Of a DNA stretch of 64,000 nucleotides, positions 1 to 64,000 are shown in pieces. How positions within the stretch are numbered: position 1 is the first letter of the stretch; each line of letters starts with the position of its first letter. The DNA is taken from positions 1 through 64,000 of IMG/VR virus record IMGVR_UViG_3300031993_000006; one strand, written 5' to 3'. The position numbers and the translations under genes were made by a program. This DNA is from a virus (taxonomy: Duplodnaviria > Caudoviricetes). The notes beneath the pieces were generated by a model. It was not told the origin of the DNA, ran no database searches, and saw nothing but the letters and a program-made list of their open reading frames with translations.

Positions 1-868
1 CCCATCCTGTATCGTGCTCGGACTTGGCAAGGTCGCCTTCGGCGACCTGCCTTACATCCAGGTCCTCGACCGCAATCGTTTGGTTCTCGCGAATGAGTCG
101 GGTAGACAGCTTGTGGAGGAAATCCTTGCGTTGGCTAGCAATATGCTCGTGTAAGCGGGCGATGCGCTTGCGCAGCGCCTCGCGACGAGATGAATTGCTT
201 GTTTTCTTTGAAAAAGCTTTCTGGAGGACAGCGAGGCGGTCCTCGGCATGTTTCATATAGCGAGGGTTGGCGACGGCTTCGCCGTCGCTCGTCACGCAGA
301 AGTCCTTTATTCCGATGTCGATGCCTACGGCATAATCGGATTTTGTAAGCGCCTTTGGCGCTTCCTCCTCGACCAGTATCGAGGCATAGAACTTTCCCGA
401 GTGCGACCGGCTTACGGTCGCATGCTTGATGTTCTTTCCGGACCAGTCAATGTTCCTATAGTCCTTGAACTTGACGAAGCCGATTTTCGGCAGGCGCAGC
501 CTGCCGTTTTCGATTCGGATATTTTCCTTTGTCCGATAAGTGGTATAGGAGTCCCGGTCGTGATGCTTGGCCTTAAACTTCGGAAGCCCGACTCCATCGG
601 CCTTGCGTTCAAAGAAGTTCTTGAACGCCATATTCAGGTTAAGCACCTCGCCCGTGAGGGCGTTGCTGTCAACTTCCTTAAGGAACGGAAACTCGGCATA
701 GTAGTCGGTCGGCTTCGTCCGGCACTGTGTACCGGTTGCCTCGTAAGACTTCACACGAGCTTCAAGCATGCAGTTATATACCTTGCGGCAGCAGCCGAAG
801 GTCTTGCCTAGCAAGACCGCCTGCTGCCGGCTAGGATATAGCCTGATGTTGTATGCCCGTTGAAACAT
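1..868 (-). CDS. tnpB: TnpB RNA-guided endonuclease, 3' end truncated by window edge (not in ORF track)
   Basis: Hand translation from ATG 868 is open to the edge: [16 protein letters not shown]...VGIDIGIKDF...IAVEDLDV. It is closely similar to 38973-40145. Confidence 0.93.
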   Translation of the reverse strand, partial: MFQRAYNIRLYPSRQQAVLLGKTFGCCRKVYNCMLEARVKSYEATGTQCRTKPTDYYAEFPFLKEVDSNALTGEVLNLNMAFKNFFERKADGVGLPKFKAKHHDRDSYTTYRTKENIRIENGRLRLPKIGFVKFKDYRNIDWSGKNIKHATVSRSHSGKFYASILVEEEAPKALTKSDYAVGIDIGIKDFCVTSDGEAVANPRYMKHAEDRLAVLQKAFSKKTSNSSRREALRKRIARLHEHIASQRKDFLHKLSTRLIRENQTIAVEDLDVRQVAEGDLAKSEHDTGW

Positions 869-955
869 GTCTTAAATATACTCCATTTTAACAGTTTATT
901 AAAGGGGCTTTCATCTCACCGCCTAAAAGGCGGTGAGTTTTCCCGCCACTATACT
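1..955 (-). mobile_element. IS200/IS605-family TnpB-only (IS1341-type) element, copy 1; right part runs off the window
   Basis: Left-end hairpin CTCACCGCC-TTTTA-GGCGGTGAG (915-937, read on minus) is preceded by guide AAAA. Target motif TTTAT at 956-960 (minus). The end is nearly identical to 38886-38972. Confidence 0.9.
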
Positions 956-962
956 ATAAACT
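955..962 (+). promoter_or_regulatory. Late-type promoter TATAAACT
   Basis: Recurrent ATAAACT motif resembling the T4 late promoter TATAAATA, 7 nt before ATG 970. Confidence 0.7.
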
Positions 963-969
963 GTGTGTT

Positions 970-1194
970 ATGGCGAAGAAAATTAAGAAAATCGAAATGG
1001 TCAATCCGACCCCTATCCAGCCGAGCCCGTCCGCCGAGCCGACCCCGAAGACCCCTGTTGCACAGCCGCAGGCAACCCCGACGGCAAAACCGGCAGTAGC
1101 GCCGAAGAAGAGAATCCGGGTACGCAAAAAGGCGACGAGGCATCTCTCCGTCGCCGTCCTCTGCACCAACCCCGGTATCGGACGCTTTAGTTAG
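970..1194 (+). CDS. Small basic Pro/Lys-rich protein
   Basis: 74-aa ORF directly behind a late promoter motif. Confidence 0.6.
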   Translation: MAKKIKKIEMVNPTPIQPSPSAEPTPKTPVAQPQATPTAKPAVAPKKRIRVRKKATRHLSVAVLCTNPGIGRFS

Positions 1195-1802
1195 TCGGAA
1201 TCTTCCGGCGCCGAGTAGACTACCGGTTCCGGTCCATTGTCCCCAAAGATATCGTCGTTATCGCCCTCGTCGGATTCAACGGGGGCGTTTCCTATTGTAA
1301 AGGACTCGCATTCCTTGAGGATAATCTTGAATGGCTTCGGCTTCTTGCCGGAAACAGTTTCTTCCTTCTTGTTGAGGAAGCAGCGGCAGAACTTGTCGTC
1401 GAAATCGTCGCCATTCTTGACAAAGGTGAATGAAGCAACGCGGTCGTCGCCGACACGCTTGAACTCGATTGCGGTAAGCAGCGCCTTAAATACGATGCCT
1501 GGCTCGTCCGTATGGATGTCGTGGCCGAAGTCGACATCGAAGTAGATGCCGTAATCGCGCATATCGAGCTTGATTGTCCAATACCCGTCGTCGCCCGGGA
1601 TAAGATTTTCAAAGTTCTGAAGCTTTGTCACCAAACCGTGGGTCGCCCACTTGGAAAATTCGCGGGCGATGCCGTCGATTTCGCTGTCATTGGTATTGCC
1701 GAATGTCTTTACCTGAAACTGGCGCACTTCGCCATTCTTGGTCCCGAACTTAGTAAGTCCGCCCATAAAGTCGAGGTTAATAGCACCTTCTTTAGATTTC
1801 AT
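1191..1802 (-). CDS. Hypothetical protein with acidic tail
   Basis: 203-aa ORF with GAGG RBS and TTGCTATATTTG box upstream. Confidence 0.8.
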   Translation of the reverse strand: MKSKEGAINLDFMGGLTKFGTKNGEVRQFQVKTFGNTNDSEIDGIAREFSKWATHGLVTKLQNFENLIPGDDGYWTIKLDMRDYGIYFDVDFGHDIHTDEPGIVFKALLTAIEFKRVGDDRVASFTFVKNGDDFDDKFCRCFLNKKEETVSGKKPKPFKIILKECESFTIGNAPVESDEGDNDDIFGDNGPEPVVYSAPEDSD

Positions 1803-1836
1803 AGGTTCCTCTGGGTTAAATTGTACATTAACAGTT

Positions 1837-1854
1837 CAAATATAGCAATAAACT
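1837..1854. promoter_or_regulatory. Fused divergent promoter CAAATATAGCAATAAACT (early box on minus, late box on plus)
   Basis: Identical 18-mer at 32968-32985; both lie between divergent genes. Confidence 0.7.
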
Positions 1855-1874
1855 ACGGATAACGAGGTATCAAT

Positions 1875-2426
1875 ATGCCACAAAATAATGCACTTTTAAA
1901 ATTTTCAAAAGAAATGACCCAGTATGACCCGTTGCTCCAGGAGCGCGTAGAGGGCCTTTACCATAAATTCTTCGAGGGAACGGGTACGCTGACGGCACTT
2001 GATAACCTCCGCAGCGAAGTCGGCGACAACAAGTTGGAGACAGAAGGCGACGGCGTATTCGGCCTAGCAAATGCACAGGGTTACAACGACGGACTGACCC
2101 CGAAAGAAACCATTGACGACAAAATCAACCAGGGTATAGAAAACGGTAACCTGGGCGACTTCGGAACAGCAATCGCAACCGAACAGCCACCGACCGAAAA
2201 CGACCTCGGCCTTGGCGGATTTGAAACCCAGCCGGCACCGCCGCCTGATATGACCAATGGGCCGGTACCGCCGCCTGTAGATGAACCTTTTGACGACAGC
2301 ATGTTCGGTGACAACGGTTCCGCCAGCGACCTCGGCCTCGACGGTCTCGATGACGAGCTCCCGGAAGATAAGCCTGTAAACGGCGGCACGGTAGACCCGA
2401 ACGCAAAAACGGCAGACCAATTCTAA
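1875..2426 (+). CDS. Acidic late protein, probable head-internal protein
   Basis: Late promoter and GAGG RBS. N-terminal motif shared with 32993-33346; FFE-type putative cleavage site. Confidence 0.7.
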   Translation: MPQNNALLKFSKEMTQYDPLLQERVEGLYHKFFEGTGTLTALDNLRSEVGDNKLETEGDGVFGLANAQGYNDGLTPKETIDDKINQGIENGNLGDFGTAIATEQPPTENDLGLGGFETQPAPPPDMTNGPVPPPVDEPFDDSMFGDNGSASDLGLDGLDDELPEDKPVNGGTVDPNAKTADQF

Positions 2427-2446
2427 CAAATTTAAACTTAATCATC

Positions 2447-2474
2447 AAAAAGGCCGCCCTTTAGGCGGTCTTTT
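2447..2474. terminator. Bidirectional intrinsic terminator
   Basis: AAAAAGGCCGCC-CTTTA-GGCGGTCTTTT between convergent genes. Confidence 0.8.
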
Positions 2475-3665
2475 CTAATTCGGTTTGATAGTCGGATTGT
2501 ACTTTGCTCTCTCGCGCGTCTCCTTGCGCTTCTCCGCCTTGGCTATATCGTTGGCCACGCGGTGAGATTCCTTGTCCCTAATACGGAGCTTCTTGATTAC
2601 GGCCTGCCGGATTTCCTTGTTGTACTCGCGGCGCTGGTCAGAAACATTACCTTCGCGAACAAACTTCTCTATATCGCCGATTACCTTGCCTACCTTGATT
2701 TCTTCATCGTTCAAGGTATTCAATGCGGTAAGACGGGCGGTAGACTGTTCACGGATTCCCTTGACCTTTTCGTCGATGGTATCCCATACGCCATACAGTG
2801 ATGCGAAGTTGTCTGTAATGTAGCTAAGCAAGCCCCTTGCCGACATCGGGTTCCGGTTGACATTGCCACTAGGAATCGTACGGTCCGCCTTCCACGCCTT
2901 GCCCTCGACATCAACCGGCTCGATACTGAACCGGCCATCGGCGCCGATACGAACAAGCGTCATGTGTTCGGCATTTGCCGCCCACGCGATGCACTTGCGG
3001 CGGTTCACCCCGTTATCGTCAAAGCCAAGGCTGACCGTTTCGGGACACTGGAACACCACTCCCCAGAAATAGCCGTCGGTATCCTTCGGAGTAACCTCGC
3101 CCAACTTGGATACATACATATATCCGTTACGGCGGCCACCGACTTCTTCCGGCTTGGAGTCCGTAGAAATCTTCCAGAACGCATCAAGATTCGGGGCACC
3201 GTGGTAAACCTGCTCGCTGACAATCTGACGCGCTTCCACTTCGGACTGCATCATGTCGATATACCAGCACTCGTCATCCTCGGCCTTCGGGGAATCGGTA
3301 CGATAGAACAAGTTGAGCGTACCGTTGACGAACTCGAGCCAGTCCTTGTCGGTATCATTCTGAAAATCATATGATTCGAACCACTGCTGGTACTTCTGCT
3401 GGGCTTCAGTAGGGAGCTGGACAACTCGGAACATATTGCGGAACTGATACGGGGTATACCCGCTTTCCTGGCACTTCTTCATAATCCAGAAGTCAAGAAT
3501 GATGTCCTTATGGGACTTCCAGGTGATTCCGTCGTTAATGTAGTTGATGAGACGGATGCCGGCAATTTTCCTCGCCTTCATTTCCAGCAGGATAGACTCT
3601 TCAAGAACGACAGGCTGTGCGCTGTGTCCTTTCAGCATATCTACAGTGTTCAGAAGGATACCCAT
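2475..3665 (-). CDS. Hypothetical late protein with coiled-coil C-terminus
   Basis: 396-aa ORF with ATAAACT at 3684-3690 (minus) and N-terminal VLEESILLE. Confidence 0.8.
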   Translation of the reverse strand: MGILLNTVDMLKGHSAQPVVLEESILLEMKARKIAGIRLINYINDGITWKSHKDIILDFWIMKKCQESGYTPYQFRNMFRVVQLPTEAQQKYQQWFESYDFQNDTDKDWLEFVNGTLNLFYRTDSPKAEDDECWYIDMMQSEVEARQIVSEQVYHGAPNLDAFWKISTDSKPEEVGGRRNGYMYVSKLGEVTPKDTDGYFWGVVFQCPETVSLGFDDNGVNRRKCIAWAANAEHMTLVRIGADGRFSIEPVDVEGKAWKADRTIPSGNVNRNPMSARGLLSYITDNFASLYGVWDTIDEKVKGIREQSTARLTALNTLNDEEIKVGKVIGDIEKFVREGNVSDQRREYNKEIRQAVIKKLRIRDKESHRVANDIAKAEKRKETRERAKYNPTIKPN

Positions 3666-3762
3666 CTCATAAACCTCACCCTCAGTTTATGCTATTAAAC
3701 AATATTTGAAAAGGCAACGGCCATATAAACTACCTTCAAACAGCAACCAGAAGGTGCCCAAC

Positions 3763-4731
3763 ATGAGTATCCAAGAGTCACAAATTGATATGTTCGACTT
3801 GCCTACCGAATCTCAGCTTCTCGGACAGGCCACGCTTGAGGCCAATGAACAGGCAAAGAGCATGACTCCGGAATTTGAATCAGCTACATTTTTCCCGTTC
3901 TGGAAACCGACTGGGCCGCAATCGGCTGCCGTCAAGCTCGGTGACAAGAGCGGTGCCGTCAAGCCGAAGGTAGATTTCAACCCGTCCGAAACCCGTATGG
4001 ACAAGGTATGGGAAGACTTCCTCGCCGGCAAGAAGGCTCACGACAAGAAGAACGCCAAGCCGGTCACCGAAGTCGATGCATTCGGCAGCGTAGTCCTCGA
4101 CTCGTTCGCGCAGAAGCCAAACCCGAAGGAACTCGTCGGTTCAATCAAGGCCCTCAAGCGGATAGCCACGAAGGAACTCAGCGGGAAGGCCCACAGCAAG
4201 ACCGAAACCCTCGGCGTAGCAGAATTCATTGAAGTATCCAAAGCAGCCGACCCGAACAAGAACCACCTTGTCGGCATCGTTTCCCCGAAGGCAGCTATGG
4301 GCAAGCAGAATATTCCTGACTTGCTCAAGGGCAGCAAGCCAAAAGTCAACGATGTCAGTGGCACGGTAACCACGCTCAAGTCCTACGACGCCAAGCTCAA
4401 GGCTACCCCGAACGATGTCGAAATCAAGTCCAATGCGGCCAAGCCGGGAAAAGGCGACCATACAGGTATCATCTCCCCGAAGGCATCCATGGGCAAGCAG
4501 GCAGTCCCGGGCTTCCTCTCTGCAGGCAAGCCGAAGCTCAACGATGTCAGCGGCACGGTCACCACGCTCAATTCCTACGACACCAAGCTCAAGGCTACCC
4601 CGAACGATGTCGAAATCAAGTCCGACGCGGCCAAGCCGGGCAAGGGCGACCATACGGGCATCGTTTCCCCGAAGTCCGCACTGAACTCCGGCAAGAAAGT
4701 GTTCAAGCCGATTGACGGTTTCAAGGGGTAA
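3763..4731 (+). CDS. Lys-rich late protein with 64-aa tandem repeats
   Basis: TATAAACT at 3724-3731 puts the start at ATG 3763 rather than TTG 3706. Confidence 0.8.
   Translation: MSIQESQIDMFDLPTESQLLGQATLEANEQAKSMTPEFESATFFPFWKPTGPQSAAVKLGDKSGAVKPKVDFNPSETRMDKVWEDFLAGKKAHDKKNAKPVTEVDAFGSVVLDSFAQKPNPKELVGSIKALKRIATKELSGKAHSKTETLGVAEFIEVSKAADPNKNHLVGIVSPKAAMGKQNIPDLLKGSKPKVNDVSGTVTTLKSYDAKLKATPNDVEIKSNAAKPGKGDHTGIISPKASMGKQAVPGFLSAGKPKLNDVSGTVTTLNSYDTKLKATPNDVEIKSDAAKPGKGDHTGIVSPKSALNSGKKVFKPIDGFKG
4273..4674 (+). repeat. 192-bp (64-aa) intragenic tandem repeat, about 2.1 copies
   Basis: GI(V/I)SPK units start at 4273, 4465 and 4657, with near-identical NDVSGTVTTL.SYD.KLKATPNDVEIKS.AAKPGKGDHTG. 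Confidence 0.95.
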
Positions 4732-4734
4732 TCG

Positions 4735-5442
4735 ATGCCGGCTCCGGTCACTCCATCGACTCCCGAGAGCGTGAGAATATTGCGGCAGTCCCCGGTGCCA
4801 GTGCACCAGGGGTTCTGGCGCTGTTCCATCGGACCGCTCCCGGTGTCATGGCATGACGCGGCGTTCGACTCTACCGACACCCCGATTCCGCATACCGCGC
4901 CTCCCCCGGCAATCATCAACGCACTCATCAAGACATACATCTGCAACGGGCTAACCGAATCTTTCGAGTTCGAGTACCACTACAAGTTCCGTACCCGAAT
5001 CCCCACGCAGGAAGACAACCAGTATGACGGCGCATTGACGATAACGATGCTTACCGACCAGGGATACGAGAACTGGTGGGGCATCCACCGGTATATGGAT
5101 ACGGTCATGAGCGGGTACACGGGGGGCTTCCCGACAGAAGACCTGCACCACCGAGTATTCGGCACGGACGGGCGATACCGGAACAGGCTGACCTTCATCC
5201 CATACATCGACATCCACTGTGCGGATGACAATTCGCAGGAACGGATGATTGTACGGTACAAGAGATGCCGAATTTCCAACCTTTCCGACCTACAGCCGAA
5301 CCCCGGTTCAATCGACCCGGTTCCGTTCAACATCAGCGTCCTCTACGAACTGAAGGACATCATCCGGCTTCCTGACCCGAACAGCTACATGAGCGCAATC
5401 TGCGTCAGCACTAGCTCCAACGCATACGACAACCAAGCATAA
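4735..5442 (+). CDS. Tail tube-fold protein (gp3/gp54/gp19-like)
   Basis: Pattern LTITMLTD...W...IVRYKRCRISNLSDL...FNISVLYE typical of tube-fold proteins. Confidence 0.55.
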   Translation: MPAPVTPSTPESVRILRQSPVPVHQGFWRCSIGPLPVSWHDAAFDSTDTPIPHTAPPPAIINALIKTYICNGLTESFEFEYHYKFRTRIPTQEDNQYDGALTITMLTDQGYENWWGIHRYMDTVMSGYTGGFPTEDLHHRVFGTDGRYRNRLTFIPYIDIHCADDNSQERMIVRYKRCRISNLSDLQPNPGSIDPVPFNISVLYELKDIIRLPDPNSYMSAICVSTSSNAYDNQA

Positions 5443-5450
5443 GGACCGAT

Positions 5451-6587
5451 ATGGCAACTACGAGGAAATCATCGCTCACCAGAGTAAACGCCGACTGGCG
5501 CTCAGGCGCTCGCGCCGAGAATATGATGGGTTCGGGATACAAGAAATCCCAGAGGGCGGATTCACACCTTGGCCTACTCGACTACTATATGCCCAAGTTC
5601 TACGAGCTTGCGCGTGGTCATGTTACGAACAAGTACCATGTCGGCCTGTACGGTCCCTATGTAGACGAAGCGTTGCGCGTAATGGACCAGAATGCGGCTG
5701 GCGACAAGTACGATGCCGGGCGCAAGAAGTACTTCCCCGACACGAGCGACAATTTCAGGAAGACCCTATTCGACCAGTGGCTCAAGCTGCATTACGAGGA
5801 AACCAGCGGTGTACTCAATATGTTCTGGGCCTCCAAATCGGTCAAGATTCCAAACCCGACCGCAAAGACAGAGATGATTTCGATGGATTCCATCAAGTCA
5901 ATGCAGTACCCGGTAATCACCGGCATCAACAGCGACAATACGCTGGCAATCGATGTCGTCGACGACCCGTACCTCATGTGGTACAATTTCTTCAATGCAC
6001 TGTTCAATGTGCAGTTTTCACCGCTACTTCTAAAGCCGCGCAGCTCCCTCCAGAAAATCAATGTTATCGTCGAGATGTTCGCCGAGGGCATTACTGCGAC
6101 AAATTCCATGAAATCAATCGAGGAACGCGATGCGGGCAATATCTGCATGACCGACCTAGTTATCGGACAGATGTTCGAGTTCAACTCCTGCATCAGCACA
6201 TCCGCACCAAATGTAAACCTTGACTTCCAGCAGGCTACCCCGTATACATTCACGGTAAACCTCAAGTACCCCAATGCATTCCAGGGCTCGTTCAAGGACC
6301 AGCTCCGGTATCTCGCAGACGAGACTACCCTCGGCGTTGACCCTGACAAGCGCGAAGTTGCGGGTCTCACGAACTGTACGCAGACGCTTAAGAAAGTCGG
6401 GTGGAACCCGTATGGCGACTACAACCGCGGATTCTTCGAGGTGCCCCTATCAACCTGGACTGGCCGTTACAACGATTCCACATACGAGGCATTCCAGCCG
6501 AATGCATATATGAAGCTGGTCAAGAACGGGCAGGCCGCCTTCAAGAATGTGAAGTACAACTACGACCTGCACGGCCACCGCCGCTAA
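5451..6587 (+). CDS. Tail tube-fold/baseplate tube initiator-like protein
   Basis: SKSVKIP...LAIDVVDD...FFNALFN...FEFNSC...FTVNLKY tube-like pattern; same late operon. Confidence 0.5.
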   Translation: MATTRKSSLTRVNADWRSGARAENMMGSGYKKSQRADSHLGLLDYYMPKFYELARGHVTNKYHVGLYGPYVDEALRVMDQNAAGDKYDAGRKKYFPDTSDNFRKTLFDQWLKLHYEETSGVLNMFWASKSVKIPNPTAKTEMISMDSIKSMQYPVITGINSDNTLAIDVVDDPYLMWYNFFNALFNVQFSPLLLKPRSSLQKINVIVEMFAEGITATNSMKSIEERDAGNICMTDLVIGQMFEFNSCISTSAPNVNLDFQQATPYTFTVNLKYPNAFQGSFKDQLRYLADETTLGVDPDKREVAGLTNCTQTLKKVGWNPYGDYNRGFFEVPLSTWTGRYNDSTYEAFQPNAYMKLVKNGQAAFKNVKYNYDLHGHRR

Positions 6588-7369
6588 TAAGTAATATCGT
6601 CGAGTGTTACCGGATGACCGTGCGACAGATAGTCGCGCAGCTTAGTCACCTGCACATCGAGCCGTTCCTTGAATCCCGGGCCATACTCCGGCATCGGGCG
6701 AGGATGGTCCATATGTTTTACGGCATTCGCGCGATACGGCAGGAAAGCCATCGGCACACGGTATGTCCACGCTATGTAGGCAAGGAAAGCATCCTCGCCT
6801 CCCCAGTGACCATCAAAGGCTGGATGGAAAAGGCGTTCGTGCCCGGAGAACTTCTTCATTGCGCGACGGATGAGATGTACCGCCGGCCAGTTGATTGCAA
6901 GATTGCATGTCCATGTAGCAAGACAATTATGAACCCAAGTGACATTCTGTATCACCGAGCCTTCCCCGTCAAACACATGGAATTTCCCGGCATCGCCGAG
7001 TTCCCGAGGGTCCTTCCACCCGTGTTTCGCCTCAAGGCGGCGCCCGATTGAAATGACCGGCATCTTGCGGGAAATCGCATGCATATGGTCTTCAACAAGA
7101 GTTTCCTGCGGAAGGCAATCCTCGTCGACAAAAATAAGCCCGTCGACTTTCGTGTCACTGACTCCCAAGTAATAATCGATGCCGACATCGCGGCAGAACC
7201 CGGCATTAAAACATCCGCCGCTCTTCACGTCGATTACCTGAGTGGCACCCTCCACCTTCACATCGCAATTATCGCGGACCACAACCGTAAGGACATTCTG
7301 TTCGTTCAGGCGGGACACGACTTCGTTGATATGGTCGCCCCGTCTACAGGGAATTACTGCACCTACCAT
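6584..7369 (-). CDS. GT2 (GT-A fold) glycosyltransferase
   Basis: N-terminal AVIP, GFCRDVG, DxD (FVDEDC), TCNL and WGGED motifs intact. Confidence 0.85.
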   Translation of the reverse strand: MVGAVIPCRRGDHINEVVSRLNEQNVLTVVVRDNCDVKVEGATQVIDVKSGGCFNAGFCRDVGIDYYLGVSDTKVDGLIFVDEDCLPQETLVEDHMHAISRKMPVISIGRRLEAKHGWKDPRELGDAGKFHVFDGEGSVIQNVTWVHNCLATWTCNLAINWPAVHLIRRAMKKFSGHERLFHPAFDGHWGGEDAFLAYIAWTYRVPMAFLPYRANAVKHMDHPRPMPEYGPGFKERLDVQVTKLRDYLSHGHPVTLDDITY

Positions 7370-7370
7370 A

Positions 7371-8411
7371 CTATGACCTTATCAAAGTCCTCGCAATCTG
7401 TCCGAGCTCAAGCTTCTTGTTGCCGTAATGCTGGATAAGGTCGCAATAATCATTGTGCATCTTGATGTTCACCTTGGTCGACGGAATTTCCGAAATGAAT
7501 GTATCATACAAAGTAGTCACCGGCTCGGCAAGGAACTTCTTGCAAACTCCGCCAAATGTAGATACTCCCCATACCGAGTTGAGCGGAGTATTGTAGAACC
7601 CTTCCGGGGCATAGCGGAGCTCGGGGGGCATATCGTCGGTTTCGCACCACATCCTAGTACGGTCGAACTTCCCGGCAACATAGTCGAGATACTGGTCGAC
7701 TCGATTATCCATAACGATAACCTGTCCCGGGATACTGCGGTCGGTAATGTAACAGTGAGCGGTATCCCCGTCAATCTTCCGCACCAAAATCTGGAAGATG
7801 TTGGATATTGCGGCGCAAATCTCGTGGAATGTATGGTTCGGCTTGTAGTAGCATTCCGTATAGGACTCGTCGCCAAGATGCTGCATGGGGAACTCGTAGT
7901 CGAACCCGTACATTGTCAGGTGCGACAGTTGTGTACCGCGCCAGCGCATATTCTGCATAGCCTTGCAGAATGTATTGGCGAAAGCTTCCGGCATAATGTC
8001 CTTCATCACAGTCACGAGCCGTGACGGTGCGCTCGCCTTGTCGTTTACTATTTTCTGCACTTCCGGATTGGCATAGGCTTCCACCGCCGCCTTCCATTCG
8101 GCCTCCTCAGCAAAGGACTTCTTCGATAGCGGGAACTGGATTACGCCGTTGGTAGTATTCTTGATAGCCACCTTGTCGAACGGCATGTAGAAATAACGGG
8201 GGTTCAGGTACTCCTTATATTCGAGCATACCCGGAAGCAGCGCATCAAGAATATCCTTGCACGACTCTGACACCAGGTCATTGTAATCGTCGAGCGGCGA
8301 ACCCACCGGTGCAGTCTCCAGAAACTCCACCTCATTCCCATTCGATGCCAAGCTGGCCGCCTGCAGCATAGCATCAAGGGTATAACCGATAACATAAACC
8401 TTGTCACTCAT
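7371..8411 (-). CDS. UDP-galactopyranose mutase (Glf)-like protein, degenerate
   Basis: Rossmann-like start VYVIGYTLDAMLQAASLA, IQFPLS, and VDQYLDYVAGKFDR resemble Glf. GxGxxG is lost and the C-terminal GR..Y.Y motif is eroded. Confidence 0.6.
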   Translation of the reverse strand: MSDKVYVIGYTLDAMLQAASLASNGNEVEFLETAPVGSPLDDYNDLVSESCKDILDALLPGMLEYKEYLNPRYFYMPFDKVAIKNTTNGVIQFPLSKKSFAEEAEWKAAVEAYANPEVQKIVNDKASAPSRLVTVMKDIMPEAFANTFCKAMQNMRWRGTQLSHLTMYGFDYEFPMQHLGDESYTECYYKPNHTFHEICAAISNIFQILVRKIDGDTAHCYITDRSIPGQVIVMDNRVDQYLDYVAGKFDRTRMWCETDDMPPELRYAPEGFYNTPLNSVWGVSTFGGVCKKFLAEPVTTLYDTFISEIPSTKVNIKMHNDYCDLIQHYGNKKLELGQIARTLIRS

Positions 8412-8839
8412 AGTATCGTCGAATCCTTCTGTATAAATGGTAAGATATTCTTGTCTAGCCAGGCCTCGTCGGGAAATTCAAAAAGTATATCGATTACCTT
8501 GCCGTCGCCGTCGGTAAAGATGTTCACCGGTGCGAAATCGATATGCATGTCATCGAGAATGGAACTTGATTTCGCATCGTCGTCAGCCACGAGCCCAACC
8601 GAGCGGACCGGATTATCGACAAGCCCATACTTCGCAAACCAGTCATGCAGCCGTTCAAGCCCGTGCTTGCACACCGGGCATTCCGAATCGGCATTGTAGA
8701 AGCTGAAAACCCACATCACGAACCGGCGAGACTTGGCCTCGTCGCCATAGGTCTTCAACCCTATATCCCTCAAATAGATACTTAGGGGCTTATATGTCCC
8801 GGTAATGTCCACCGGTTCCCCGCAGCATGGTTTCGGCAT
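8408..8839 (-). CDS. Thioredoxin-like protein
   Basis: VFSFY...CPVC and the cis-Pro region APVNIFTDGDGKVI. Confidence 0.65.
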   Translation of the reverse strand: MPKPCCGEPVDITGTYKPLSIYLRDIGLKTYGDEAKSRRFVMWVFSFYNADSECPVCKHGLERLHDWFAKYGLVDNPVRSVGLVADDDAKSSSILDDMHIDFAPVNIFTDGDGKVIDILFEFPDEAWLDKNILPFIQKDSTIL

Positions 8840-8878
8840 AATAATTTCCTCTTCAGGAAGAAAACTATACCAATTTGA

Positions 8879-9568
8879 CTAGACATTTAGGTTTCCGTTG
8901 AATAGCCCGCGCGTGTTCATCTCGTTCGCGATGAACCAATTCACCATATTCCGCTTGCACCAGCTCTCAGCAGCCTGCCACTTGGCATAATTGGTGGCGA
9001 TATCCATGCTTTTTTGCTGGAAGGAACTCATTTTCTTCTTAAAAGCCATTATTTTCTTGTCATCGGCGCAACCCGGAGGCAACGGCTTTGGCGGTTTCGG
9101 CACTACCGAGTAGGAAACCGGCTTGATTTCAATCAGCCACTTCTCTATATGGCCGTCATCATAGGAAATCTCGAGGTAAATATCCGGCTTGTACAGCGAT
9201 TGACGCATCATCACGGGCGAAGAATAGGGTATTTCGAACGGTTCATACGCCCAGCGGATGATTTTCTCGTTTCCGTCGCACAAGACACAGAATTTGCGCT
9301 CCCAATCAGACTTGTAGTGGACAACAACTTGGTCAATTACACCTTTTCCGCCGCATCTAGGGCATTGCTGCCCATTAATAAGACCAGTCCCGCCGCATTC
9401 CGGGCAATCCACCCGCACCACAGCATCACGCAGCATATACTTTTCAGGACGGATGAGCGTATAGGCTCCTTTCTTGGTCCCATTATAGTAGTCGGTACGG
9501 CGCTTACGGCGAGGCTTTGGTGGCTCGCCCTTGATATCCGCCTCAGTTATCTTCTTGCGCCTTCCCAT
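8879..9568 (-). CDS. T4 gp4-like head completion nuclease (TnsA/PD-(D/E)XK) with inserted DnaJ-type zinc finger
   Basis: PEKY...YKSDWERKFC...WAYE..IPY...YKPD...LIEIKP...NYAKW.AA; insert CPECGGTG...CPRCGGKG. Confidence 0.9.
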   Translation of the reverse strand: MGRRKKITEADIKGEPPKPRRKRRTDYYNGTKKGAYTLIRPEKYMLRDAVVRVDCPECGGTGLINGQQCPRCGGKGVIDQVVVHYKSDWERKFCVLCDGNEKIIRWAYEPFEIPYSSPVMMRQSLYKPDIYLEISYDDGHIEKWLIEIKPVSYSVVPKPPKPLPPGCADDKKIMAFKKKMSSFQQKSMDIATNYAKWQAAESWCKRNMVNWFIANEMNTRGLFNGNLNV

Positions 9569-9570
9569 AA

Positions 9571-11439
9571 TTAACCTACCGATGCGTACATCCTTGCGTA
9601 ATAGCCCACAAGGGATTCATTGCTGCGCCGAGTATCCCACTTGATGTCCTGTATCTTGGCCACGCGGGCCGCATCGTAATCGGAATCGACCCAGTAATTC
9701 GCCCCGCGTTCCTCCGGCTCGATTTCGACCGGTTCACGGACGGTAACGGCAGGGAAATTCGTCTCGTACCCGCCATTGAAATCGGCAGAAAGGCCGTTGG
9801 ACTTGTCCCGGACCTCGCGCAACTCGGAAACCGTCTTGTTGCTGATTGCGTAATATCCGGCAAACCTGAGATACTGGTACCATTTCTCGGTAAAATACGA
9901 ATCCTCGTTACACCCGGCCGCAATCGAAAGGCCTATGCCACGGATAAGCTCGTCTTCCTGCTTAGTAAGCGGGTAGTCGCCGACATTGATATCGTTCTCG
10001 CGCTCGGGAGAATCGGAGAATTCCGCCGCCATGCGCACCGGGTCCTCCTCGATTCCCGAAGTAGCCCCGATTGAACCGTCAACAGGAGTCACGTTGTACG
10101 AAGTGTTGCGCATCATATCGGTGTTCCACGCGACCCCGCCCGTACCGTTCAGACCGTAGGTTACCTTGGCGATATCCACCTTGTTCTTCGCCCGTCGGTT
10201 GCAAGCGCGCAGACGGTCGTAAAGGTCGTACCACATCTCGCCGAGTTCCTTGAGGCTAAACGGGGAGTTCCCGACCGCATCTGCCCTCATACAGCACTGG
10301 TAGATGTCACACTCGAATGCCCGGTTCCAGTAATCCCCGGTAAGGCGCATCTCCTCGTTGAACTTCTTTACCTTGTTCTTAATACGCTCGGAAAGCGCCG
10401 GGCAAGGATACTCAAGACAGTTGACCCACATCTTCATACTGGTCATCATATCGAGTACGCTCATCCGGTACACGGTCTTCCCGTCGACCACATCCTTCGT
10501 ATAAAGGAGAAGGCAATCCAGATGAGACGACTTCAGCGGGGAAATCATAAACGATACATCCCACTTCTTGCGAAGCAGGTCAGCAAACTTCTTGATGAGC
10601 CACCGGAACGGAGCAATGAACAGCGTGAAAATCGTATCGATAGCGAGACTGATAGCATCAAAGAACAGAACGATGTACTTCTTGATGTAGGTATCCATGA
10701 TAGCAGACAGACCGGTAGCCAAGTTGAGTCCGTCGATAAACCAGAGCTTGTTGCGGATGCAGCGGATAACCTGGTCAGGGTCGTCTGAAATGCTATTCCC
10801 TTCGGAATCGGTATCGCACCCGGTCACGAATGCGACAAAGCGGCAGATGCACGGGCAGTTCCTGAGGAACCTCTCCATCGATTCCCAGTCGAAATTAAGC
10901 GATAGAGTCAGCATCCCGGAGAAATACTGCTCAATCATATTGTAGACATCAAGAATACACTGGAGTACAGCATCAGTCAAGGACTGCAGCGCAGCCTGCA
11001 TACGCTGGCGGGCATCGTCAATCTTGTCGAACAGCGCGAACGCCGCCTTAGAGATAAGTTCAAGCCAGGAATTCACCGTGCCGAACAAGGTAGTGATAAC
11101 ATCGCAAATCTTCTGGGATACGGAGTTGTTCTGGATAAGGTCGCCGACCTTCACACCGGTCGTTATCGAGTTGAGCATACCGACAACATTGTCTATGGTA
11201 TCGCCCACGCTACGGAGCGACGGGCAGACAGAATACATCCACTCGATAAGGTGGTCGGAACAGTCGTAATTATAGATGGACGCGGCGGTAGCATCAATGG
11301 TCCCCGCGGCCTTGATAACGCTGTCAAGGAAATCACCACCGCCAGTGCCGCCATCGCTGTCACGGGTCACCTGCTTGCCACCTTCGGTACCGGCAAGCGA
11401 CTGTCCGTTCAGGATATCTTCACACTTCTTGATAGACAT
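9571..11439 (-). CDS. Cys-rich helical protein in the baseplate operon
   Basis: 622-aa ORF translationally coupled to the gp5-like gene. Confidence 0.75.
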   Translation of the reverse strand: MSIKKCEDILNGQSLAGTEGGKQVTRDSDGGTGGGDFLDSVIKAAGTIDATAASIYNYDCSDHLIEWMYSVCPSLRSVGDTIDNVVGMLNSITTGVKVGDLIQNNSVSQKICDVITTLFGTVNSWLELISKAAFALFDKIDDARQRMQAALQSLTDAVLQCILDVYNMIEQYFSGMLTLSLNFDWESMERFLRNCPCICRFVAFVTGCDTDSEGNSISDDPDQVIRCIRNKLWFIDGLNLATGLSAIMDTYIKKYIVLFFDAISLAIDTIFTLFIAPFRWLIKKFADLLRKKWDVSFMISPLKSSHLDCLLLYTKDVVDGKTVYRMSVLDMMTSMKMWVNCLEYPCPALSERIKNKVKKFNEEMRLTGDYWNRAFECDIYQCCMRADAVGNSPFSLKELGEMWYDLYDRLRACNRRAKNKVDIAKVTYGLNGTGGVAWNTDMMRNTSYNVTPVDGSIGATSGIEEDPVRMAAEFSDSPERENDINVGDYPLTKQEDELIRGIGLSIAAGCNEDSYFTEKWYQYLRFAGYYAISNKTVSELREVRDKSNGLSADFNGGYETNFPAVTVREPVEIEPEERGANYWVDSDYDAARVAKIQDIKWDTRRSNESLVGYYARMYASVG

Positions 11440-12683
11440 CAGTACGCCCCCTCCAGATTCTTAAGGTTGATGTAGGTAATGAACCTGCTGTCGGCAGGGC
11501 TTAACGGCTTGTAGGCAACGACCTCAATTTCATCAAGCTTTCCCGCCAGCTTGACATGGTTCACGATGTCAAGGAACTTGGACATCTGGTACTTATTCAG
11601 GTTGCCGTCGCCATAGAACACGACACCGACCGCATCGATATTCGGCTTGCCGCGCATATCGGAACCGAGGGTACAGTCATAGGTAATCTCCGCGCACTGG
11701 ATGAACCCGAGATTCTTCGCCTGGGAACGGTCATCGAGAGTAGAAAGCACATCAGGGTTGCCGTCACCGACACCGACAAGGTAATGCGCGCAGTTCTTCG
11801 CGCTGTCATCGGTGTAGTTGGACAGGAATTCTGCCAGCGGGGACTTGCCCGTAGCGCTGACGACAATACGCACATTGGTCTTGCCACCACGGCGCTTTGC
11901 AGCGGGCGATTCGAGGAACGGAATCTCGTATCTCGAATCCTTGCCGACGATTTCCCGTCTCTGCTGGCCGTCAACCTCCTCATCCTTGACAGCCTTGACC
12001 ACGGTACTCGTCGCCCCGCCATTGCCACGGATGGCATCCACGGTAGCCTTCGAGATATGCGGAACCTTGAAATACTCGGAACCAGCACGGGCTGCCGTGC
12101 CCGAACCGCCCACCGGACGGCATGTGAATATATCTATCGTCGCCTCGGTAAGCACAGGAATAGGCCCGGTGCCGGGTTCATCGGAAGCATTGGATGATGA
12201 CAGCAGGACTTCTCCCGCGGCGTTCCACAGGAGTTCCGAATTGTTGCCCGGGTTCTTGACCACGGACATATGCGAACGCCTGTTATGCACATAGGTATAG
12301 TTGGCTTCACCAAGATTCGCCACGGCGACATCGGGATAGTCAGCAACATATTCCGCCGGGAGGAAATCCCTAGTCTGCGACATCGCATAGTACATCCCCT
12401 GGTTGATATCCCCGTTGTTGAACTTGACCAGAAGCCAAAATCCCTTCTGAGGAACCTGTATGAGCCCGTCATGAAGTTGCGGGGCGAACCAGGGCTGGTT
12501 CTTGTCCTGCCACGAGTCGGTAACGCCGCTCACTCGCGCCTGCACGAAGCCCGCGCGGTTTGGGTCGACCGAGTTGCCGACAACCTGTGCGTAATAGTAT
12601 GAAAAATCAAGACGGTTCCTGGTCTGCTGACCCGGAGCAAATTCCTCTTCCCAAGGCATCCTCTGTGAATTATCGCCGCTCAT
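11439..12683 (-). CDS. gp5/VgrG-like baseplate spike protein with degenerate C-terminal Amidase_2-like domain
   Basis: OB motif YYAQVVGNSVDPNRAGFVQARVSGV...VP.KG...LVKF.NGD. C-terminal RIVVSAT...AHYLVG..DG...NIDAVGV. Confidence 0.75.
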   Translation of the reverse strand: MSGDNSQRMPWEEEFAPGQQTRNRLDFSYYYAQVVGNSVDPNRAGFVQARVSGVTDSWQDKNQPWFAPQLHDGLIQVPQKGFWLLVKFNNGDINQGMYYAMSQTRDFLPAEYVADYPDVAVANLGEANYTYVHNRRSHMSVVKNPGNNSELLWNAAGEVLLSSSNASDEPGTGPIPVLTEATIDIFTCRPVGGSGTAARAGSEYFKVPHISKATVDAIRGNGGATSTVVKAVKDEEVDGQQRREIVGKDSRYEIPFLESPAAKRRGGKTNVRIVVSATGKSPLAEFLSNYTDDSAKNCAHYLVGVGDGNPDVLSTLDDRSQAKNLGFIQCAEITYDCTLGSDMRGKPNIDAVGVVFYGDGNLNKYQMSKFLDIVNHVKLAGKLDEIEVVAYKPLSPADSRFITYINLKNLEGAY

Positions 12684-14026
12684 TAGGTAGTACCGCCTTT
12701 CTTCAGTTTTTCGGTGATGGACTGAGCAAGCGTCAAGACCGACTTGTAATCGGGGCTAAGCATGCCAGCATACCCGTTATTCGAAACCATCGTAATCTCA
12801 GTAACCAAGTTCGTAGTGTTTTCCGAACGGGCCTTCCCGAGCATACCCGTGGCCACCTCGGCAGACTTCGCTATGCGCTTTCCGACAACGATGTACCTTG
12901 CCGTGTAGTTCTCGTCAGGGAGGAAGTCCCCGCTTCTCAGCTTGGCCGAAGCCGCATAGAAATGTACACATTCCCCAAGTGCCGGGCCCGGGTGGTTGAA
13001 TATCTGCACCTTGACCATCTTGGAGTATTCCGCAAGGAGGTAACTACGGACAAACGGTGCAATCGCATAGGTCTTGTGAGTGTTCGCAGGGAACGGCTTC
13101 ACTACATGCTGCTTGCCGAAATCAGACTTCTCCATATAGCTCGCGTCACCGCCCATAGCCCCAAGGATAGACCTCCAGCATTCACCCGTGCAGTCGCCGG
13201 TTTCTTTTGCAGAACCAGTAGCGGTACTGTCGATAATCAAGTTAGGAGAACGGGCTTCACGGGTAGCGCCGGCAAGGTCGCTCGGGATGTACCCGGAATA
13301 GTACCAGATGTTGGTATCGGTACCTTTTACCTTTGCCGTGGCCGATGCAGTAGTGGTTACCGCATCAGAGGTATACATGAAGAAATGCTTGGTCTTGGCC
13401 GCCTTGGAAACATTGAATGTACCGATACGGTAGCCGAGCGCGGCATCGTCGTACGCCCAATACAACACGTCGCCCGGGATGGAAGCGTGTTCCACGATAT
13501 CCTGCAGATATTCGTCAAGACTCCCCTCCACAAGGCGCCATGTCATATTGTCGCTTATCGAGCCCGGGCTCTTGCCTGCAGACGCATAGTCCACCGGCTC
13601 GATTCCGGCAACCTTGAACACCTGATTCATGGCCTCGACACTAGTCCCGTCTATCGCAAGGGATTCAAGGTGCTTCTGCATCTCTTCAGTGCCGATGATA
13701 AAGGTAAGGTCAATCGATGCGAGGTCCTGCCCGATTTCCGAGCGGGTGGCCGCAAGGATGTATATCGGGAGAGTCAACGGGTCACCTGGTCTCACGCCCT
13801 CAACAATCATCGAACCGTATGTACCGCTCCCGGGGTTGCACGTGCTGTCCGTAGGGCCTACTATGGTAGCCGAGCCATAAGGAAGATGGTTCAGTGGTTC
13901 ATTGAAGAGAAATGAGTGAATAGAGGCATCGTTGAACACAACGGTCTCTGGTGTTTCGCCTTCCTTGACCACCTTCGGGATGGCAAAACTTATCGAATAT
14001 CGCTCACCTACCTTTGACTTAGCCAT
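12683..14026 (-). CDS. Baseplate hub protein (gp27/GpD-like)
   Basis: Size, position between gp53-like and gp5-like genes, and C-terminal G..V.F...DENYTARYIV pattern. Confidence 0.55.
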   Translation of the reverse strand: MAKSKVGERYSISFAIPKVVKEGETPETVVFNDASIHSFLFNEPLNHLPYGSATIVGPTDSTCNPGSGTYGSMIVEGVRPGDPLTLPIYILAATRSEIGQDLASIDLTFIIGTEEMQKHLESLAIDGTSVEAMNQVFKVAGIEPVDYASAGKSPGSISDNMTWRLVEGSLDEYLQDIVEHASIPGDVLYWAYDDAALGYRIGTFNVSKAAKTKHFFMYTSDAVTTTASATAKVKGTDTNIWYYSGYIPSDLAGATREARSPNLIIDSTATGSAKETGDCTGECWRSILGAMGGDASYMEKSDFGKQHVVKPFPANTHKTYAIAPFVRSYLLAEYSKMVKVQIFNHPGPALGECVHFYAASAKLRSGDFLPDENYTARYIVVGKRIAKSAEVATGMLGKARSENTTNLVTEITMVSNNGYAGMLSPDYKSVLTLAQSITEKLKKGGTT

Positions 14027-14472
14027 TAGTCTTCCTCGTCATCGACATCCTTGAGTGTATTGAACCGTTCGTACCAAGCTACCGCAGTATTCGGCGTAGG
14101 GACAAACATAATCCTTCCCGGCGTTACATCGGTGATGTTTCCATCGGCCATATTGCCGTAGGACTTCCAGTCCCGCTCCCCATTTACGCGAAGCTCGTCG
14201 ATTAAGTCGGCTTCCTTCTTCACCCTGGACTTCTTTACACCCCTTAAAACTAGCTCATTTTCAAGGGCTTCTCGTGCCGGTCGGATACCCGGCCGAGTAC
14301 TGAACGCATCGACAATCCCGTTGGCCGCAGCGAATATCTTGTACGCGCGAGGTTCACCATACAAGTCCTGGACGATATAGTCCAGCCGCCCCGCCTGATA
14401 AGATGGGACTACAAAAGTATCAGCATATTCAAAATTCCGGGTACGAATCCTCGGGAAACTTTCCTTAGCCAT
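14026..14472 (-). CDS. Baseplate wedge gp53/LysM-like protein
   Basis: GRLDYIVQDLYGEP...IFAAANGIVD...PGRIMFVP. Confidence 0.75.
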   Translation of the reverse strand: MAKESFPRIRTRNFEYADTFVVPSYQAGRLDYIVQDLYGEPRAYKIFAAANGIVDAFSTRPGIRPAREALENELVLRGVKKSRVKKEADLIDELRVNGERDWKSYGNMADGNITDVTPGRIMFVPTPNTAVAWYERFNTLKDVDDEED

Positions 14473-14475
14473 ATC

Positions 14476-15720
14476 TTATTTCCCCTTCTTCATTTTAGGT
14501 TTATTGGCCGCATTGTTGGCTCCACCGGTCACTTTACCACCCGTTGAGCGAGTAGTGTTCGGCTCAGTCTTTTTTCCCTTCGCTGATTTGGCCTTAGTCG
14601 ATTTGTCGTCAACTGTCTTCTCCGATTCGCCCACGGTATACCCGACATTGAACACATCGTCGCCAAGCCACTGCACAAATCCCTTGTTCGGGTCAGGATT
14701 CATCCACATGGCGAATGTGATGTTGGCCGTAACGAACAGCGGAATGTTCGAGCCATCGGTCGTCATGAACTGTTCCTTGCTGCCGGTAATCTGTACATTA
14801 GTAATGACCAATGGTTCAATATCAAGGATATGCCCTAGAGTTAACCGGACAGGCAACGGGGTAGATGTAAGAGAACCACCAAAGAACGAATTTAGGTCGA
14901 CCGCACCATTGATTACATCATCGAGGAAAGTACCATTGAATACAAAATCAAACATTCCAGCACCAAGGTCAGCCGCTCCACCAATAGCCCCTGTAACCAA
15001 TCCTCCTATTCTATTCGTTATGGAGCGGACAGTGCCGCCTTCTACATTGTCAGTAGCCTTAAACGATTCGGTAACATTCCGGCGAATTTGCCTTAAGGCT
15101 TCAGCAATTTTTGCGCCATAATCTTTCCGGTTAGCCAAATCAAAATTACGCACATACGCCATCTTCAGCAGTCGAGAAATACCAACTCGAGCCTGTGCTT
15201 CCATTTCCGGCATATACCAAGAACACTTGATTGTCTTATTGAATGCAAAGGTAGACTTGCGGAAAGTCTTCATCGTACACGACCCGGTACTGGAATTATC
15301 AAGTCCCATAAACCCAGCCAGCTTATTGCCATATTCAGCAATTTTAGCTGCTTTGCCCGCAATCCCGCCAACCAGCGGTACATTTTTAACAGACTTGGCA
15401 ACGCCATCCAAAGTAGCCTTGCTATCCTCTTCCCAGCTAGCCTGTAAGTCAAAACCGATATCACCCTGCTGTGCCGGGTCAAAGAAAGCATAGAACGGAG
15501 CGATAGCATCTGGCGTCGACAACGAACTTGTCAACTGTGAACGGAATCCGTCCATAATACTATGGAACTTCCCAAGATACTGGGCCTTGGCGTTAGGTGA
15601 CATAATTTCAATACGGACAACATTCGGCAACGGAAGTACATCCGAATGATACTGCTGACCAAGGACATTTCCGTGGTTCGGGAACATCTTGTAACGGGTT
15701 ATAGTACTCGGCTCTGCCAT
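14476..15720 (-). CDS. Baseplate/tail-tube cap (gp48/CIS-tube-like)
   Basis: PLPVRLTLG...PLVITNVQIT...PLFVTANITF; lies downstream of the tape measure gene. Confidence 0.6.
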   Translation of the reverse strand: MAEPSTITRYKMFPNHGNVLGQQYHSDVLPLPNVVRIEIMSPNAKAQYLGKFHSIMDGFRSQLTSSLSTPDAIAPFYAFFDPAQQGDIGFDLQASWEEDSKATLDGVAKSVKNVPLVGGIAGKAAKIAEYGNKLAGFMGLDNSSTGSCTMKTFRKSTFAFNKTIKCSWYMPEMEAQARVGISRLLKMAYVRNFDLANRKDYGAKIAEALRQIRRNVTESFKATDNVEGGTVRSITNRIGGLVTGAIGGAADLGAGMFDFVFNGTFLDDVINGAVDLNSFFGGSLTSTPLPVRLTLGHILDIEPLVITNVQITGSKEQFMTTDGSNIPLFVTANITFAMWMNPDPNKGFVQWLGDDVFNVGYTVGESEKTVDDKSTKAKSAKGKKTEPNTTRSTGGKVTGGANNAANKPKMKKGK

Positions 15721-15722
15721 TA

Positions 15723-17735
15723 TTACTTCCTCCCGACGAGAGACTCATTTATCATCTCGCCTTGCTTTCTTGCATTCTGTTCGTTCTGGTCCTGTACTTC
15801 ACGGTCCATCAACGCTCGCTTTGAACCATTGTACATAGCTTCTTCAAGACGCTTAGTCTGTTCCTCGTTAGTAATCACCTTGCTTGTGTCTACATTTGCC
15901 GCCGGAGTAGCTACAGTATCCTGCTGAGTCTGGGATTCAGGATTTGCGTTTGACATTACCTTCATGCGCTTCCTGTCCTCGTATTCCTTGCTAAAGCGGT
16001 TCATCTTAGTGGTATCATTAACATCCACCCCAGCCTCTCTAGCAGCATCGGTCATACGCTTCAGCTTACGATTAGCCAATTGACGGTCCAAATTAGCAGC
16101 ATCGGCGGCTTCCTGCTTCTCATCAAGTTCAGTCCTCACACCAACCGCATGGCCTATCGAATTTTTAAACCCTACCCACCAGCTATTTTTTGCCTCATCC
16201 AACTCCTGGTCAGCCTTCATGCTCTTTGCAGTGGCATCGCGCGCTTCGTCATTCCACCCGACCTTCTTTTTCTCATTAGCGGCAATTCCATCAGCATAAA
16301 TCTGTTGGCGAACTTTCTCAGCTTCTTCGGCCGAAGCTATCCACTCTTTGGCCAGCATACTAGCCTGTACGATTTTTGCACCGGCCGCCAAAGTAGCTGC
16401 ACCTAGAGCGGCATACGCGCCGCCCTTCATCATAGACATACCGGTACCGCCTGTCCCAATCGAAGATTTCAAATCTTCAAGCAAATCGCCACCATTGGCT
16501 TTCTTAAAGAACTTGGTACCTTCCTGATAAAATTCAGGGCGCAACCGCGTGTCAAGATTGCGTTGAATATCCTGAGCTTCCTTATTATCGCGAACTTCCT
16601 TAACGGCACCACCTTCAACAGGACGGGACATTTCCACCGGCTCGTTAAGGTCACCGGTAACATCCTGTGTTCTTCTGCGGTCATCACCTATTACACTCTG
16701 TATAGAACGATTCGAAGCTAGCATTATCGAATCTTTACGTCCAACAATGCCCGGCGCAAATTCGTCCGGCTTCTTTGACACCGTACTTTCAAGGGAATCC
16801 ATTATCTTCACCGGTAATGGCAACTGCAATCCCTGTGGCATCCATGTACCACCCTGAACAGGCCCTGCATTCGGTTGCCCGGGCTTGCCACCAGGAACCG
16901 GAACCTTTGCATTACCCTGCCCGACTTCAACAAGGTCAGCAAATGGGTCCGCCTTGCGCTCGTCAATACGCTTCTCAGCATCCTTGATTATCTGAGTGCG
17001 CTCCTGGAGCTCGGCGAGAATCCGCTGCATCTTCTCGTCGTTCTGGCCATCGATATTTTTAGACTTCAAGGCACGATACTGTGCCGACAGCTGGTCGACC
17101 TGCTTCTTTTCGCGCTTGATTGTTCCCTGGTCCTTCTGGATAGCCTTTTCCTCGGCCTTCTGCGCACGGGTACCCGCGGAGAACCTATCCAGTATACCAC
17201 GAACATCCTTGGTAACACCCAAAGTAAGGGTATCGAGGACCTTCTGGCCTGTAGTCCGCTCATCTACATCACTGTTGGCTGCACTCCGGATAGTTGCCGA
17301 AGAAAGAGAATCCTTCAGCAACTTCTGCACACCGCTATCATTGAATGTAGCCTTAAGAGCTTCAGTCTGTACATCTATAGGCGACTTGCTTACAGGGGAG
17401 AATGCCTGTGACCAAAAATCGGCCTGCCCCCTGACAGGTTCGGCACCGCTACGCCGCATCGCATCGGCATTCTGTTCCTTGGCGTTTTCATAGATGCGAC
17501 GGTCGGATTCGGCCTTCTTCAGCGCGGACTCCATCGAAGACGACAACGCGCCCACCATGCCGGCAAAGAACTTGCTCTGCGGATTGGTAAGGGTATCCTC
17601 GATATCCGATAACCCCTTGTTCAGCGTCGATGCGGTACCGGAAATACCCTGCAGTTTACCGTTAAGTTCCTGCAATGCGGCAGTAACCTTGTCGTATCCG
17701 CCCGTGTTACCATATGTCTGTGTATTGTCGGCCAT
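15723..17735 (-). CDS. Tape measure-like protein
   Basis: 670 aa, helical/coiled-coil with an Ala/Gly-rich hydrophobic segment. First gene of the baseplate operon, TATAAACT at 17759-17766 (minus). Confidence 0.6.
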   Translation of the reverse strand: MADNTQTYGNTGGYDKVTAALQELNGKLQGISGTASTLNKGLSDIEDTLTNPQSKFFAGMVGALSSSMESALKKAESDRRIYENAKEQNADAMRRSGAEPVRGQADFWSQAFSPVSKSPIDVQTEALKATFNDSGVQKLLKDSLSSATIRSAANSDVDERTTGQKVLDTLTLGVTKDVRGILDRFSAGTRAQKAEEKAIQKDQGTIKREKKQVDQLSAQYRALKSKNIDGQNDEKMQRILAELQERTQIIKDAEKRIDERKADPFADLVEVGQGNAKVPVPGGKPGQPNAGPVQGGTWMPQGLQLPLPVKIMDSLESTVSKKPDEFAPGIVGRKDSIMLASNRSIQSVIGDDRRRTQDVTGDLNEPVEMSRPVEGGAVKEVRDNKEAQDIQRNLDTRLRPEFYQEGTKFFKKANGGDLLEDLKSSIGTGGTGMSMMKGGAYAALGAATLAAGAKIVQASMLAKEWIASAEEAEKVRQQIYADGIAANEKKKVGWNDEARDATAKSMKADQELDEAKNSWWVGFKNSIGHAVGVRTELDEKQEAADAANLDRQLANRKLKRMTDAAREAGVDVNDTTKMNRFSKEYEDRKRMKVMSNANPESQTQQDTVATPAANVDTSKVITNEEQTKRLEEAMYNGSKRALMDREVQDQNEQNARKQGEMINESLVGRK

Positions 17736-17772
17736 AGCGCTTCAAACCTCAATTACACAGTTTATACAGCAA

Positions 17773-17795
17773 CGGCCGCCCGAAGGGGGCGGCCG
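17773..17795 (-). terminator. GC-rich hairpin after the nucleotidase gene
   Basis: CGGCCGCCC-GAAGG-GGGCGGCCG. Confidence 0.6.
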
Positions 17796-17802
17796 CATGC
17801 CA

Positions 17803-18291
17803 TCAGAGAAGCTTCAGTATGTCTTCCAGCGCCTGCTGGGGATTCTTGTAAAGCACCCCCAACCCGCCAGCTTCACGGAATTCATCTATGTTTTTAGGAG
17901 TATCGTCCACGAGGATGCGCCCGGGAGCAGCAAACCGCTTCTTATCCTCTCCCTTACGGACGATGATGAGGTGTTCGTTATCCAGGTCGGTATTCCAGTG
18001 AACCCAGAGGCATTTCCCGCGAACACCCGCCGGAATCTCAATAGCGGTCAGGATACCCATCTCGATACCTGCAGTATGGCAAAGGTCACGGCAATTCTCG
18101 TAGAACTTGTCCGCACCCGGCATCCACTTCATGTTAGCCCAGAAGTCAGGACCGATTTCCCTTGCGATATTCCAGTCGATGGCATCCGGGTTCTTCCCGG
18201 GCGCCTTCCGTGCGCCGAACTCGTCGACCCGAGAATCGAAGTCAACAAGTACGCCGTCCATATCAAGATAAAGTCTGCTTACCTTACTCAT
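17803..18291 (-). CDS. HAD-family 5'(3')-deoxyribonucleotidase
   Basis: LYLDMDGVLVDF, ILTA, ILVDD. Start at 18291, just behind TTGCTATATTTG (18299-18310). Confidence 0.9.
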   Translation of the reverse strand: MSKVSRLYLDMDGVLVDFDSRVDEFGARKAPGKNPDAIDWNIAREIGPDFWANMKWMPGADKFYENCRDLCHTAGIEMGILTAIEIPAGVRGKCLWVHWNTDLDNEHLIIVRKGEDKKRFAAPGRILVDDTPKNIDEFREAGGLGVLYKNPQQALEDILKLL

Positions 18292-18310
18292 ATCATACCA
18301 AATATAGCAA

Positions 18311-18505
18311 TTACAAATTTTCCAAGTCAACCATATTGTCTTCCTTCTTGCCGTAAAGGTCGACAAAGCGGTCACATGCATACTGTGCCAGCTCGAGGAA
18401 GTCCGGGAAGAACATCCGGTCGCAGTCGGCAAATGTATGCGATGTAATCTCCGAGATGATGCACTTGTCCTTCAGTATCTCCTTACGGCTATAGCGAGGC
18501 CACAA
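18311..18505 (-). CDS. Small gp51/tail-chaperone-T-like ORF, possibly reached by frameshift
   Basis: Overlaps the end of 18489-20372 in the +1 frame; TTG start without an RBS. Confidence 0.55.
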   Translation of the reverse strand: MWPRYSRKEILKDKCIISEITSHTFADCDRMFFPDFLELAQYACDRFVDLYGKKEDNMVDLENL

Positions 18506-20372
18506 AGCGGCGATAATGAAACGGATACGGCACGGATGCCGTACCTCCGCAGAATGGACACCTGATGTTGGCTATAGTATGGGAAACCACCTGTGCATCG
18601 CCGATAGCCTGGAAGAACTCGATACGCTCCTCAAGAGGATAGTTCTCGATGAACTCCAGCTTGGCGTTCATATCCTTACAGTCCTCAATCTCGATAACCG
18701 CGGCTGCAGCAAGTTCCACCTTGCGGTGCTTCGGGAGATAGGTATGGGTAATCTCTTCCCACTTCTCCTCGTATTCCCGGATTACCGCATCGTGCTTGCG
18801 ACGGCGGAGATAGACATGGACTTCACGACCGTCATACGCAGTGAACTCAGCATAGCCATTCCGGGAATGCTTCGCGGCCACTTCCATCGGGTCGCTGGCG
18901 AGCTTGAAGTCAAGGTCCATGAATGTAATCGGCTGAATCGTAGACAACGACTGCGCATCGTTGAAACGCTGTTCGCAATGCGGGCACTTGAACTTTACCT
19001 TCGGCAAGCCGTGACCGGCCTGTTTCGGATATGAAGATGCACGCAGCCAGTACATCAGGTATTCCTCGTCAGCGGTAAGAATATCGCCCGGGTCGATTCC
19101 CTTGATACGGCGGGCCAGCACATCGTCGAGGATATCGGAGATTTCATCGTCTTCAGCAAGACCAAGCTGGATTGCATCAACCGTAAGCAATGACTGGCCG
19201 TATATCTTGTTCGGATAGAACACCGAGCGGGAAGGCCACCCGGAAATAAGGCCAAAATCCCCGTATTCCCTATTAGGACGGCTCGGGTCGGCAACCGGCG
19301 GGCGCACAACAGGAGTCTGCCGCACCTGAGGCTGTGCAAACGAAGGCAACTGCGGTTCATCACGGAGCGGAGAGCGCGCGAATGACGGCTGCTCGACGAC
19401 CGGGGGAGGTTCCTGGGTCGGCGGCATAGCGGGAGCCCTCTGTGTGCGGCGCTTTTTCATCCATTCCGCTCGGCGGGCCTGTTCATCAACAGCCCCCCAC
19501 GATTGTTCAGCCGGAGCAAACTGTGGCCGCACTGGAGGAACCTGGGCAGCAGCCTTCGGGGCTACCGGAGGGGCTACATTTGCTCGCTCCTGGAGCATCG
19601 TGTGGTAATTAACCGCATCGAGCCCAAGGCTTTCAAGTGAAGGAGATTGTGGCCGAGATACCGATGCAGTCGATGCCGGGGCAATGTGCTGCATTGCAGC
19701 TTGTTCCATCGCCGACATCAGCTGTTCCTCCGTAGGTCTTTCGGGTGGAGAAGGCAATTCCGGAGAAGGGGTAAACTTAGCTGCCGGTTCCTCCCATTCA
19801 CCGTTGCTATTGAACATCTGTATTGGATTACGATAGGTATCGTTAACGTATTCCGGACGCGCATCGACCGCACCCGGATGCACCGAGTCGTGCTCCGCAA
19901 AGAACTTTTCACGGGAACGCATATGGGACTTCTTGACATTCTCGATAAGTGCCATATCAGCCGCTGTAAAATTCGGCGGGAGCGGGTTTACCGGAGTAAT
20001 CGGAGCCTGTTCCTGCTGGGCAGGAATATTAACCGTAGCCGGTGCATTTACATTGGCGACTTCAGGCATCTGTGCCTGCTTACCCCGTCTCTTGCGACCG
20101 GTAAACGGCTTCTGAGCGCCTGCCATACCCGGTGCACCAGGAACCGGTCCTTGACCGGCGACCAATGCCGCGCGTTTCTGCTGAAGCTCCTTGTTCAACT
20201 CGACCATATCATCATTCAGCTGCGCCTGCTCGCGCATACGGGTCTTCGTCAGTTCCGGGTCAGCGGAAACCATCCCGATAGACTGCGTAACCGCCGCAGT
20301 GCTGAGACCCTTGGCCAGAAGCTCACGGCTTTCGTCGTCAAGCCCGGCACTCAAATTACTCGTCTGGCTCAT
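18489..20372 (-). CDS. gp26-like baseplate hub/tail assembly chaperone with long Pro/Gln-rich N-terminal extension
   Basis: WPSRSVFY...DILTADEEYLMYWLRASSY...CPHC...CPFC. Confidence 0.75.
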   Translation of the reverse strand: MSQTSNLSAGLDDESRELLAKGLSTAAVTQSIGMVSADPELTKTRMREQAQLNDDMVELNKELQQKRAALVAGQGPVPGAPGMAGAQKPFTGRKRRGKQAQMPEVANVNAPATVNIPAQQEQAPITPVNPLPPNFTAADMALIENVKKSHMRSREKFFAEHDSVHPGAVDARPEYVNDTYRNPIQMFNSNGEWEEPAAKFTPSPELPSPPERPTEEQLMSAMEQAAMQHIAPASTASVSRPQSPSLESLGLDAVNYHTMLQERANVAPPVAPKAAAQVPPVRPQFAPAEQSWGAVDEQARRAEWMKKRRTQRAPAMPPTQEPPPVVEQPSFARSPLRDEPQLPSFAQPQVRQTPVVRPPVADPSRPNREYGDFGLISGWPSRSVFYPNKIYGQSLLTVDAIQLGLAEDDEISDILDDVLARRIKGIDPGDILTADEEYLMYWLRASSYPKQAGHGLPKVKFKCPHCEQRFNDAQSLSTIQPITFMDLDFKLASDPMEVAAKHSRNGYAEFTAYDGREVHVYLRRRKHDAVIREYEEKWEEITHTYLPKHRKVELAAAAVIEIEDCKDMNAKLEFIENYPLEERIEFFQAIGDAQVVSHTIANIRCPFCGGTASVPYPFHYRRFVASL

Positions 20373-20652
20373 CTGCCATAACCTCCCCTACCACATAGGT
20401 AAATCTTGGACCGACATAGTGCTGACCGTTAGCCAGCGTTATATCAATCATTTCACCCCGTTTACTCAAATCGGCATTCAACGCCGCGACAATACCTTCA
20501 ACTTCAGCCCTATCGACAAAATACTTTTCCGATGCCAACGGTGCATTTACATCAGGGTTGTCGTAAGAACGGGAATGACCCGGACGCTCCGGGTCACCTT
20601 CGAAACTCAGGTTGTCATACTTGATGACATTGTACTTAAGTTCCCTTCCCAT
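20356..20652 (-). CDS. Hypothetical protein
   Basis: 98-aa ORF in the operon with phage-like codon usage. Confidence 0.65.
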   Translation of the reverse strand: MGRELKYNVIKYDNLSFEGDPERPGHSRSYDNPDVNAPLASEKYFVDRAEVEGIVAALNADLSKRGEMIDITLANGQHYVGPRFTYVVGEVMADEPDE

Positions 20653-20655
20653 AGA

Positions 20656-22041
20656 TTATTCCTTGGCAGTTTCACCTGCACCCGGAACAACGGACAAGCC
20701 TTCCTTAAGCGGGGCGTCAGCCTTCTTGAGCTTTGCCATGCCTTCGTCGAACTTAGTCTTGAGTTCCTTGCTGACGCGCTGGCCGAGCATTGCATGGAAG
20801 AACCCGGCAAGAATCTTCGGGTCGGACACAAGACGGTGTTCAAGAAGAGTACGCTGGGCAATGTAGGCCTCATCCCACTTGGCAACAGAGCGGCGCTGTT
20901 CGACCATTTCCCGAATCTTCTGCACCGGAGACTTCACGCTGAACGCAAAGCCGTTGCCGCATTCGTTACAAAGGTGGATACCCTTATCGAACTGGGCTTC
21001 CGCAATCTGGGCGAACACGACGGAACCGGAAGCAACAGCGATGATTGCATCGGTGTCGGTGTCGGAAATCAAGTAGATATCATTTTCGATATCCATCGGG
21101 GAAGTGAGAATGACGAAATCGAAAGCGGCATCGCGTTCCATAGCCATCGTCTCGGTAACATTCTTGCCGTTGACATACGGGTTTGCCCAGTGATAGATAT
21201 GGCGGACGACCGGAGATTCCTTCTTGCTCGGGGCAATAAGGAGCTTTTCGAGTTTCGGGTCGAGTTCACAAACGGTGGAAATCGTAAAGTCGTAGTCATC
21301 CGTAGAGTGGATGATGAAGTTCTGCACATTCGGCGGAATCACTGTACCCTTCACGAGGATTTTCGGACGGCGGATAACCGTGCTGCTGCCGGAAGACCGG
21401 AGGAATATCTTGTGGACCGGATAGAAGTTGGATACGAAGGAAGGAATCACGACGATTTCCTTGTCTTTTTCAACAAGCTGTGTCTGCTGGATAGCAACCA
21501 TAAGCTCGGTGTTCGGGACGACAATCGTATCTGCATAGCTGAGGCAGTTAGAAACCATCTTGGCATCGATGATTGTACGGTTGCGGCCACCCGGGGCATC
21601 CCAGTAGAATTCGTCGAGCGCATAGACGACGCGGAGAGTCAACGAACGGTATTCATTGGCCTGCTTCATATATTCGTCGTAGGCAGCCTGGTTGCCCTTG
21701 AGGCTTTCGGCTTCCTCGCGCCAACCCGGTTCGAACTTATCGAAAGCTTCGCGCATGGATTCCATGAGCGTGTCGTTGAACGAGCAGCTGATGACATTAT
21801 CAACCCAGACCACATTGAATGCGGAAAGGTCCGGTTTCATCCGGGTAAATGTCTTGCTGTCCATCGTGGTCAGCGTGACATCGGTAATACTGCTGTAGAA
21901 AGTCTTGAACTCCTGCATTGCGTTCAGACCGCGCACACAGGAAAGCCTGGATGTGTTGTCGGACACATAGAGTACATTGAACGAACGCTTCGTTTCAAGA
22001 ATCTGTTTGAGTCTAGCTTCAATTTTTGCTTTGAAATCCAT
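20656..22041 (-). CDS. GT-B (GT4-like) glycosyltransferase-fold protein, degenerate
   Basis: CVRG...VVYALDEFYWDAP...ADTIVVPN.EL...IVVIPSF. The C-domain lacks the usual K..K..E motif. Confidence 0.55.
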   Translation of the reverse strand: MDFKAKIEARLKQILETKRSFNVLYVSDNTSRLSCVRGLNAMQEFKTFYSSITDVTLTTMDSKTFTRMKPDLSAFNVVWVDNVISCSFNDTLMESMREAFDKFEPGWREEAESLKGNQAAYDEYMKQANEYRSLTLRVVYALDEFYWDAPGGRNRTIIDAKMVSNCLSYADTIVVPNTELMVAIQQTQLVEKDKEIVVIPSFVSNFYPVHKIFLRSSGSSTVIRRPKILVKGTVIPPNVQNFIIHSTDDYDFTISTVCELDPKLEKLLIAPSKKESPVVRHIYHWANPYVNGKNVTETMAMERDAAFDFVILTSPMDIENDIYLISDTDTDAIIAVASGSVVFAQIAEAQFDKGIHLCNECGNGFAFSVKSPVQKIREMVEQRRSVAKWDEAYIAQRTLLEHRLVSDPKILAGFFHAMLGQRVSKELKTKFDEGMAKLKKADAPLKEGLSVVPGAGETAKE

Positions 22042-22043
22042 AC

Positions 22044-22078
22044 TTAGTTTCCTTGCTCTTTGCTCAGGAAACTAATGC
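22044..22078 (-). promoter_or_regulatory. TAGTTTCC promoter-like box forming an RBS-sequestering inverted repeat
   Basis: TTAGTTTCCT (22044-22053) and AGGAAACTAA (22066-22075). Confidence 0.6.
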
Positions 22079-22093
22079 TTTTTTGGATTCAAA

Positions 22094-23215
22094 TCATATT
22101 CTGATGCGATAAGTTTTCAAAATTCCCAAAATTTTTTCCTTCGGGTCCTCTTTTGACCAGAATGTAGGGAGTCCTTCGGGGTGCTTGTCCATATACATTT
22201 CCGCAAGAGTAAGGCTGTCGGCGCTCAAAAGACGGCGTGTCTCCTCGTCATCGAGTTCGAGAGCCTTCTTGATACCCACATCATCGCTATACGGAACCGG
22301 CTTCACATAAATCGGGTTCGCCTCGTTGAGCTTCTTGCGGCGGTCACGGGTTTCATCGGCAGAACGGCTGTTCAAGTAGCAGTAGCGGACAAAACAGTTG
22401 GAAAGGTCACCGAGCCCCTCGAGATGCTCGTCATCGACATCGACAAAGCGCGGGCTAGTGGTATTCTCGATAAATTCGACCGAGAGCTTCCCGTTCTCAC
22501 CCTCGTCAACGATGTAATAACCGCAGTCGGTACCGGAGTGGGCAAAGCTCAGCTGATACGGGGTACCCATGTAAAGGATAGAGGAGTTAGGATTCGGGCC
22601 CTTGTTATAGGACCGGCAATGGTAGTGACCGCTGAATACATAGTTGGCCGCATTATAGAGCATTTCAGGCGATAGCCCGTTTTCGGAAAGCTGGCCGGCT
22701 TCCATAAGGCATCCCATGATATCGAAATGGCCGAACAGGACAGTCTTTTCCTTCTGTTCATCGGATTTCTTCGCGAGCTTCTGCAGCCACTGCTCCATCG
22801 CGGGCATCTTGTCCGGGAAAATCCAGGGAACCATATACCAGTCGCGACCGACGAGAGGCACCTTCTCAATTCCCATATGCACCTTCACATTGGACATAAG
22901 CTGGAGAACAGCCATATAGGATATCGATTCCTTGTTCTCATAGAGGAAGTCGTGGTTGCCCGGAATCACATGGACTTCAAAATCCTTGAGGTCTTCAGTG
23001 AACAGCTTGATTGCGTAATTGAGGACTTCATTCGTGATGAAGGAACGGTTGCTGAAAATGTCACCGCTGAGCAATACCGTCTTGATACCACGCGCTTTCC
23101 ATTCAGAAATCATCTGCTGGTGATACTTGCGCATACCCGGCAAAAGAGCCGTACGGATACCGTCACGCTCACACTTAGGACCAAGATGAATGTCTCCCAC
23201 CACTGCAATAGCCAT
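22094..23215 (-). CDS. gp47/Mre11/SbcD-like recombination nuclease
   Basis: GDIHLG, GDIF, GNHD, GHFD and SGHYH motifs; start MAIAVVG at 23215. Confidence 0.92.
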   Translation of the reverse strand: MAIAVVGDIHLGPKCERDGIRTALLPGMRKYHQQMISEWKARGIKTVLLSGDIFSNRSFITNEVLNYAIKLFTEDLKDFEVHVIPGNHDFLYENKESISYMAVLQLMSNVKVHMGIEKVPLVGRDWYMVPWIFPDKMPAMEQWLQKLAKKSDEQKEKTVLFGHFDIMGCLMEAGQLSENGLSPEMLYNAANYVFSGHYHCRSYNKGPNPNSSILYMGTPYQLSFAHSGTDCGYYIVDEGENGKLSVEFIENTTSPRFVDVDDEHLEGLGDLSNCFVRYCYLNSRSADETRDRRKKLNEANPIYVKPVPYSDDVGIKKALELDDEETRRLLSADSLTLAEMYMDKHPEGLPTFWSKEDPKEKILGILKTYRIRI

Positions 23216-23272
23216 AAATTCTACCTCTACAAAAAATGCGGGGAAGATTCCCCGCATTCAAATATAGCAAAA

Positions 23273-24106
23273 TTATGGAGCCGGCAGCTGCGGAGGTTCC
23301 CCAGATTTCACCTGTTTTTGCTGCCGCTCGTCGTACTCGCGCTGAATCTCGGCATGGATATCCGCGTCGAGCTCGGCCACCCACTTTTCGATGGCGGCAT
23401 TCGTATCCCGGGCAGTCATCTCCATAGATTCCTCGTTCGGGTCCAACCCGGGTTCGGTAGGAACACCAATGGCGCCACCCGGAGCACCACCGAATCCACC
23501 CGGCTTTCCGCCGACGCCTCCCGTACGCTGAGAATATATCTCCTCTTCCTTGCGGAGCATCACCAAGGCGTCCTTGACCCCGTTGAGCGTACTGAGAAGA
23601 ACGGCATACTGTCTCTGGAAATTCCCGTAGTCGTCCGGACCCGGATTTACGAGGTTCTCCATCTCCTGCTCTATACTGTCGAGCATCTTCTTGCCACGCT
23701 TGAACAAGTCGATGTACTCGTCACGGAGCATCTTGCGGTCTCGCGCAAGAGTATCCATGTTGAACGCTTCGCCGAGTTCCTCATCAAGACCCGCTTCATC
23801 CATATCCTTAGCAAGCTTCGTCTTCTGGGAGACGCTCTTTGCACGAACACTGAGATTCTTGGCCTCGTCCTTAACCTTCTTGACTTCCTCCTTGGCAAGC
23901 GCAAGTCCCTGCTTGGTAGAACCATTCGGGAGTCCAAGAACCTGTTCGACTCCAGCAAACGGGTTTTCCGGGGTAGCCTTGACCTTAACCGACGGGTCAT
24001 CTAGGGACTCCACCGATTTTACCTTGACCGGGTTATCATTAAAATCGACATCGCCGAACAAGTCATCGGCATCCGTAACATCTTCTGGTATTTCCTCTTC
24101 CTTCAT
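23273..24106 (-). CDS. Putative terminase small subunit (gp16-like)
   Basis: Helical core RDEYIDLFKRGKKMLDSI...P.DY...LLSTL...L.ML resembles the gp16 oligomerisation helices. Confidence 0.45.
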   Translation of the reverse strand: MKEEEIPEDVTDADDLFGDVDFNDNPVKVKSVESLDDPSVKVKATPENPFAGVEQVLGLPNGSTKQGLALAKEEVKKVKDEAKNLSVRAKSVSQKTKLAKDMDEAGLDEELGEAFNMDTLARDRKMLRDEYIDLFKRGKKMLDSIEQEMENLVNPGPDDYGNFQRQYAVLLSTLNGVKDALVMLRKEEEIYSQRTGGVGGKPGGFGGAPGGAIGVPTEPGLDPNEESMEMTARDTNAAIEKWVAELDADIHAEIQREYDERQQKQVKSGEPPQLPAP

Positions 24107-24276
24107 CCGAATAGCACCTTTGCCTTTACACGCGGCGATGGCCCGAATACCGCTTTCTTTCCCCTCGCGAGTTTCCAGGTAGTTTCTTCAGGGCGTTCAG
24201 GCGAAACATCGACCTGACGCTCATCGTCGACTGCCACATCGGCATCGACATCAGTACTTATTTTTGTCTCTGACAC
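24103..24276 (-). CDS. Unannotated 57-aa ORF (MSETKISTDVDADVAVDDER...KVLFG)
   Basis: GTG start overlaps the uvsY end and its TGA overlaps the next ATG, filling the gap exactly. Confidence 0.55.
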   Translation of the reverse strand: MSETKISTDVDADVAVDDERQVDVSPERPEETTWKLARGKKAVFGPSPRVKAKVLFG

Positions 24277-24781
24277 CAACAATTATCTGTCCTATTTCCT
24301 GCCCAAAGTTATGCACACGCACCAAGGCGTCCGCATTCCTCGGATAATACCTAATCAAATCCTGCATACTCTCAAGGAACTTCACGAATTGCTCCTGGCA
24401 TTCGCACCGTTCCTTCAACGCACTCAAATCAGGGTCACCATCGACCATAATCGATTCACCCTGCGCGCTCGGAATCCACTTCAGCTTTGTGTTATGAATC
24501 TTCTCATACGCATTCTTTTTTGCCTGGCGATACTCACTGTTGAGCGCGCTCAGCTTAAGTTGGTTCTTGAACGCGAGCATACCTATATGGATGGCGTTTT
24601 CACCCATATTATAGGTACCCTGATGATAAATCACCTTAGCATTCGGCTTTCCGGACTCATCGCAAGTCTGCAGAGCATTACGAAGCCACGCCCTAAGGCG
24701 CTTCATCTGCATCTCGACCGGCGAGTTCTCGTCGCCAATCATCTCCTGTATTGCATCGGGGTCAAGCGAAAATAATGACAT
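24251..24781 (-). CDS. uvsY: UvsY recombination mediator
   Basis: IMVDGDPDL...VKFLESMQDLI...NADALV pattern. Confidence 0.7.
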   Translation of the reverse strand: MSLFSLDPDAIQEMIGDENSPVEMQMKRLRAWLRNALQTCDESGKPNAKVIYHQGTYNMGENAIHIGMLAFKNQLKLSALNSEYRQAKKNAYEKIHNTKLKWIPSAQGESIMVDGDPDLSALKERCECQEQFVKFLESMQDLIRYYPRNADALVRVHNFGQEIGQIIVGVRDKNKY

Positions 24782-24837
24782 AGGTTCCTCTATTTCTGTG
24801 TAAGGAAACTAGAAATTTTTTATCCGGTGTGCAACAT

Positions 24838-24860
24838 AAAAGGGGGCGGACCGCCCCCTT
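24838..24860 (-). terminator. Intrinsic terminator after tail tube gene
   Basis: AAAAGGGGGCGG-A-CCGCCCCCTT, giving a U-tail on the minus strand. Confidence 0.7.
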
Positions 24861-24884
24861 GGAATAACGGAAGTACCTTCCGCG

Positions 24885-25625
24885 TTAAGCCTGTCCAGCC
24901 TTGATTACCTTGTAGTCCGGGTTGAACCAGATGTTCCACCGGTCATAGGTAAGCGTAAAGTTGAACTTCATAAGCGTTGCATTCTGATAAGTCATCTGAG
25001 TACCAACGCCGACCTTTGACGGCCAGGCATTGATATAACGAATACCCATAATGACATTGCCGTACATCCAATCGTAAAGAACCAGCGTAACATGGGAGTT
25101 ACGGAGAAGAACCGCCGTGGAGTTCAGGTAGTTCTCCTGCTGGCCGAGACCGAGGTACAGCTTGTTGGTGCCATCCTCGATACGGTTGGATTCGCTGTTA
25201 GTGTCGCCGATACCGGTCTTGTTGAGGATACCGGAGTTCAAGCAGCACTGGTTCCAAGCCAGCATCGCTTCATAACCCCTGCCATCTTCAAGAAGCAAAG
25301 CATTGAGAGTGGTATCACCCGCAAGGTTCTGCTGCTGGACCGGATAGCGCTTTTCGTAGCCCATGTACCAAATGCTTTCCCACTTAATTGCGGCATCCGG
25401 AATCTTCGCACCATCAGAAATGTGGATGCTGAATTCCTTTGCCGTTTCTGGGCTGATGCCGAAATCGGTACCGTTAGTCGGCTGAATACCGACCGCCTTG
25501 AAGATTTCATTGCTAACGAGGAGGTGCCAGCGGGTGCTTCGCACCGGGTCCGGCAAAGTGTCCACCATCGAAGCATAGAAAATCTTCTTCTTATCAGAGA
25601 GTTCTACTTCATAAGGTTTAGCCAT
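24885..25625 (-). CDS. Tail tube protein (gp19-like)
   Basis: Follows the sheath gene; DPVRSTRW...NAWPSKVG...FTLTYDRW. Confidence 0.85.
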   Translation of the reverse strand: MAKPYEVELSDKKKIFYASMVDTLPDPVRSTRWHLLVSNEIFKAVGIQPTNGTDFGISPETAKEFSIHISDGAKIPDAAIKWESIWYMGYEKRYPVQQQNLAGDTTLNALLLEDGRGYEAMLAWNQCCLNSGILNKTGIGDTNSESNRIEDGTNKLYLGLGQQENYLNSTAVLLRNSHVTLVLYDWMYGNVIMGIRYINAWPSKVGVGTQMTYQNATLMKFNFTLTYDRWNIWFNPDYKVIKAGQA

Positions 25626-25642
25626 AATTCAGTCCTCCTTTA

Positions 25643-28600
25643 TTAGCGGCTACCCGTGGTGAGGTCCGTGGTAATTGTATTGCCACTGGAGCGGCTCAAG
25701 ACATTCGTCCTCAAGAAGATGTAACGAGTGCTCGTAGTCGGGTAGAGATAGAGGTCGACCATAAGCTTATGGGCCTCAACAACTTCCGGCGGGTTGTTCT
25801 CGTTATCGCACTTGACATAGCTACCCACTTCAAGGCCGGCCGGGCGTTCACCGACGATTGCGTCAATCTTGGCCTGGAGGTCTGTCGTGATGGTGGACCG
25901 GAGTTCAGCCGTGTTAAGCTGGAACACGCGGGCATCGAGGTAGTTGTAGAACGACTTGTGAATCTGGGCGACAAGCATCGTCACGTTGATTGCGTTGAAT
26001 GCCGTGTCTTCCATCTGCATCGTAAAGTCACCGAATGCGTAGATGCCACCCTTCTCGATGCACCGGAACGGGTTCACATGGATATCGCTGAGCTTAGCGA
26101 TATCAGAATTCGGAGATTCCGGGATAAGGAAGGAACGGTCGTACTTCATTTCGGAGCACCAAGCACCCGGAACCTTACCCATAATTTCGCCAGCCGGCAC
26201 ATGCCAGTAGACGGAACCACGGCGGTTAGAGGTAATGAGAGAAGCCATCGCGATGGACGGAGCCAACTCAACCTGGGACTTCGTGATGTAGGTATCATTG
26301 AAAATCGGGCGGTTATCGTAGATAGCACCCCAACGGCCCAAGGTAGAACCAAACTGGCTAGCCGGGGCGTTCAACTTGAGAGCCTGCTTGATACGGGAAT
26401 CGCCAGCGGCATCGAACAAGGCGAAGCAATCCTTGCGGAGTTCGCAGATGTTGAGAATAGCCTGCATCAACTGGGTGTTCAAGGATTCGTAACCCTTGAG
26501 GCCGAAGTTGTTCACATTAGACCCTGCAGCGACAAAGAAGGACACATCGGACTTATCCTTGTCGAGGTAGAGGTTGTATGCGTTGCTGAGCGTACTCGTG
26601 CTCTTATTGTTGTTCGGGTCATATACCCAGACACCGTTGTTGATGATTGCCGGGTCATTCTCGTTGAAGGACGGGCAAGTCATCACGGCGGACGGGATAG
26701 CCTTGTAAGAACCATCGTTCTGGAGTTCACCGACGACCGTGTTAGAGAGGTCGTAGGAATTGTCCTCGCGGAACATTTCGATAACATCGTCCTCGTTGAG
26801 CACGAACTTAACGCCGGAGCCCTCGAGTTCAACCTTAGCGGTATCACCGATGTAGAGCTGACGGTCGTTGTACACATAACGAACGATAGTACCATCGAAC
26901 TCATAGAGTGTGCCGTTATACATATAGGCAACAGAGAGGTAGAGGCGAGCCACAGCTTCACCATCGTCGGTAAGGTCGTAAACCTTGACCGTATCGCCGG
27001 TAAAGTTGATGTCCTCGTACTTCAGGGTAGCAAGGCCGAGGCTCACAAAAGTAGCACCAATGCTCGTATCGGTGAGAACCTTCTCAGTCTGGGCGATGAG
27101 CGCACCCTTCTTCTTGTAGTTGCCATCGTAGTACTTGAACGGAGCAGAAGCGCCGACAAACACATCGTCCTTTTCGACCACAGTCGTAATCGTCTGGATG
27201 GCGCTCGGGACGCTAGTCGTGAAGTTGCCGACGAAGTAGATGTCACCAAAAGACTTAGTATCATCTTCGTGTTCGATAATACCGTCGTAAGTCAAATCCG
27301 ACACTGGACCGATAACCGGAGCAACCGGCTGGTCGCCGTCAAATGAACCCTCAAGTTCAGTAGGCTCGAACGAGGCTACATAGTGCAACGGGAGGCCACC
27401 TTCAACAGCCTTAACAACCTCAGTCACCCGAGCCGTATGGCTAGTGCCATTCCAAGTATACTTCACCGTATCACCGACGGACGCGATAGCCGTACCATCA
27501 CCTTCGAACGATACAGAACCACTTACAAGATACTTCGGCATCTCCGGCGGAATAGCAGAAGGATTTCCTTCGCTAGTCTGCGTAGCGACCAAAGCAGTAT
27601 AGCCTTCGCCAGTCTTTACCGTGCCGGAAACATCGATAACACTTTCATACTTGACTTCATACTTAGAGACAGCAGCGTATGCAACCTTGTTCGTCTGGGT
27701 AAGGTTCAGGAGCTGGAAACCGACATAGGTATCCTGTGTCAATTCAGTAATGCCGCTGATATCGGCAGAAAGTTCAATCGTATCGCTAATCGGGTCAGAA
27801 TTCCTGACCTTCCCAACCCAGTAGATGTTCGTACCGTTGAACTGAGCAGCACCTTCCGGATTCACCTCACCGCTATCATCAACTTCGACACTAGAACGGG
27901 TAATCGCAACGATATCACCCGGAAGGAAATCGATAGCACCACCCGGAACGACCGTAATAGTCACACCGTCGGCATCAAGCTTAATCTTCCCATACTTTTC
28001 AGTGCCAACCGGGTCATTCTTGGCAATATCAGTAACAATAGAGCTGACACCAAATTCCAACAAGTCGGAGCGAACTGCAGCAAGCAAGTCCGTAATCACG
28101 CTTTCGACCGTAGAATCCTTGTCAATGTAAAGGTTAATCGTATTGGTAGAATCAACCCATTCGGCAGACGGAGCTTCAAGTGCAATCGCACTAGGTTCCG
28201 TAGCAAACAGGTTGCCGATGTTAGCTGCGCTAACTGAATCGATTTCAGCAACAGAAATATCAAAAGTCTTAGCTTCGGTATCTTCGCCGGTTACCGTAAA
28301 GACAGCGGAGTAGACACCTTCGGCCGGCCAGTTAAGCTGAATACGGTCACCAACCCAAATTGCATCCGGATTAGCCACCTTGATTTTGGCAGTTGTCGCA
28401 TCGGCCGCCGCGCTCGGGTCACTCGTACGAGTGATTTGAGTAAGTGCTGTAGCCTTCGGAGTAGCCACACGGACGAACACCGTATTGGCATCCTGGTCAT
28501 TGAATACGATTGCAGAGCCTGACGGGAGAAGCTTCAAGGCAGCAAGGCCATCTTCATCCAAGTGCAATGCACTGAAAGTCTTTGCACCTTGACCAGCCAC

Positions 28601-29542
28601 GGCCGTCTTCACCGTCAAATAGTCATAGTTATCGACAACGACATTTTCCGTATCGCTATAGAAGATAACTTCAGGATTAAGACCGGCAAGAATATTCTTC
28701 TCGGCATCGGTACCGGGGCATGCTTGAAGGGTGATTTCCTTGTCGTCAATATCCTTCACAATGAACTTGCTGAGAGTCGTAATGCGGCCAGTTGCAGGAA
28801 CGCATACGATATCATTCACAGCAAACCCAACCTTAGTCAGGCTAGTAACCGTGATTTCGCCCTTGTCACGAGCAGAATTATCAAATTGATTCGTATCAAG
28901 CCGGTAGCTAGAGTATGCGCGGTTTGCAGAGCTCGGGTCAGCGTTCATGAGGGCGAACAGCACCACATCATTCTTACCACGGGCGACACCGCCGTTAGTC
29001 ACCCAGTTCTTCTTGTCAGAATAATCGGACCCGGCGCTGAGACCGAAGTCAACATTACTGCCGTTGACGATAGTCTCGGCAATGTTGTTAATCTTACGGG
29101 TCATCCCGAACTTGGCGCCACGGTCGCTCTTATAGCGGGTAGCGGCAAAGTACTCGATGTTGAGCGAAGTCTTGTTCAGGTTTTCGGTATTCTTGGCCGC
29201 ATAGCGGTCATAGGCAACAACGAAAGCATCCGTCTTCAAGTCGCGCTTGAAATCATCGGTCTTATCAATCTCTTCACCGTACGGGCGTACGTACTCAACG
29301 AAACCACCCGCGTTGATTACAGCGCGCGCGGCGTACATCCCCTGGTTATGGCGAGGATTGTTGAATCCTCGGCCAAAATACAATTCCTGCTCGGCGATAT
29401 TCGTAAGGCGCTGAATCTTATTCAACTCGCCCTTGGGCGCAAACCCAACCACAGCGCCGACAGCATTCGGGCTTTCGACTTGGCTATAGCCAGAGTCGTC
29501 ATTGAGTTCTAGACGAACACCACCTGCTCCCATCTTCGCCAT
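25643..29542 (-). CDS. Tail sheath protein (gp18-like), enlarged
   Basis: GAVVGFAPKGELN...FG, RKDCFALFD, YWHVPAG, VKCDNENNPPEVV. Alternative start at 29554; late motif at 29578-29585. Confidence 0.92.
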   Translation of the reverse strand: MAKMGAGGVRLELNDDSGYSQVESPNAVGAVVGFAPKGELNKIQRLTNIAEQELYFGRGFNNPRHNQGMYAARAVINAGGFVEYVRPYGEEIDKTDDFKRDLKTDAFVVAYDRYAAKNTENLNKTSLNIEYFAATRYKSDRGAKFGMTRKINNIAETIVNGSNVDFGLSAGSDYSDKKNWVTNGGVARGKNDVVLFALMNADPSSANRAYSSYRLDTNQFDNSARDKGEITVTSLTKVGFAVNDIVCVPATGRITTLSKFIVKDIDDKEITLQACPGTDAEKNILAGLNPEVIFYSDTENVVVDNYDYLTVKTAVAGQGAKTFSALHLDEDGLAALKLLPSGSAIVFNDQDANTVFVRVATPKATALTQITRTSDPSAAADATTAKIKVANPDAIWVGDRIQLNWPAEGVYSAVFTVTGEDTEAKTFDISVAEIDSVSAANIGNLFATEPSAIALEAPSAEWVDSTNTINLYIDKDSTVESVITDLLAAVRSDLLEFGVSSIVTDIAKNDPVGTEKYGKIKLDADGVTITVVPGGAIDFLPGDIVAITRSSVEVDDSGEVNPEGAAQFNGTNIYWVGKVRNSDPISDTIELSADISGITELTQDTYVGFQLLNLTQTNKVAYAAVSKYEVKYESVIDVSGTVKTGEGYTALVATQTSEGNPSAIPPEMPKYLVSGSVSFEGDGTAIASVGDTVKYTWNGTSHTARVTEVVKAVEGGLPLHYVASFEPTELEGSFDGDQPVAPVIGPVSDLTYDGIIEHEDDTKSFGDIYFVGNFTTSVPSAIQTITTVVEKDDVFVGASAPFKYYDGNYKKKGALIAQTEKVLTDTSIGATFVSLGLATLKYEDINFTGDTVKVYDLTDDGEAVARLYLSVAYMYNGTLYEFDGTIVRYVYNDRQLYIGDTAKVELEGSGVKFVLNEDDVIEMFREDNSYDLSNTVVGELQNDGSYKAIPSAVMTCPSFNENDPAIINNGVWVYDPNNNKSTSTLSNAYNLYLDKDKSDVSFFVAAGSNVNNFGLKGYESLNTQLMQAILNICELRKDCFALFDAAGDSRIKQALKLNAPASQFGSTLGRWGAIYDNRPIFNDTYITKSQVELAPSIAMASLITSNRRGSVYWHVPAGEIMGKVPGAWCSEMKYDRSFLIPESPNSDIAKLSDIHVNPFRCIEKGGIYAFGDFTMQMEDTAFNAINVTMLVAQIHKSFYNYLDARVFQLNTAELRSTITTDLQAKIDAIVGERPAGLEVGSYVKCDNENNPPEVVEAHKLMVDLYLYPTTSTRYIFLRTNVLSRSSGNTITTDLTTGSR

Positions 29543-29662
29543 ATTCAACCTCATGGTTTGTTAAACATTCTGGCGAAAGTTTATTCAGTGGCCACAATTT
29601 TTTCTGGTTTTCGGCAAAAAATTCGATAAACTTGCAGAAAAGTGAAAATCCAGGGTTATATA

Positions 29663-30571
29663 ATGGACTTAAGGAAGCTTAATAGCCGAATAAACGGCCT
29701 CAAGGACGCCTATCCGAACGAACAGGCGCTCATCGAAGGCATACAGAACCTCATAAATACCAAGATTCAGGTAATTTCCGAGAAGAACCGGCATGCTCTC
29801 CGGCAGTTCCCGATGCAATTCACCCGCCGGGTCAGCCTCGGTGACGGCGAATGGACAACCACGCTCCATATGTGGGCAGAAAATATGGTCGACACGCTCC
29901 TCGAAATCGACCCGATGTACCTCACCACGAGCGATTCGATGGGCTACACGGTGCTTCATGCCCTCATTTTTGCCGCTACCGGCAAATTTACACAGCTTGT
30001 CAACTATGACCTCATCCAAAAAATACTCGACAAGAACATGGGCTTTATGAAGCTGACCGTCCCGGGCAACCCAAACTCAAAAGTCGAGGACAATGCCTGG
30101 ACCTGCAAGGATGTGATGCAGAAAACCCCGATGGACTACCTGGTCGAGTTCGCCAACGGGGACCCGGAAGGCGGTATCGCCCCGGACGAGACCCTCCAGC
30201 AGATGCTACTCGAGTTCGGCCAGAGCCCTACCGTGGAAGCCCCGGTGGACAATACCCCTCCGGTGCCGACTACGGACGAACAGCTCGCCGCGGTTGACCA
30301 GGCAAGCGGCATCGGGCCGGACGGAAAAGTCGATACGCAACAGGCAATCGCCTCTTCAGAACCAGAGCAACCCGGGGAAAACCAGCCGGACCTCACCATA
30401 GCCCAGCAACAGCAGTCCGCTGCCGACGCTACGCAGAATTCCGAGGGGCCGACCACCAAGGAAAAAGAAATACAACCGGCGGAACCGGTTGCACAGGCAG
30501 CTACACAGGAAAAGGCCAACGAGAAATCGGATGAAAACCCTATCCTCGAGACTTTTCTTCGGCTGATTTAG
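29663..30571 (+). CDS. Late protein with ankyrin-like repeats and acidic Gln-rich tail
   Basis: TTLH, DSMGYTVLHAL, D..QKTPMDYL; GATAAACT at 29625-29632. Confidence 0.6.
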   Translation: MDLRKLNSRINGLKDAYPNEQALIEGIQNLINTKIQVISEKNRHALRQFPMQFTRRVSLGDGEWTTTLHMWAENMVDTLLEIDPMYLTTSDSMGYTVLHALIFAATGKFTQLVNYDLIQKILDKNMGFMKLTVPGNPNSKVEDNAWTCKDVMQKTPMDYLVEFANGDPEGGIAPDETLQQMLLEFGQSPTVEAPVDNTPPVPTTDEQLAAVDQASGIGPDGKVDTQQAIASSEPEQPGENQPDLTIAQQQQSAADATQNSEGPTTKEKEIQPAEPVAQAATQEKANEKSDENPILETFLRLI

Positions 30572-30734
30572 CCAACATGTCGATATCCCGCTTCATCGAC
30601 TCGACCCGGGCGCCAATCCCGGAATCACCGATGAAGCGGTCAAGGGCAGAACCATTCATCAGGGCTTCCACACGGAAGCCCTTTTCGATTGCCATCCGGG
30701 CCTTCTCCTCGTCCAGCCCGAAATTCTTCATCAT
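30540..30734 (-). CDS. Small hypothetical protein
   Basis: MMKNFGLDEEKARM... starts 4 nt after the upstream stop. Confidence 0.45.
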   Translation of the reverse strand: MMKNFGLDEEKARMAIEKGFRVEALMNGSALDRFIGDSGIGARVESMKRDIDMLAKSAEEKSRG

Positions 30735-30738
30735 GAAC

Positions 30739-31131
30739 TCAATTTTTGAGCTTGTCGAAGACTTCGGCGAAGCACTTGTCGATTTTCTGCTTCCTTTCGT
30801 CTGCCCAGTCGCAGAAATACTTGAACTTTCTGTAGTCCTGTCCGATTTCTCCGGCGAGTCGCTTGGTTTCGTGTTCATAGTGGTCTGCCTTTTCTTCATA
30901 GTATTGCTTGTGGAGGATATAATACTTGATTTCCTCTTCATATACAGCTGCCAAAGTTTGATTGGCGTCTACCAACAGCCTATCCAGGTCGTTCCTGGTT
31001 GTCTTGACTAGCTTAAGATACATTTTCTTGGCTACTTTGATAAGGAATAAAGTCGCCAATAGCTGCACGAGCATCATAAGCATCATCAATTCCACCAGAA
31101 TCAAGAGCGTATTGTTAGAAATATCAGACAT
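30739..31131 (-). CDS. Membrane-anchored coiled-coil protein
   Basis: N-terminal hydrophobic helix LLILVELMMLMMLVQLLATLFLI. Confidence 0.65.
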   Translation of the reverse strand: MSDISNNTLLILVELMMLMMLVQLLATLFLIKVAKKMYLKLVKTTRNDLDRLLVDANQTLAAVYEEEIKYYILHKQYYEEKADHYEHETKRLAGEIGQDYRKFKYFCDWADERKQKIDKCFAEVFDKLKN

Positions 31132-31627
31132 GAGCCGAGTCCTCCTGCTTACCGACCTTTGCAGCATGTTCCTTCTTGGTGCCGCCGCGCTTCTTCTTTC
31201 CGCCATACATCTCGAGCAGCTTAGCCGGCTCGTAAATACGGATGTACTTCTCCTCAATCTTCTCGATATCGAGGAGCTTTCCGTACTTCATCGTAGCAAC
31301 CACATCGTTATGGCTGAGACCAGTCACCTTCATTATACGCTCAATCTGCTCAGTCTTCTCGCGGAGAGCCTCGGTCTTGGCACGGCACCACCGATTGTTC
31401 ATATGAACATGGTTCAGACCCTGCATAGTGATTGCCTGTATATCCTTCGGGAGATGGGAAAAGGTCAGCTCGTTCAGCTCATGGGCGACCCTACGCATAT
31501 TCGGGTCCATCGACACTGACTGCACCACATTGAACAGCTGAAAATTCCGCTTATCGTCATCGGTAACAGGAAGCCCCTGTGCACGGGCTCTCATAAAGGC
31601 AAACGGGTCGAACTTATACTCCGCCAT
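31124..31627 (-). CDS. Clamp loader small subunit (gp62-like)
   Basis: SVSMD...AHELN...Q...RWCRAK; downstream of gp44. Confidence 0.75.
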   Translation of the reverse strand: MAEYKFDPFAFMRARAQGLPVTDDDKRNFQLFNVVQSVSMDPNMRRVAHELNELTFSHLPKDIQAITMQGLNHVHMNNRWCRAKTEALREKTEQIERIMKVTGLSHNDVVATMKYGKLLDIEKIEEKYIRIYEPAKLLEMYGGKKKRGGTKKEHAAKVGKQEDSAHV

Positions 31628-32930
31628 TTGGATACCCTCCCGGGTATGTCGCCTGGGCATACTGTACATTGGCGGCCGGAGTAGCCTGGGCATTTACCGT
31701 CGGGGCAACCTGTGCGAACTGAGCCGCATTTGCCTGATACTGAACCGGCTGTTGCTGTGCCGGGGCAGGATTAGCCTGATGTGCCGCCTCCTGTTCCTCG
31801 ACGATATCATCAACGGTCAACGTATTGTTCTTTTCATACTGCATCTCAACCGGGTCAACCCCCATCTTCCCTACCATCTGGTACTGCCCGATTAGCATCA
31901 TGACATCGCAAAGGAATTCATACAGGGCGATTTCCTGGTTCACCTGAGTATTCGATGCACGATACGCCTTGCCAAGCATTGACCCAAATTGGATATACAT
32001 CCAGTCGATTTGCCCGGTGACCGGTAGAGGAATCCTGGAGAAGAAATACAATCCGAACGGGACATACACGCTCTTGCAGTCGTGGAATTCCTGCGAGATG
32101 AAATACCGGAGCCTTCTCGGGTCCATTGCGATTACATTCCGATAGAGCTTCGCGATTGATTCCTCGCGGATTACATTCGGGTGGCCGACAATGCTGCCAC
32201 CGTGTTCAAGGAAGGTAAGGTGCATCGCGTTGACCATCGCGCGGACATCCGGATAGCAAGCATTGATTGTTTCCACCAATGTTTCCTTGGACACCTGTCC
32301 ACCAGTAATTGCGGTTTCCTTCTTAGCAATTTTCTTTAAATGCTTGTATATACGATTCTTGTAACCCTTGTCGTCACCCGGATGGTCGAACGGGATTTCC
32401 TTACACCGTGAGCGAATTGCCGCCGGAAGACGACCAATATCATTACAGGTCAAGATAAAACGGAGATTACTGGATGTCGCCTCGATAAGAGACTGCAGCT
32501 TACGATAGAAGGAATCCGGATTGGACGGATTATCCGCCTCGTCAATTACGAAGTATTTAGGCAACCCGTTACCGGAACGATACATTCCGCCTTCGGAAAT
32601 TGCATCGATAATCTCGGAATCGCGCTGTGCATAGAGAACTTCTCGTTCGGCACCCATCAACAGCGGGAGCGCTTCGGCCAAGCTAGTCTTTCCAGTTCCC
32701 GGCACACCCGAATAGAAAATGTAGTTATTGTAGCCACCGAGCTGAAGCATACCGATAACCCAGTTCCGCATCTTATCCGGCAAGATTATTGCCCGGACAT
32801 CGGATTCATCAAGGGTAATCCCACGGTACTTTTCCACCCATGCCTTGGTAGGGTCATCATCGGCAACCGGACGCCCCGTAATAGTAGACTGCACGGGAAG
32901 GCCCGTAATAAAATCAATTTCGTCGTTCAT
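31614..32930 (-). CDS. Clamp loader ATPase subunit (gp44/RFC-like) with Gln/Ala-rich tail
   Basis: WVEKYR, GVPGTGKT, IDEAD, FILTCN, SRC. Confidence 0.93.
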   Translation of the reverse strand: MNDEIDFITGLPVQSTITGRPVADDDPTKAWVEKYRGITLDESDVRAIILPDKMRNWVIGMLQLGGYNNYIFYSGVPGTGKTSLAEALPLLMGAEREVLYAQRDSEIIDAISEGGMYRSGNGLPKYFVIDEADNPSNPDSFYRKLQSLIEATSSNLRFILTCNDIGRLPAAIRSRCKEIPFDHPGDDKGYKNRIYKHLKKIAKKETAITGGQVSKETLVETINACYPDVRAMVNAMHLTFLEHGGSIVGHPNVIREESIAKLYRNVIAMDPRRLRYFISQEFHDCKSVYVPFGLYFFSRIPLPVTGQIDWMYIQFGSMLGKAYRASNTQVNQEIALYEFLCDVMMLIGQYQMVGKMGVDPVEMQYEKNNTLTVDDIVEEQEAAHQANPAPAQQQPVQYQANAAQFAQVAPTVNAQATPAANVQYAQATYPGGYPNGGV

Positions 32931-32967
32931 AGCGCACTATCCATAGGTTGAAAGATATCTTTACCTA

Positions 32968-32985
32968 CAAATATAGCAATAAACT
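32968..32985. promoter_or_regulatory. Fused divergent promoter CAAATATAGCAATAAACT
   Basis: Identical to 1837-1854. Confidence 0.7.
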
Positions 32986-32992
32986 TCGTTTT

Positions 32993-33346
32993 ATGAAAAG
33001 CGTCATTCTCGAATTTATCACCGCATCGACCAATGAGCAGCCTGTCCTGCAAGAACAGGTCACCACCATATACAAAAAACTTTTCGAACAGGCCGCTACC
33101 GACATCAACAAGAAGCAGATAGCGGCGGACCCGGGCACCTGCTCACAAGGAATCGTGCAAAACGAAATCCTATCCAACGACAAGTCTGTGCCAGACGGAG
33201 TAGTGGGTGACCTAATGAATACATCGTACGCCAGCCGGTTCGGACAAGAGAAGAGCGTGGTGGAACCCGGGCGGTCTTCTACAGGTATTGGCGGTGGTCT
33301 CAATAACGAGAATGTCAATGCATCAGTATCCGGTTCCAATGCTTAA
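32993..33346 (+). CDS. Small late protein, paralogous N-terminus to 1875-2426
   Basis: MKSVILEF...PVLQEQV..IYKKLFE. Confidence 0.7.
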   Translation: MKSVILEFITASTNEQPVLQEQVTTIYKKLFEQAATDINKKQIAADPGTCSQGIVQNEILSNDKSVPDGVVGDLMNTSYASRFGQEKSVVEPGRSSTGIGGGLNNENVNASVSGSNA

Positions 33347-33354
33347 TTAACCGG

Positions 33355-34284
33355 CTAGGCCCCGAGCCAGTTGATATTTTCCGGATGGTATTCGATAACG
33401 AACTCGCCATTGGTATATTGCATTTCGAATTCCATTCCGACATCGAGCATTCCCCGTAAAGTCCGGGAAGAATCAATGTCGGAAATCACCTTGAATGTCA
33501 TCATGTAACCCCCGTGCTCGCCCGCCCGGAGATTCTTCATCATTCCAACTATGCGACCATCCATGAACTTGACAGGGTAAATGCCCTTGGAATACTTTTC
33601 AATAAATTCGGCATTAGCTTCAGGCTCTTCTCGCTGCCATGCCGGCCGAGGGTTGCTGAAAGGAATATCTATCCAGTCGCCATACAGGCTAAGCGAGCGG
33701 TTAATATTCCCGTAGCCGCACGGAACAATCCGATTACGAATACGGAAACAACTTTCATACTCATTATCGGCATCCTTCTTGACAACTTCTTGGTTTTCAG
33801 AATCGACATCATACCAAATTTTGGTGTTCAGATAATGCTTCATACGAGGCGAAAGATATACCGTACCTTCATTGCTCAACTCACCATCGTAAACAACAGT
33901 TTCGTATATACGGTCAGTAACCACAATAGCCTGTTCAAACAGTGCCGCGCCACCAATGAAGAAACACTCGGTTTCTTCGAAACGCTCGGCCATCGAAAGC
34001 GCTGCCCAGATAGAATTCGTGCAATAAACCGGGCAATCTCCGGTACCTATGGTTGCCAGTTGCAAATTATGCATATAAGCGTCATCCCGGGTAACCACGA
34101 TAAGTTTCCTACCAGGAAGCTTCCCCGGAAGCGACTCGTAGGTCTTCCTGCCCATTATAAGGGTATGCCCCATAGTAATCTTCTTGAACCTAGCAAGGTC
34201 CGCCTTGAGTTTCCACGGGAGCTTACTGTTGATTCCGATGTGGGAATCAGTGTAGGAACGGGCAAGAATCATCGACCTAATCAT
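33355..34284 (-). CDS. folA: Dihydrofolate reductase with C-terminal extension
   Basis: IG..KLPW...D...F, IMGRKTYESL, LPGR, FIGG. Confidence 0.9.
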   Translation of the reverse strand: MIRSMILARSYTDSHIGINSKLPWKLKADLARFKKITMGHTLIMGRKTYESLPGKLPGRKLIVVTRDDAYMHNLQLATIGTGDCPVYCTNSIWAALSMAERFEETECFFIGGAALFEQAIVVTDRIYETVVYDGELSNEGTVYLSPRMKHYLNTKIWYDVDSENQEVVKKDADNEYESCFRIRNRIVPCGYGNINRSLSLYGDWIDIPFSNPRPAWQREEPEANAEFIEKYSKGIYPVKFMDGRIVGMMKNLRAGEHGGYMMTFKVISDIDSSRTLRGMLDVGMEFEMQYTNGEFVIEYHPENINWLGA

Positions 34285-34352
34285 AGTCTTTCCTCAACAA
34301 AAAAGCAGCGGCCGTAATTAGCCACCGCTTCAAATATAGCAATTTCGGGATT

Positions 34353-35165
34353 CTATACCGCAATCGGCGCCTTGATGACCGGCCACGGGTCATAATCGAC
34401 CAAGGTAAAGTCGTCAAAGCTGAAATCGAATATGTCCTTAACATCAGGATTGATAGCCATCTTGGGCAACGGACGCGGTTCACGGGTAAGCTGAAGCTTC
34501 GCCTGCTCGAAATGGTTGGAATACAGATGGGTATCCCCGAGAGTATGGATGAACTCGCCCGGTTCATAACCGCAAACCTGAGCAAGCATCATCGTCAACA
34601 AGGAATAGGACACGATGTTGAACGGAACACCGAGGAAAGTATCGGCCGAGCGCTGATACAACTGGCAGCTAAGCTTGCGCTTCCCGGATTCGCCAACTCC
34701 CCCGACATAGAACTGGAAGAGGCAATGACAGGGAGGCAATGCCATATCCTTGATATCGGCCACATTCCAAGCGCAAACAAGATGTCTACGGGAATCCGGG
34801 TTATTCTTCAAGCCCTGCACGAGTTCGGAAATCTGGTCAATCGTGCGGCCATCCGGAGCATCCCAGCTTCTCCACTGCTTGCTGTAGATTGGACCGAGGT
34901 CGCCCTTTTCGTCTGCCCATTCATCCCAAATAGTAACACCGTTATCATTCAGGAACTTGATATTGGTGTCGCCCTTGAGGAACCAGAGCAATTCATAGAT
35001 GATACTGCGGAGGTGCAGCTTCTTGGTGGTCAAGCACGGGAATCCCTTGGACAAGTCAAACCGCATCTGGCGCCCGAACACGGACCGAGTACCGGTACCC
35101 GTGCGGTCGCTACGGTCGACCCCGTTTTCCAATATATCCTTAAGCAAATCAAGATATTGCTTCAT
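34353..35165 (-). CDS. thyA: Thymidylate synthase
   Basis: [35 protein letters not shown]. Confidence 0.98.
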
Positions 35166-35176
35166 AACAAATCTCC

Positions 35177-38110
35177 TTAGATAAATTCAAGCATTGCGTC
35201 AGTTTCGTCATACTCGAGGTCTTCCGGCCATCCGACAGCCTTGAACAGACGCCCGAGAATGTTGGACACTGACTTTTCCCACTGGTCGTTCCAGTCCACA
35301 TAGAACAGCTCGAACAGGCGCTCCGGGCATTCCTCGCCGGTGTAGCACATGATTGTCACATCATATTCATTCTCGGCAACCTTAATGAACTTCATCTTCT
35401 CGCCGGCGGCGATAGGTTCATAGGTACTCTGAGACAGAACCGGGTCAGTATCGATAAGGTAGTTCCAGACGGAAGCCGCACGGCGACGGAAGTCAAGCTT
35501 CGCGTATTCCTCACGCGGCAAACGGCACTGAAGAGGATACGGAATCGGCTCTTCCTTCATGCCGGACGGAATGGAAATATACGAATACTTGTGCTTATCG
35601 ACCGCCTCGAAAAATTCCTTCTTGATTTCAAGAACACGGGAGCGGACGACTTCCTTGTCCATCGTACGGAGCATCAGCTTGACGGTATCCATCATGCGCT
35701 CGCGGCTGAACATCGTGGTAGAGCTTCGGACAATTTCGAGACCCGTAACGGCGAAGTCCGGGGTAATCTCGAGGGTACCGGTCTTGATAATCTTACCGGT
35801 CTCGTCCTTCACAGGTTCCTTGTCGAGATACACGATGTCTTCGTTGGATTCCACTTCGCAGATGTACTTCTTCTTGGCAGTGACGATTGCCTTGTAGATG
35901 CACTTTTCACGCTTCAGGAAGAGTTCGTTCGTAAGGTATCCCCACCGGGTAGCATACGAAAGCATGAACTCGTCGAGCTTCTCCTCGAGAATCACGGCGT
36001 CCATAATGCGGCAGAAGTCGGTGATGCGGTAGCGGTTATAGATGATTCGGTAACCGTCACCCCACACAATTCCATCGTAGAACATAATCTTGACCTTGGT
36101 GAGGCCGCTCTTCTTGTCCACCGCGCGGTTTTCCGGGTCATGCCAGGTGGAATGCGCATACTTGTTGCACATACGGTTGAAGCACTTACGGGACTCGAGG
36201 TCCTCCTCGTCGGTCTTACCGAACGCATAGCGCTCGACCTGCTCGTGACCCTTGAACACGATGACCTCGGTACCGGTACCCTGCTTCTGGCGGAACTGTT
36301 CAAAGAGGTCGCCGACCTTGCAGTAGAACGAGTCGGTATCGCCGTGTGACATTCTCTTGTACAGAAGCTGCCCATCTTCATCCTCGGTAGTCCCGAGGAA
36401 TTCCGGGTTGATTGTCGGGCTGTAACCGAATGCGTTGATAAAGCGCGGGTCGGTGGCGACTTCCTCGTTGAGATACTTGGCAAGCTGCTCGATGGTGTAC
36501 TTGATGAGGTTTCTTCCGTAAGCCGTAATAGATGCGGCGTTGTCCACATCGTACAATGGGAAGAAGTTGGAACCGAGAAGACCGTATAGCGAGTTACCGA
36601 GGACCTTGTAGACCTTCTGCATCATATCGTAGATGGCAGTCATCTCGTGGTCGCCCGCCTTCTTGGCAGCCTTCATCTTGTTCTTGAGGCTTGCACGGCC
36701 ATCGAAGAGTAAACGGGTAACCTGCGGAACGATACCTTCCTTGTCCTTGCGGAAATACACCTTGTAACGGCCATTGTGGTCCCACGGGCTCTCGATGAGG
36801 TACTTCCTCTCCTCCTCGGTAAGCACATAGTCAATCGGCTTGGTGACCTTGACTTCCGGAGAAGTATTGAAGGTCATCATAATTGACGGATATAGCGAAC
36901 GGTAGTCGTAGGACACGAGCCAAGTGTAGAAGCCCGGGATTGAATAAACGAATGCACCTGGGTATTCTTCCTTGGACTGTTCGCGGAATGCCGGGAACAC
37001 AAGGTTATGCTGATGCAGGTGGTTCATCACGAACCCGACGAGCATCTTCTTGCTTTCAAAAACAAACGAGAACGGAACATGGGCTTCCGAAGCAGCGGTC
37101 ACACAGAGCTGGAACATCCGCTCGTGCATCTCGATGAGCTTCAAAAGGCGCACGTCCTGCCAGTTATACTTGATGAAGAGAGTCCAATCAGTGCGCCAGG
37201 TCTGGTAACCGTCCTTCAACGGCTCCTTGTGCTCACCGGTAACCTTGCCACCAATGTAGTCAAGCTTGTAGGACGGTTCTTCGGAGAATGTATACTTGCG
37301 ATAGAGGGCGAGGAAATCGATAACTTCCGTTCCGGCAATCATCAGGCAGTCTTCGCGTTCGTCCCACCACGCCTTCTTGAACTGGGCCGGGAGGCGGGAC
37401 ATAAGGTTGAGCGGGACGCCGAGCTTCTCCGCGCGGTTCACCATGTAGGTGGTATCGTACGAGAAGTTCCAACCGGAAAGAATGGCGACTTCATTACTAC
37501 CAATCTCGGTAAACAACCGGCGCAGGAGGTCCGCCTCGTCCGAGCAGAGAACATAGACAGCATTTTCCTTTGCCATCTCGTCCTTGAGGGACTGGTCGAT
37601 GTCCTGTCCGACACCGTATGTGATGTAATTGTCAGTCGCCGAAAAATAAATCGTTACACAGTTAATCGGGTATTCGGCACGGTGGGCTACGGGGAATCTT
37701 CCGGTAGTAGCCACCTCAATATCAAGGAAGCAGATATTGATTTTCTTCATGTCCGGCTTGAGCATCCCGGACTTCGCGTAGTGCTTCTGGAGGAACCTTG
37801 CACGGGGGTCGATGTCGATTTCGGCCAGGTGGTTCTGTGGGCCGCGCGCATCGTTGTATATCTTTCGTTCGGCTGTCGTATGCCGCTGGACGGCATACAT
37901 CTCTCGACCGTAGATATCCTTCATGCCACAAGGGACTGCGCCGAGTTCTCCCCGGTTCGGGGTATAGAATGTGTTGACGATGCGAGTCTGCTCCATCGTT
38001 CCGTCATCGTACCACAGGAACAGGTTGTCAGTATCCCTGTCGTGATAGATGGCCGACCACATTCGAGTCTCGGCGGTCTTGTCCGCCGGGCGTGTTATCG
38101 TAGCTTCCAT
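35177..38110 (-). CDS. Family B DNA polymerase (gp43-like)
   Basis: [14 protein letters not shown]...[23 protein letters not shown]. Confidence 0.97.
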
Positions 38111-38122
38111 AGGTTCTTATTG

Positions 38123-38133
38123 AAATATAGCAA
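38123..38133 (-). promoter_or_regulatory. TTGCTATATTT early/host-type promoter box (representative copy)
   Basis: Exact 11-mer at 1838, 18300, 23260, 32969, 34332, 38123, 47804, 49793 and 54003, each just upstream of a non-virion gene. Confidence 0.8.
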
Positions 38134-38236
38134 GAAATTTGTGTTTATCAACAGAAAATCCCAGGTTTCCCCGGGATTTTTAATAACCGTGTCGAACACT
38201 GACTTAATAGAGCTACCGTCGACTAGGTTTGCTGAT

Positions 38237-38842
38237 TTACTTTGAGGTTGTTTTAATCTTAAAGTGCTTGTCGATACGGGTGCAAACCGCTTCGGCAGCA
38301 TCCTCAGTCTTCTTGTCTACCGCGAGGCTCCGCATAAAACCCTTGAGAACTTCCGCCTTGCGCTGATTCTTGGACTCCTCGCTGAACTTCTTGTTGCTCT
38401 CGGCCTTAGACTGGCTAGCCTTTTCGGCACTCTTTGCAGCAGCGTCGAAATTGCCGCTCTTCGGCTTCGGTGCCTTCTTGGATTCCTCAGTGTTATCCTC
38501 GACGACCACCTTGGTCACCTGGCCCTTTTCCTTCTTTTCGGTCACGGTGTCGTTTTCCGTTTCCTGCTTGCTGGAAGCCTTGGTAGCCTTGATGATTTCA
38601 TCGGTATTGTTGTTGCCCTTGGTAAGGTCCGGATTGGAAGCCGTCTTTGCCTTGCCGACTTTCTTGGAATCGGTCGACCACTTGTTAAGGTCTACCTTAG
38701 TACCTTCGAAGAAGGTGGTGGACTCTACAATAGGCTTGGCAACGCGGACTTCATTGTACGGACGCTGTTCCACAATAGGCTGGTTAGCGATGCTTTCGAA
38801 AAGCTGCTTCACTCTATCTTCTTCTTCGATACTGTATGCCAT
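38237..38842 (-). CDS. Lys/Glu-rich late protein, probable head-internal protein
   Basis: TATAAACT at 38879-38886 (minus); LFE, IVE and FFE motifs. Confidence 0.7.
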   Translation of the reverse strand: MAYSIEEEDRVKQLFESIANQPIVEQRPYNEVRVAKPIVESTTFFEGTKVDLNKWSTDSKKVGKAKTASNPDLTKGNNNTDEIIKATKASSKQETENDTVTEKKEKGQVTKVVVEDNTEESKKAPKPKSGNFDAAAKSAEKASQSKAESNKKFSEESKNQRKAEVLKGFMRSLAVDKKTEDAAEAVCTRIDKHFKIKTTSK

Positions 38843-38885
38843 ATTCTATACCATCCAACGGATTAAGATTTACCGGTAAGTTTAT

Positions 38886-40150
38886 ATTATAGTGACGGGA
38901 AAACTCACCGCCTTTTAGGCGGTGAGATGAAAGCTCTTTTCATAAACTATTAAAATAGAGTATATTTGAGATATGTTTCAACGGGCATACCACATCCGGC
39001 TATATCCAAGCCGGCAGCAGACGGTCTTGCTAGGCAAGACATTCGGCTGTTGCCGCAAAGTGTACAACTGCATGCTGGACGCTCGTTTGAAGTCGTATGA
39101 GTCGACCGGCACACAGTGCCGGACGAAACCTACCGACTACTATGCCGAGTTTCCGTTCCTTAAAGAAGTTGACAGCAACGCCCTCACGGGTGAGGTGCTC
39201 AACCTGAACGCGGCATTCAAGAACTTTTTCGAACGTAAGGCCGATGGAGTCGGGCTTCCGAAGTTCAAGGCTAAACATCACGACCGCGATTCTTATACCA
39301 CTTATCGGACAAAAGAAAATATCCGAATCGAGAACGGCAGGCTGCGCCTGCCGAAAATCGGCTTCGTCAAGTTCAAGGATTATAAGAATATCGACTGGAG
39401 CGAGAAAGATATCAAGCACGCGACCGTAAGCCGGTCGCGTTCGGGAAAGTTCTACGCCTCGATACTGGTTGAAGAGGAAGCGCCGAAGGCGCTTCCAAAA
39501 TCCGATTATTCCGTAGGCGTCGACCTCGGAATCAAGGATTTCTGCGTGACGAGCGACGGTGAAGCCGTCGCCAACCCACGCTATATGAAACAGGCTGAGG
39601 ACCGCCTAGCGGTCCTCCAGAAAGCGTTTTCAAAGAAAAATGGCAAGTCTGCTCGTCGCGAGTCGCTGCGCAAGCGCATCGCCCGCCTCCACGAGCACAT
39701 TGCTAGCCAACGCAAGGATTTTCTCCACAAGCTGTCCACCAGACTCATTCGCGAGAACCAAACGATTGCGGTCGAGAACCTGGATGTAAGGCAGGTCGCC
39801 GAAGGCGACCTTGCCAAGTCCGAGCACGATGCCGGATGGGGAATGTTCCTGAACATGCTTAAGTACAAGGCTGATTGGTATGGGAGGACCATCGTCCGTG
39901 TCGGACGATGGTTCCCTTCCTCCCAAATCTGCCACTGCTGCGGCTTCAGGAATGAAGTTGTTAAAGACTTGAATGTCCGGGAGTGGAAGTGTCCACAATG
40001 CGGCACTTCCCACGACAGGGACTTCAACGCCGCCATCAACATCCTTACCGAAGGTAAAAGAATTCTCGCCGCCGGAACGGCGGTTCAAGGCGCGGGCGCC
40101 CCTACGGGGCTAACGCGAAGCGCGCAGCTTTCAAGCTGCGCGTAGTTCAC
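38886..40150 (+). mobile_element. IS200/IS605-family TnpB-only element, copy 2 (complete)
   Basis: Target TTTAT at 38881-38885; left hairpin 38904-38926 with guide AAAA. Right hairpin CGCGCAGCT-TTCA-AGCTGCGCG (40121-40142) with guide GAAG and end TCAC (40147-40150), matching IS608-type guide/cleavage rules. Confidence 0.92.
38973..40145 (+). CDS. tnpB: TnpB RNA-guided endonuclease
   Basis: HTH_OrfB start, RuvC D (GVDLG), E (AVENL) and D ([10 protein letters not shown]), and zinc ribbon CHCC...CPQC. Confidence 0.97.
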
Positions 40151-40170
40151 ATATCTCCGATATTTTTTGA
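40030..40170 (+). ncRNA. Predicted omegaRNA/reRNA; scaffold overlaps tnpB 3' end, guide about 40151-40170
   Basis: Established TnpB architecture and GC-rich stems at 40091-40142. The 5' boundary is approximate. Confidence 0.6.
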
Positions 40171-40221
40171 ACACCAACCGCGACCAGTATAAACTCCTGA
40201 AGTAAGAACACGGATAAAACT

Positions 40222-40869
40222 ATGGAACTCAACATACCCAAAGCCACGACAGCAAGCCACGAAGTCCCTATCTTCAACGATTTGGCAAAGGAAGCTAACC
40301 TCCCGGTCAGCGAAATAAAGGCACGATTCCGGAAAAAGATGCTCGAGCTTCACGAAAAAGCAATGGACGACCCTTCCATACTGAGTCTCGGCGGCGGACA
40401 TGACGAGCTCGTTGAAAAAGCGATTACCGAACTCCGTACGGAACTCCAGCACCCCGAAGAAACAAACAGCGATAACGACGAATACAGCCAACTGATGGGA
40501 TTCGACCCAAATGAACCTTCTCCCGTCGGAGACATCTTCGACGCGCCGAGTGGCGACGGCGGATTTGGCGGTGGAATCGGCGGTGGTGGCGGAGGCAGCT
40601 TTGGTGGCGGCGGTGGCGGACTTGGAAGCACCGGCGGCACCGGCGGCGGAATTGATAACCTTGACCTTGGATTCTCCGATGAAGGAATGGCTGCGGTCAA
40701 CAGCGTCGAAAACAACGAGAACAATGAATCGCTGGATGCCGGTAGCGTAAATGCGATATCCGAAACTGAACCGGGCGGCGCCGAACTGTCCGAAAATAAC
40801 GAAACGGAGTCCGACAAATCGCCGAACCCCGTTGAAAATTCAAGCGGTGATGACCTAGCTGAACTTTAA
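40222..40869 (+). CDS. Acidic Gly-rich late protein
   Basis: TATAAACT at 40188-40195; poly-Gly tract. Confidence 0.75.
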   Translation: MELNIPKATTASHEVPIFNDLAKEANLPVSEIKARFRKKMLELHEKAMDDPSILSLGGGHDELVEKAITELRTELQHPEETNSDNDEYSQLMGFDPNEPSPVGDIFDAPSGDGGFGGGIGGGGGGSFGGGGGGLGSTGGTGGGIDNLDLGFSDEGMAAVNSVENNENNESLDAGSVNAISETEPGGAELSENNETESDKSPNPVENSSGDDLAEL

Positions 40870-42077
40870 CCCCCGAAGTACATACACTTGCGGGAGAACT
40901 TCGGGCACGAGAATGTCATGAAGATTCTCCCATCTTCAGAATAGAGCATCTCGAGGACGGCGGTCGCGGCATAACGAACCATCATCGTACTCACATCCAT
41001 AGGGAGCGTAAGGCTCTTGTCCGTTTCATTCACCAAGACGCCGCTCATCGTAATGACACCAGAGTAACGGTTCACCTTGGTCTTCTTCTTAGTCTTGCTC
41101 TTTGCCCTCTGGACGACTACTTCCTTCACATCGTCGTAGGAATAACGGATTTCTACCGTCTTCTCGTCAATCGGCTTGATTTTGACCGGAGCTGTCGGGT
41201 CAAGGTAGTTCAACCCGTAGACCATATCGATAGTAGCCATCATGCCGAGGGTATCGAACTTCATATACGGCTTCATCCCTTCAGTTGTACCCGTGCGCAG
41301 CTTGCCTTCCGCAAAGGAATACACGATGCTGTACAGACGGCCAGCCACGCGGAGCTTCTTGCGTTCCCAGTCGAAATCGATGGTGCAATAAGGCATCATG
41401 TTGGAATCAGCCGGAGTTACATAAGAGAAACACTTGAATACATTGGACGGAACGGCAACCGCGAAATCCCTTAGTTGTTCGCGGTCTTGAGCACCGAGCT
41501 GGCCAATCTTTGCCGGGAGAGTCGCAATGCAAACCCGCTCATCACCGGTGCGGATAGAAAATGTACCTTCAGTACGAACAAGTTCAACATTCTTGAAGTT
41601 ATAACAAGTTTCGAGGACGGAACCGACAATCATCTGTTCCACCTGGATAGTCTCATCCGGAGTAAAATCGAGATTGATTTCAAACGGGTCGAGGAGAGGA
41701 AGGCTAGCTTCGGACTCGAAGCATTGCAAAGATTCGTTAAAAGAAGAACCGACATAGATGCGCCCACCAGAAACCCACATAGCAACCAAGCCGTCCTTGA
41801 CGCCCTTGTCACACATCACGAAGAAGTCCTGAAGGCGAACATAGGCATCACTGTCAAGACACTGGGACTTGAGAGTACTGTCAATAAGGACGCTGAAACC
41901 GGTATCGGTCGTAATCCGCATATAGACGAGCCCGTCCTCCGCTTCATTGGAGAAAGTCTCGATATGAATCTTGCTGTCCGGAGACTCACAGGACTCGCCA
42001 ATAAATGAAACCGCTTCACGGAACCCTGTGACCGTGTTGAACATGATAAGATTTGGTGTTTTTGCTTCTTCGCTCAT
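40866..42077 (-). CDS. DnaN (beta-clamp)-like protein, divergent
   Basis: Colinear resemblance to DnaN: AYVRLQDFFVMC...VAMWVSGGRIYVGS, SLPLLD, IRTGDERVCI, VAVP, SFAEGKL. Confidence 0.6.
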   Translation of the reverse strand: MSEEAKTPNLIMFNTVTGFREAVSFIGESCESPDSKIHIETFSNEAEDGLVYMRITTDTGFSVLIDSTLKSQCLDSDAYVRLQDFFVMCDKGVKDGLVAMWVSGGRIYVGSSFNESLQCFESEASLPLLDPFEINLDFTPDETIQVEQMIVGSVLETCYNFKNVELVRTEGTFSIRTGDERVCIATLPAKIGQLGAQDREQLRDFAVAVPSNVFKCFSYVTPADSNMMPYCTIDFDWERKKLRVAGRLYSIVYSFAEGKLRTGTTEGMKPYMKFDTLGMMATIDMVYGLNYLDPTAPVKIKPIDEKTVEIRYSYDDVKEVVVQRAKSKTKKKTKVNRYSGVITMSGVLVNETDKSLTLPMDVSTMMVRYAATAVLEMLYSEDGRIFMTFSCPKFSRKCMYFGG

Positions 42078-42163
42078 AGAAAAATCCTTTTGTACGATTA
42101 GGAAACTAATGCAAAAAGCGGCAGCCGAAGCCACCGCCTTCTGTATCTCATCGTAAATTTCGA

Positions 42164-43651
42164 TTAAAATATGTTGCCAAGACCGCCGAGCGCGAAGTCT
42201 GTCTTGTCCTGTTCCCCGGAGCCCCCGTGGGTTTCCCCGGTCTCGTTCATATCGACACCCGGGTTGGTCACATTTTCAGCAGCCTGCCCGAACTGGCTCT
42301 GGGCATTATCCATCATATCGCCCATCTCGCCCGGATTGTTGAGGTTAACGCTTTCGTCAGGAGAAAGTCCGCCGCCGACACCAGTCTGGTCATCAGCCGG
42401 GAATATCGTAGAAGCAGCTTCCTTGGCAGTATCGTGCATAGCAGTTCCGTCAGCGTTGTACACTTCCGGGAACCACTTCCCGAGATTCGTCTTGAACTTG
42501 ACGACATCGACATTGCCCTCTTCAAGAGCCTTGCCCATTTCCTGCAGACCCTTAACCGGCAACGGCTGTTCACCGAGAGCCTTGAATTCATCAAATGCCA
42601 AGAACTGCTCGACAAGTTCGCTAGCAATCATCTTGTCGACACCCGGGAACCCTTCGCGCCATTCCTTGGCACTGAGCTTAGCACCGGCTGAACCATTTTC
42701 GGTCAAATCAGACAAGCCGTCGGCAACTATCTGAGACAAACCGTCGAGCGCAGCCTGAGAGAACGCCGTCTGAGCATATTCAGCAAATTCTTTCATATCT
42801 TCGCCCTTACCGTTACCATCAGATACCCCATTAACCTGGCCAGCATTCTGAGGAGCGTCGGTACCGTCGCCTGACGGAGGCGGCGTCGGCGCATTACCAT
42901 CAGCGGGTCCGGTAGAACCATCAGCTGGAGCAGCAAAATCAGCCGCACCGAAATCATCAGCTTCATTCAGTGCACACATCTCGCAAAGGTTACGGAGCTG
43001 ATGGAGACGCCAGTCGACTGACTCGTAAGCAGTAATGTTATTCGGGTCATTCGTAGCAATATTCAACGTATCGTTAAAGTTGTTGCCCGGAGCCTTGATG
43101 ACTTCCCCGCCATAGATATTGTTGTTTCGAAGTTCATCAGCATTGCGCGCAATCAATTCCCTTGCCTGCTGGAAAATGAACTGAGAGAAGTTAATTCGGA
43201 ACTGGTCCGATTCCGGGGACACATCGATAAATGTATTGGCATCGTTGCTCAAGGCAAGCTCAACCGTGATTTCGCCCTTCGGAGTCGGATACTTCATATT
43301 CATATCGACATGCTGGCCATCGCAATCAAACTCTCCGTGCATCGAAGTCTCGTTGAAATCGATACCGTCGAGGTTAATGCGGATGCCGGTATTCTGCCGA
43401 GCCGTGGAAGTCGCCTCTGTAAGGAACTTTATCCCGATATCCTTCATCGAGAGATAGTTCTTGTGTCCAAGAAGACTCTTGTTTTCGTATGTACGGTGGT
43501 CAAAGTCTTCCTTGGTCTGGTCGCCTACGGGGCCCAAAGTCCCCTTCATCATAGAAATAGACGCGGTACGAGCCGGAGTAACCGGCCCGCTCTTGGTCGT
43601 AGTATATTCGAAGGTATTCCTAAAATCCTTCAACGAAACGCCTTTACTCAC
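42164..43651 (-). CDS. Acidic late protein, probable virion/core protein
   Basis: TATAAACT at 43680-43687 (minus); LTE, LCE and LNE motifs. Confidence 0.7.
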   Translation of the reverse strand: MSKGVSLKDFRNTFEYTTTKSGPVTPARTASISMMKGTLGPVGDQTKEDFDHRTYENKSLLGHKNYLSMKDIGIKFLTEATSTARQNTGIRINLDGIDFNETSMHGEFDCDGQHVDMNMKYPTPKGEITVELALSNDANTFIDVSPESDQFRINFSQFIFQQARELIARNADELRNNNIYGGEVIKAPGNNFNDTLNIATNDPNNITAYESVDWRLHQLRNLCEMCALNEADDFGAADFAAPADGSTGPADGNAPTPPPSGDGTDAPQNAGQVNGVSDGNGKGEDMKEFAEYAQTAFSQAALDGLSQIVADGLSDLTENGSAGAKLSAKEWREGFPGVDKMIASELVEQFLAFDEFKALGEQPLPVKGLQEMGKALEEGNVDVVKFKTNLGKWFPEVYNADGTAMHDTAKEAASTIFPADDQTGVGGGLSPDESVNLNNPGEMGDMMDNAQSQFGQAAENVTNPGVDMNETGETHGGSGEQDKTDFALGGLGNIF

Positions 43652-43699
43652 GGGAACCTCGTAGAAACTGTTTTCCGCAAGTTTATATGGCGAGCTTTC

Positions 43700-44584
43700 C
43701 TATTCTACCAGGAATTCGTGGTTAATTTCGCCACCGTCACTTTCCATGCCGGCCACATAGAGGGAAATCGGGTCAGCCGGATTGGCACCCGGTATCGAAG
43801 CGAATCCCTTCAATGCAATCTTGTCGCGCTTCTCGTTCTTTCCGTGGCGGATGTCAATCTCGTAGTCGGTGTCGATACCCTTCAGGATATTAAAGTAAAT
43901 GGCCGGAATCTTGCGGAACTTGTCATGCGAGCTAGCGTAGGCCTGGTCGATGAAATCGGCAGACCCCATACGGGTTAGGTTCCTCGGCACGGTATTGGTA
44001 ATCTGCTGGCCAGTACGGCCTTTCATATAGATGTTAATCTTGGTATGGGTAAGCACGACGGACACGAACTGGCAACCCGGAACCATCCTGAGTTCATCGC
44101 AGGTAGTCTTGAGCTCATCCTTGTTCATAACGAATGTAGCAAGGAGGTGCATCGGGTCAACATTCCTGTCCAACGGGCAGTGCCTAGCCCTCTGGTCAAA
44201 GCGGGTAGGGTCGGCGCATATCGTACGGGCCGTCTTAGTCGCGGTCGCATCGGTGCCGTTCATGAACTTAACCATCGGGTACACATGACCGTTGGTAAGC
44301 ATTTCGTCAAGCACGGTAATGTTGGCTTCCGGATTGTTCGGATACCCGACCAACTCGCAGAAGCGGATAAATTCCATTAATGATGCAATACACACTTCCC
44401 TCCCACCGAAATTGAAATCGTCCGCCCCGGCAGATATGTGGAGGAAGGTAGCCGTCGTAGGTACCGTGATGCGGCAACGACCGTTAGCCTTGAAGAAAAC
44501 AGTTGACTTTGACTTACTCACCATCGTAAGTTTCTTCAACAAAGAGAAGAACTGTGGCGACATCTTGATAATCTGTGGTTCCAT
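43700..44584 (-). CDS. Sliding clamp (gp45-like)
   Basis: IKMSPQFFSLLKKL...F..REVCIASLMEFI...ICADP pattern of gp45; located in the replication operon. Confidence 0.7.
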   Translation of the reverse strand: MEPQIIKMSPQFFSLLKKLTMVSKSKSTVFFKANGRCRITVPTTATFLHISAGADDFNFGGREVCIASLMEFIRFCELVGYPNNPEANITVLDEMLTNGHVYPMVKFMNGTDATATKTARTICADPTRFDQRARHCPLDRNVDPMHLLATFVMNKDELKTTCDELRMVPGCQFVSVVLTHTKINIYMKGRTGQQITNTVPRNLTRMGSADFIDQAYASSHDKFRKIPAIYFNILKGIDTDYEIDIRHGKNEKRDKIALKGFASIPGANPADPISLYVAGMESDGGEINHEFLVE

Positions 44585-44587
44585 AGG

Positions 44588-46606
44588 TTAGACATCCTTT
44601 AATGAGCCAAGCGGCTTCTTGATAAAGTTAGCAATTCTTTCGACACCGAGGTTCATTTCCGGTGTCCTCGGGCGCACGACATACTCCAAACTCCCCCAAC
44701 TTTCGACCGATATCTGCATCATCGGTATACTGAACTTCAAGCAGAGCGCAGATACCGACGGACCGAGAAGCCCCCTCTGGTCGCCGAGCTGCTGGAAAAA
44801 GCTGATATACCCAAGTTCCCTAAGGTATTCCCCGCGAAGCGCGACAAACGGGCCGTCCATCACCTGCACCAGGTGCATACCGTCAATAGCCCTCGTACCG
44901 AAAACCCTGCGGTGCTCCCCGGTTATCTCGCTGTACAACCCGTAGAACCCGTAGGTATTCGGGCATCCTATCCAGCTGCCGTCAGCAAGACGGTACTCGT
45001 AGCCAAACGGGGCTACCGCGCCTACTTCGGCGGGAACTTCGTCGAGGCACTTGTGGAACATCGGGTCGGAAATGAACGAAGTCGACGACGCGAGAATTAC
45101 CCACTTCGGGGTAAACCGCACACTGAGGGACTTAAACTTGGCAATCGCGTTGTTAATGGCACGGGCGAACGAAGGCGGAATCTTGCGGCGGCCATAGACC
45201 TTCCCGCAGGTCATCCGGAATACACACTCGTCCTTCACATGCGGATATTCATCGTAGCGCCCATGCAGCCCGTCCGAGCTGAACAGGAAGGTGACAATCT
45301 GGCGCTCGTCGGAAAGGCGGAGAATATCGTTTCGGGTAGCCACGGTACGGCGGACCTCCGGACCGGAACTGAGAATGTTCCTGATTGCGTTGAGCTGTTC
45401 GTACTCACGGTTAACCTTGTCCAGCACCGCACGAGACTTCTTCTGCTTTTCGGCCTCCCGTTCCTGTATGGATGCGGCGATTGCGGCTTCCATCTGCTCG
45501 ACCGGATTAGCAAATATGACCGGCGGGGTAGCCAGCGCAGCCTTGCTGCACCCGGTACGGACATAGAGCTTCATCGGCTGCTTCTTGCGAATCTTGCACT
45601 CGACACCCTTGGCGACAACCTTCTCCACATCGGCCTTCACCCATCCCCTGATGACCATCCCGGGTTTCGCGGTAGGCGGCGCTATCGAGCCATCATTCAG
45701 GACGTACCGACACTTGCCACTGATGAACTCATCAATCCACCGTTCGGACTTCAAGAACTTATACTGTATTGCACGACGGGTATAGTAGGTATATCCCTCG
45801 CAATAGTACACCCTGTCATTGTGGGTGTCAATAAGGTCGTCAAGGAAGGCCCGGCTATATAGATAAGTGTGCGCATCCTTGGTTTCCGGTGTCGGCTTTA
45901 CCTCGTGGTACTCGCGCATCTTACGGAAGTAGCTGTTAGTCCATCCCATATAGATTGCGGCGATTTCCGCGGGAATCGATTCCGGAAGCGGAGTCTTCCT
46001 GAACCATCGACGCCCGCTACGGTCAGGATTCAAATAGGCAAGCATGGCAGCCTTGCTATACTTGTACGGCTGACGGCGCTCCCTCGGCTCGTGGTGTATC
46101 TTCCCTTCCTTGGTGAGAATCTTCAAGCGCTTTATCGAGATTCCCATAAGCATCGCGGCAACCGAGCGTCGGACTGGCGCAGTCATCTGCATTATGAGGT
46201 AGTACGGGTACCACTCGCGGTAGAACCGTTCGATATCCCGGCGGTAGACCACGGTCTTCCCGGTCTTCTCCGACTTGTGCGTACGGAGCTTCCCGCTCTT
46301 GACAAACCTAATGTACTGCCCGGGCTTAAACTTCAGTTCAAGCATCGCTTCAGCCTGAGTGAACTCGTGTCGGGGATGCAGGTTGTCCGGCGGCGTGATG
46401 CGATATTTTGCGACAGCATCCATAGCCGCAGTAAAGCGGAACATCTTCATCCCATTCTCGTTGTAACGGAAAGGAACATCGTCGAACATCCGGCTGCTCT
46501 TCAACTTGGATGTCGGGATGTTGAGGTACTTCGACAGGTACTGGAACCCGACGAACTCCGGAGTCACATTCCGGTTCTTGTAAGCCTGATGCAGAATAGC
46601 CGGCAT
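44588..46606 (-). CDS. Multi-HTH (MerR/excisionase-like) protein fused to a GT-A-like domain
   Basis: About five wHTH units (e.g. FTQAEAMLELK...VKSGKL, VAAMLMGIS...KEGKI). C-terminal SFARAINNAI...VGAVAPFG...VQVMDGPFVA. Confidence 0.65.
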   Translation of the reverse strand: MPAILHQAYKNRNVTPEFVGFQYLSKYLNIPTSKLKSSRMFDDVPFRYNENGMKMFRFTAAMDAVAKYRITPPDNLHPRHEFTQAEAMLELKFKPGQYIRFVKSGKLRTHKSEKTGKTVVYRRDIERFYREWYPYYLIMQMTAPVRRSVAAMLMGISIKRLKILTKEGKIHHEPRERRQPYKYSKAAMLAYLNPDRSGRRWFRKTPLPESIPAEIAAIYMGWTNSYFRKMREYHEVKPTPETKDAHTYLYSRAFLDDLIDTHNDRVYYCEGYTYYTRRAIQYKFLKSERWIDEFISGKCRYVLNDGSIAPPTAKPGMVIRGWVKADVEKVVAKGVECKIRKKQPMKLYVRTGCSKAALATPPVIFANPVEQMEAAIAASIQEREAEKQKKSRAVLDKVNREYEQLNAIRNILSSGPEVRRTVATRNDILRLSDERQIVTFLFSSDGLHGRYDEYPHVKDECVFRMTCGKVYGRRKIPPSFARAINNAIAKFKSLSVRFTPKWVILASSTSFISDPMFHKCLDEVPAEVGAVAPFGYEYRLADGSWIGCPNTYGFYGLYSEITGEHRRVFGTRAIDGMHLVQVMDGPFVALRGEYLRELGYISFFQQLGDQRGLLGPSVSALCLKFSIPMMQISVESWGSLEYVVRPRTPEMNLGVERIANFIKKPLGSLKDV

Positions 46607-47796
46607 TAGAACACTACCTCCGCCCGATTGCTTTCCTTCTTCTGACGGAACGCGCGGATTCCCTCGTAGCGCTTCTTTGAAGCTTCCTTGCGCATATTCC
46701 CGTATTTCAGAGCGAACAGGATAGAAGCCCCGTCCGGCGCCCTAGTCCTCGACTCAAGGACTTCCCGGCACACATACCCGTCACGGTCAAGCGGCATTTC
46801 TCCCATCATCACGGCCTTGTTGATATCCTTGCTCTGCAAACCTTCCCAGGTGAACCAGCGGAACCCCATGCGGCAAGTCGCTTCACGGGCTTCACGCCCC
46901 TTATCATCGTTATCCCAAAGAACCACGATGTTGTTCTTGTGTTCGGCAAGCCGCGGATTCTCGTTGATAATCTCGAGGAAGTGCGGAATGCCACCGATAG
47001 CGATTGAATTGCGTATAAAGGTAGAATCTATCGTACCCTCAAGGATATAGATAGTTTCGTCGTAGTTGATAAAGTCAATATTATACGCAGTGCGCTTGAC
47101 TCCGGCGAAGTTCAGGTAGCGCAACGGATTCTTCTCGTCGATTGCGCGGGCGTCGAACTGCCCCCACTTACCCCCGAACTGGTAAAACGGGATTATAATG
47201 CGGTTGCGGTACTCGTTCCCTCTCGGGTAGCCCTTCTCGTTCAGTACGAGATTCCCCATAGCGTCACGGTCGTAGAACTGCTCGCCCGCCTGGCATACGA
47301 ACCAGTCGTGATACACCTCCTCGCGGATTCTACGGTATTGGCAAAGCTGCAGACCGGCAATCGCCAAAGGATGATGCGCTGTTATCGGAATTATTTCCCC
47401 GGGCTTGAACGGGAGTACGGGCTGCGGAGGAGGTGGAGGGGGTGGAGGAAGCTTTGCTTCCCCATTATGCGTACCAACCTTGAAGCTCTTCTTTTCCGGG
47501 CCGAACGCATTGAACAGCAGCTGCCTATAGGCATCCTCGTCCCGCTCCTTCAGCCACATCGCATACGGCTTGATTGGCGTACACTTGTAACACACATACA
47601 TCCATGTATCGGTGTATATGTACGCCTTCTTCTCGTTAGGCCGTGTAGGGTCGCCACATTCAGGGTTCGGACAAACAAAGTTGAAGAATCTCGGATTAGA
47701 GTCATCAAGTGTATTTGCCGCCACCTGGTCTGCCAACTGCTCGTGAATAGAGTCGATGTACACGGCGGCCGGTATGTCGGAAAAATCATGCTGCAT
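46606..47796 (-). CDS. DNA primase (gp61-like)
   Basis: CPNPECGD...CYKC zinc domain, RIIIPF, EGTIDS, WDND, KDIN. Confidence 0.92.
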   Translation of the reverse strand: MQHDFSDIPAAVYIDSIHEQLADQVAANTLDDSNPRFFNFVCPNPECGDPTRPNEKKAYIYTDTWMYVCYKCTPIKPYAMWLKERDEDAYRQLLFNAFGPEKKSFKVGTHNGEAKLPPPPPPPPQPVLPFKPGEIIPITAHHPLAIAGLQLCQYRRIREEVYHDWFVCQAGEQFYDRDAMGNLVLNEKGYPRGNEYRNRIIIPFYQFGGKWGQFDARAIDEKNPLRYLNFAGVKRTAYNIDFINYDETIYILEGTIDSTFIRNSIAIGGIPHFLEIINENPRLAEHKNNIVVLWDNDDKGREAREATCRMGFRWFTWEGLQSKDINKAVMMGEMPLDRDGYVCREVLESRTRAPDGASILFALKYGNMRKEASKKRYEGIRAFRQKKESNRAEVVF

Positions 47797-47867
47797 GTAT
47801 TACAAATATAGCAAAGAAAAAGGAGCCGACTGACGCCGACCCCTTTCTATTGTTGCGTTGTACCTAT

Positions 47868-49691
47868 TTAGAATGGCAATGTGTCGTCACCGTCGGTTTC
47901 ATAGGTCGGAACTTGCTGCTGTGCAGTGGCGGCCTGTTGCTGGACCGGAGCGGACGGAGATACACCTTGGCTTGGGACCGTGAAAGCCGGCATTGCCGGT
48001 GCGGTTGCTGGAGCCGGAGCTGGCCTATAAGGTTCAGCGGGCTGAGCTGCCGGGGCGGCTGCCGTGGCTGCCGGGGCGCCCATCTGGACACCCTGCAGGG
48101 CAAACTGGGCTGCGGTCGGAGCCTTAAACTGCGTAGCCGCCGGAGCTGCTACCTGTACACCCGGCTGTGCAAACTGAGATGCCGCCTGAGCAGGTGCTAC
48201 AGAAGCCGGAGCGACAAATGTCGGTGCGGCTGGTGCAGCTGCCGGCTGACCAAACTGAGGTGCGGCGGCGACAGCCGGCTGAATATTGTCCGGCTGAGTC
48301 GGGTTCACCGGAGCCCGCATCACTGCAGGAGTCGGGGAATACGCGGTTGTTGCCGGGGTATTCGGGACCTGCCCAAAGGAAAGACCTGTCTGAACCTTAG
48401 TCGTAGGCGGGACCTTCGGGATATTGCCCTGCAGCACATAACCCTGAGCGCCTGTCTGGAACGGCTGAGCGGCGTATGTCGGGTTGTACGGGGAAGCTGC
48501 GCCCGGCATCTGCTGTGCGCCCAAGCCGAAGTTGCCTGCGGCAGCGCTCTGCTGCTTACTTGCAATGTCTGCGTTGACTTCCTGCCAGAACTTAGCCAAT
48601 GTTGCACGAGCCTGTTCCGGAGTCGGTGTATCTTCGTAAACGATAGTCAAGTCATGGCAACGCTGCAAAATGTCGTACATTTGATTTTCGTCAAATACGA
48701 CTTCCTGCATACCGGTCTGCGGATTGACAACAGTCTTTGTAGCAAGCATAGAGGAATAACCGGCAAAGCCACTACCCTGATAGGTCGGTGCACCCTTCTT
48801 GCCGGTACCCATACTCTTCTTTTCGTCCCAGACGCCAGCAATCTGATAGTTTCTTCCCTGAACAGGGTCATACGGAATGAAACAGTTACCCTTATCGAAG
48901 TACTGCTTTCCTTCCTTGATAGCTTCGGCCCTCTTGTTATATTCGGTAACCGGTTCCTGAAGCGTATTGTGCTGGAACTTATTCATTTCCCAGAGCTTCA
49001 CCTGGCCAGCAAGTTCATTATGGTTTTCATCGGAAATAATTAATGCATTTCCATACCATACATCTTCAGGCAACATCTGAAGATATTTCTTCAATGTATT
49101 ATCATCGGCGCCGGCTTCCTTAGCAGCATTGCGGCGATTCCATACATCCTGGCAGTACGGGCAGCTGAACTTGTCTACACCCGGAATTATCTTGCCATCC
49201 GGAGTCTTGGTCGGATTCTGGCAGCACTTTGCTATAAGAAGCTTACCGGTGACCAAATCACGAATATAGTGGAACTTTACGCATACATACGGATAGCTTG
49301 CGAAATTAGTGCCATTCGGAAGCGGTCGGACCGTAGCCGTATAAGTCTTGTTCTTTTTAGTAACGCGCGGACGATAGATTCGCGGGTCTGGCGGTGGTTC
49401 ACCGTTACCGGTATTTTCAGTCGGTTCCGGTTCAGCGGCCGGAGCTGTAATATAAAGCATACCGCCATTGGGTACCGCCGGATTACCCGGGGCAGCACCC
49501 GGAGCCATACCCTGGGACATGCCTTGCGGCATACCCTGAGCCATACCCTGAGCCATACCCGGGGTCATACCCGGCGCCATCATCTGGGCCGGTGCGGATG
49601 GGTCCTGACCCTGTGCATATTGGAATTGTGTCGGCCGAGCAGCCGCCGGATTGGGCATCACGTCCTGCATTTGTTGCATTGATTGTGTCAT
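47868..49691 (-). CDS. ssDNA-binding protein (gp32-like) with long disordered N- and C-termini
   Basis: ATVRPLP...H...C...CPYC...N.GQVKLW...YDPVQGRNY...PTYQGS.F; ends DGDDTLPF. Confidence 0.85.
   Translation of the reverse strand: MTQSMQQMQDVMPNPAAARPTQFQYAQGQDPSAPAQMMAPGMTPGMAQGMAQGMPQGMSQGMAPGAAPGNPAVPNGGMLYITAPAAEPEPTENTGNGEPPPDPRIYRPRVTKKNKTYTATVRPLPNGTNFASYPYVCVKFHYIRDLVTGKLLIAKCCQNPTKTPDGKIIPGVDKFSCPYCQDVWNRRNAAKEAGADDNTLKKYLQMLPEDVWYGNALIISDENHNELAGQVKLWEMNKFQHNTLQEPVTEYNKRAEAIKEGKQYFDKGNCFIPYDPVQGRNYQIAGVWDEKKSMGTGKKGAPTYQGSGFAGYSSMLATKTVVNPQTGMQEVVFDENQMYDILQRCHDLTIVYEDTPTPEQARATLAKFWQEVNADIASKQQSAAAGNFGLGAQQMPGAASPYNPTYAAQPFQTGAQGYVLQGNIPKVPPTTKVQTGLSFGQVPNTPATTAYSPTPAVMRAPVNPTQPDNIQPAVAAAPQFGQPAAAPAAPTFVAPASVAPAQAASQFAQPGVQVAAPAATQFKAPTAAQFALQGVQMGAPAATAAAPAAQPAEPYRPAPAPATAPAMPAFTVPSQGVSPSAPVQQQAATAQQQVPTYETDGDDTLPF
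49498..49585 (-). repeat. 12-bp tandem repeat encoding GM(A/T/P/S)(Q/P)
   Basis: MAPGMTPGMAQGMAQGMPQGMSQGMAPG. Confidence 0.9.
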
Positions 49692-49734
49692 AAATAGGTT
49701 CCTTCAACTTTTCCTAAGCAGCTCACAAAATTAA

Positions 49735-49773
49735 GGGCATCTCATGGCGTTGTTTCGATGCCATGAAATGCCC
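49735..49773 (-). promoter_or_regulatory. Stem-loop in the gp32 5' leader
   Basis: GGGCAUUUCAUGGC / GCCAUGAGAUGCCC, between the promoter box (49793-49803) and the ATG. Confidence 0.7.
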
Positions 49774-49827
49774 GATGAACCGCTACATATCAAAATATAG
49801 CAAATGTTTTGACACTTAGTGTCAAAA

Positions 49828-50517
49828 TTAAGATTTTTTATCCCCGGTTTCTATATTTTTTACGGCCGAGAGATTCGGAATCGCCAACTTAGGACCGGTA
49901 TCATGCCCGAGAAGTCGCATATGCTCATACTTTTCGAGAGAAGCTTCGACCAACTGGTCAACATCTTCAGGAACCTCATAATCGGGGTCATTCTTAAACG
50001 CCTCGTCAAGTTCCTTGACAGCTTCGTTGAGCAAGTCCTCGAACTTCCAGTCGATGCACTTGGCAACCGTATTGTCGATTGTACAAGCCTGGACAAACCG
50101 GCGGGACATCTCGTCATGGCTGAGAGCCTCTTCGGTGATATTCGGGTTGTACTCGTCGTCGATATGCTTGACGCCTTCGTGCTTTTCGTCATTGACGGTA
50201 AGAATCTTCCCGGCTTCCTTGTCATCCATATAGGACCCGGCATTGACTTCTTCGCTGTCACGCTCGAATTCCGGCGCGCGCATCATATAGTCCTTCCCGA
50301 GGAACTGGTTATGCCTTGATTCGCGCAAATCGGCAAGCCACTTCTTGCAGGTTTCGGTCTGCACAAGCTGGCCGTGGGACGACTTACTGAAGTCAGAGTT
50401 GACAATCAGCGCCGAAGTAGTCTCAATCTCCTTTTCACGGCTAGCAAACTTCTTTTCAAACGCCTCGTTTTCTTCCCTCAGCGTTTCAGCGTATTTCGGA
50501 AACTTAAAGTCCGACAT
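49828..50517 (-). CDS. Acidic hypothetical protein
   Basis: 229-aa ORF overlapping the upstream stop. Confidence 0.75.
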   Translation of the reverse strand: MSDFKFPKYAETLREENEAFEKKFASREKEIETTSALIVNSDFSKSSHGQLVQTETCKKWLADLRESRHNQFLGKDYMMRAPEFERDSEEVNAGSYMDDKEAGKILTVNDEKHEGVKHIDDEYNPNITEEALSHDEMSRRFVQACTIDNTVAKCIDWKFEDLLNEAVKELDEAFKNDPDYEVPEDVDQLVEASLEKYEHMRLLGHDTGPKLAIPNLSAVKNIETGDKKS

Positions 50518-51367
50518 TTTCTAAACCCCCATTCTTCATATCCTTTGCTGCCTCAAGAACAGTCTCAATCTTCTCGATATCGATGTCCATAGAGTCAATC
50601 TGTTCCTCGACAGATGTGCCGGCCGCCTCGTCCGGAATATCCTCGATAATTCGCTGGACGAACCCACCACCGAGACACATCGGGCATACTTCCCCTGCAT
50701 CGGTAGTACCGACGCCGTGGCAAATCGGGCATTCGATAATACTGTCGGCAACTTTCTGCTTGACCGTACCGGTACCCGCACATAGAGGACAGACTTCATT
50801 ACCGTGAACCTTTCCCATTCCGCAGCAAACCGGACATTCGACTTCGCCGGCCTTGCGACGCTTCTTCTTTTCCTCGTCCACCGGATGCTTGGCGACATAT
50901 TCAAGTTCATCGTCGCTTATCTTGATATTCAGTTCCTCGGCAATCTTCTGCTTTATCTCGATATCGAGAACCTGTGCAAACTTCTGAGGGTCAACCTCGT
51001 TCACCAAAGTCATCACGATATCGTGCATCCCAAATCCCGGAACCTTATATACATTCCCGTTTCGGTCAGTACGCTCGACAGTCCTCGCATATTTCTTGTA
51101 TGCATTCCACAAAGCCAGGTTAATCTTGTCCCTAGCCTTCTTGAGTACCGTATCCGGCATCTTGAAGGTAATGCAAATATCACCAGTAAACCGAGGTTTC
51201 ATCAAAAAGCGCTTAATTTCGCTGGCAATGTCCTCGTTGCCAAACTTCTTCTGCGCATCGGAGTCCGAGGCCTCCATGTCGTCACCACGGTTGATACCGT
51301 CAGTCTCCTGCGGTTCACCGGAAGCGGCGTCTTCATTTTCTTCATAGTCGCTATTGTAGCTCATCAT
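50504..51367 (-). CDS. gp33-like late transcription co-activator fused to four CxxCxGxG zinc-finger motifs
   Basis: DIVMTLVNEVDPQKFAQVLDIEIKQKIAEEL resembles the gp33 core; near gp32 as in T4. Confidence 0.5.
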   Translation of the reverse strand: MMSYNSDYEENEDAASGEPQETDGINRGDDMEASDSDAQKKFGNEDIASEIKRFLMKPRFTGDICITFKMPDTVLKKARDKINLALWNAYKKYARTVERTDRNGNVYKVPGFGMHDIVMTLVNEVDPQKFAQVLDIEIKQKIAEELNIKISDDELEYVAKHPVDEEKKKRRKAGEVECPVCCGMGKVHGNEVCPLCAGTGTVKQKVADSIIECPICHGVGTTDAGEVCPMCLGGGFVQRIIEDIPDEAAGTSVEEQIDSMDIDIEKIETVLEAAKDMKNGGLENVGL

Positions 51368-51397
51368 TCCACCCGATATTTCTATACGGTATGGAAA

Positions 51398-52168
51398 CTA
51401 TGGCTTTTTGGCTGCACTGCGCGGCTTGCGGACCGGCTTACGGCGCTCGGCAAGCTTTTCCAAGTCAACCGGCCAGTCACCCATCCTGACCATAGAGTAG
51501 TCCACCAGAGCCCGCCGGTCGAACTGCTTCTTTGGCGTATGGTAGGTAAGCATCGTCAGTATGTCCGGCGGGAGACTTTCCGGACCGAGTATGTCGTGCT
51601 TGATATGATTCCTGAGAATCTCGCACATCCAAAATGCATCGCAAAGGTCAGAATGAGGACTTTCGTACTGCTTCGGGAATTTATCGAATTCCGGATAGTA
51701 GAATTGCGGGTACAGTGCCCTCATCGCCTCACACATGGCCGGCTTCCCGGCATCGCCGTCACCGGTAGCAAAATGTTTAATCTGAGTAATTCCATAAGTA
51801 ATAATTCCCTTGCCCTGCAAATAGAAATGACGGCGATAAACACCGCAGAACTCCCCTATCTGGAAAATCGAATTACTGTTTCCCTCGTTAGCCTTTTCGT
51901 AGGCATAATCTTCAAAGGACACATACTGCACATCCTCCATGTCCCGCTCAAGAATCTTTATCGCCCGCTCCTGTCGAACAAGCATAGGAACCTTGACGTA
52001 ATCCGTACCGCTGCACATAATATGGACATGCTCGGTTTCGAGAATAGCGTTGATATGTGGCTGGAACCCGTAAAACTGGATGTCCTTGATATCAAAAGTC
52101 TCGTCGTCGAGGTCCATTATGACTTTTCCTGACGAGTTCATCGAAGGGTCAATACCGGCAATCTTCAT
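51398..52168 (-). CDS. RuvC-like Holliday junction resolvase
   Basis: IAGIDPS, FEDY, IKHFATG.G.A.K, DLCDA. Confidence 0.85.
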   Translation of the reverse strand: MKIAGIDPSMNSSGKVIMDLDDETFDIKDIQFYGFQPHINAILETEHVHIMCSGTDYVKVPMLVRQERAIKILERDMEDVQYVSFEDYAYEKANEGNSNSIFQIGEFCGVYRRHFYLQGKGIITYGITQIKHFATGDGDAGKPAMCEAMRALYPQFYYPEFDKFPKQYESPHSDLCDAFWMCEILRNHIKHDILGPESLPPDILTMLTYHTPKKQFDRRALVDYSMVRMGDWPVDLEKLAERRKPVRKPRSAAKKP

Positions 52169-52237
52169 TTGTACTCCTATGATAAAGAGGGTGGGAACCC
52201 CCACCCTCCTATCCTACCTACCATGCAACAAACTAAT

Positions 52238-53974
52238 CTATTTCGCCTCGGCTTCCTCTCCGGGTGCCACCAGCATATCAAACATTTCATCGCTAGGGCT
52301 AACCGATACCTTGGGCATTTCGAAACCAGCCGGTATGTTCTGCATTTCAGGAGCCTTGCTATTGGCCCGCTTCGGCCCGTTACCCTTTCCTGAACGCTGC
52401 GGAGCATTTATCTGCGGTTCGGCGTTAGCGACTGCAGTCTTGTAGGCATTAGACTGCTCGTCAGTCGGACTGTACCAAGTCATCGTCTTGAAGTCGCTGC
52501 AGGTAACAAACGAAACATTTGCCGGTCCGAGACGGGACTTCAGGATGCAGTTAAGGTACATACTGAGGCTTCTTGCGGTATCGTCGGTCGTAATGGACAT
52601 CAGGAAGTCCGCCGTTTCAGCATAACCGGAAGAACCTTCAATGGATTCGATACCGGCATCGGTATTGTGGTAACCGGTGCGGTTAAACTGCACAGCTGAA
52701 AGACAGGCGAAGTTACGGGCGATAGCAATATCCCTGAGCTGCTCGGCCTTCATAACGCCGTCGCTATACATACTGCTTTCGGTCATACGGCCACGGTATG
52801 ACGGCTTCATGATACCGATGTAGTCAATCACCAAAAGGTCAAGCTTGCCGTGCGCGATTTCGAACGAATCGATGATAGCCTCGATTTCCACCGGGGTTGT
52901 CGTCGTCTTCATATACTTGACCTGCAACTGGCCGTGACGGTTGCCGACATTAGCCATATCAGCGCAGCTCTTGTCAATCTTGGCACGGATTTCTTCACCG
53001 GTCATCGTGATGACCTTGTAGAACTCAGTCCCGGTAATATTGGCCGCGATTCGCTGCCATACATAATCTTCAGCAAGTTCAAGAGTAATATAAAGGACAT
53101 TGAAACCGCTCTTATATGCATAAGCGGCTTCACTACAAAGCGCCAACGACTTACCGATATTCGGCTGGCCGACAAGTAAAGATAAAGTCTTTCGATAGTA
53201 ACCGCCACCGCATATCGTGCCGTCCGGATTCGGGCGTCCGGTATAATATCGAACTTCGTTAAGACCTGAAGGTATGCACTGTTTCTGCTCACGGAGCTTC
53301 GCGAGTGCCACTTCAATATCACTATAAAAGTTCAACCCAAGGTCAGTATGGAGGCTAAAATTGACCGCGGCATGCAGTCTGGGTACAAGGTCGTGAATCC
53401 CATCAACATGCTTGTCGTGGATTGATTCTGCGACACTAATCAAAACTTCTTCAGCAAGCCGTTCACGGAAGAAATTTTCCATCATCAGGACGATGAAGTC
53501 CTGGTGCATCCCCGGGAGCTGCGTATTATAGATAAAAATCAGCTTATCGCGAGCCTGAAGAGCATACTCGTTCTGCCCCATGCCTGTTATAAGTTCCTGC
53601 GCAGTCGGAAGCCGGGAATGCTGGTTCTCATAACGGTTAATGATGTCGACAATATTACGGTTATTCCCGTCTTTAAACAAGGAAGGGCGCAATGCATCCC
53701 TTATCTTCGGCGCCAACGCCGAATCCTGAAAAAAGACGCGCAGTACCAAATCTTCCTGCGTAAGCGCCACCACCTGCTGTGTAGGCTGCAGATACCCCGG
53801 CTGTACGGGCATATTGCCCTGCACCGGCATACCGACACCACCATAGACAGGCATTCCCGCATGAGCTTGCTGCATCTCAGGGGCTGCACCCGCCGTTACG
53901 ACGGGCATCACCGGCTGGACCATCTGCTGCATAGTGGGTACCGCTACCGCAGGATTTTGCATAGTATATTCCAT
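52238..53974 (-). CDS. Replicative helicase (gp41/DnaB-like) with Gln/Pro/Met-rich N-terminus
   Basis: GQPNIGKS, YITLEL, VIDY, SAVQFNR, KSRLG. Confidence 0.93.
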   Translation of the reverse strand: MEYTMQNPAVAVPTMQQMVQPVMPVVTAGAAPEMQQAHAGMPVYGGVGMPVQGNMPVQPGYLQPTQQVVALTQEDLVLRVFFQDSALAPKIRDALRPSLFKDGNNRNIVDIINRYENQHSRLPTAQELITGMGQNEYALQARDKLIFIYNTQLPGMHQDFIVLMMENFFRERLAEEVLISVAESIHDKHVDGIHDLVPRLHAAVNFSLHTDLGLNFYSDIEVALAKLREQKQCIPSGLNEVRYYTGRPNPDGTICGGGYYRKTLSLLVGQPNIGKSLALCSEAAYAYKSGFNVLYITLELAEDYVWQRIAANITGTEFYKVITMTGEEIRAKIDKSCADMANVGNRHGQLQVKYMKTTTTPVEIEAIIDSFEIAHGKLDLLVIDYIGIMKPSYRGRMTESSMYSDGVMKAEQLRDIAIARNFACLSAVQFNRTGYHNTDAGIESIEGSSGYAETADFLMSITTDDTARSLSMYLNCILKSRLGPANVSFVTCSDFKTMTWYSPTDEQSNAYKTAVANAEPQINAPQRSGKGNGPKRANSKAPEMQNIPAGFEMPKVSVSPSDEMFDMLVAPGEEAEAK

Positions 53975-54070
53975 AGGTTCGCAAATCCTGTTATTTCATT
54001 TTAAATATAGCAAGAAAAAAGCGGCCCAGACCGGACCGCCTCGACTTTTTCGGGTCGAATTGACACTTCA

Positions 54071-55438
54071 CTAGGTTTCCGGAGTGACAGGAGCCATTCC
54101 GTCACCGTCAATAAGTCCAAGAGCCTGAGCCTGAGACAACGCCTTCTGCTGCATCTTTGCGATTTCGCTGTCATTAGCGGCATCGAGTACAGATTCATCA
54201 AGGTCGGCGAGTTCCCGTTCAGTAGCTTCCTCTGCAGCTTCGTCACCGAATATGCCGAGCTTCTGGTTCTTGTACTTGTTCTGGATATACTCGTTAATCG
54301 GGTCGAGAATCGTACCGATATAACGGGCACTATGAAGCTGCGGTTCCGGTGCGACAAGCCAAGTGCTCTTGTCACGGCGCGGGTCGCAAATGACCCACTT
54401 CTTGCCCCTGAAAGTCTCCCCATTGACCTTCGGGAGTTCAAGACCCGGCCACTCTTCCTTCTTGGTGTAAGGAACGATGAGGCCAGCCTCTTCAGCCCAG
54501 ACATGCAAGCCATAGTAGCGGCTGAGGCCGTTCTGATAGCTGAGGTAGAGACGGGTACCGAACCCTTCGTGAACCATTCGGTTCTTGATGTTGCTGACCT
54601 GAATGAAAATACCGCGTACTTCCTTCTCTTTCTTCTCCCCTTCCTTCTTCGGAGCGTTGGGGTCCTTGTCGACACGTTCGGCAATCTTGTATACGGACAA
54701 GATAACAGAAGCAGAATACTTCGCACCTTCACCGCCGGCGACCTTCTTGGTCTCTGTATGGGTCTGAGCGGCATTAGGGTCGAGATAGAGGTGGTTGGTG
54801 ACATACATCGGGGCACCCATTTCGCCAAGGCGGAATGTAATGTCGCGGTACATAGCGGAAAGCTTCTTGGCCTTGGTAAGGTCAACCTTGTCCTGACCGG
54901 AAAGCACATCGTTCACATTCTTGTCGGTGGACAACATACCCTGTGAGTCAAGAACGAACGCCAGCTTGTTCGGGTTCACAAAGAGCTTATTCTTCTCAAC
55001 GTAGTCCTCGAGCTGCTTCAAAATCACGGAGATACCGTGGTGGCACTGCTCGACCGTATGGAAGTGGAGAACCTTGAACTGTCTCGGCGGGAACGCCGCG
55101 TAGTTAATGAGGTCTTCACGGGTGGTTTCGTTTTCGGTGTCGATGTAGTAGATGAAGTATCCATCCGCAAACAATGGCGGGCAGAAATTGTACTTGCCGA
55201 GCAACGACTTACCGGAACCCTGCAAGCCAGCCGCCTGCACAATCTTGTTCTTCGGGAAGCCACCTCGGACATCGCCGCAAACCACCGCATTAAGGGCATA
55301 GCAGCCGCTGTCTGCGAAACCATATGTCGGACGCTCCACATGGGCATCGACATACCTATCCGTCGTCGTGACGGTATCAAAGAACGCCCACGGATTTTCA
55401 ATCGCGGGGTCCGCGCCTTTTGTTGCTTTTTTAGCCAT
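54071..55438 (-). CDS. uvsX: UvsX/RecA-like recombinase
   Basis: DSGCYALN, GLQGSGKS, YIDTE, VLDS.G, TNH, GGEG.KYSAS, KNR. Confidence 0.92.
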   Translation of the reverse strand: MAKKATKGADPAIENPWAFFDTVTTTDRYVDAHVERPTYGFADSGCYALNAVVCGDVRGGFPKNKIVQAAGLQGSGKSLLGKYNFCPPLFADGYFIYYIDTENETTREDLINYAAFPPRQFKVLHFHTVEQCHHGISVILKQLEDYVEKNKLFVNPNKLAFVLDSQGMLSTDKNVNDVLSGQDKVDLTKAKKLSAMYRDITFRLGEMGAPMYVTNHLYLDPNAAQTHTETKKVAGGEGAKYSASVILSVYKIAERVDKDPNAPKKEGEKKEKEVRGIFIQVSNIKNRMVHEGFGTRLYLSYQNGLSRYYGLHVWAEEAGLIVPYTKKEEWPGLELPKVNGETFRGKKWVICDPRRDKSTWLVAPEPQLHSARYIGTILDPINEYIQNKYKNQKLGIFGDEAAEEATERELADLDESVLDAANDSEIAKMQQKALSQAQALGLIDGDGMAPVTPET

Positions 55439-55693
55439 AATTATCCTCGTTAAATAAAAAACACTTGCCGCATATCCCGCGACAAGTACAGGTTAAAACA
55501 GAAATATTCTCGATAAAAGCCAAAAGGGCCGCACCAGAGATGGCGCGAACCCGAGCGGCGCGCCCGGCTAGCGAGCGTACGCAGTCAACAGCCGGCCGGC
55601 ATATAGCACGGGCCAGTTTTGCACAAGTGGCTTCCATAGGTTCTACAGTCAATATAGGATTATTTTTTCGGGAATGCAACAGTACCATACGAA

Positions 55694-56614
55694 TTATGCC
55701 TGGATTTGGGTAGTTGACAGAAGGTCAAACATATTGAGCATATTGCGCCAAGTACCGTGCAGGCACATTACGGGCATCAAGAAAATCGGGTGCTTGTCTA
55801 CCACGACCCGCTTCCACTCGAACCTCACTTCCTGCCTAAGCTCGAACGGGCGATTGGCCACAAGGACATAAGGCTTAAAGGAATCATCCTTGGACCTATC
55901 AATCACAGTAACATCCTTCAGCTCGATTATCGCCTGATTCGTCCTCGGGTCTATCCCGGTAACCACCACATACGGCTCCTTGCCGAACTGTATATCGACA
56001 AGCGCATCGCCAGACTGACGGCTAAACATATGACGGCGGTCGTCCTTCAATACCTGGAGATAACGGTGAAGGTCAAAATATCCCACCGGCTGAAACTTGG
56101 ATGGGCGTCCCTTCATATGCCAGATGAACCAGAGGTACCGGGCGATAACCGGATGAAATATCGCACCCCCGTCGTGGTCAAGGTTCGCCATCAGGGCGAA
56201 TATCCCGGGCAAGTCCTTGAGCAAGTCCCCAGAAGTAGTCATCTTGCGCCCCATCTTGTCAGATACGGTATAGCGGTCGTCCGCCCCGCTGAACTTCCCT
56301 GTAAACACATAGCGGTCAAAGGTATATTTCGGGGAATTGAACGAATTTAGCGCCCTAGCGAAATCGCTCGACTTGGGCCCTTCAATCTTCACCCGGTCAG
56401 GAACCACCATAAAGTTGACGGTCTGACCGACAAGATTCCACGCATCGACGGCTACCCCGCAATCGGTAGTATAGCGCATCTTCTTCACTATAGCATGAAG
56501 AGCTGGCTTCCCTTGGATATCGCATATACCCATACGCTCGCCGAGCACGATGTGCCCCGCATCTATATCAGGCATATAGACTACCCGTGTCTCCCCTCTC
56601 TGCTGAAGAATCAT
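55694..56614 (-). CDS. Hypothetical protein
   Basis: 306-aa ORF coupled (ATGA) to the gp25 fusion gene. Confidence 0.7.
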   Translation of the reverse strand: MILQQRGETRVVYMPDIDAGHIVLGERMGICDIQGKPALHAIVKKMRYTTDCGVAVDAWNLVGQTVNFMVVPDRVKIEGPKSSDFARALNSFNSPKYTFDRYVFTGKFSGADDRYTVSDKMGRKMTTSGDLLKDLPGIFALMANLDHDGGAIFHPVIARYLWFIWHMKGRPSKFQPVGYFDLHRYLQVLKDDRRHMFSRQSGDALVDIQFGKEPYVVVTGIDPRTNQAIIELKDVTVIDRSKDDSFKPYVLVANRPFELRQEVRFEWKRVVVDKHPIFLMPVMCLHGTWRNMLNMFDLLSTTQIQA

Positions 56615-59031
56615 ACCATGCGGCCCCTATACTTGAACGGGAGCATTATCTCCCTTACCTCACCGGCAGGGACGATTACGCCAAGAATCAGGTAAATCCC
56701 GTGCGGACCCATATCCTGTATGTCACAGCGTTCATAGACAATGCGGATTCGCGGTTCATACTTCTCGATTGCAGAAACGCATTCCTTGAGAACATCGTTC
56801 GGGTTACCGCCAGCGCGGAGGGCAAATATGCGCTCCTCGATGGTAGTGCCGAAGTCCGGATTGAACAGGCGTTCCCCCTTCCGGGTCAACAGGCAATTAT
56901 ACAGGTTCTGGATAATGCTGTTCTCGTCGGTAATCTCGGTAAATCCGTTAAACGCGAAGTCCCTATTATATGACGCGCTTCGGCTTATCGTGGCATCGCT
57001 ATCCCCGGGCTTCATCCGCTCATTCAGCTTGACCACCTTCGGCGCAGCATAATACGCGGTGAGCTGAACAGTCTCGGAACACGCCTTTGCCGTTTCGGCA
57101 TCCCATTCCTCCTCACTACGCTTCGTCATCACGGTAAGCTGGACTTTACCATTGTATTCGTCCGGCATAAAGAATGTAATCTCGTTCTCGCTCATCGTGT
57201 AGACAGGAACCCACTTGTCGGCAGGGTCGCCATCACGGAGACGGATTCGTGTATTCCCGGCGAGTGAATTGAATATCTTTGCATTGAGCGAATCGATAGT
57301 GATGAGTTCGCCAGCGGTCAGAAAATCCGGGTACACCTTGATTGGTATAAGGGATTCGTCCCCAGCATCGCTAGCAGAAGTAAGCTCTATCCTGAAACTG
57401 TCGTCAGGTTCTTGACCGGCGGCATTCAATACAGGAACCCTAAGCGCCACCTTAGCCCCGGTGCGCCCATACAAGGTAAACCCAAGAGATACCGGGCGGC
57501 CAGTAGCAACCCACTTGTTCCCTATCGAAGACGGGATGTCAATGGTGAACTGTACACCAGGTTCACCATAATAACAGGTCTGCGGGCACACGTCGGAGTG
57601 CCCGTCACAAGGGTCAGACTTCACTTCGACCTTTCCAATCGGCGACTTCGAAATCTTGGCATATACATCGGAAGCCTTGCCCGTCACATCCCAGTAACTA
57701 TCCGACAGCTGAGACATACAAATCTCGGTAGCTACCTCGGTGCTACGTTTGACACACAAGGTTATAACGAACCCGTTTGTATCGGTAGCATCAGTGGATA
57801 CCGGAGGAACAAATGTAATTACTCCGAACTTCCGCGCAGAAATTTCAATCTCGTTACGCCATACGGAACCGGTTGCATCATTGTCCAAGTCGAAAGCCCC
57901 GAACTTTACCGGGTACATCGTCTTCGGATTATTTTCACGGGTGGACGAATTGTCTACCGAGGTAGTATCAAAGGTATTCCTCGCGCGTTTCCGTGTAGTA
58001 ACCGGTGCCGCATTGACAATGTAATTTGCCGGAACATCAGATACAGGCGTACGGGGCGCGTAGATAACCGAATCAAATGACGATGTTATTTCGATATCCG
58101 GCGAACGGCAGATAAAGGAGTTCGGCGCAACCGACTCTATCACCGCATTGTACACTACAGGTTCGCCGCCTTGACAAAGCGTCACCCTATCCTTTTCCTG
58201 GAATGTATGCGCGGGCCAGGCGACAAGCGCCTCGTGATAGCTACAGTATACTTGTCTATCAACAATATATTCACATACTATCCACTTACTACTAACAAGT
58301 CCGGGAAAATCCTCGTAGGAATACCGAGGTTCCGCGCCAATGGCAAAAAAGCTGGTCCTGTAGGTGTAGGAATCAGGAGAAACCACGGAAACCTTAAATG
58401 TTCCGTTAAAGCGCTCGCCGTTGACCCCGCAAGAATGGTCGGTAACCGGGAACCCGGATACGGCAATCGCATCCCCATCGGAATACCCGTGCGGTCCATC
58501 GGTCACGACGGTCACCGTGTAGGTTACCGGGTCGAACACGGCAGACTTTATGCCGACAGAAGAATAGCGCCGTTCAAGAAGAATGCCAACCGGCAAATTG
58601 TCCGACTGATACATTCCATGCAAGGCGGATTCGCCATAGGTGGTAACCGCGCGGCCCTTGTAATCAAACAGTTCAATCGTGTGTTCAAGGCTATCGCCGG
58701 AAAAACTGCAGCAGATTGAAGTATTGAACGAGGAGTCATGCTTTCCGGGAGTCCTTGCGGCATCCGTATCATAGAACGGATGGCGGAACACGCCATTCCA
58801 TTCCTCGTACGAAATCACATCGCACGGATTGTCGGATACCGCATACAGGCCAGTACGGGTAGCTGACGACAGGTCGTTGACCCCATCATAACGAAGAAAG
58901 AGGCGAACCCGGTAGTTCCCGGGGTCAGCCATCCCCTCTGTAAAGGCAAAGGAATAACAAGTATTGCCATTAGCGGCAACAAAGCTATTCACACTATCCA
59001 GTATCCGAGTAATTCCCATATTACACACCAT
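56611..59031 (-). CDS. Baseplate wedge gp25-domain protein with about 670 aa of N-terminal beta-rich domains
   Basis: C-terminal SIIQNLYNCLLTRKGERLFNPDFGT...AIEKYEPRI. Confidence 0.85.
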   Translation of the reverse strand: MVCNMGITRILDSVNSFVAANGNTCYSFAFTEGMADPGNYRVRLFLRYDGVNDLSSATRTGLYAVSDNPCDVISYEEWNGVFRHPFYDTDAARTPGKHDSSFNTSICCSFSGDSLEHTIELFDYKGRAVTTYGESALHGMYQSDNLPVGILLERRYSSVGIKSAVFDPVTYTVTVVTDGPHGYSDGDAIAVSGFPVTDHSCGVNGERFNGTFKVSVVSPDSYTYRTSFFAIGAEPRYSYEDFPGLVSSKWIVCEYIVDRQVYCSYHEALVAWPAHTFQEKDRVTLCQGGEPVVYNAVIESVAPNSFICRSPDIEITSSFDSVIYAPRTPVSDVPANYIVNAAPVTTRKRARNTFDTTSVDNSSTRENNPKTMYPVKFGAFDLDNDATGSVWRNEIEISARKFGVITFVPPVSTDATDTNGFVITLCVKRSTEVATEICMSQLSDSYWDVTGKASDVYAKISKSPIGKVEVKSDPCDGHSDVCPQTCYYGEPGVQFTIDIPSSIGNKWVATGRPVSLGFTLYGRTGAKVALRVPVLNAAGQEPDDSFRIELTSASDAGDESLIPIKVYPDFLTAGELITIDSLNAKIFNSLAGNTRIRLRDGDPADKWVPVYTMSENEITFFMPDEYNGKVQLTVMTKRSEEEWDAETAKACSETVQLTAYYAAPKVVKLNERMKPGDSDATISRSASYNRDFAFNGFTEITDENSIIQNLYNCLLTRKGERLFNPDFGTTIEERIFALRAGGNPNDVLKECVSAIEKYEPRIRIVYERCDIQDMGPHGIYLILGVIVPAGEVREIMLPFKYRGRMV

Positions 59032-61933
59032 TCTGCAGTGACGGGAAGTCGCCTAGACCACTATCGCTAATCGTCTTGATTGCATCCGGTATAGCGGCAA
59101 GTAAATCACGGTCAGCTTCCTCATCAAACGGTTCCTTGGCGGAAACAACCTGCTCAATCACAGTTACCGCTTTCGGAGAAGTCACTCCACCGATTACACT
59201 ATGCGCAAGCGAATCACCTAATACGCTATAGACTGTCTCCATCGGAACAAAGTCATTCGCAAACGAATCCGAACCGGAATCGTGCATATACATCATAGCC
59301 AATTTTGACAGAATACGGTCTTCGGGCAACCCATACTTGAGGAAGGTATTTTCATACCAGTCACGCAACTCGGAATCATTGTAGTAGAACAACATGTTCG
59401 AATCGTCATAGTTCTCCGGGTCATCCGGATATATCAGCCTAGCAGGATTGGACTCATCAACCGTAGCGCTCAAGAATCTCGCACCAAGCCATATAAAGTA
59501 TGACGACCAGTCAGGAGCACCGCCGCTAACATACTGAACAACACTGTCGCCGTCATTATCAAACTCAGCCTTGATACCGTCAACGAATCTAGGGAACGAA
59601 AGACTTGAAAGATTATGGTTCCGCATCAAGTAAACCAACGCCTTGTTCACAAACGCGCGAACATCAGCGGCCGATACGCCGGCGTCTGAAATTCCTTTAC
59701 TGACATACCCATTGAGTGCCAATGTGGCTACAATCCTAGCCAAGCTGAAGTTCGGAATAAGTTTCCGACGCACCAGACCAAAATAGGTATCGGTCGTCAA
59801 GTTCACAACAAGGTCACTTTCCGTTGCAGAGACGCCACCCGAATATGAATTGAGCAATTCAATAAACGGCTTCACCGCGCTGGCAAAGCGTGTCGGAGGA
59901 ATCGAAGCAAGTTGCCGCCCAATTTCACTGTTGGTACCCGGCCCATTAAATTTACCAGCAGCAAGCTGCTTAATCGTTTCAGCCCATACCCTAACGATAT
60001 CCCGAGTTTCTCCCTTGGGGTCACCCGGGTCAACGCTCACCTGCATATTGAAGCCATTCGGGAATTCAACCTTGCTAAAGCATCCAACACGGGTAAACGC
60101 ATTGGATATACGCTTCAAAGAACTAATAGCATACTTAAGTTTTGCATCAGGGCCATCATCCACAGTAGGAACATTTGGGCCAAGCAATCCAGCACGAAGC
60201 AAGTCACCCACGCCACTCTTACTTTCAGCATCGCCGGCACCGGCAAGAATATTATCAAACACCGCGTCAGCCATCGCAATAGCGTCATTGCCCGAATCGG
60301 TGTTTTCCATATTCATATCTTGAGCAGCAGTATCGCTACCCACCGTCTCGCCAACTCCACCGCCCTTCTTGTCATCGTCATCATCGCCATCAGATAATTC
60401 CGAGAATGATTTGCTACCCATCGTACGGGTACAGATATCAAAAAACGGTTCATTAGTTTTTGTTTTCGGGTTAAACCAAGTATATTGACCCCTGATAAGT
60501 TCGCACAACGCAGGAGACACTATGTCAAACTGTCCACCCGGCTTAGCCTGTTCCTTAATATCTTTCAGTACCTGAGCAATTACACTCTTACCCGCATTGC
60601 GCCCATTCTTCTTCAGGACGGCATCCTTATTAGTCATCAAAGGAGCCAATTCCTTTTCGAGGAGTTTAGCGCATACAGTCGACATGGTAACTTTCTTGGT
60701 AGTGTCCATCGATTGCAGGCCTGTTATGTACGCCGCACTCTGCAGACTCTTGTCAAGACCTGATGTTGCCGGCTTGAATTTATACTTATCGGAAAACCCG
60801 GAGAAGCCGAGCAATGCAAATTCGGAAGCCAAGTCCTTAATATCATGTTGACGGTCAAGCAAAGCCTTCATCTTTACGGCAGCAGCCTTGGGTTTTGCCG
60901 AAGCGATTCCACTATTGTAATTATCCTCAATATTCGAAACGATAATATGCGGAACGACAGCGACATATTCGCCGCCACCCTTAGTTGTTACCGGGTCCAT
61001 CACATCACTAGTTCCGATATGCTTCACGGTCTGCTCGCCGAGCTTAGCCTTGATAGAACCATCCGCTTTTGTAGCCTTCTGTGTAGATGCAGCCACAGTC
61101 CCGCGAGACAGTACAGATGACTTATAGTTCGGTTCAAGCCGCTTGATAAGCGCATTTTCGGAATACGGGTGAATAACAGGTATTCCACCTTCCTTACCGG
61201 AAACATGTCTTGATGCGCGTTCAGCAAGTTTCTGCACGGCACCCTTGTCGAAATCCAGTATTGTATCGTTGCGCAATTTACTGAGTATAGCAGAATCACT
61301 CAGGCCGAGGTAGCACAAGGCCGATATAATTTCGCTTGTTATCAGATTATCCGGAATACCTTCAGCGGTAATCTCGGCATCGTGGCCAAAGATACCGACT
61401 TGCTCCATAATCCACACAAGGTCCTGCGCAGTATGGATTGATTCGGACTTATCGTCAAGAGATGTCTTGAAGAATTCAAGAGCTTCTTTCAAATCAGCAT
61501 TGTCCGGTGCCTGTTCAGCCGCCTTGTTCCAGCTGTCATATACGGAAAGACCTATCATATAGACCTTACGATATATCGCAGCACGAGCATTGGCTATCAT
61601 TATCTTTTGGTTTGCGGTCACCTTAAAATCAGAGGTCTCTGCAGTCTTTGCCTTACTTCCTTTCTTGGCAGGAGTCTCATCCTCATCTTCATAAGGCATA
61701 CCCGGGATATCAACCTGAGCCGGCTCGTCAAGGTCATATGCTTCAGTGGAATCCTCATCCCCATCGCCAAGATAAGATGCCGAATCATCGTTTAAAAAAC
61801 CATTACCAAACTCGATTTCCTCGGTATCGTCATCGATACCCTCAAGTTTAGGCTTGCCGACAGGCTTCTTGGCAATCTGTTGAGACAATAAAATCCACGA
61901 TTCAAGCAATGTTTTGGGGTAGAGTAATTTCAT
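59021..61933 (-). CDS. Large late protein, probable virion protein
   Basis: 970 aa; TATAAACT at 61961-61968 (minus); N-terminal LLES and acidic segment. Confidence 0.75.
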   Translation of the reverse strand: MKLLYPKTLLESWILLSQQIAKKPVGKPKLEGIDDDTEEIEFGNGFLNDDSASYLGDGDEDSTEAYDLDEPAQVDIPGMPYEDEDETPAKKGSKAKTAETSDFKVTANQKIMIANARAAIYRKVYMIGLSVYDSWNKAAEQAPDNADLKEALEFFKTSLDDKSESIHTAQDLVWIMEQVGIFGHDAEITAEGIPDNLITSEIISALCYLGLSDSAILSKLRNDTILDFDKGAVQKLAERASRHVSGKEGGIPVIHPYSENALIKRLEPNYKSSVLSRGTVAASTQKATKADGSIKAKLGEQTVKHIGTSDVMDPVTTKGGGEYVAVVPHIIVSNIEDNYNSGIASAKPKAAAVKMKALLDRQHDIKDLASEFALLGFSGFSDKYKFKPATSGLDKSLQSAAYITGLQSMDTTKKVTMSTVCAKLLEKELAPLMTNKDAVLKKNGRNAGKSVIAQVLKDIKEQAKPGGQFDIVSPALCELIRGQYTWFNPKTKTNEPFFDICTRTMGSKSFSELSDGDDDDDKKGGGVGETVGSDTAAQDMNMENTDSGNDAIAMADAVFDNILAGAGDAESKSGVGDLLRAGLLGPNVPTVDDGPDAKLKYAISSLKRISNAFTRVGCFSKVEFPNGFNMQVSVDPGDPKGETRDIVRVWAETIKQLAAGKFNGPGTNSEIGRQLASIPPTRFASAVKPFIELLNSYSGGVSATESDLVVNLTTDTYFGLVRRKLIPNFSLARIVATLALNGYVSKGISDAGVSAADVRAFVNKALVYLMRNHNLSSLSFPRFVDGIKAEFDNDGDSVVQYVSGGAPDWSSYFIWLGARFLSATVDESNPARLIYPDDPENYDDSNMLFYYNDSELRDWYENTFLKYGLPEDRILSKLAMMYMHDSGSDSFANDFVPMETVYSVLGDSLAHSVIGGVTSPKAVTVIEQVVSAKEPFDEEADRDLLAAIPDAIKTISDSGLGDFPSLQNGV

Positions 61934-61971
61934 CCGGACATCCTCAGATTAGATATCCGTAGTTTATACTT

Positions 61972-62958
61972 TTACGGCAACTCAGGGATGTCCTGCGCAG
62001 GCCGCTCGCCACGCTCCGAGGCATAGTATTCATCATAATCGAAGTCAGGAACGTCATCCTTTTCCGGCGGAACATCATTCTCGTCGGCCACCCGGGCATC
62101 TTCCTGGAGCTTCTGCGAGTACATATAGAACGCCTGTTCCAGTTCAACCTCGTCGATATACATTACATCGTGAGGAATATCCCCCTGCGCAAGCATACGG
62201 AGCCCGCACTCCACGAAACCAGTCTCATTCGGGACCCATACGGTAAACATCCAGCCATCAAGTCCAGTAATGACCCCGATTGGTACAATATCCGGATTTC
62301 CCCCTACCAGAATCACCTCGTAGCGCCCGTGCTGCCCCTCGGTATCATCCTCGGCATCCGGCTCGCCACCGATAAAATCCTTGTTGGAGCGGAACATAGC
62401 AGATTCGGTCGCCGATATTGCGTAGACATCAAAACGGGTACCACCCATACGCTGGACAGTACCGACAAAATCCATTGAATCCGGGTTGGAAGCAATATAG
62501 CTGTTGACCAATCCGGCATCTATACCGGAATCCTTGCTAGGTACATGCTTCTTGGTATAGTCGACCGCATATCCGTAGGCTTCACAGGGGTCATCCACAT
62601 AGCCTATGCTGAATACGAAGTCATTGTTCTGCATGTACATTTCGGAAATGAAAGAACCGGTCTCGTTGCTAACCACGGCATCAGACACTTCTATGCCGCT
62701 TGCAACAATCCCGGGGTCGAGTATAAGCGGGACTCCCCCGAGCATATACAAAAAGACGACCTCGGTCTTGACAAGTTCTACAGAGCCCCTCATGATGTAA
62801 AAAGGTACCGGACGACCCTTGCATTCGGGTTCATCCGATATCTTGTCCATTTCGGCCTTAATCTCGTCCAGCATATTCCCGCCGTCGTAGTCCGAATAAA
62901 GTACGGCAAACGGGGCACACACGGACGAGCTACCGTTCATGTAGCTCTTGGAAGGCAT
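61972..62958 (-). CDS. Acidic hypothetical protein
   Basis: 328-aa ORF in the operon. Confidence 0.7.
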   Translation of the reverse strand: MPSKSYMNGSSSVCAPFAVLYSDYDGGNMLDEIKAEMDKISDEPECKGRPVPFYIMRGSVELVKTEVVFLYMLGGVPLILDPGIVASGIEVSDAVVSNETGSFISEMYMQNNDFVFSIGYVDDPCEAYGYAVDYTKKHVPSKDSGIDAGLVNSYIASNPDSMDFVGTVQRMGGTRFDVYAISATESAMFRSNKDFIGGEPDAEDDTEGQHGRYEVILVGGNPDIVPIGVITGLDGWMFTVWVPNETGFVECGLRMLAQGDIPHDVMYIDEVELEQAFYMYSQKLQEDARVADENDVPPEKDDVPDFDYDEYYASERGERPAQDIPELP

Positions 62959-62963
62959 CTAGC

Positions 62964-63509
62964 TTACTTCTTGATACCGTTCTTAATCAAGGTAAACACC
63001 GGATTGCTGGTCGGCTTCTTTTCACCAAGCTTTTCAGCCAAAGACGGTTCCTTCATATTGTTCTTGACATCGATATCGCTAAGTTCAGCATCGGTAAGAA
63101 GCTTCGAAAGCGTATTTACGATTGCCGTAAGGAGCGGAGAATCGGTATAGCCCTTGATATTCTTGTTGGCTTCACGAAGACGAGCGATTTCCTTCTTGTA
63201 TTCGCCGACACGAAGACGGATTGCATCCATGATTCCTTCCGGAGCCGTCGTAATGTCGATATCGAACACCATGTCCGGTGCATCGGAAACAATCTTACCG
63301 TCTTCAAAACGGATTCCGTACTGTTTCTCTTCCTCATCGGTAAATTCGAAGAGCTCGACGAACTGGCCGAACGGGAAAAATGTAGCCATCGTGCTCGGCA
63401 AATTGTGAGCATACTTGATTACATCGTGGCGCTCGACGATATTGAGGGAAACGATACGCTTTTCAACCTGGTTACCAGCCGCATCCGTTGTCTTGATAAT
63501 CTTTGCCAT
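62964..63509 (-). CDS. Hypothetical protein
   Basis: 181 aa with GAGG RBS. Confidence 0.75.
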   Translation of the reverse strand: MAKIIKTTDAAGNQVEKRIVSLNIVERHDVIKYAHNLPSTMATFFPFGQFVELFEFTDEEEKQYGIRFEDGKIVSDAPDMVFDIDITTAPEGIMDAIRLRVGEYKKEIARLREANKNIKGYTDSPLLTAIVNTLSKLLTDAELSDIDVKNNMKEPSLAEKLGEKKPTSNPVFTLIKNGIKK

Positions 63510-63535
63510 TTTAAAACCTCGTTTTGATATTGAAA

Positions 63536-64000
63536 TTATGTCTTTTTGCTGTACTTGGCGGCGATTCTGGCATCTCTTATGCCTTCATACGCCTTTTTGA
63601 GCCATTCGGCAGGTTCCTCCGGGGCCAATTCGATATTCACCATAGCCTTTACCCCGGTTCCAAGCAGGTCATCAACGGCCTGGGAGTAGTAGAAGCCATA
63701 AGTTTCAGGCGGAACGGTAACCACGAATAGCCTACCATAGACATCGAAGTCCACATTGGTACCCAAGATAAAGTCCTCAGGGTGAATCTGCTTGGTCATG
63801 CTGATAAACGGGAACCCTTCGTTCGACATATAGGCAGCCAAACCGCGGGATTCATCGGGAATCGGGTTCAATTCGATATTCAGGTCACCATTCGGACCCC
63901 CCTTGAACCCATCGTTACCCTTTCCGACGACACTCAGGTTGGTCATGCCCGGGGTGATATCGAACGAGAAGGTACAATCCTTGAAAATCTTACCCTCGCC
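63536..64000 (-). CDS. DnaJ-family protein, C-terminal part (5' end outside window)
   Basis: GKGNDGFKGGPNGDLNI...EDFILG...VTVPPET, typical of the DnaJ C-terminal domain. Confidence 0.8.
   Translation of the reverse strand, partial: GEGKIFKDCTFSFDITPGMTNLSVVGKGNDGFKGGPNGDLNIELNPIPDESRGLAAYMSNEGFPFISMTKQIHPEDFILGTNVDFDVYGRLFVVTVPPETYGFYYSQAVDDLLGTGVKAMVNIELAPEEPAEWLKKAYEGIRDARIAAKYSKKT

Follow-up and report, generated by a model that had tools for sequence, protein, structure and literature searches.

[quoted passage not shown] In vitro, with PEG crowding, it forms liquid droplets (PMC11951158). E. coli SSB (EcSSB) carries a 56-residue disordered linker and a 9-residue acidic tip, ...DDDIPF. 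The linker is required for liquid-liquid phase separation and long-range cooperativity, via amide-amide contacts (bioRxiv 10.1101/2022.01.17.476650). Partners, the clamp-loader chi subunit among them, are recruited through the tip, not the linker, and the consensus of this bacterial C-terminus (SSB-Ct) is an acidic run and then (I/L)PF (PMC7145534). Among phages, SPO1 Gp27 forms transcription condensates (PMC13401047). The system described below resembles it in that disordered or modular proteins made by the phage have been proposed, or shown, to gather a molecular machine at high local concentration; in SPO1, however, the machine is that of transcription and the driver a single protein, whereas here uncharged P/Q/A tails centre on an SSB linker.

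The window analysed is a 64,000-nt stretch of the 260-kb record of an uncultured T4-like jumbo phage from the rumen, whose relatives are metagenomic phages. Its SSB has the following features.

47868..49691, minus strand: gp32-fold ssDNA-binding protein, 607 aa (PF08804, PHROG 224, AF2 core match)
49401..49691, minus strand: N-terminal disordered region, aa 1–97, A/P/M/Q/G-rich, 7% charged (pLDDT <50, composition)
49497..49580, minus strand: tandem repeat, 12 bp x 7, that codes for the PGMxQGM units in the N-terminal region (TRF period 12, 7 copies, 77% matches)
49437..49472, minus strand: conserved N-terminal motif PNGGMLYITAPA, aa 74–85 (invariant in alignment A1)
48519..49400, minus strand: folded core, aa 98–391, OB fold and zinc-site pattern (pLDDT mostly >90, gp32-core fold match)
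47904..48518, minus strand: C-terminal disordered linker, aa 392–596 (pLDDT <50, composition)
48369..48425, minus strand: conserved mid-tail motif NIPKVPPTTKVQTGLSFGQ, aa 423–441 (kept in close relatives, alignment A1)
47871..47903, minus strand: acidic tip YETDGDDTLPF, aa 597–607, of the bacterial SSB-Ct type (conservation)

The protein scores 33.4 bits against the Pfam gp32 family PF08804 (cut-off 26.8), and its AF2 core matches T4 gp32 (1GPC) and RB69 gp32 (2A1K) with TM 0.73–0.76 and E 2e-12. H141, C156, C177 and C180 are invariant across 32 relatives; a tblastn search of the whole SSB against the phage collection returned zero matches. Predicted pLDDT (AF2) is above 90 over most of the core and below 50 for residues 1–97 and about 392–604. 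Like T4 and RB69 gp32, the phage SSB thus has the gp32 core fold and zinc-ligand pattern, with a basic segment before the core and an acidic C-terminus. Compared with T4 gp32, it is extended by about 97 disordered residues at the N-terminus and 216 at the C-terminus, and these are the long disordered ends already recognised in the initial annotation; its tail is uncharged except at the tip, which has the bacterial LPF ending. With bacterial SSB it shares an uncharged, G/Q/P-type disordered linker and an acidic tip with (I/L)PF at its end. Unlike the tetrameric bacterial OB-fold protein, its core is of the gp32 fold (PF08804 was the only family found, and structural comparison matched gp32), its linker is about four times longer than that of EcSSB and A/P-rich instead of G-rich, and it has an additional disordered N-terminus. 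Extensions of like composition on the helicase and clamp loader are found in the phage and not in the E. coli system.

The C-terminal end of about 216 aa consists of the long linker and then the acidic ...DDTLPF tip. Its description as nearly uncharged is right for the linker (A 26%, P 17%, Q 14%, 4% charged, 6% F/Y) but passed over the acidic tip and the conserved mid-tail motif. The latter, assigned by eye from the listed tails, is recognisable family-wide as K(V/I)xT..A..(F/Y)(F/L/M)G, short-tailed outgroups included. L605, P606 and F607 do not vary among the 32 relatives, and 33 of 33 SSB family loci have an acidic run and then LPF at the C-terminal end. By analogy, such a tip offers a simpler recruitment mechanism, known already from bacteria. 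It might also mimic the host SSB, whereby a DDxLPF tip on a long linker would recruit or titrate host SSB-interacting proteins (repair, restart, recombination), the linker would follow that of the host SSB in length and composition, and the helicase and loader extensions would be unrelated. The tip does fit the bacterial SSB-Ct consensus, which is bacterial in general and may not be the host's, and it is kept family-wide, including in members without the other extensions. Mimicry is nevertheless improbable: the tip is older than the clade-specific expansions described below and therefore cannot explain them, and, since the acidic tail of T4 gp32 binds phage proteins, a phage-internal role for the tip is equally likely.

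The term 'prion-like' in the initial annotation was too strong, since Ala and Pro make up 43% of the SSB tail and Gln only 14%, and the high proline content makes amyloid-like behaviour of the phage regions unlikely. The spaced F/Y residues, on the other hand, are borne out. In the tail of this phage only 0.9% of shuffles are as even, and 9 of 11 relatives place their aromatics more evenly than shuffles do. In having aromatics more evenly placed than by chance, and in being uncharged and disordered, these regions resemble the sticker-and-spacer domains of hnRNPA1 and FUS; they differ in being A/P/Q-rich instead of G/S/Q/N/Y-rich and in containing only about 6% aromatics, a content lower than that of classic phase-separating prion-like domains.

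The N-terminal region measures 99–106 aa in the closest relatives and 26–52 aa in the rest of the family. The GMxQ repeats reported earlier for the SSB are real, being encoded by the 12-bp x 7 tandem repeat, but they are confined to this region, and their copy number varies between close relatives (alignment A1; locus L012). PNGGMLYITAPA lies directly upstream of the basic DPRIYRPRVTKKNK segment, and distant relatives keep it in the recognisable form xxGGML/DFLxVxxP. With dN/dS of 0.18 for the N-terminal region and 0.15–0.27 for the SSB disordered regions, versus 0.10 for the core, the disordered ends are under purifying selection.

The other two extended proteins are the helicase and the clamp loader.

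52238..53974, minus strand: gp41/DnaB-like replicative helicase, 578 aa (PF03796, PHROG 19)
53762..53974, minus strand: helicase N-terminal disordered region, aa 1–71, V/Q/P/M/A/G-rich, 3% charged (pLDDT, homolog alignments)
52241..52411, minus strand: helicase C-terminal disordered tail, aa 522–578 (pLDDT <50, composition)
31614..32930, minus strand: gp44/RFC-like clamp-loader large subunit, 438 aa (PHROG 168, AAA PF00004)
31617..31781, minus strand: clamp-loader C-terminal uncharged tail, aa 384–438 (composition)

The helicase matches DnaB_C PF03796 at 34.5 bits (cut-off 27) and PHROG 19 at 4e-58. Its AF2 pLDDT is below 50 at residues 1–65 and 522–578. The ~70-aa N-terminus of like kind that had been proposed comes to 65–71 disordered residues (AF2, composition) and ends in a conserved junction, QPGYLQPTQQVVAL. 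The C-tail is 26% charged, and thus belongs to another sequence class than the N-terminal region. The reading frames of the disordered extensions are preserved among relatives whose helicase cores share as little as about 50% identity. All cultured-phage helicase matches align from query residue 67 onward only, and the PHROG and Pfam profiles stop before the tails, in agreement with the earlier statement that T4 homologs lack such extensions. The clamp loader matches PHROG 168 at 5e-36, over residues 29–346 of 438, and AAA PF00004 at 29.1 bits; Walker A GVPGTGKT and an SRC box are present in its translation. Its tail, previously put at ~50 aa, is 55 aa long (A 25%, Q 20%, P 13%, 9% F/Y) and 0% charged, with D/E/K/R absent. 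About 25 acidic residues lie between the core and this tail.

The 268 ORFs called greedily from the whole 260-kb record were scanned by composition for uncharged Q/P/A/G/M-type segments of at least 40 aa. Such segments occur in 7 of 268, three of these being the SSB, helicase and clamp loader. The replisome is enriched in them, with a Fisher p of 0.002 when 12 ORFs are taken to belong to it and of 0.02 when 25 are. In composition the three extensions form a single class: all are uncharged and rich in A/P/Q, with M/G/V besides, and pairwise Jensen-Shannon distances are 0.09–0.19 bits. The nearest look-alike of the SSB PGMxQGM repeats is a G/M/N/P segment on a head-morphogenesis-module protein; such sequence is therefore not exclusive to the replisome. 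Virion proteins carry further A/P/Q-rich segments.

To obtain the joint distribution, genes were paired by contig. One clade, which a quick helicase tree recovers as monophyletic (SH-aLRT 91), joins a helicase N-extension (49–81 aa vs 6–11 aa in outgroups), a doubled, charge-depleted SSB tail (145–259 aa with 1–4% charge vs 51–114 aa with 9–26%) and a Q/P loader tail (8–60 aa vs 0–3 aa; 8–26 aa in the clade except in relatives of at least 82% identity, where it is about 60 aa), while outgroups are without all three. An independent lineage (G001) has a 63-aa Q-rich loader tail and a ~225-aa uncharged tail on a 525-aa SSB ending DEDIDLPF but, having no helicase extension, is a partial repeat only. 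The joint gain counts as a single evolutionary event with one partial repeat. Among clade members, helicase extensions are longer where the SSB has more disordered sequence in total (Spearman 0.84, p 0.005, n=9 with near-identical genomes collapsed). The initial annotation had staked its proposal on conserved composition, and both composition and length of the extensions are indeed kept across the diversified clade while sequence turns over. It had also called the disordered regions 'matching', which applies to their compositional class and phylogenetic distribution, but not to motifs or residues: no common short motif was found among the extensions beyond composition expectation (best k-mer sharing p 0.025–0.04, uncorrected), and helicase and SSB regions showed no positive co-variation of residue composition across lineages (Q rho −0.70, aromatics rho −0.67).

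These data bear on whether the extensions arose by non-adaptive low-complexity growth, that is, by slippage at tolerant termini, with composition reflecting a lineage-wide mutational or compositional habit. The DNA tandem repeat of variable copy number beneath the GMxQ block, the fast turnover with abundant indels and the similar segments on virion-module proteins would all suit such an origin. Yet dN/dS is far under 1, reading frames are retained across diverged helicase cores, low charge is maintained over the whole SSB tail in every clade member, aromatic spacing is non-random and such regions are over-represented in the replisome, all of which make this origin highly improbable.

We favour, with a probability of roughly 0.4, a hub centred on the SSB linker, with the helicase and loader extensions as like-composed tags gained jointly in the clade ancestor; the three extensions would fit a self-associating replication hub with the DNA-coating protein at its centre. 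The SSB linker would have about doubled in the ancestor of one rumen/gut T4-like jumbo clade and lost its charges there, at the same time as an uncharged P/Q/A/M extension arose at the helicase N-terminus and a Q/P tail on the clamp loader. First, the SSB tip and internal motif would recruit partners, as the EcSSB tip does. Second, where SSB coats ssDNA, its long linkers with their amide and aromatic side chains would hold SSB molecules to one another through weak, multivalent contacts, by the forces that in E. coli produce long-range cooperativity and phase separation. Third, the helicase and loader extensions would act as low-affinity tags, enriching both enzymes in a fork zone rich in SSB linkers. 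All physical interactions in this scheme, and any droplet formation, we infer from sequence.

The same regions could instead be independent flexible tethers bearing short linear motifs, with the SSB a classical hub via its tip and mid-tail motif and neither association of disordered regions nor a condensate. The helicase N-extension would then present the junction QPGYLQPxQQVxAL to the loader, primase or SSB, and the loader tail would be a spacer. Conserved motifs do lie within the fast-evolving regions, namely the tip, the mid-tail motif and the N-terminal PNGGML..TAPA in the SSB, and the junction together with the clade-C LPPPFQP/PPAWDP motifs in the helicase. EcSSB partners bind the tip only, whatever the linker length (PMC7145534). 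A Pfam gp59-type helicase loader was not detectable, in a search whose controls were uninformative, and direct SSB-helicase contact would therefore be useful to the phage; the missing shared motif and fine compositional co-variation also favour tethers. They leave unexplained, however, why the SSB linker lost charge and doubled at the very node where two other proteins gained uncharged extensions, why helicase and SSB lengths co-vary, and why aromatics are evenly spaced over about 200 residues. We therefore consider tethers somewhat unlikely.

For the hub centred on the SSB linker, the shortness of the loader tail in most of the clade (8–26 aa) is a point against. In addition, gp32 is a monomer, whereas EcSSB is a tetramer, and the built-in valence of the phage SSB would therefore be below that of EcSSB. 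A condensate or phage factory, as originally proposed, is plausible from the sequence features; co-partitioning of the three proteins, and a resulting 'alternative to the phage nucleus', we purely infer might follow. No tubulin/PhuZ-type gene is detectable in the phage.

The bacterial-SSB-type tip, the acidic loader spacer and the charged helicase C-tail had been overlooked in the initial annotation. One further ORF adjoins the clamp loader.

31124..31627, minus strand: probable small clamp-loader subunit (gp62 position)

It is so assigned by position alone, and starts 14 nt before the clamp-loader stop.

The record in which the window lies is a single virus record of 259,974 bp (50% GC), the window being its first 64 kb. 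No close cultured relatives were found, neither megablast with a 23-kb region nor tblastn with the full-length SSB giving a match in the phage collection, and the DNA polymerase and helicase share only ~25–29% identity with those of T4-like cyanophages, rhizobiophages and similar phages. The interval under study is the core replication module, which is encoded almost entirely on the minus strand and contains:

31614-32930, minus: clamp loader (gp44-like)
listed between the clamp loader and the polymerase: DHFR and thymidylate synthase
35177-38110, minus: family-B DNA polymerase
46606-47796, minus: primase
47868-49691, minus: gp32-like SSB
listed between the SSB and the helicase: RuvC-like nuclease
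52238-53974, minus: gp41/DnaB-like helicase
54071-55438: UvsX

The helicase matches PF03796 (DnaB_C; 34.5 against a cut-off of 27) and PHROG 19 (4e-58) and has the Walker A sequence GQPNIGKS; the clamp loader matches PHROG 168 (5e-36) and PF00004 (29.1 against 21.2) and has both the Walker A sequence GVPGTGKT and the SRC arginine-finger box.

The initial annotation had described disordered, nearly uncharged extensions on the SSB, helicase and clamp loader, and the translations agree with it. In the AlphaFold2 models, pLDDT falls below 50 for SSB residues 1–97 and ~392–604 and for helicase residues 1–65 and 522–578. The last 55 residues of the clamp loader, whose PHROG profile stops at residue 346, contain zero charged residues and are 25% Ala, 20% Gln and 13% Pro. 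A crude proteome scan for windows of at least 40 residues with charge of at most 5% and at least 75% Q/P/A/G/M/N/S/T/V flagged seven of 268 ORFs, three of which are these proteins (Fisher p 0.002–0.02 for replisome enrichment, depending on the number of ORFs counted as replication genes). No such segments were present in the polymerase, primase, UvsX, RuvC, DHFR or thymidylate synthase of the same phage.

The SSB itself is built on a gp32 core. It scores 33.4 bits against PF08804, the T4 gp32 family (cut-off 26.8, residues 119–286), and 1.3e-7 against PHROG 224. In the AlphaFold2 model, built on a 32-sequence alignment, residues ~100–385 mostly exceed a pLDDT of 90, and this core matches 1GPC, 2A1K and 8GME with E values of 2e-12 to 5e-9 and TM (target) of 0.60–0.76, the next hit having an E value of 0.05; the TM for T4 gp32 (1GPC) and RB69 gp32 (2A1K) is 0.73–0.76. 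His141, Cys156, Cys177 and Cys180 are invariant across the 32 relatives as a His-Cys3 zinc site, and the pattern, as distinct from a residue-level superposition, suggests that they are equivalent to the zinc ligands of T4 gp32.

A disordered linker followed by an acidic tip is a well-known design of bacterial SSBs, and T4 gp32 and T7 gp2.5 are known to have acidic tails for interaction. In the initial annotation, the C-terminal region had been read as a long low-complexity tail. Such a tail is indeed present; overlooked, however, were an acidic tip and a conserved motif midway along it. The protein ends in ...YETDGDDTLPF; such an acidic run with LPF after it is the hallmark of the C-terminal tip of bacterial SSBs, and Leu605, Pro606 and Phe607 are invariant in the 32-sequence alignment. 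The mid-tail motif, NIPKVPPTTKVQTGLSFGQ, can still be recognised, degenerated to K(V/I)xT...A..(F/Y)(F/L/M)G, in relatives that are distant and short-tailed. The N-terminal disordered region holds another conserved island, PNGGMLYITAPA, which is followed at once by the basic DPRIYRPRVTKKNK segment leading into the core. When 1.84 billion representative proteins were scanned in full by HMMER with the SSB core, only 44 relatives emerged; among those that are complete, nearly all end in a low-complexity tail of ~60–250 residues that closes with (D/E)n-(L)PF. Two database relatives, P0014 (the SSB N-terminal half joined to a helicase C-terminus) and P0011 (unrelated sequence after about residue 330), are chimeric, probably through errors of assembly or gene calling on short contigs, and were left out of the tail statistics. 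Membership of the bacterial SSB family was considered and rejected, as the Pfam scan gives only PF08804 and the best structural matches are gp32 cores. The window SSB shares with bacterial SSBs the disordered linker and then the acidic (I/L)PF tip; it differs from them in its core and is not a member of their family. The tip and the conserved islands therefore define a gp32 core with a bacterial-style linker plus tip and at least one extra linear motif in the tail.

To follow the extensions through related phages, IMG/VR and other assemblies were used as the source of helicase loci (±10 kb, SSB included) and of clamp-loader loci, which were then paired by contig. Genomes bearing the extensions, with helicase cores down to ~50% identical to that of the window, form one group in a quick maximum-likelihood helicase-core tree (SH-aLRT 91); outgroups have lower core identity. 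Within this clade, the helicase N-extension measures 49–81 residues, as opposed to 6–11 in the outgroups, where the protein starts at MAAVYDL-type sequences, and the SSB tail has 145–259 residues with 1–4% charge, as opposed to 51–114 residues with 9–26% charge. The clamp-loader tail is Q/P/V-rich and short in most of the clade (8–26 residues), reaches ~60 residues only in the closest relatives of the window phage (at least 82% identity) and is 0–3 residues long in the outgroups. All outgroups keep the acidic LPF tip. Mimicry of the host SSB by this tip would account for the tip itself but not for the clade-specific expansions, and as an explanation we regard it as decidedly unlikely.

Given the single group in the helicase tree, the simplest history is one ancestral episode giving all three changes. 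Two of the three recur in an independent lineage, represented by record G001: the clamp loader there has a 63-residue Q-rich tail and the SSB (525 residues) a ~225-residue uncharged Q/G/A/P/N tail with three APANDPLAxGGG-type repeats that ends in DEDIDLPF, and the helicase is without the N-extension (loci L107, at G001:C1:64000-82000, L089, L091, L092 and L103). The joint gain of three extensions is effectively one event plus one partial repeat. Helicase extension length follows total SSB disordered length within the clade (Spearman 0.84, p 0.005, n=9 with near-identical genomes collapsed).

The four regions, namely both SSB ends, the helicase N-terminus and the loader tail, lie within a mutual Jensen-Shannon distance of 0.09–0.19 bits and form one compositional class; most other low-complexity segments lie 0.2–0.8 away, although the separation is not sharp, the charged disordered N-terminal half of a baseplate-hub-like protein being only 0.11 from the SSB tail. 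For the term 'prion-like', used in the initial annotation, composition gives a mixed picture: charge is low throughout (0–7%), with Gln at just 14–20%, Asn low and Ala plus Pro at 33–43% in the SSB regions. For the SSB tail (43% Ala plus Pro, 14% Gln) the term seems an overstatement. What the SSB tail does have is the sticker-spacer arrangement, its aromatics being spread evenly along an uncharged, flexible spacer. The gaps between aromatics have a coefficient of variation of 0.41–0.67, against 0.85–0.89 in composition-preserving shuffles, and nine of 11 clade tails are more evenly spaced than their shuffles (only 0.1–4.5% of which are as even); the 11 are related sequences, but come from three subclades with dissimilar tails. 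Even aromatic patterning is associated, in work on prion-like domains, with liquid-like rather than aggregating low-complexity domains.

Among relatives, the composition and very low charge of the extensions persist despite fast, indel-rich sequence turnover, bearing out the expectation that composition would be conserved. Against two relatives, the SSB has dN/dS values of 0.18 in its N-terminal region, 0.15–0.27 in its C-terminal linker and 0.10 in its core (the helicase pair is too close to inform), which points to constraint on the disordered regions that is weaker than on the core but clearly not neutral. The PGMxQGM block of the SSB is a 12-bp × 7 DNA tandem repeat (49497-49580) whose copy number varies among close relatives, so slippage supplies raw material. 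Neutral slippage as the origin of the extensions is, in contrast, highly improbable: the dN/dS values contradict it, as do the aromatic spacing and the exclusion of charge across stretches of hundreds of residues.

Several precedents bear on how such regions might act. In E. coli, the SSB tip alone binds partner proteins, including the clamp-loader chi subunit (PMC7145534), and the linker is needed for long-range ssDNA cooperativity and for phase separation, acting through amide-amide contacts that glutamate promotes (bioRxiv 10.1101/2022.01.17.476650). In the reading we find most likely by analogy, with a probability of roughly 0.4, the SSB tip and internal motif would recruit partners; the lengthened, de-charged linkers would give weak multivalent SSB-SSB association on SSB-coated ssDNA; and the like-composed extensions of helicase and loader would enrich both enzymes in the SSB-linker zone. 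What is shown here is confined to the sequence-level features; we infer every contact in this scheme.

K-mers shared among the regions are at or barely above the expectation from composition (shuffles; best p 0.025–0.04, uncorrected), and AQFAQ, common to SSB and loader, was discarded as a shared motif because composition predicts it (p 0.12). Across lineages, residue fractions of the helicase and SSB regions show no positive co-variation, several residues being negatively correlated. In the main rival explanation, the regions would be tethers independent of one another, each presenting a motif of its own (for example QPGYLQPxQQVxAL at the helicase junction), with no association between disordered regions; we consider it possible, if somewhat unlikely.

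Beyond the preferred reading of recruitment, SSB association and enzyme enrichment, the clade's replisome might be a phase-separated, membrane-less and shell-less factory on a long-linker gp32-fold SSB, with helicase and loader addressed by disordered 'zip-code' extensions, that evolved independently of the chimallin nucleus. This we think unlikely. The replication module is T4-like, to be compared with the nucleus-forming jumbo phages (Chimalliviridae), which have PhuZ and a chimallin shell; a search of the 260-kb record (91% complete) for PhuZ/tubulin gave no PF00091 match, and control genomes matched. On phase separation in phages, the literature we found is limited to a condensate for transcription in phage SPO1 (PMC13401047) and liquid droplets of T4 gp32/UvsX in vitro under crowding (PMC11951158).

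No description was found in the literature of an LPF tip and ~200-residue linker on a gp32 core with matching uncharged helicase and loader extensions in one clade. The clade amounts to a natural experiment, with sister lineages that either carry or lack the three extensions, another lineage that has two of them, and repeat-number variants, through which the question of whether phages use disordered tails to organise replication becomes testable by natural comparison. As the domains are short and defined, deleting or swapping them could show whether enzymes are directed by the tails to an SSB-based hub. The presence of the bacterial design, a disordered linker with an acidic LPF tip, on an unrelated gp32 core also bears on SSB hub evolution, and is relevant to engineering gp32-based amplification reagents.

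Look-alikes occur outside the replisome. The nearest to the Gly-Met repeats of the SSB is the N-terminus of a 314-aa ORF (G000:C1:130897-131841, plus strand, on the contig of the window phage; L068:1898-2842), which is G/M/N/P-rich with PGMNPGMNPGM repeats. Its 55-residue C-tail, in which Gln makes up 62% and Tyr residues are spaced out, is the one stretch of the genome that is truly prion-like (Q/Y-rich). The 314-aa ORF, for which Pfam, PHROG and Atlas gave no match, comes immediately after the prohead protease and a 301-aa ORF, with a large ORF downstream. We rejected it as a fourth replisome member, there being no family match and its position after the prohead protease indicating the head module; from gene position, a place in the head or scaffold module is probable. 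Only one clade-B record (L108) contains a homolog, which is 207 aa long and M/Q/P-rich at its N-terminus. Met makes up an unusually high 13–14% of the SSB N-terminal region (49401-49691) and the helicase N-extension (53762-53974), both minus, and 11% of this head-module protein's N-terminus. A 627-aa protein (18489-20372, minus) has a weak T4_baseplate/baseplate-hub match over the last 220 residues, a part that contains two CxxC pairs, and, before it, ~380 disordered residues that are P/A/Q-rich but charged (21%).

Some further features of the replication module were noted. The motif TTGCTATATTT (for the clamp loader, TATATTTG) precedes four start codons by 20–35 nt, those of the helicase (53974), DNA polymerase (38110), primase (47796) and clamp loader (32930), all minus, and is absent within 45 nt upstream of the SSB and uvsX, which suggests a candidate promoter class common to part of the replisome. 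For a gp59-type helicase loader, the Pfam models gave no match, with uninformative controls. DHFR (33355-34284, minus; 309 aa) has a domain that ends near residue 183, followed by ~125 apparently folded residues without a family match, and the primase (46606-47796, minus) has a nine-proline run (PPPPPPPPPQP) as the linker from its zinc-finger region to its catalytic region. On the 3' side of the clamp loader, the minus-strand ORF in 31124-31693 probably starts at an internal ATG at 31627 (MAEYKFDPF...), 14 nt before the clamp-loader stop. The plus-strand ORF 30962-31519 was dismissed as spurious, the real gene being minus-strand 31124-31627, and proteome counts are not materially affected. Translational coupling and position suggest that the latter encodes a gp62-like small subunit.

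Follow-up and report, generated by a model that had tools for sequence, protein, structure and literature searches.

The stretch of DNA analyzed here (the window) comprises positions 1-64,000 of IMG/VR record IMGVR_UViG_3300031993_000006, i.e., the initial 64 kb of a record of 259,974 bp, whose completeness is estimated at 91%. The genome, ∼90% of which is coding, is that of a very large (giant, or jumbo) rumen phage belonging to an uncultured clade, and no relative was detected by blastn among GenBank phages. The TnpB-family loci of the record comprise four element copies (1 to 4), one mini element and two further omega-RNA-like cassettes.

Copy 2, a complete IS200/IS605-type element of 1,265 bp that lacks tnpA, occupies positions 38886..40150 on the plus strand; its boundaries were set by the divergence between copies and also by analogy with copy 3, for which an exact empty allele is described below. 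Directly before it lies the target motif AGTTTAT (38879..38885, plus), which contains the presumed TAM, TTTAT, and is the complement of the promoter-like ATAAACT of a 201-aa gene (38237..38842, minus). The first-pass annotation had placed the start of the element immediately after AGTTTAT and had proposed that the first base of the element completes the motif for the neighbouring gene. Both statements held: the element runs from 38886, where its first base is A, and TATAAACT can be read on the minus strand at 38879-38886.

The left end carries a subterminal 9-bp hairpin (38904-38912 paired with 38918-38926, plus) with the guide tetranucleotide AAAA (38900-38903, plus) at its foot, a base of which covaries with the target across relatives. 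Two internal promoter-like boxes for tnpB follow on the plus strand, namely ATAAACT (38942-38948) and a TATATTTG box (38961-38968), the latter 4 nt ahead of the ATG. Both boxes (38942..38968) are kept in all copies though adjacent bases vary, and both motif classes are enriched in the intergenic DNA of the genome. The tnpB gene (38973..40145, plus) encodes 390 aa and is overlapped by the 3' part of the omega-RNA scaffold, which together with the right end spans 40011..40150 (plus). Within this region, the guide tetranucleotide GAAG (40117-40120) is followed by the right-end hairpin (40121-40142) and the cleavage site TCAC (40147-40150), all on the plus strand, such that the element terminates in ...TTCAC at 40150. 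The flanks of all copies diverge exactly beyond this point. The sequence that follows the right end (40151..40170, plus) is the presumed omega-RNA guide and, when fused to 38879-38885, reconstitutes the empty target.

On the far side of the insertion, a second, divergent TATAAACT (40188..40195, plus) lies 26 nt ahead of the ATG of a 215-aa gene (40222-40869, plus). The 201-aa gene, downstream of the promoter-like motif that copy 2 adjoins, is separated from the DNA polymerase gene (35177-38110) by a terminator-like hairpin and a TATATTTC box, which differs by one mismatch from the TATATTTG consensus and lies 12 nt ahead of the polymerase gene.

Copy 1 (1..955, minus) is 91% identical to copy 2 at the nucleotide level and retains the left end and the first 289 tnpB codons, the remainder having been lost at the contig start. 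It too was said to start directly after AGTTTAT, and the plus strand indeed shows ATAAACT at 956..962 (AGTTTAT on the element strand), with the ATG of a 74-aa ORF (970-1194) 7 nt beyond it. The other loci lie outside the window: copy 3 is intact (genome 113813-115077, minus), copy 4 has a truncated frame (genome ∼162.6-163.9 kb), the 190-bp mini element is protein-less (genome 97213-97398), and the two omega-RNA-like cassettes are located at genome 130.7 kb and, in degenerate form, at ∼251.3 kb. The protein-less omega-RNA cassettes elsewhere in the genome have their own promoter and terminator.

TnpB protein and omega-RNA

The product of the copy-2 tnpB gene matched the Pfam families PF12323, PF01385 and PF07282 (names OrfB_IS605, Cas12f1-like_TNB and HTH_OrfB_IS605), each over its cut-off, in the order HTH, OrfB_IS605/RuvC and zinc-ribbon TNB. 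It also matched PHROG 506 (E 6e-124) and the ISDra2 TnpB (8EXA/8H1J; E about 1e-85). The assignment of the elements to the IS200/IS605 TnpB type was thus borne out by the Pfam domains together with the ISDra2 match. The same can be said of the RuvC triad, described earlier as intact: D184, E268 and D350 align with the catalytic D191, E278 and D361 of ISDra2 TnpB, and both CxxC pairs of the zinc finger (CxxC...CxxC) are present. Sister-class tnpB genes with non-promoter targets (L013, L037) are equally intact.

Among copies 1, 2 and 3, dS amounts to 0.26-0.40 and dN/dS to about 0.1, and TnpB is, by this measure, under purifying selection. In an alignment of the last 140 nt of the element, from 15 copies in this and other phage contigs, the omega-RNA exhibits a conserved fold of 25 predicted pairs, 12 of which show compensatory changes, and no Rfam family matched the right end or omega-RNA. 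The low dN/dS and the compensatory pairs indicate that TnpB and omega-RNA are both under selection. The element encodes a compact TnpB of the ISDra2-like kind, for which a TTTAT TAM is predicted.

Promoter-like motifs of the phage genome

Within the window TATAAACT occurs 7 times, versus 1.45 expected, and none of 100 shuffles reached 7; the motif is over-represented also in five related phage records. Over the entire genome, ATAAACT was found at 45 intergenic and 11 coding sites and is concentrated in the first 170 kb. At 34 sites it is oriented toward a called gene start 7-49 nt away, the distance being 18-36 nt in 27 of these. Alignment of 45 sites revealed no position above 0.32 bits between -45 and -1, and a T is present at -1 in 56% of the sites. 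Since no upstream position exceeds this value, ATAAACT behaves as a -10-only promoter. A reading of TATAAACT as a sigma70-type -10 box (TTGAAC, 17 nt, TAAACT; 40165-40195) was rejected for the motif in general, as the 45 aligned sites contain no -35 signal.

Among the genes with this motif ahead of them are those for the tail sheath (29578, minus) and a baseplate wedge protein. Pfam and PHROG searches with 20 motif-preceded genes were informative for three, i.e., tail sheath, baseplate wedge and tnpB itself. A second box, of the TATATTTG type, is very uniform and usually has TTGC before it. Its 32 occurrences are enriched in the 180-260-kb region of the genome, and all but a few lie 5-50 nt ahead of gene starts. 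A variant of the box serves the DNA polymerase gene, and the terminator-like hairpin divides this gene from the 201-aa gene with its ATAAACT. No protein with sigma70 region 2 or resembling gp55 was found in this genome.

The existence of two promoter classes, one associated with replication genes and the other with virion genes, makes "late" a reasonable label for ATAAACT, and its role as a late promoter is plausible from the sequence context. Copy 2 had been described as lying between two divergent late promoters. The divergent motifs are there, and the same pair occurs in the empty relatives, while the "late" part of the description is indirect. Together, ATAAACT and the TATATTTG boxes represent a candidate promoter code for this clade of uncultured rumen jumbo phages.

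Insertion sites of the element family

Further elements of the family were taken from IMG/VR and rumen MAG contigs, for a census of about 21 elements in all. Like copies 1 and 2, copy 3, the mini element and nine further elements from contigs of related phages begin directly after (A/C)GTTTAT. The 15 elements of the AAAA type are preceded by AGTTTAT in 12 cases and by CGTTTAT, TTTTTTAT and GGATTTAT in one case each; GGATTTAT precedes the degenerate cassette at ∼251.3 kb of the genome. Position -7 is therefore A in 12 of 15, and position -6 is G in 13 of 15. All 13 elements at (A/C)GTTTAT face a divergent ORF (74 to >495 aa), which starts 1-40 nt past the motif. The two exceptions of the TTTAT type, L061 and the ∼251.3-kb cassette, are located away from promoters and lack the G at -6. 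The base preceding AGTTTAT varies among copies. The AAAA-type insertions are independent, since their flanking genes and right-flank guides all differ.

Of the TTTAT sites in this genome, 12% are AGTTTAT, and the share rises to 39% among the intergenic ones. Enrichment at AGTTTAT over other TTTAT sites, which had been put forward as a check, was indeed observed: 12 of 15 corresponds to a binomial P of 0.0015 against the 39% background, which derives from this genome only and from crude gene calls, and to P = 3e-9 against 12%. A lack of promoter preference had been named as an outcome that would speak against the original reading. A preference does exist, with 13 of the 15 at the edge of the motif, but 2 of the 15 lie elsewhere and the sister classes occupy non-promoter sites. 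Promoters are thus favoured but not required.

The promoter had also been said to escape damage, and the observations agree: insertion occurs at the upstream edge of the motif, where no base is conserved, and the promoter should survive it.

A census of IMG/VR with the right-end pattern recovered no additional full-length elements of the clade. The extra pattern matches were discarded, being either GC-rich chance matches or mini elements that belong to a different phage group and occupy other TTAT/TTAC sites. The flank of the L012 element had no match in this genome.

Empty alleles

Empty alleles had likewise been proposed as something to look for, and they were recovered for two copies. The copy-2 locus occurs without an insert in three diverged relatives (L009, L010/L011 and G001), which share the order 215-aa gene, divergent motif pair, 201-aa gene and DNA polymerase gene. 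In these relatives, TATAAACT lies about 34-36 nt from the orthologous 201-aa ATG (∼34 nt in G001, and 36 nt in L009, L010 and also the window). In these empty alleles the spacing between motif and orthologous start is the same, which identifies the motif as native to the site and not as cargo of the element.

For copy 3, a DNA search of five related genomes with the neighbouring gene gave no match, and a protein-based search then located an empty site in contig L065. The two 400-nt flanks are 95-96.5% identical, and the promoter side is identical at 100 of 100 positions. The flanks abut without a gained or lost base, the junction lying exactly before ATAAACT, which fixes the boundaries of the element and indicates that no target-site duplication occurs. 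Copy 3 is hence polymorphic (occupied versus empty) among genomes that are 95-96% identical.

Pairing between element ends and targets

The left-end guide tetranucleotide is paired with the target as AAAA/TTAT in 15 elements, as AAAC/TTAG in copy 4, L013, L020 and L037/L038, as AAAT/TTAA in L063, and as AAAG/TTAC in the G002 element. At the right end, guide and cleavage site are paired as GAAG/TCAC or as GAAA/TCAT (L019, L060 and L063). The AAAA/TTAT and GAAG/TCAC pairs had been said to obey the rules of IS608, and the covariation of guide and cleavage site across about 21 elements upholds this. As the left-end guide base covaries with the target, the family target can be written as TTTA+N, in which N is set by a single base of the element. 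All of the AAAA-type copies share TTTAT, i.e., an extra T before TTAT.

None of the sister elements at TTTAG, TTTAA or TTTAC is situated at a promoter edge. Copy 4 separates the final codon of a gene from the terminator of that gene, L037 directly follows a stop codon, and a distance of 21 nt lies between the TTTAC site of the G002 element and the promoter motif downstream of it. The bases at -6 (A/A/C/A) and -7 (T/T/G/A) are variable in the TTTAG class. In view of this variability, a preference in survival or landing is a better explanation than a longer recognition sequence for the AG that is nearly invariant in the TTTAT class.

Source of the transposase and spread between phages

No match to a Y1 transposase TnpA (PF01797) was obtained in the 260-kb, 91%-complete record. 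With no Y1 tnpA in the element, the elements described here are non-autonomous, and TnpA would have to be supplied in trans. The closest relative, G002 (79% nucleotide identity in the polymerase gene), has an empty copy-2 site and carries a complete element, composed of a Y1 tnpA (L055 1498-1899), a divergent tnpB (24% identical), and left and right ends that are clearly homologous to those studied here. Mobilization in trans within the phage clade is plausible, given this autonomous element with homologous ends. The G002 tnpA appeared at one point to follow AGTTTAT, an assignment that was withdrawn: that motif is the internal promoter of the divergent tnpB, and the real target of the element is TTTAC.

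The G001 element is 92-93% identical to copy 2, versus only 71% identity between the respective polymerase genes, which argues that the element moves between phage lineages.

Predicted guides and their targets

TTTAT is presumably the TAM of TnpB, and, judging from ISDra2 and from the retention and homing mechanism in the literature (PMC8612924, PMC10055086), the cognate target of each guide would be the empty allele, i.e., TTTAT joined to the right flank. No second target for any guide was found inside the genome, and a search of IMG/VR for the TAM followed by 12 nt of the copy-2 guide gave no exact match. One match to the TAM plus 13 nt of the 251-kb cassette guide deviates from base 14 onward and was judged to be due to chance. 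The copy-2 guide differs at ∼9 of 20 positions from the diverged empty relatives, and the L065 empty allele is identical to the copy-3 guide at 18 of 20 positions, differing at positions 8 and 10.

These comparisons bear on the proposal of the first-pass annotation that element-free relatives would be cut at a site they cannot easily mutate. This applies to the TAM, which is locked in the promoter motif, but not to the protospacer, which lies upstream of the promoter in sequence without constraint and shows differences at guide positions 8 and 10 even in L065. Escape by mutation should therefore be easy.

Interpretation of the promoter-edge insertions

The best explanation, to which we assign a probability of roughly 0.7, is that non-autonomous IS200/IS605 TnpB elements are colonizing this rumen phage clade and accumulate at promoter edges, where insertion is nearly neutral. 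According to this explanation, the left-end AAAA would direct insertion by a Y1 transposase 3' of TTAT. The resulting TTTAT would frequently be the one inside AGTTTAT, the complement of the -10-only motif (T)ATAAACT, so that the element would come to rest at the upstream edge of the promoter, facing away from it. With nothing conserved upstream of the motif, the promoter would keep working and the site would be close to neutral, and copies would for that reason build up at promoters (13 of 15). TnpB and omega-RNA might then cut the unoccupied allele, the TAM being inside the promoter and the protospacer just upstream of it, and such cutting would favour either retention of the element or its homing into co-infecting element-free phages. 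TnpB-driven retention and homing have been published for bacterial IS605 elements (PMC10055086 and PMC10690162), and homing or competition is a reasonable inference for the phage elements. Two observations qualify this account. Sister TTTAG and TTTAA elements persist at non-promoter sites in the same phages, and promoter edges are consequently not the sole places in which insertions are tolerated. In addition, the near-invariant AG at -7/-6 is unaccounted for by a 4-5-nt recognition rule.

The latter point leads to a different account, in which TnpA and/or TnpB read a longer target, GTTTAT or AGTTTAT, and the link to promoters is a mere by-product of sequence identity. The bases at -7 (A in 12 of 15) and -6 (G in 13 of 15) would follow directly, and a 6-nt target would give the same pattern, as 41 of the 46 intergenic GTTTAT sites are AGTTTAT. 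The variable -6 and -7 of the TTTAG class, however, point to a core of 5 nt within this very family, the G is missing at the TTTAT sites of L061 and the 251-kb cassette, and ISDra2, the closest solved relative, has a 5-nt TAM (PMC8612924). A longer target is possible, but on this evidence we consider it rather unlikely. It is doubtful, too, that the arrangement has evolved as a promoter-anchored weapon of homing or competition, which would place the TAM in an indispensable promoter and cut element-free competitors during co-infection. Such a role would suit the intact TnpB under purifying selection, the conserved omega-RNA, the crossing of the element between lineages (92-93% element versus 71% polymerase identity), the occupied/empty polymorphism between genomes of 95-96% identity and the rank of the TTTAT type as the most numerous class (15 of 21 elements). 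Yet the promoter constrains only 5-7 nt, those of the TAM, and leaves a protospacer of 16-20 nt without conservation, one that already differs from the guide in the close L065 empty allele and in all diverged ones. Nor was the exact naive target of the copy-2 guide found in IMG/VR, and the sister classes at non-promoter targets (L013, L037) possess a TnpB that is just as intact.

We give next to no credence to the notion that AGTTTAT is carried by the left end of the element, as an outward promoter donated to the neighbour. The motif does stand beside almost every copy, and the left end usually starts with the A that completes TATAAACT, but the empty alleles hold the same motif ∼34-36 nt before the ATG, the promoter side of L065 is identical at 100 of 100 positions, and the base before AGTTTAT is unconserved between copies. 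Excision of IS200/IS605 elements leaves no motif footprint behind. Domestication into RNA-guided regulators resembling TldR, which would bind beside promoters and tune transcription without cutting, is very improbable as well. Guides that adjoin promoters, the protein-less omega-RNA cassettes with promoter and terminator, and the published phage-encoded TldR proteins (PMC10705468) all speak for it. Against it, the RuvC triad and zinc finger are intact, whereas TldR is nuclease-dead, and the guide has no intact site in the resident genome, as the element splits its target and there is no second match.

A further reading is offered here as a tentative and rather speculative extension. The AAAA sub-lineage might have become specialized on the phage promoter core, where its TAM would lie in a signal indispensable to the phage, its insertion would be harmless and its tnpB would run on the same type of promoter. 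TnpB and omega-RNA would form an RNA-guided gene drive among co-infecting giant phages, with the protein-less cassettes borrowing TnpB in trans.

The individual parts are already known, namely IS200/IS605 ends, an ISDra2-like TnpB, omega-RNA and the concept of homing, including homing into co-infecting phages, which is listed as a concept in Table 1 of a review (PMC13565253). No paper linking an IS605/TnpB target with a phage promoter was found in the literature searched. The targets of IS200/IS605 elements and the TAMs of TnpB are usually seen as arbitrary short words, whereas here they coincide with the core of a phage promoter. Such a coincidence would provide a transposon with dozens of harmless landing pads in a 90%-coding genome, and would place the TAM of a nuclease in a sequence that the phage must keep. 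The system also offers a natural setting for testing TnpB homing between viruses, the spread of selfish RNA-guided nucleases across phage lineages, and the re-aiming of a transposon by one guide base, with four TTTA+N versions side by side.

Comparison with known systems

In IS608 of H. pylori, as reportedly described by Barabas et al. 2008, left-end AAAG goes with TTAC and right-end GAAT with TCAA. The phage elements follow the same rule, in that the tetranucleotides at the foot of the hairpins predict the cleavage sites and no target duplication is formed. The fourth base covaries here as well, in four left-end and two right-end versions. They differ from IS608 in the invariant extra T of the target (TTTA+N) and in the near-invariant A/G at -7/-6 of the TTTAT class.

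Late promoters of the T4 type consist of TATAAATA and have no -35 element. ATAAACT is likewise a short AT-rich, -10-only signal ahead of structural genes, but its sequence is different, and the search described above detected neither a gp55-like nor a sigma70-region-2 protein. T-even phages, according to section 3.2 of PMC13565253, contain free-standing homing endonuclease genes. Those genes and the elements described here are alike as selfish nuclease genes that are interspersed among phage genes and expressed from phage promoters. In contrast to the T-even genes, the nuclease predicted here is RNA-guided and its gene is bounded by transposon ends.

The closest counterpart of the protein is ISDra2 TnpB of Deinococcus radiodurans (PMC8612924; 8EXA/8H1J, PMC10097598), with which it shares the order of domains, the RuvC D/E/D triad and the zinc finger. 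The two elements are also similar in having an omega-RNA that shares sequence with the 3' end of tnpB and extends into the flank, and in their insertion 3' of a 5-nt AT-rich motif. The motif is TTGAT in ISDra2 versus TTTAT here, where it coincides with the core of a phage promoter. Moreover, the elements described here reside in a phage, carry phage-type promoter boxes for tnpB and have no tnpA, either within the element or in the phage record.

In the retention and homing described for TnpB and IscB (Meers et al., PMC10055086), as in the scheme proposed here, the left-flank target serves as TAM, the guide is provided by the right flank, and only the empty allele contains the cognate target. 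The case predicted here differs in that the carrier is a giant phage of the lytic type, donor and empty allele would be co-infecting genomes, and the TAM is embedded in a promoter motif. TldR proteins (PMC10705468) are likewise relatives of TnpB that occur in phages and are guided by RNA to a target at a promoter. They act as nuclease-dead, promoter-binding repressors, whereas the RuvC triad of the rumen phage protein is intact, its guide corresponds to the flank of the transposon and not to a host promoter, and the transposon ends are retained.

Further copies of the element

Position 1 of the window, the start of the contig, falls within the tnpB of copy 1 (minus strand, 1-955), and the repeated element itself was probably the cause of the assembly break. 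Since the contig is interrupted inside this copy, its right end and guide are not in the record. Copy 4 is located outside the window, at approximately 162606-163880 of the genome, where the target is TTTAG rather than TTTAT, the left-end guide is AAAC, and the frame of tnpB is broken (244 aa). This copy separates the final codon of a 1,251-aa gene from the gene's terminator, and the right end of the element provides the stop codon.

Protein-less omega-RNA cassettes

A mini element of ∼190 bp, lacking any protein, was detected on the minus strand outside the window (genome 97213-97398; L028:17213-17398), with left and right ends the same as those of the window's TnpB elements. It contains a TTGACA-17-TAAACT promoter-like pair and the omega-RNA scaffold, is directly preceded by AGTTTAT, with the ATG of a large ORF 7 nt away, and carries a terminator hairpin downstream of its guide. 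The mini element is a candidate guide acting in trans with the intact TnpB copies. Two omega-RNA-like cassettes, also outside the window, were located at approximately 251308-251430 (minus strand; L036:11308-11430) and 130700-130870 (in L030) of the genome, both with sigma70-like boxes on the 5' side and a terminator on the 3' side. The former retains the ...TTCAC end and a unique flank of 16-20 nt. Its guide had no other match within this genome, and a single match in IMG/VR was discarded as a target, the 13-nt match being attributed to chance.

Back-to-back divergent promoters

At two sites in the window (1838-1854 and 32969-32985), AGTTTAT is joined directly to a TGCTATATTT box, such that two promoter classes are arranged divergently, back to back, with one base in common. 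Both sites are free of the element, the landing of which at either position would break the TGCTATATTT box in two.

TnpB genes and elements in this and related phages

Five additional TnpB-like genes of other subfamilies (genome ∼94.7-95.9, ∼145.8-147.5, ∼186.3-187.6, ∼195.3-196.6 and ∼225.2-226.4 kb) bring the total in this one phage to nine, and several of the five have their own ATAAACT or TATATTTG-type boxes. On visual inspection, the reading frame ahead of the ∼195 kb gene resembles a serine recombinase C-terminus and is putatively IS607-like.

The closest related phage, G002, carries a complete IS605-like element (L055, G002:C1:91009-94368, at 1412-3275), comprising a Y1 tnpA (1498-1899, minus strand) and a divergent tnpB (1983-3257, 425-aa product) driven by the promoter TATAAACT. 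Its ends share homology with those of the elements in the window, and its target is TTTAC. In another related phage (L014, G003), an element at 1362-2677 is located between a divergent motif pair. The start of the product of the gene downstream of this pair resembles the window's 201-aa protein; the element adjoins the other promoter and, with respect to this gene, is oppositely oriented. Comparison of L012, from the related phage G001, with window 35177-40150 revealed 92-93% identity for the TnpB element, versus 71% nucleotide identity for the DNA polymerase genes, a disparity indicating that the element has moved laterally between lineages of phages.

A second promoter-like box and the phage host

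Another promoter-like box, of the TATATTTG type and highly uniform, occurs at 38114-38123 of the window and at 32 further sites genome-wide, usually with TTGC ahead of it. Many gene starts, including that of the DNA polymerase, have such a box 5-50 nt upstream. Short contigs that were binned into MAGs of rumen Prevotella and Fibrobacter carry elements of 74% identity. The Bacteroidota -7 consensus is TAnnTTTG, which the TATATTTG-type box fits by its sequence; together with the MAG-derived elements, this agreement hints at a phage host from the Fibrobacteres-Bacteroidetes group.

Follow-up and report, generated by a model that had tools for sequence, protein, structure and literature searches.

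The 64,000-nucleotide window analysed here, taken from a ~260-kb jumbo phage of the ruminant gut, carries two genuine sliding-clamp genes that differ in architecture, one specifying a two-domain clamp of the PCNA/T4 type and the other a divergent three-domain clamp of the DnaN type. Both types are encoded in this single genome and in its relatives, and the pair is kept in a whole clade of jumbo phages from ruminant guts, which bear a T4-type replication set comprising a family B DNA polymerase (PolB), a gp44-type clamp loader, a gp32-like SSB, a DnaG-type primase, a DnaB-like helicase and a UvsX-like recombinase. For these two clamps the genome has a single DNA polymerase and a single clamp loader. 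Beta clamps and gp45-type clamps are both known from phages, separately, and no description of a conserved pairing of a DnaN-type with a PCNA-type clamp was found in the literature. The best reading of the DnaN-type protein is that of a second, phage-dedicated ring clamp.

The DnaN-like gene (40866..42077, minus strand) is an intact open reading frame for a protein of 403 aa (P0001), whose ATG start is consistent with the N-termini of 25 homologues. A longer GTG start at 42134 falls within a terminator hairpin. Sequence searches of Pfam, PHROG and the PDB leave P0001 without a name, and its family scores under every Pfam DnaN threshold. The AlphaFold (AF2) model (pLDDT 91.2, pTM 0.85) displays six beta-alpha-beta3 units that make up three clamp domains, the DnaN-type architecture expected by an earlier, sequence-only reading of the same DNA. 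Bacterial DnaN stands first in the Foldseek search of this model against the PDB (E 9e-16), and comparison by VIA with DnaN from T. maritima (1vpk) yields a Z of 27.0 and an rmsd of 3.3 A over 337 residues, with DnaN in all 50 rows among the matches listed, at sequence identities to bacterial DnaN of 9-14%. The top structural match in BFVD is the beta clamp of Pseudomonas phage PaBG.

The links of this family to DnaN in sequence are weak but consistent. The family profile matches S. pneumoniae DnaN weakly (E 0.006) and the PaBG beta clamp more clearly (E 7e-6; hhalign probability 64%), and DNA_pol3_beta domains occur in part of the Atlas neighbour clusters of the family. The E. coli DnaN segment quoted in the sequence-only reading, TVPARKFFDIC...IAVQLEGERMLVRS, is truly part of that protein, and in an hhalign comparison residues 76-262 of P0001 fall on E. 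coli residues 66-243 in the same register, in a weak match (E 1.4e-3, probability 18%). A basic insert, RAKSKTKKKTK, pointed out in the same reading, does exist but is restricted to P0001 and its two closest relatives, where a 20-residue basic extension in a domain III hairpin stands opposite a gap in the other 23 sequences. The most conserved stretches include SxRTG-D/E-R-V in domain II, YMKFD at the II/III junction and the RKCMYFG C-terminus, and presumably correspond to the DnaN pocket region, with which they align; this mapping was made by alignment and from the pocket of E. coli beta, not from structure. The pI lies at 4.4-5.0 throughout the 44 sequences of the family, and a low pI is a criterion for loader-dependent ring clamps (PMC3201878).

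In the models, P0001 would pair with itself head to tail into a closed ring, with its most conserved residues at the contacts. Two-copy models form a DnaN-style head-to-tail interface with an ipSAE of 0.63 versus 0.00 for the best control, passing a mark reached by 20 of 30 solved homomers versus 1 of 23 single chains, a pass that may in part reflect memory of solved DnaN dimers; contact agreement between runs is at least 96% and the partner pLDDT is 86. The modelled interface sets residues 119-127 and 81-92 against 335-345 and 285-291, and the invariant family residues F120, E121, E123, R337, Y338 and T343 lie on it. These features bear on the proposal, made from the sequence alone, that the protein might be a decoy or poison for the host clamp loader, or else a dedicated clamp for repair or late transcription. 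A host-directed clamp would be loaded by, or would titrate, the host DnaX loader, and would either sequester host clamp-binding proteins or recruit host enzymes to phage DNA. The phage carries neither a gamma-type loader nor a family C polymerase, the pocket-aligned stretches rank among the most conserved (by the mapping given above), and the gene evolves faster than those of the core replisome; host-interaction genes often evolve fast. These points would suit a host-directed role, yet identity to bacterial DnaN is as low as given above, the invariant surface is the dimer interface of the protein itself, modelled in self-pairing, the gene stays linked to an acidic protein, the PCNA-type clamp and PolB over deep divergence, and no match to a defence or anti-defence family was found. 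A host-directed clamp is accordingly judged improbable, and its decoy or poison form gained no positive support. A dedicated second clamp, by contrast, fits the predicted ring on invariant residues, the uniformly acidic family and the purifying selection described below, along with a gene that stays beside the PCNA-type clamp, and beside polB where in view, down to ~18% identity.

The second clamp gene (43700..44584, minus strand) encodes a protein of 294 aa (P0002) with a two-domain PCNA/gp45-type fold, so that both of the clamp classes originally distinguished from the sequence are borne out by the models. The AF2 model is of moderate confidence (pLDDT 66, pTM 0.66); its Foldseek matches are PCNA, UL44, 9-1-1 subunits and T4 gp45 (E 1e-8 to 1e-7), the 9-1-1 subunits matching equally well as PCNA, and VIA gives Z 13-14.4 over ~230 residues. 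The previously claimed resemblance to gp45 holds for the modelled fold and would be limited to it, as P0002 has no sequence similarity to T4 gp45 (hhalign probability 0.1%). The pI of P0002 in this clade is near-neutral to basic (6.7-8.1), which is unlike typical loader-dependent rings, and far-clade orthologues are acidic (5.1-5.5).

Upstream of P0002, a gene for a 672-aa protein (44588..46606, minus strand) is packed tightly, with spacings of 1-3 nt, between the clamp gene and that of a DnaG/Toprim-type primase (46606..47796, minus strand; phrog_47, E 1.5e-30). This gene is syntenic, and two stretches of its product match the helix-turn-helix family Pfam HTH_17 weakly (E 5.8e-5; 23.7 bits, short of the 27-bit cut-off). 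The T4-type PolB (35177..38110, minus strand; PF00136, E 5e-33; phrog_262, E 4e-142) is the one DNA polymerase that searches of the genome turned up, with no match to PolA, PolIII-alpha or Y-family enzymes. Its C-terminal tail is acidic-hydrophobic (...DAMLE(L/F)I), and the five-residue spacing of the tail may resemble that of the bacterial QL(S/D)LF clamp-binding motif. The gp44/62 loader anticipated by the sequence-only reading is present in its gp44 half, an RFC-like ATPase encoded outside the clamp region (31614..32930, minus strand; phrog_168, E 5e-36), and equivalents of gp62 and gp33 were not recognised. The genome shows no other clear loader, and this one, a single strong copy, is nearer to T4 gp44 than to gamma-type loaders; BLASTP gives E 1e-17 with the former and 4e-6 with the gamma/tau-like loader of PaBG. 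No gamma-type (DnaX) loader for a beta-type clamp was found among the genes of the genome.

The two clamp genes are separated by the gene of a conserved acidic protein (P0003; 42164..43651, minus strand; 495 aa, pI 4.35), a candidate clamp partner whose gene in every case lies immediately upstream of that of the DnaN type (loci L001-L011, L012, L014 and L019). Family searches with P0003 gave no match. An invariant DFxxDDFAxP motif lies within the acidic linker of its family, and its C-terminal tail reads GLGNIF here and SLDNLF in near relatives, and is lost in the most distant ones. The clamp genes had been assigned to different promoter classes, and a strong intrinsic-terminator-like hairpin (42112..42143, minus strand) does separate the acidic from the DnaN-like gene, with a 14-pair stem, 7 G-C pairs and a T-rich TTTTTG; equivalents are predicted in L001-L005 and L008-L011. 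Straight after the hairpin, ~24 nt before the DnaN-like start, follows a TAGTTTCC box (TAGTTTyC; 42101..42108, minus strand) that is kept at the same position in 10 related loci and stands in front of a handful of other genes in the genome as well. It may be a promoter or leader element, in a class distinct from that of TATAAACT. The latter box, which resembles the T4 late promoter, lies upstream of the acidic gene (43680..43687, minus strand), where it is kept in 8 related loci; 7 copies are observed in the window versus 1.45 expected. The claimed distinction between promoter classes thereby finds partial support and is putative.

The order of the clamp genes is kept in 13 related metagenomic loci; it is intact in 11 IMG/VR loci (L001-L011) and recurs in L014 (25-30% identity) and in L012 (~18% identity), where the PCNA-type and acidic assignments are weak matches. 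T4-type PolB, primase and gp32 adjoin the pair wherever the flanks of a locus reach, and polB lies two to three genes from the DnaN-like gene in 13 loci (L001-L011, L012 and L018). On the other side, a conserved neighbour convergent with the DnaN-like gene (40222..40869, plus strand; 215 aa, with an acidic C-terminal half) is present in L001-L011, and in L019, L012 and L018 its position is taken by a reverse gene of about the same length. Purifying selection acts on both clamps (dN/dS 0.03-0.18 overall), the DnaN type showing values of 0.05-0.18 and the PCNA type 0.03-0.09, compared with 0.02-0.07 in PolB. Of these three genes the DnaN-like one changes fastest, and the PCNA type is the better conserved of the clamps: L008 and L010 share 97.9% identity in the PCNA type versus 80.3% in the DnaN type, and L004 and L001 share 85% versus 68%. 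In L019, the acidic gene is still directly upstream of the DnaN-like gene, and the two sit between baseplate-like and fibre-like genes with no polymerase in view. This location, and the late-type TATAAACT box on the acidic gene, might suggest that the clamp fold is reused without encircling DNA, for example in a structural or assembly role. Such reuse is very improbable given the full-length DnaN match, the ring interface and acidic charge like those of true clamps, the replication genes next to the DnaN-like gene in the 13 related loci other than L019, and the terminator that stands between that gene and the late-type acidic gene.

Taken jointly, the data are read, tentatively and at slightly under an even chance, as a PCNA-type replicative clamp accompanied by a DnaN-type second clamp for another phage-DNA transaction. 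The PCNA-type protein would act in replication because it fits the type of the only loader, belongs to a gene string with the primase and shows slow, PolB-like evolution. The DnaN-type ring would serve repair, recombination-dependent synthesis or late-gene activation, probably with the acidic protein encoded just upstream as its partner, and its clients would bind at the canonical pocket of domains II/III. This division of labour is what we infer for the two clamps. Counter to it, the T4-type six-residue tail SLDNLF is carried by the acidic protein and not by PolB, and the two tails together could point to the opposite pairing. The neutral-to-basic pI of P0002 in this clade, the moderate confidence of its model, its lack of a sequence link to gp45 and the loss of the acidic protein's tail in the most distant relatives also weigh against this reading. 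The replisome would then be chimeric, with the DnaN-type ring as the processivity clamp of PolB, loaded by the gp44-type loader, and the PCNA-type protein otherwise employed as a primosome accessory, a checkpoint-like clamp or a loader-free DNA binder. By the pI criterion (PMC3201878), the PCNA-type protein of this clade resembles non-ring factors and its DnaN-like counterpart does not; the PolB tail may have bacterial-motif spacing while an SLDxLF of T4 type would sit on the acidic protein; and the proximity to polB and the well-conserved ring interface suit this arrangement too. Nevertheless, the sole loader is of the gp44/RFC type, known phage beta clamps go with PolA or PolC and with loaders of the gamma type (PMC3201878; PaBG), the DnaN-like gene evolves faster than both the PCNA-type gene and PolB and in L019 is surrounded by tail genes, with no polymerase in view, and far-clade PCNA-type proteins are acidic, all of which makes a chimeric replisome rather unlikely.

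Compared with bacterial DnaN (E. coli beta; T. maritima 1vpk), the DnaN-type protein of this phage shares the full-length three-domain topology, the modelled dimer ring, the acidic pI and the pocket and C-terminal motifs, but differs in its low identity, in the basic extension of the P0001 lineage and in belonging to a phage with neither DnaX-type loader nor PolIII-alpha. Full-length beta-type clamps are likewise found in the large genomes of phages PaBG (gp207), Ma-LMM01 and RSL1 (PMC3201878), and PaBG gp207 is a detectable distant sequence relative of this family as well as its top BFVD structural match. Those clamps, however, accompany a polymerase of family A together with a gamma/tau-like loader (PMC3201878), whereas the possible partners in the present phage are a T4-type PolB, the gp44-type loader and the PCNA-type clamp. 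T4 itself shares with this phage the PolB, the gp44-type loader, the two-domain clamp fold, a late promoter resembling the TATAAACT box (PMC2988020) and acidic-hydrophobic tails, in gp43 (...SLDFLFG) and gp55 (...SLDFLYEAND) as in the relatives of the acidic protein (...SLDNLF). A single T4 clamp serves both replication and late transcription (PMC2988020), in contrast to the two clamps of different class present here, and gp45 has 228 aa versus the 294 of P0002, which is dissimilar in sequence and not acidic in this clade. Late transcription in phage Mu runs through the host beta clamp (PMC12867686), a precedent for a beta-type clamp serving phage late-gene expression and not replication; Mu borrows the clamp of its host, whereas this phage encodes its own. 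Two ring-clamp-fold proteins in one genome also recall eukaryotic PCNA and 9-1-1, and Mimivirus and PBCV-1, which have several PCNAs each (PMC3201878), and by analogy this suggests a division of labour. The clamps of those cells and giant viruses are paralogues that share an architecture, and 9-1-1 is served by a separate loader variant, whereas the clamps of the present phage belong to two architectural classes and are accompanied by a single loader ATPase.

The phage encodes two real and selected clamp-fold proteins of different architecture, whose genes have stayed together within a replication module of T4 type that includes a single loader and a single polymerase. The window covers the first 64 kb of the source virus record, which comprises 259,974 bp with a G+C content of 0.50 and is 91% complete (CheckV). 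The T4-style block surrounding both clamp genes lies on the minus strand and includes a gp44-type clamp loader (31614-32930; phrog_168, E 5e-36), dihydrofolate reductase and thymidylate synthase (33355-35165), a family B polymerase (PolB; 35177-38110; phrog_262, E 4e-142), a primase (46606-47796), a gp32-like SSB (47868-49691), a RuvC-like resolvase (51398-52204), a DnaB-like helicase (52238-53974) and a UvsX-like recombinase (54071-55438). PolB is only about 26-28% identical to the polymerases of cultured T4-like phages, and near-identical DNA is present in bovine, sheep and other gut metagenomes (15 studies); the source is therefore an uncultured ruminant-gut jumbo phage.

The first of the two clamps, a DnaN-like protein of 403 aa (40866-42077, minus strand), is recognized through its predicted fold. 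Searches of Pfam, PHROG, PADLOC and, with the single sequence, the PDB returned no match, and PF00712, PF02767 and PF02768 matched neither this protein nor any of 44 family members at E-values up to 0.1. Even with E-values of up to 10 allowed, the DnaN Pfam models matched nothing in the genome, while controls matched in 11 of 14 genomes, and both clamps together with a distant member of the DnaN-like family gave no match by megablast or tblastn in 50,697 phage records. The protein has 25 close homologues (36-95% identical), the contigs of some reaching 470 kb, and a profile search of 1.8 billion representatives gathered 35 related clusters, down to about 14% identity; a 26-sequence alignment served for the scan of viral contigs and a 44-sequence alignment for the AlphaFold model. 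The latter (pLDDT 91.2, pTM 0.85) displays six beta-alpha-beta3 units by DSSP, equivalent to three tandem clamp domains of two units each. The top Foldseek ranks are all bacterial DnaN (E 9e-16, TM 0.6-0.7), and full-length DnaN accounts for 50 of the 50 among the VIA matches listed, the alignment with Thermotoga maritima DnaN reaching Z 27.0 and an rmsd of 3.3 Å over 337 residues. When viral models are searched, proteins annotated as phage beta clamps match best, including those of PaBG, Motura and Heva. The three-domain clamp proposed from sequence alone is thus recovered in the predicted structure.

The remote sequence links to DnaN are weak but concordant. Searched against the PDB, the family profile finds Streptococcus pneumoniae DnaN as its top, albeit weak, match (E 0.006), while hhalign against Escherichia coli DnaN, also weak (E 1.4e-3, probability 18%), places the two in exactly the register that the sequence-only reading had proposed. 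The profile also detects the beta clamp of phage PaBG (E 7e-6; hhalign probability 64%), and some Atlas neighbour clusters of the family carry DNA_pol3_beta domains. The basic insert RAKSKTKKKTK, to which the same reading drew attention, is present and lengthens a domain III hairpin, but since only this phage and the two relatives nearest to it have the insert, it is not a feature of the family.

Modelled in two copies, the DnaN-like protein is predicted in silico to close into a head-to-tail homodimeric ring. The ipSAE of 0.63, against 0.00 for the best control, passes a mark that, in calibration, was reached by 20 of 30 homomers of solved structure and by 1 of 23 single chains; contacts agree by at least 96% between runs and the partner pLDDT is 86, and part of this result may be a memory of solved DnaN dimers. 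The predicted interface is that of DnaN and is symmetrical in both copies, with the domain I edge strand 119-127 and helix 81-92 facing the domain III edge strand 335-345 and residues 285-291, stretches that hold the invariant family residues F120, E121, E123, R337, Y338 and T343. A role for this protein that does not involve encircling DNA is accordingly rated as very improbable. Three further conserved stretches align with the client pocket of DnaN, namely SxRTG-D/E-R-V in domain II, YMKFD at the junction of domains II and III, and the C-terminal RKCMYFG, and the residues concerned (S174, R176, G178, Y271-D275, R396, K397 and Y400) are among the most conserved of the protein; they may contribute to a hydrophobic client pocket of DnaN type between domains II and III, completed by the C-terminus. 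The family is also uniformly acidic (pI 4.4-5.0, compared to 5.25 for E. coli DnaN), and low pI is a property that accompanies loader-dependent ring clamps (Kazlauskas and Venclovas, PMC3201878).

These features bear on the suggestion that the DnaN-like protein is a decoy or hijacker directed at the host. Its sole pointer is that a gamma-type loader is missing from the phage, which might then turn to that of the host; however, the protein is only 9-14% identical to bacterial DnaN, and its conserved surface is its own self-interface, such that a host-directed role appears improbable.

The second clamp, a PCNA/gp45-type protein of 294 aa (43700-44584, minus strand), is likewise assigned by predicted fold, as Pfam, PHROG, PADLOC and single-sequence PDB searches gave no match. 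Its 18 homologues are 56-99% identical. The model is of moderate quality (pLDDT 66, pTM 0.66), with a topology of two clamp domains and two beta-alpha-beta3 pairs per half, and Foldseek retrieves PCNA, HCMV UL44, 9-1-1 subunits and T4 gp45 (E 1e-8 to 1e-7), with VIA scores of Z 13-14.4 over about 230 residues. The description of this gene as gp45-like therefore holds for the two-domain fold of a moderate model but not for the sequence, since hhalign of the family profile with T4 gp45 detects no similarity (probability 0.1%). The profile, which is shallow (Neff 1.6), found no clamp among PDB sequences and had no hhalign match to the small ORFs beside distant DnaN-like genes (212 and 302 aa in locus L012, 232 aa in L019); a second profile search, run on a large collection of proteins, brought in just two more members, both distant, and no names from Pfam. 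A genome search with PF09116, the gp45 C-terminal model, was uninformative, its controls having no match anywhere. Within this clade the PCNA-type protein has a pI of 6.7-8.1; more distant orthologues have values of 5.1-5.5, and that of T4 gp45 is 4.89.

The clamp pair is a stable part of its neighbourhood. Gene order is kept in 11 IMG/VR loci wherever the flanks reach, running from orf229 through gp32, primase, a 672-aa HTH protein, the PCNA-type clamp and an acidic protein (42164-43651, minus strand) to the DnaN-type clamp, a reverse-oriented 215-aa gene, orf201 and PolB; the two shortest loci, L001 and L002, are without the gp32 end. An IS605-type TnpB gene (38973-40145, plus strand; PF01385, PF07282; phrog_506, E 6e-124) separates the 215-aa gene from orf201 in this phage, and since a TnpB match is absent at that place in all 11 related loci, it represents a recent insertion into the replication module. 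Across the 11 loci, PolB retains 71-82% identity, while the PCNA-type clamp falls to 40% and the DnaN-type clamp to 33-37%. Both clamps are under purifying selection, with dN/dS of 0.05-0.18 for the DnaN-type, 0.03-0.09 for the PCNA-type and 0.02-0.07 for PolB, the PCNA-type gene being consistently the slower-evolving of the two. Further afield, the trio of PCNA-type clamp, acidic protein and DnaN-type clamp recurs at 25-30% identity in locus L014, and again in L012 beside a 45%-identical PolB, where identity drops to about 18% for the DnaN-type member and the putative PCNA-type member is a cut ORF with weak likeness to the C-terminal end of the PCNA-type protein. In L019 (8354-11125), the acidic protein, the DnaN-like clamp and the reverse gene instead lie amid baseplate-, fibritin- and fibre-like genes with no adjoining polymerase. 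This pairing away from replication genes indicates that, of all the linkages, the one joining the DnaN-type clamp to the acidic protein is the tightest.

Several signals in the DNA bear on how the two clamp genes may be expressed. The primase, HTH protein and PCNA-type clamp genes are tightly packed, with gaps of 1-3 nt. The window holds 7 copies of the TATAAACT box where 1.45 are expected. One such box stands upstream of the acidic gene, as is also the case in 8 related loci, and a strong terminator-like hairpin follows that gene on its 3' side. Between this hairpin and the DnaN-like start lies a TAGTTTyC box (42101-42108, minus strand) that is conserved in 10 loci, and together they suggest that the DnaN-like gene is probably a separate transcription unit. 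Other TAGTTTyC boxes precede genes at positions 8867(-), 24811(-), 89276(-) and 102119(+) of the whole genome record; they are spaced 20-30 nt from the RBS-ATG start, frequently just past the T run of a terminator, and, next to TATAAACT, may represent a second putative class of promoter or leader. In RNA libraries from two ruminant studies, contigs of relatives (85-99% alike, mostly 90-99%) touch all three genes in part; they are not counted as proof of expression, since DNA carry-over could account for them and contigs reveal neither the level nor the strand of transcription.

The single clear clamp-loader ATPase of the genome (31614-32930) is nearer to T4 gp44 (E 1e-17) than to the gamma/tau-like loader of PaBG (E 4e-6). 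Of the gp44/62 loader named in the sequence-only reading, the gp44-type ATPase is thus present, but no gp62-like small subunit was recognized, a 189-aa ORF just downstream of the loader (31124-31693) having no family match. The loader, at 438 aa compared to 357-374 aa in relatives, also carries some 70 extra residues at its C-terminus, rich in Q, A and P. Family A, family C (PolIII-alpha) and Y-family polymerases were not found in the genome.

In T4, clients dock on gp45 through acidic-hydrophobic tails (PMC2988020), as typified in the T4 record by gp43 (...SLDFLFG) and gp55 (...SLDFLYEAND). The acidic protein ends in a similar SLDNLF in near relatives and in GLGNIF here, a tail that is lost in the most distant relatives, and its disordered acidic linker carries an invariant DFxxDDFAxP motif. 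A WFPEVYN stretch is conserved as well. Pfam, PHROGs, PADLOC and single-sequence PDB searches gave no match to this protein, nor did an Atlas search with its N-terminal domain give a usable one. The primase tail ...(A/P)E(V/T)(L/V/Y/F)F is kept across all related loci that include primase and could be a peptide on which the helicase or a clamp docks. The C-terminus of the 607-aa gp32-like SSB reads ...DGDDTLPF here and ...D(S/D)D(D/E)DLPF in relatives, resembling the acidic tip of bacterial SSB rather than the tail of T4 gp32. A 299-aa ORF (135798-136697, plus strand, of the whole genome record) has a weak phmmer match to T4 gp55 in its sigma region 2 (E 9e-4), making it a possible late sigma factor, yet its tail is of no T4-type clamp-binding type and no link to late transcription is drawn. 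Across 222 ORFs, a search for QL(S/D)LF-like motifs and T4-like tails gave no convincing clients beyond PolB, the acidic protein and the primase.

PolB itself ends in ...DAMLE(L/F)I, and the five-residue spacing of its tail, the acidic charge of the DnaN-type ring and the non-acidic nature of the PCNA-type protein would all suit a polymerase that runs on the DnaN-type ring. This assignment nevertheless seems unlikely, given the gp44-type loader, the faster evolution of the DnaN-type gene and the arrangement in L019. Our tentative preference, held at slightly less than even odds, is that the PCNA-type protein would act as the replicative clamp, based on its match to the loader type, its place in the primase gene string and its slow evolution, and that the DnaN-type ring would serve, with the acidic protein, as an additional clamp dedicated to some other transaction on the phage DNA. 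A broader proposal, doubtful at present, is that a T4-type replisome took on a beta ring of bacterial architecture. Either PolB would run on the DnaN-type dimer through an RFC/gp44-type loader, or one loader would serve two structurally different rings that split the two jobs of the single T4 gp45, one taking replication and the other a further process that depends on a clamp, for instance late-gene activation, bridged by the acidic protein with its T4-like SLDNLF tail. To our knowledge, an RFC/gp44-type loader acting with a DnaN-type dimer would have no counterpart in any system, and PolB on a gp44-loaded DnaN-type dimer, if true, would constitute such a cross-class loader-clamp pair.

Both clamp types, the beta and the gp45/PCNA type, are familiar from phages (PMC3201878; PMC4889955). 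Clamps, loaders and polymerases are generally regarded as co-evolving in sets, in which a beta clamp goes with gamma/tau and either PolC or PolA, and a PCNA/gp45 clamp with RFC/gp44 and PolB (PMC3201878; PMC4889955). The known phage beta clamps accompany PolA or PolC, and the loader, where present, is gamma-like (PMC3201878). PaBG shares this pattern of partners, whereas the DnaN-type clamp described here is found with PolB and a gp44-type loader; in DnaN/PolIII-beta systems the clamp works with a loader of DnaX (gamma/tau-delta) type and with a polymerase of family C, neither of which was found in this genome. A literature search found no phage clade described with one clamp of each class, and as Pfam and PHROGs miss both clamp families, they are probably unannotated in metagenomic phage genomes. 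Throughout the clade, clamps of the two architectures are maintained next to each other, with a single gp44-type loader and a single PolB, which raises the question of whether an RFC-type loader opens a beta-type ring or the host loader is borrowed. The clade is also a natural setting for asking how two classes of clamp may split the functions that T4 gives to one.
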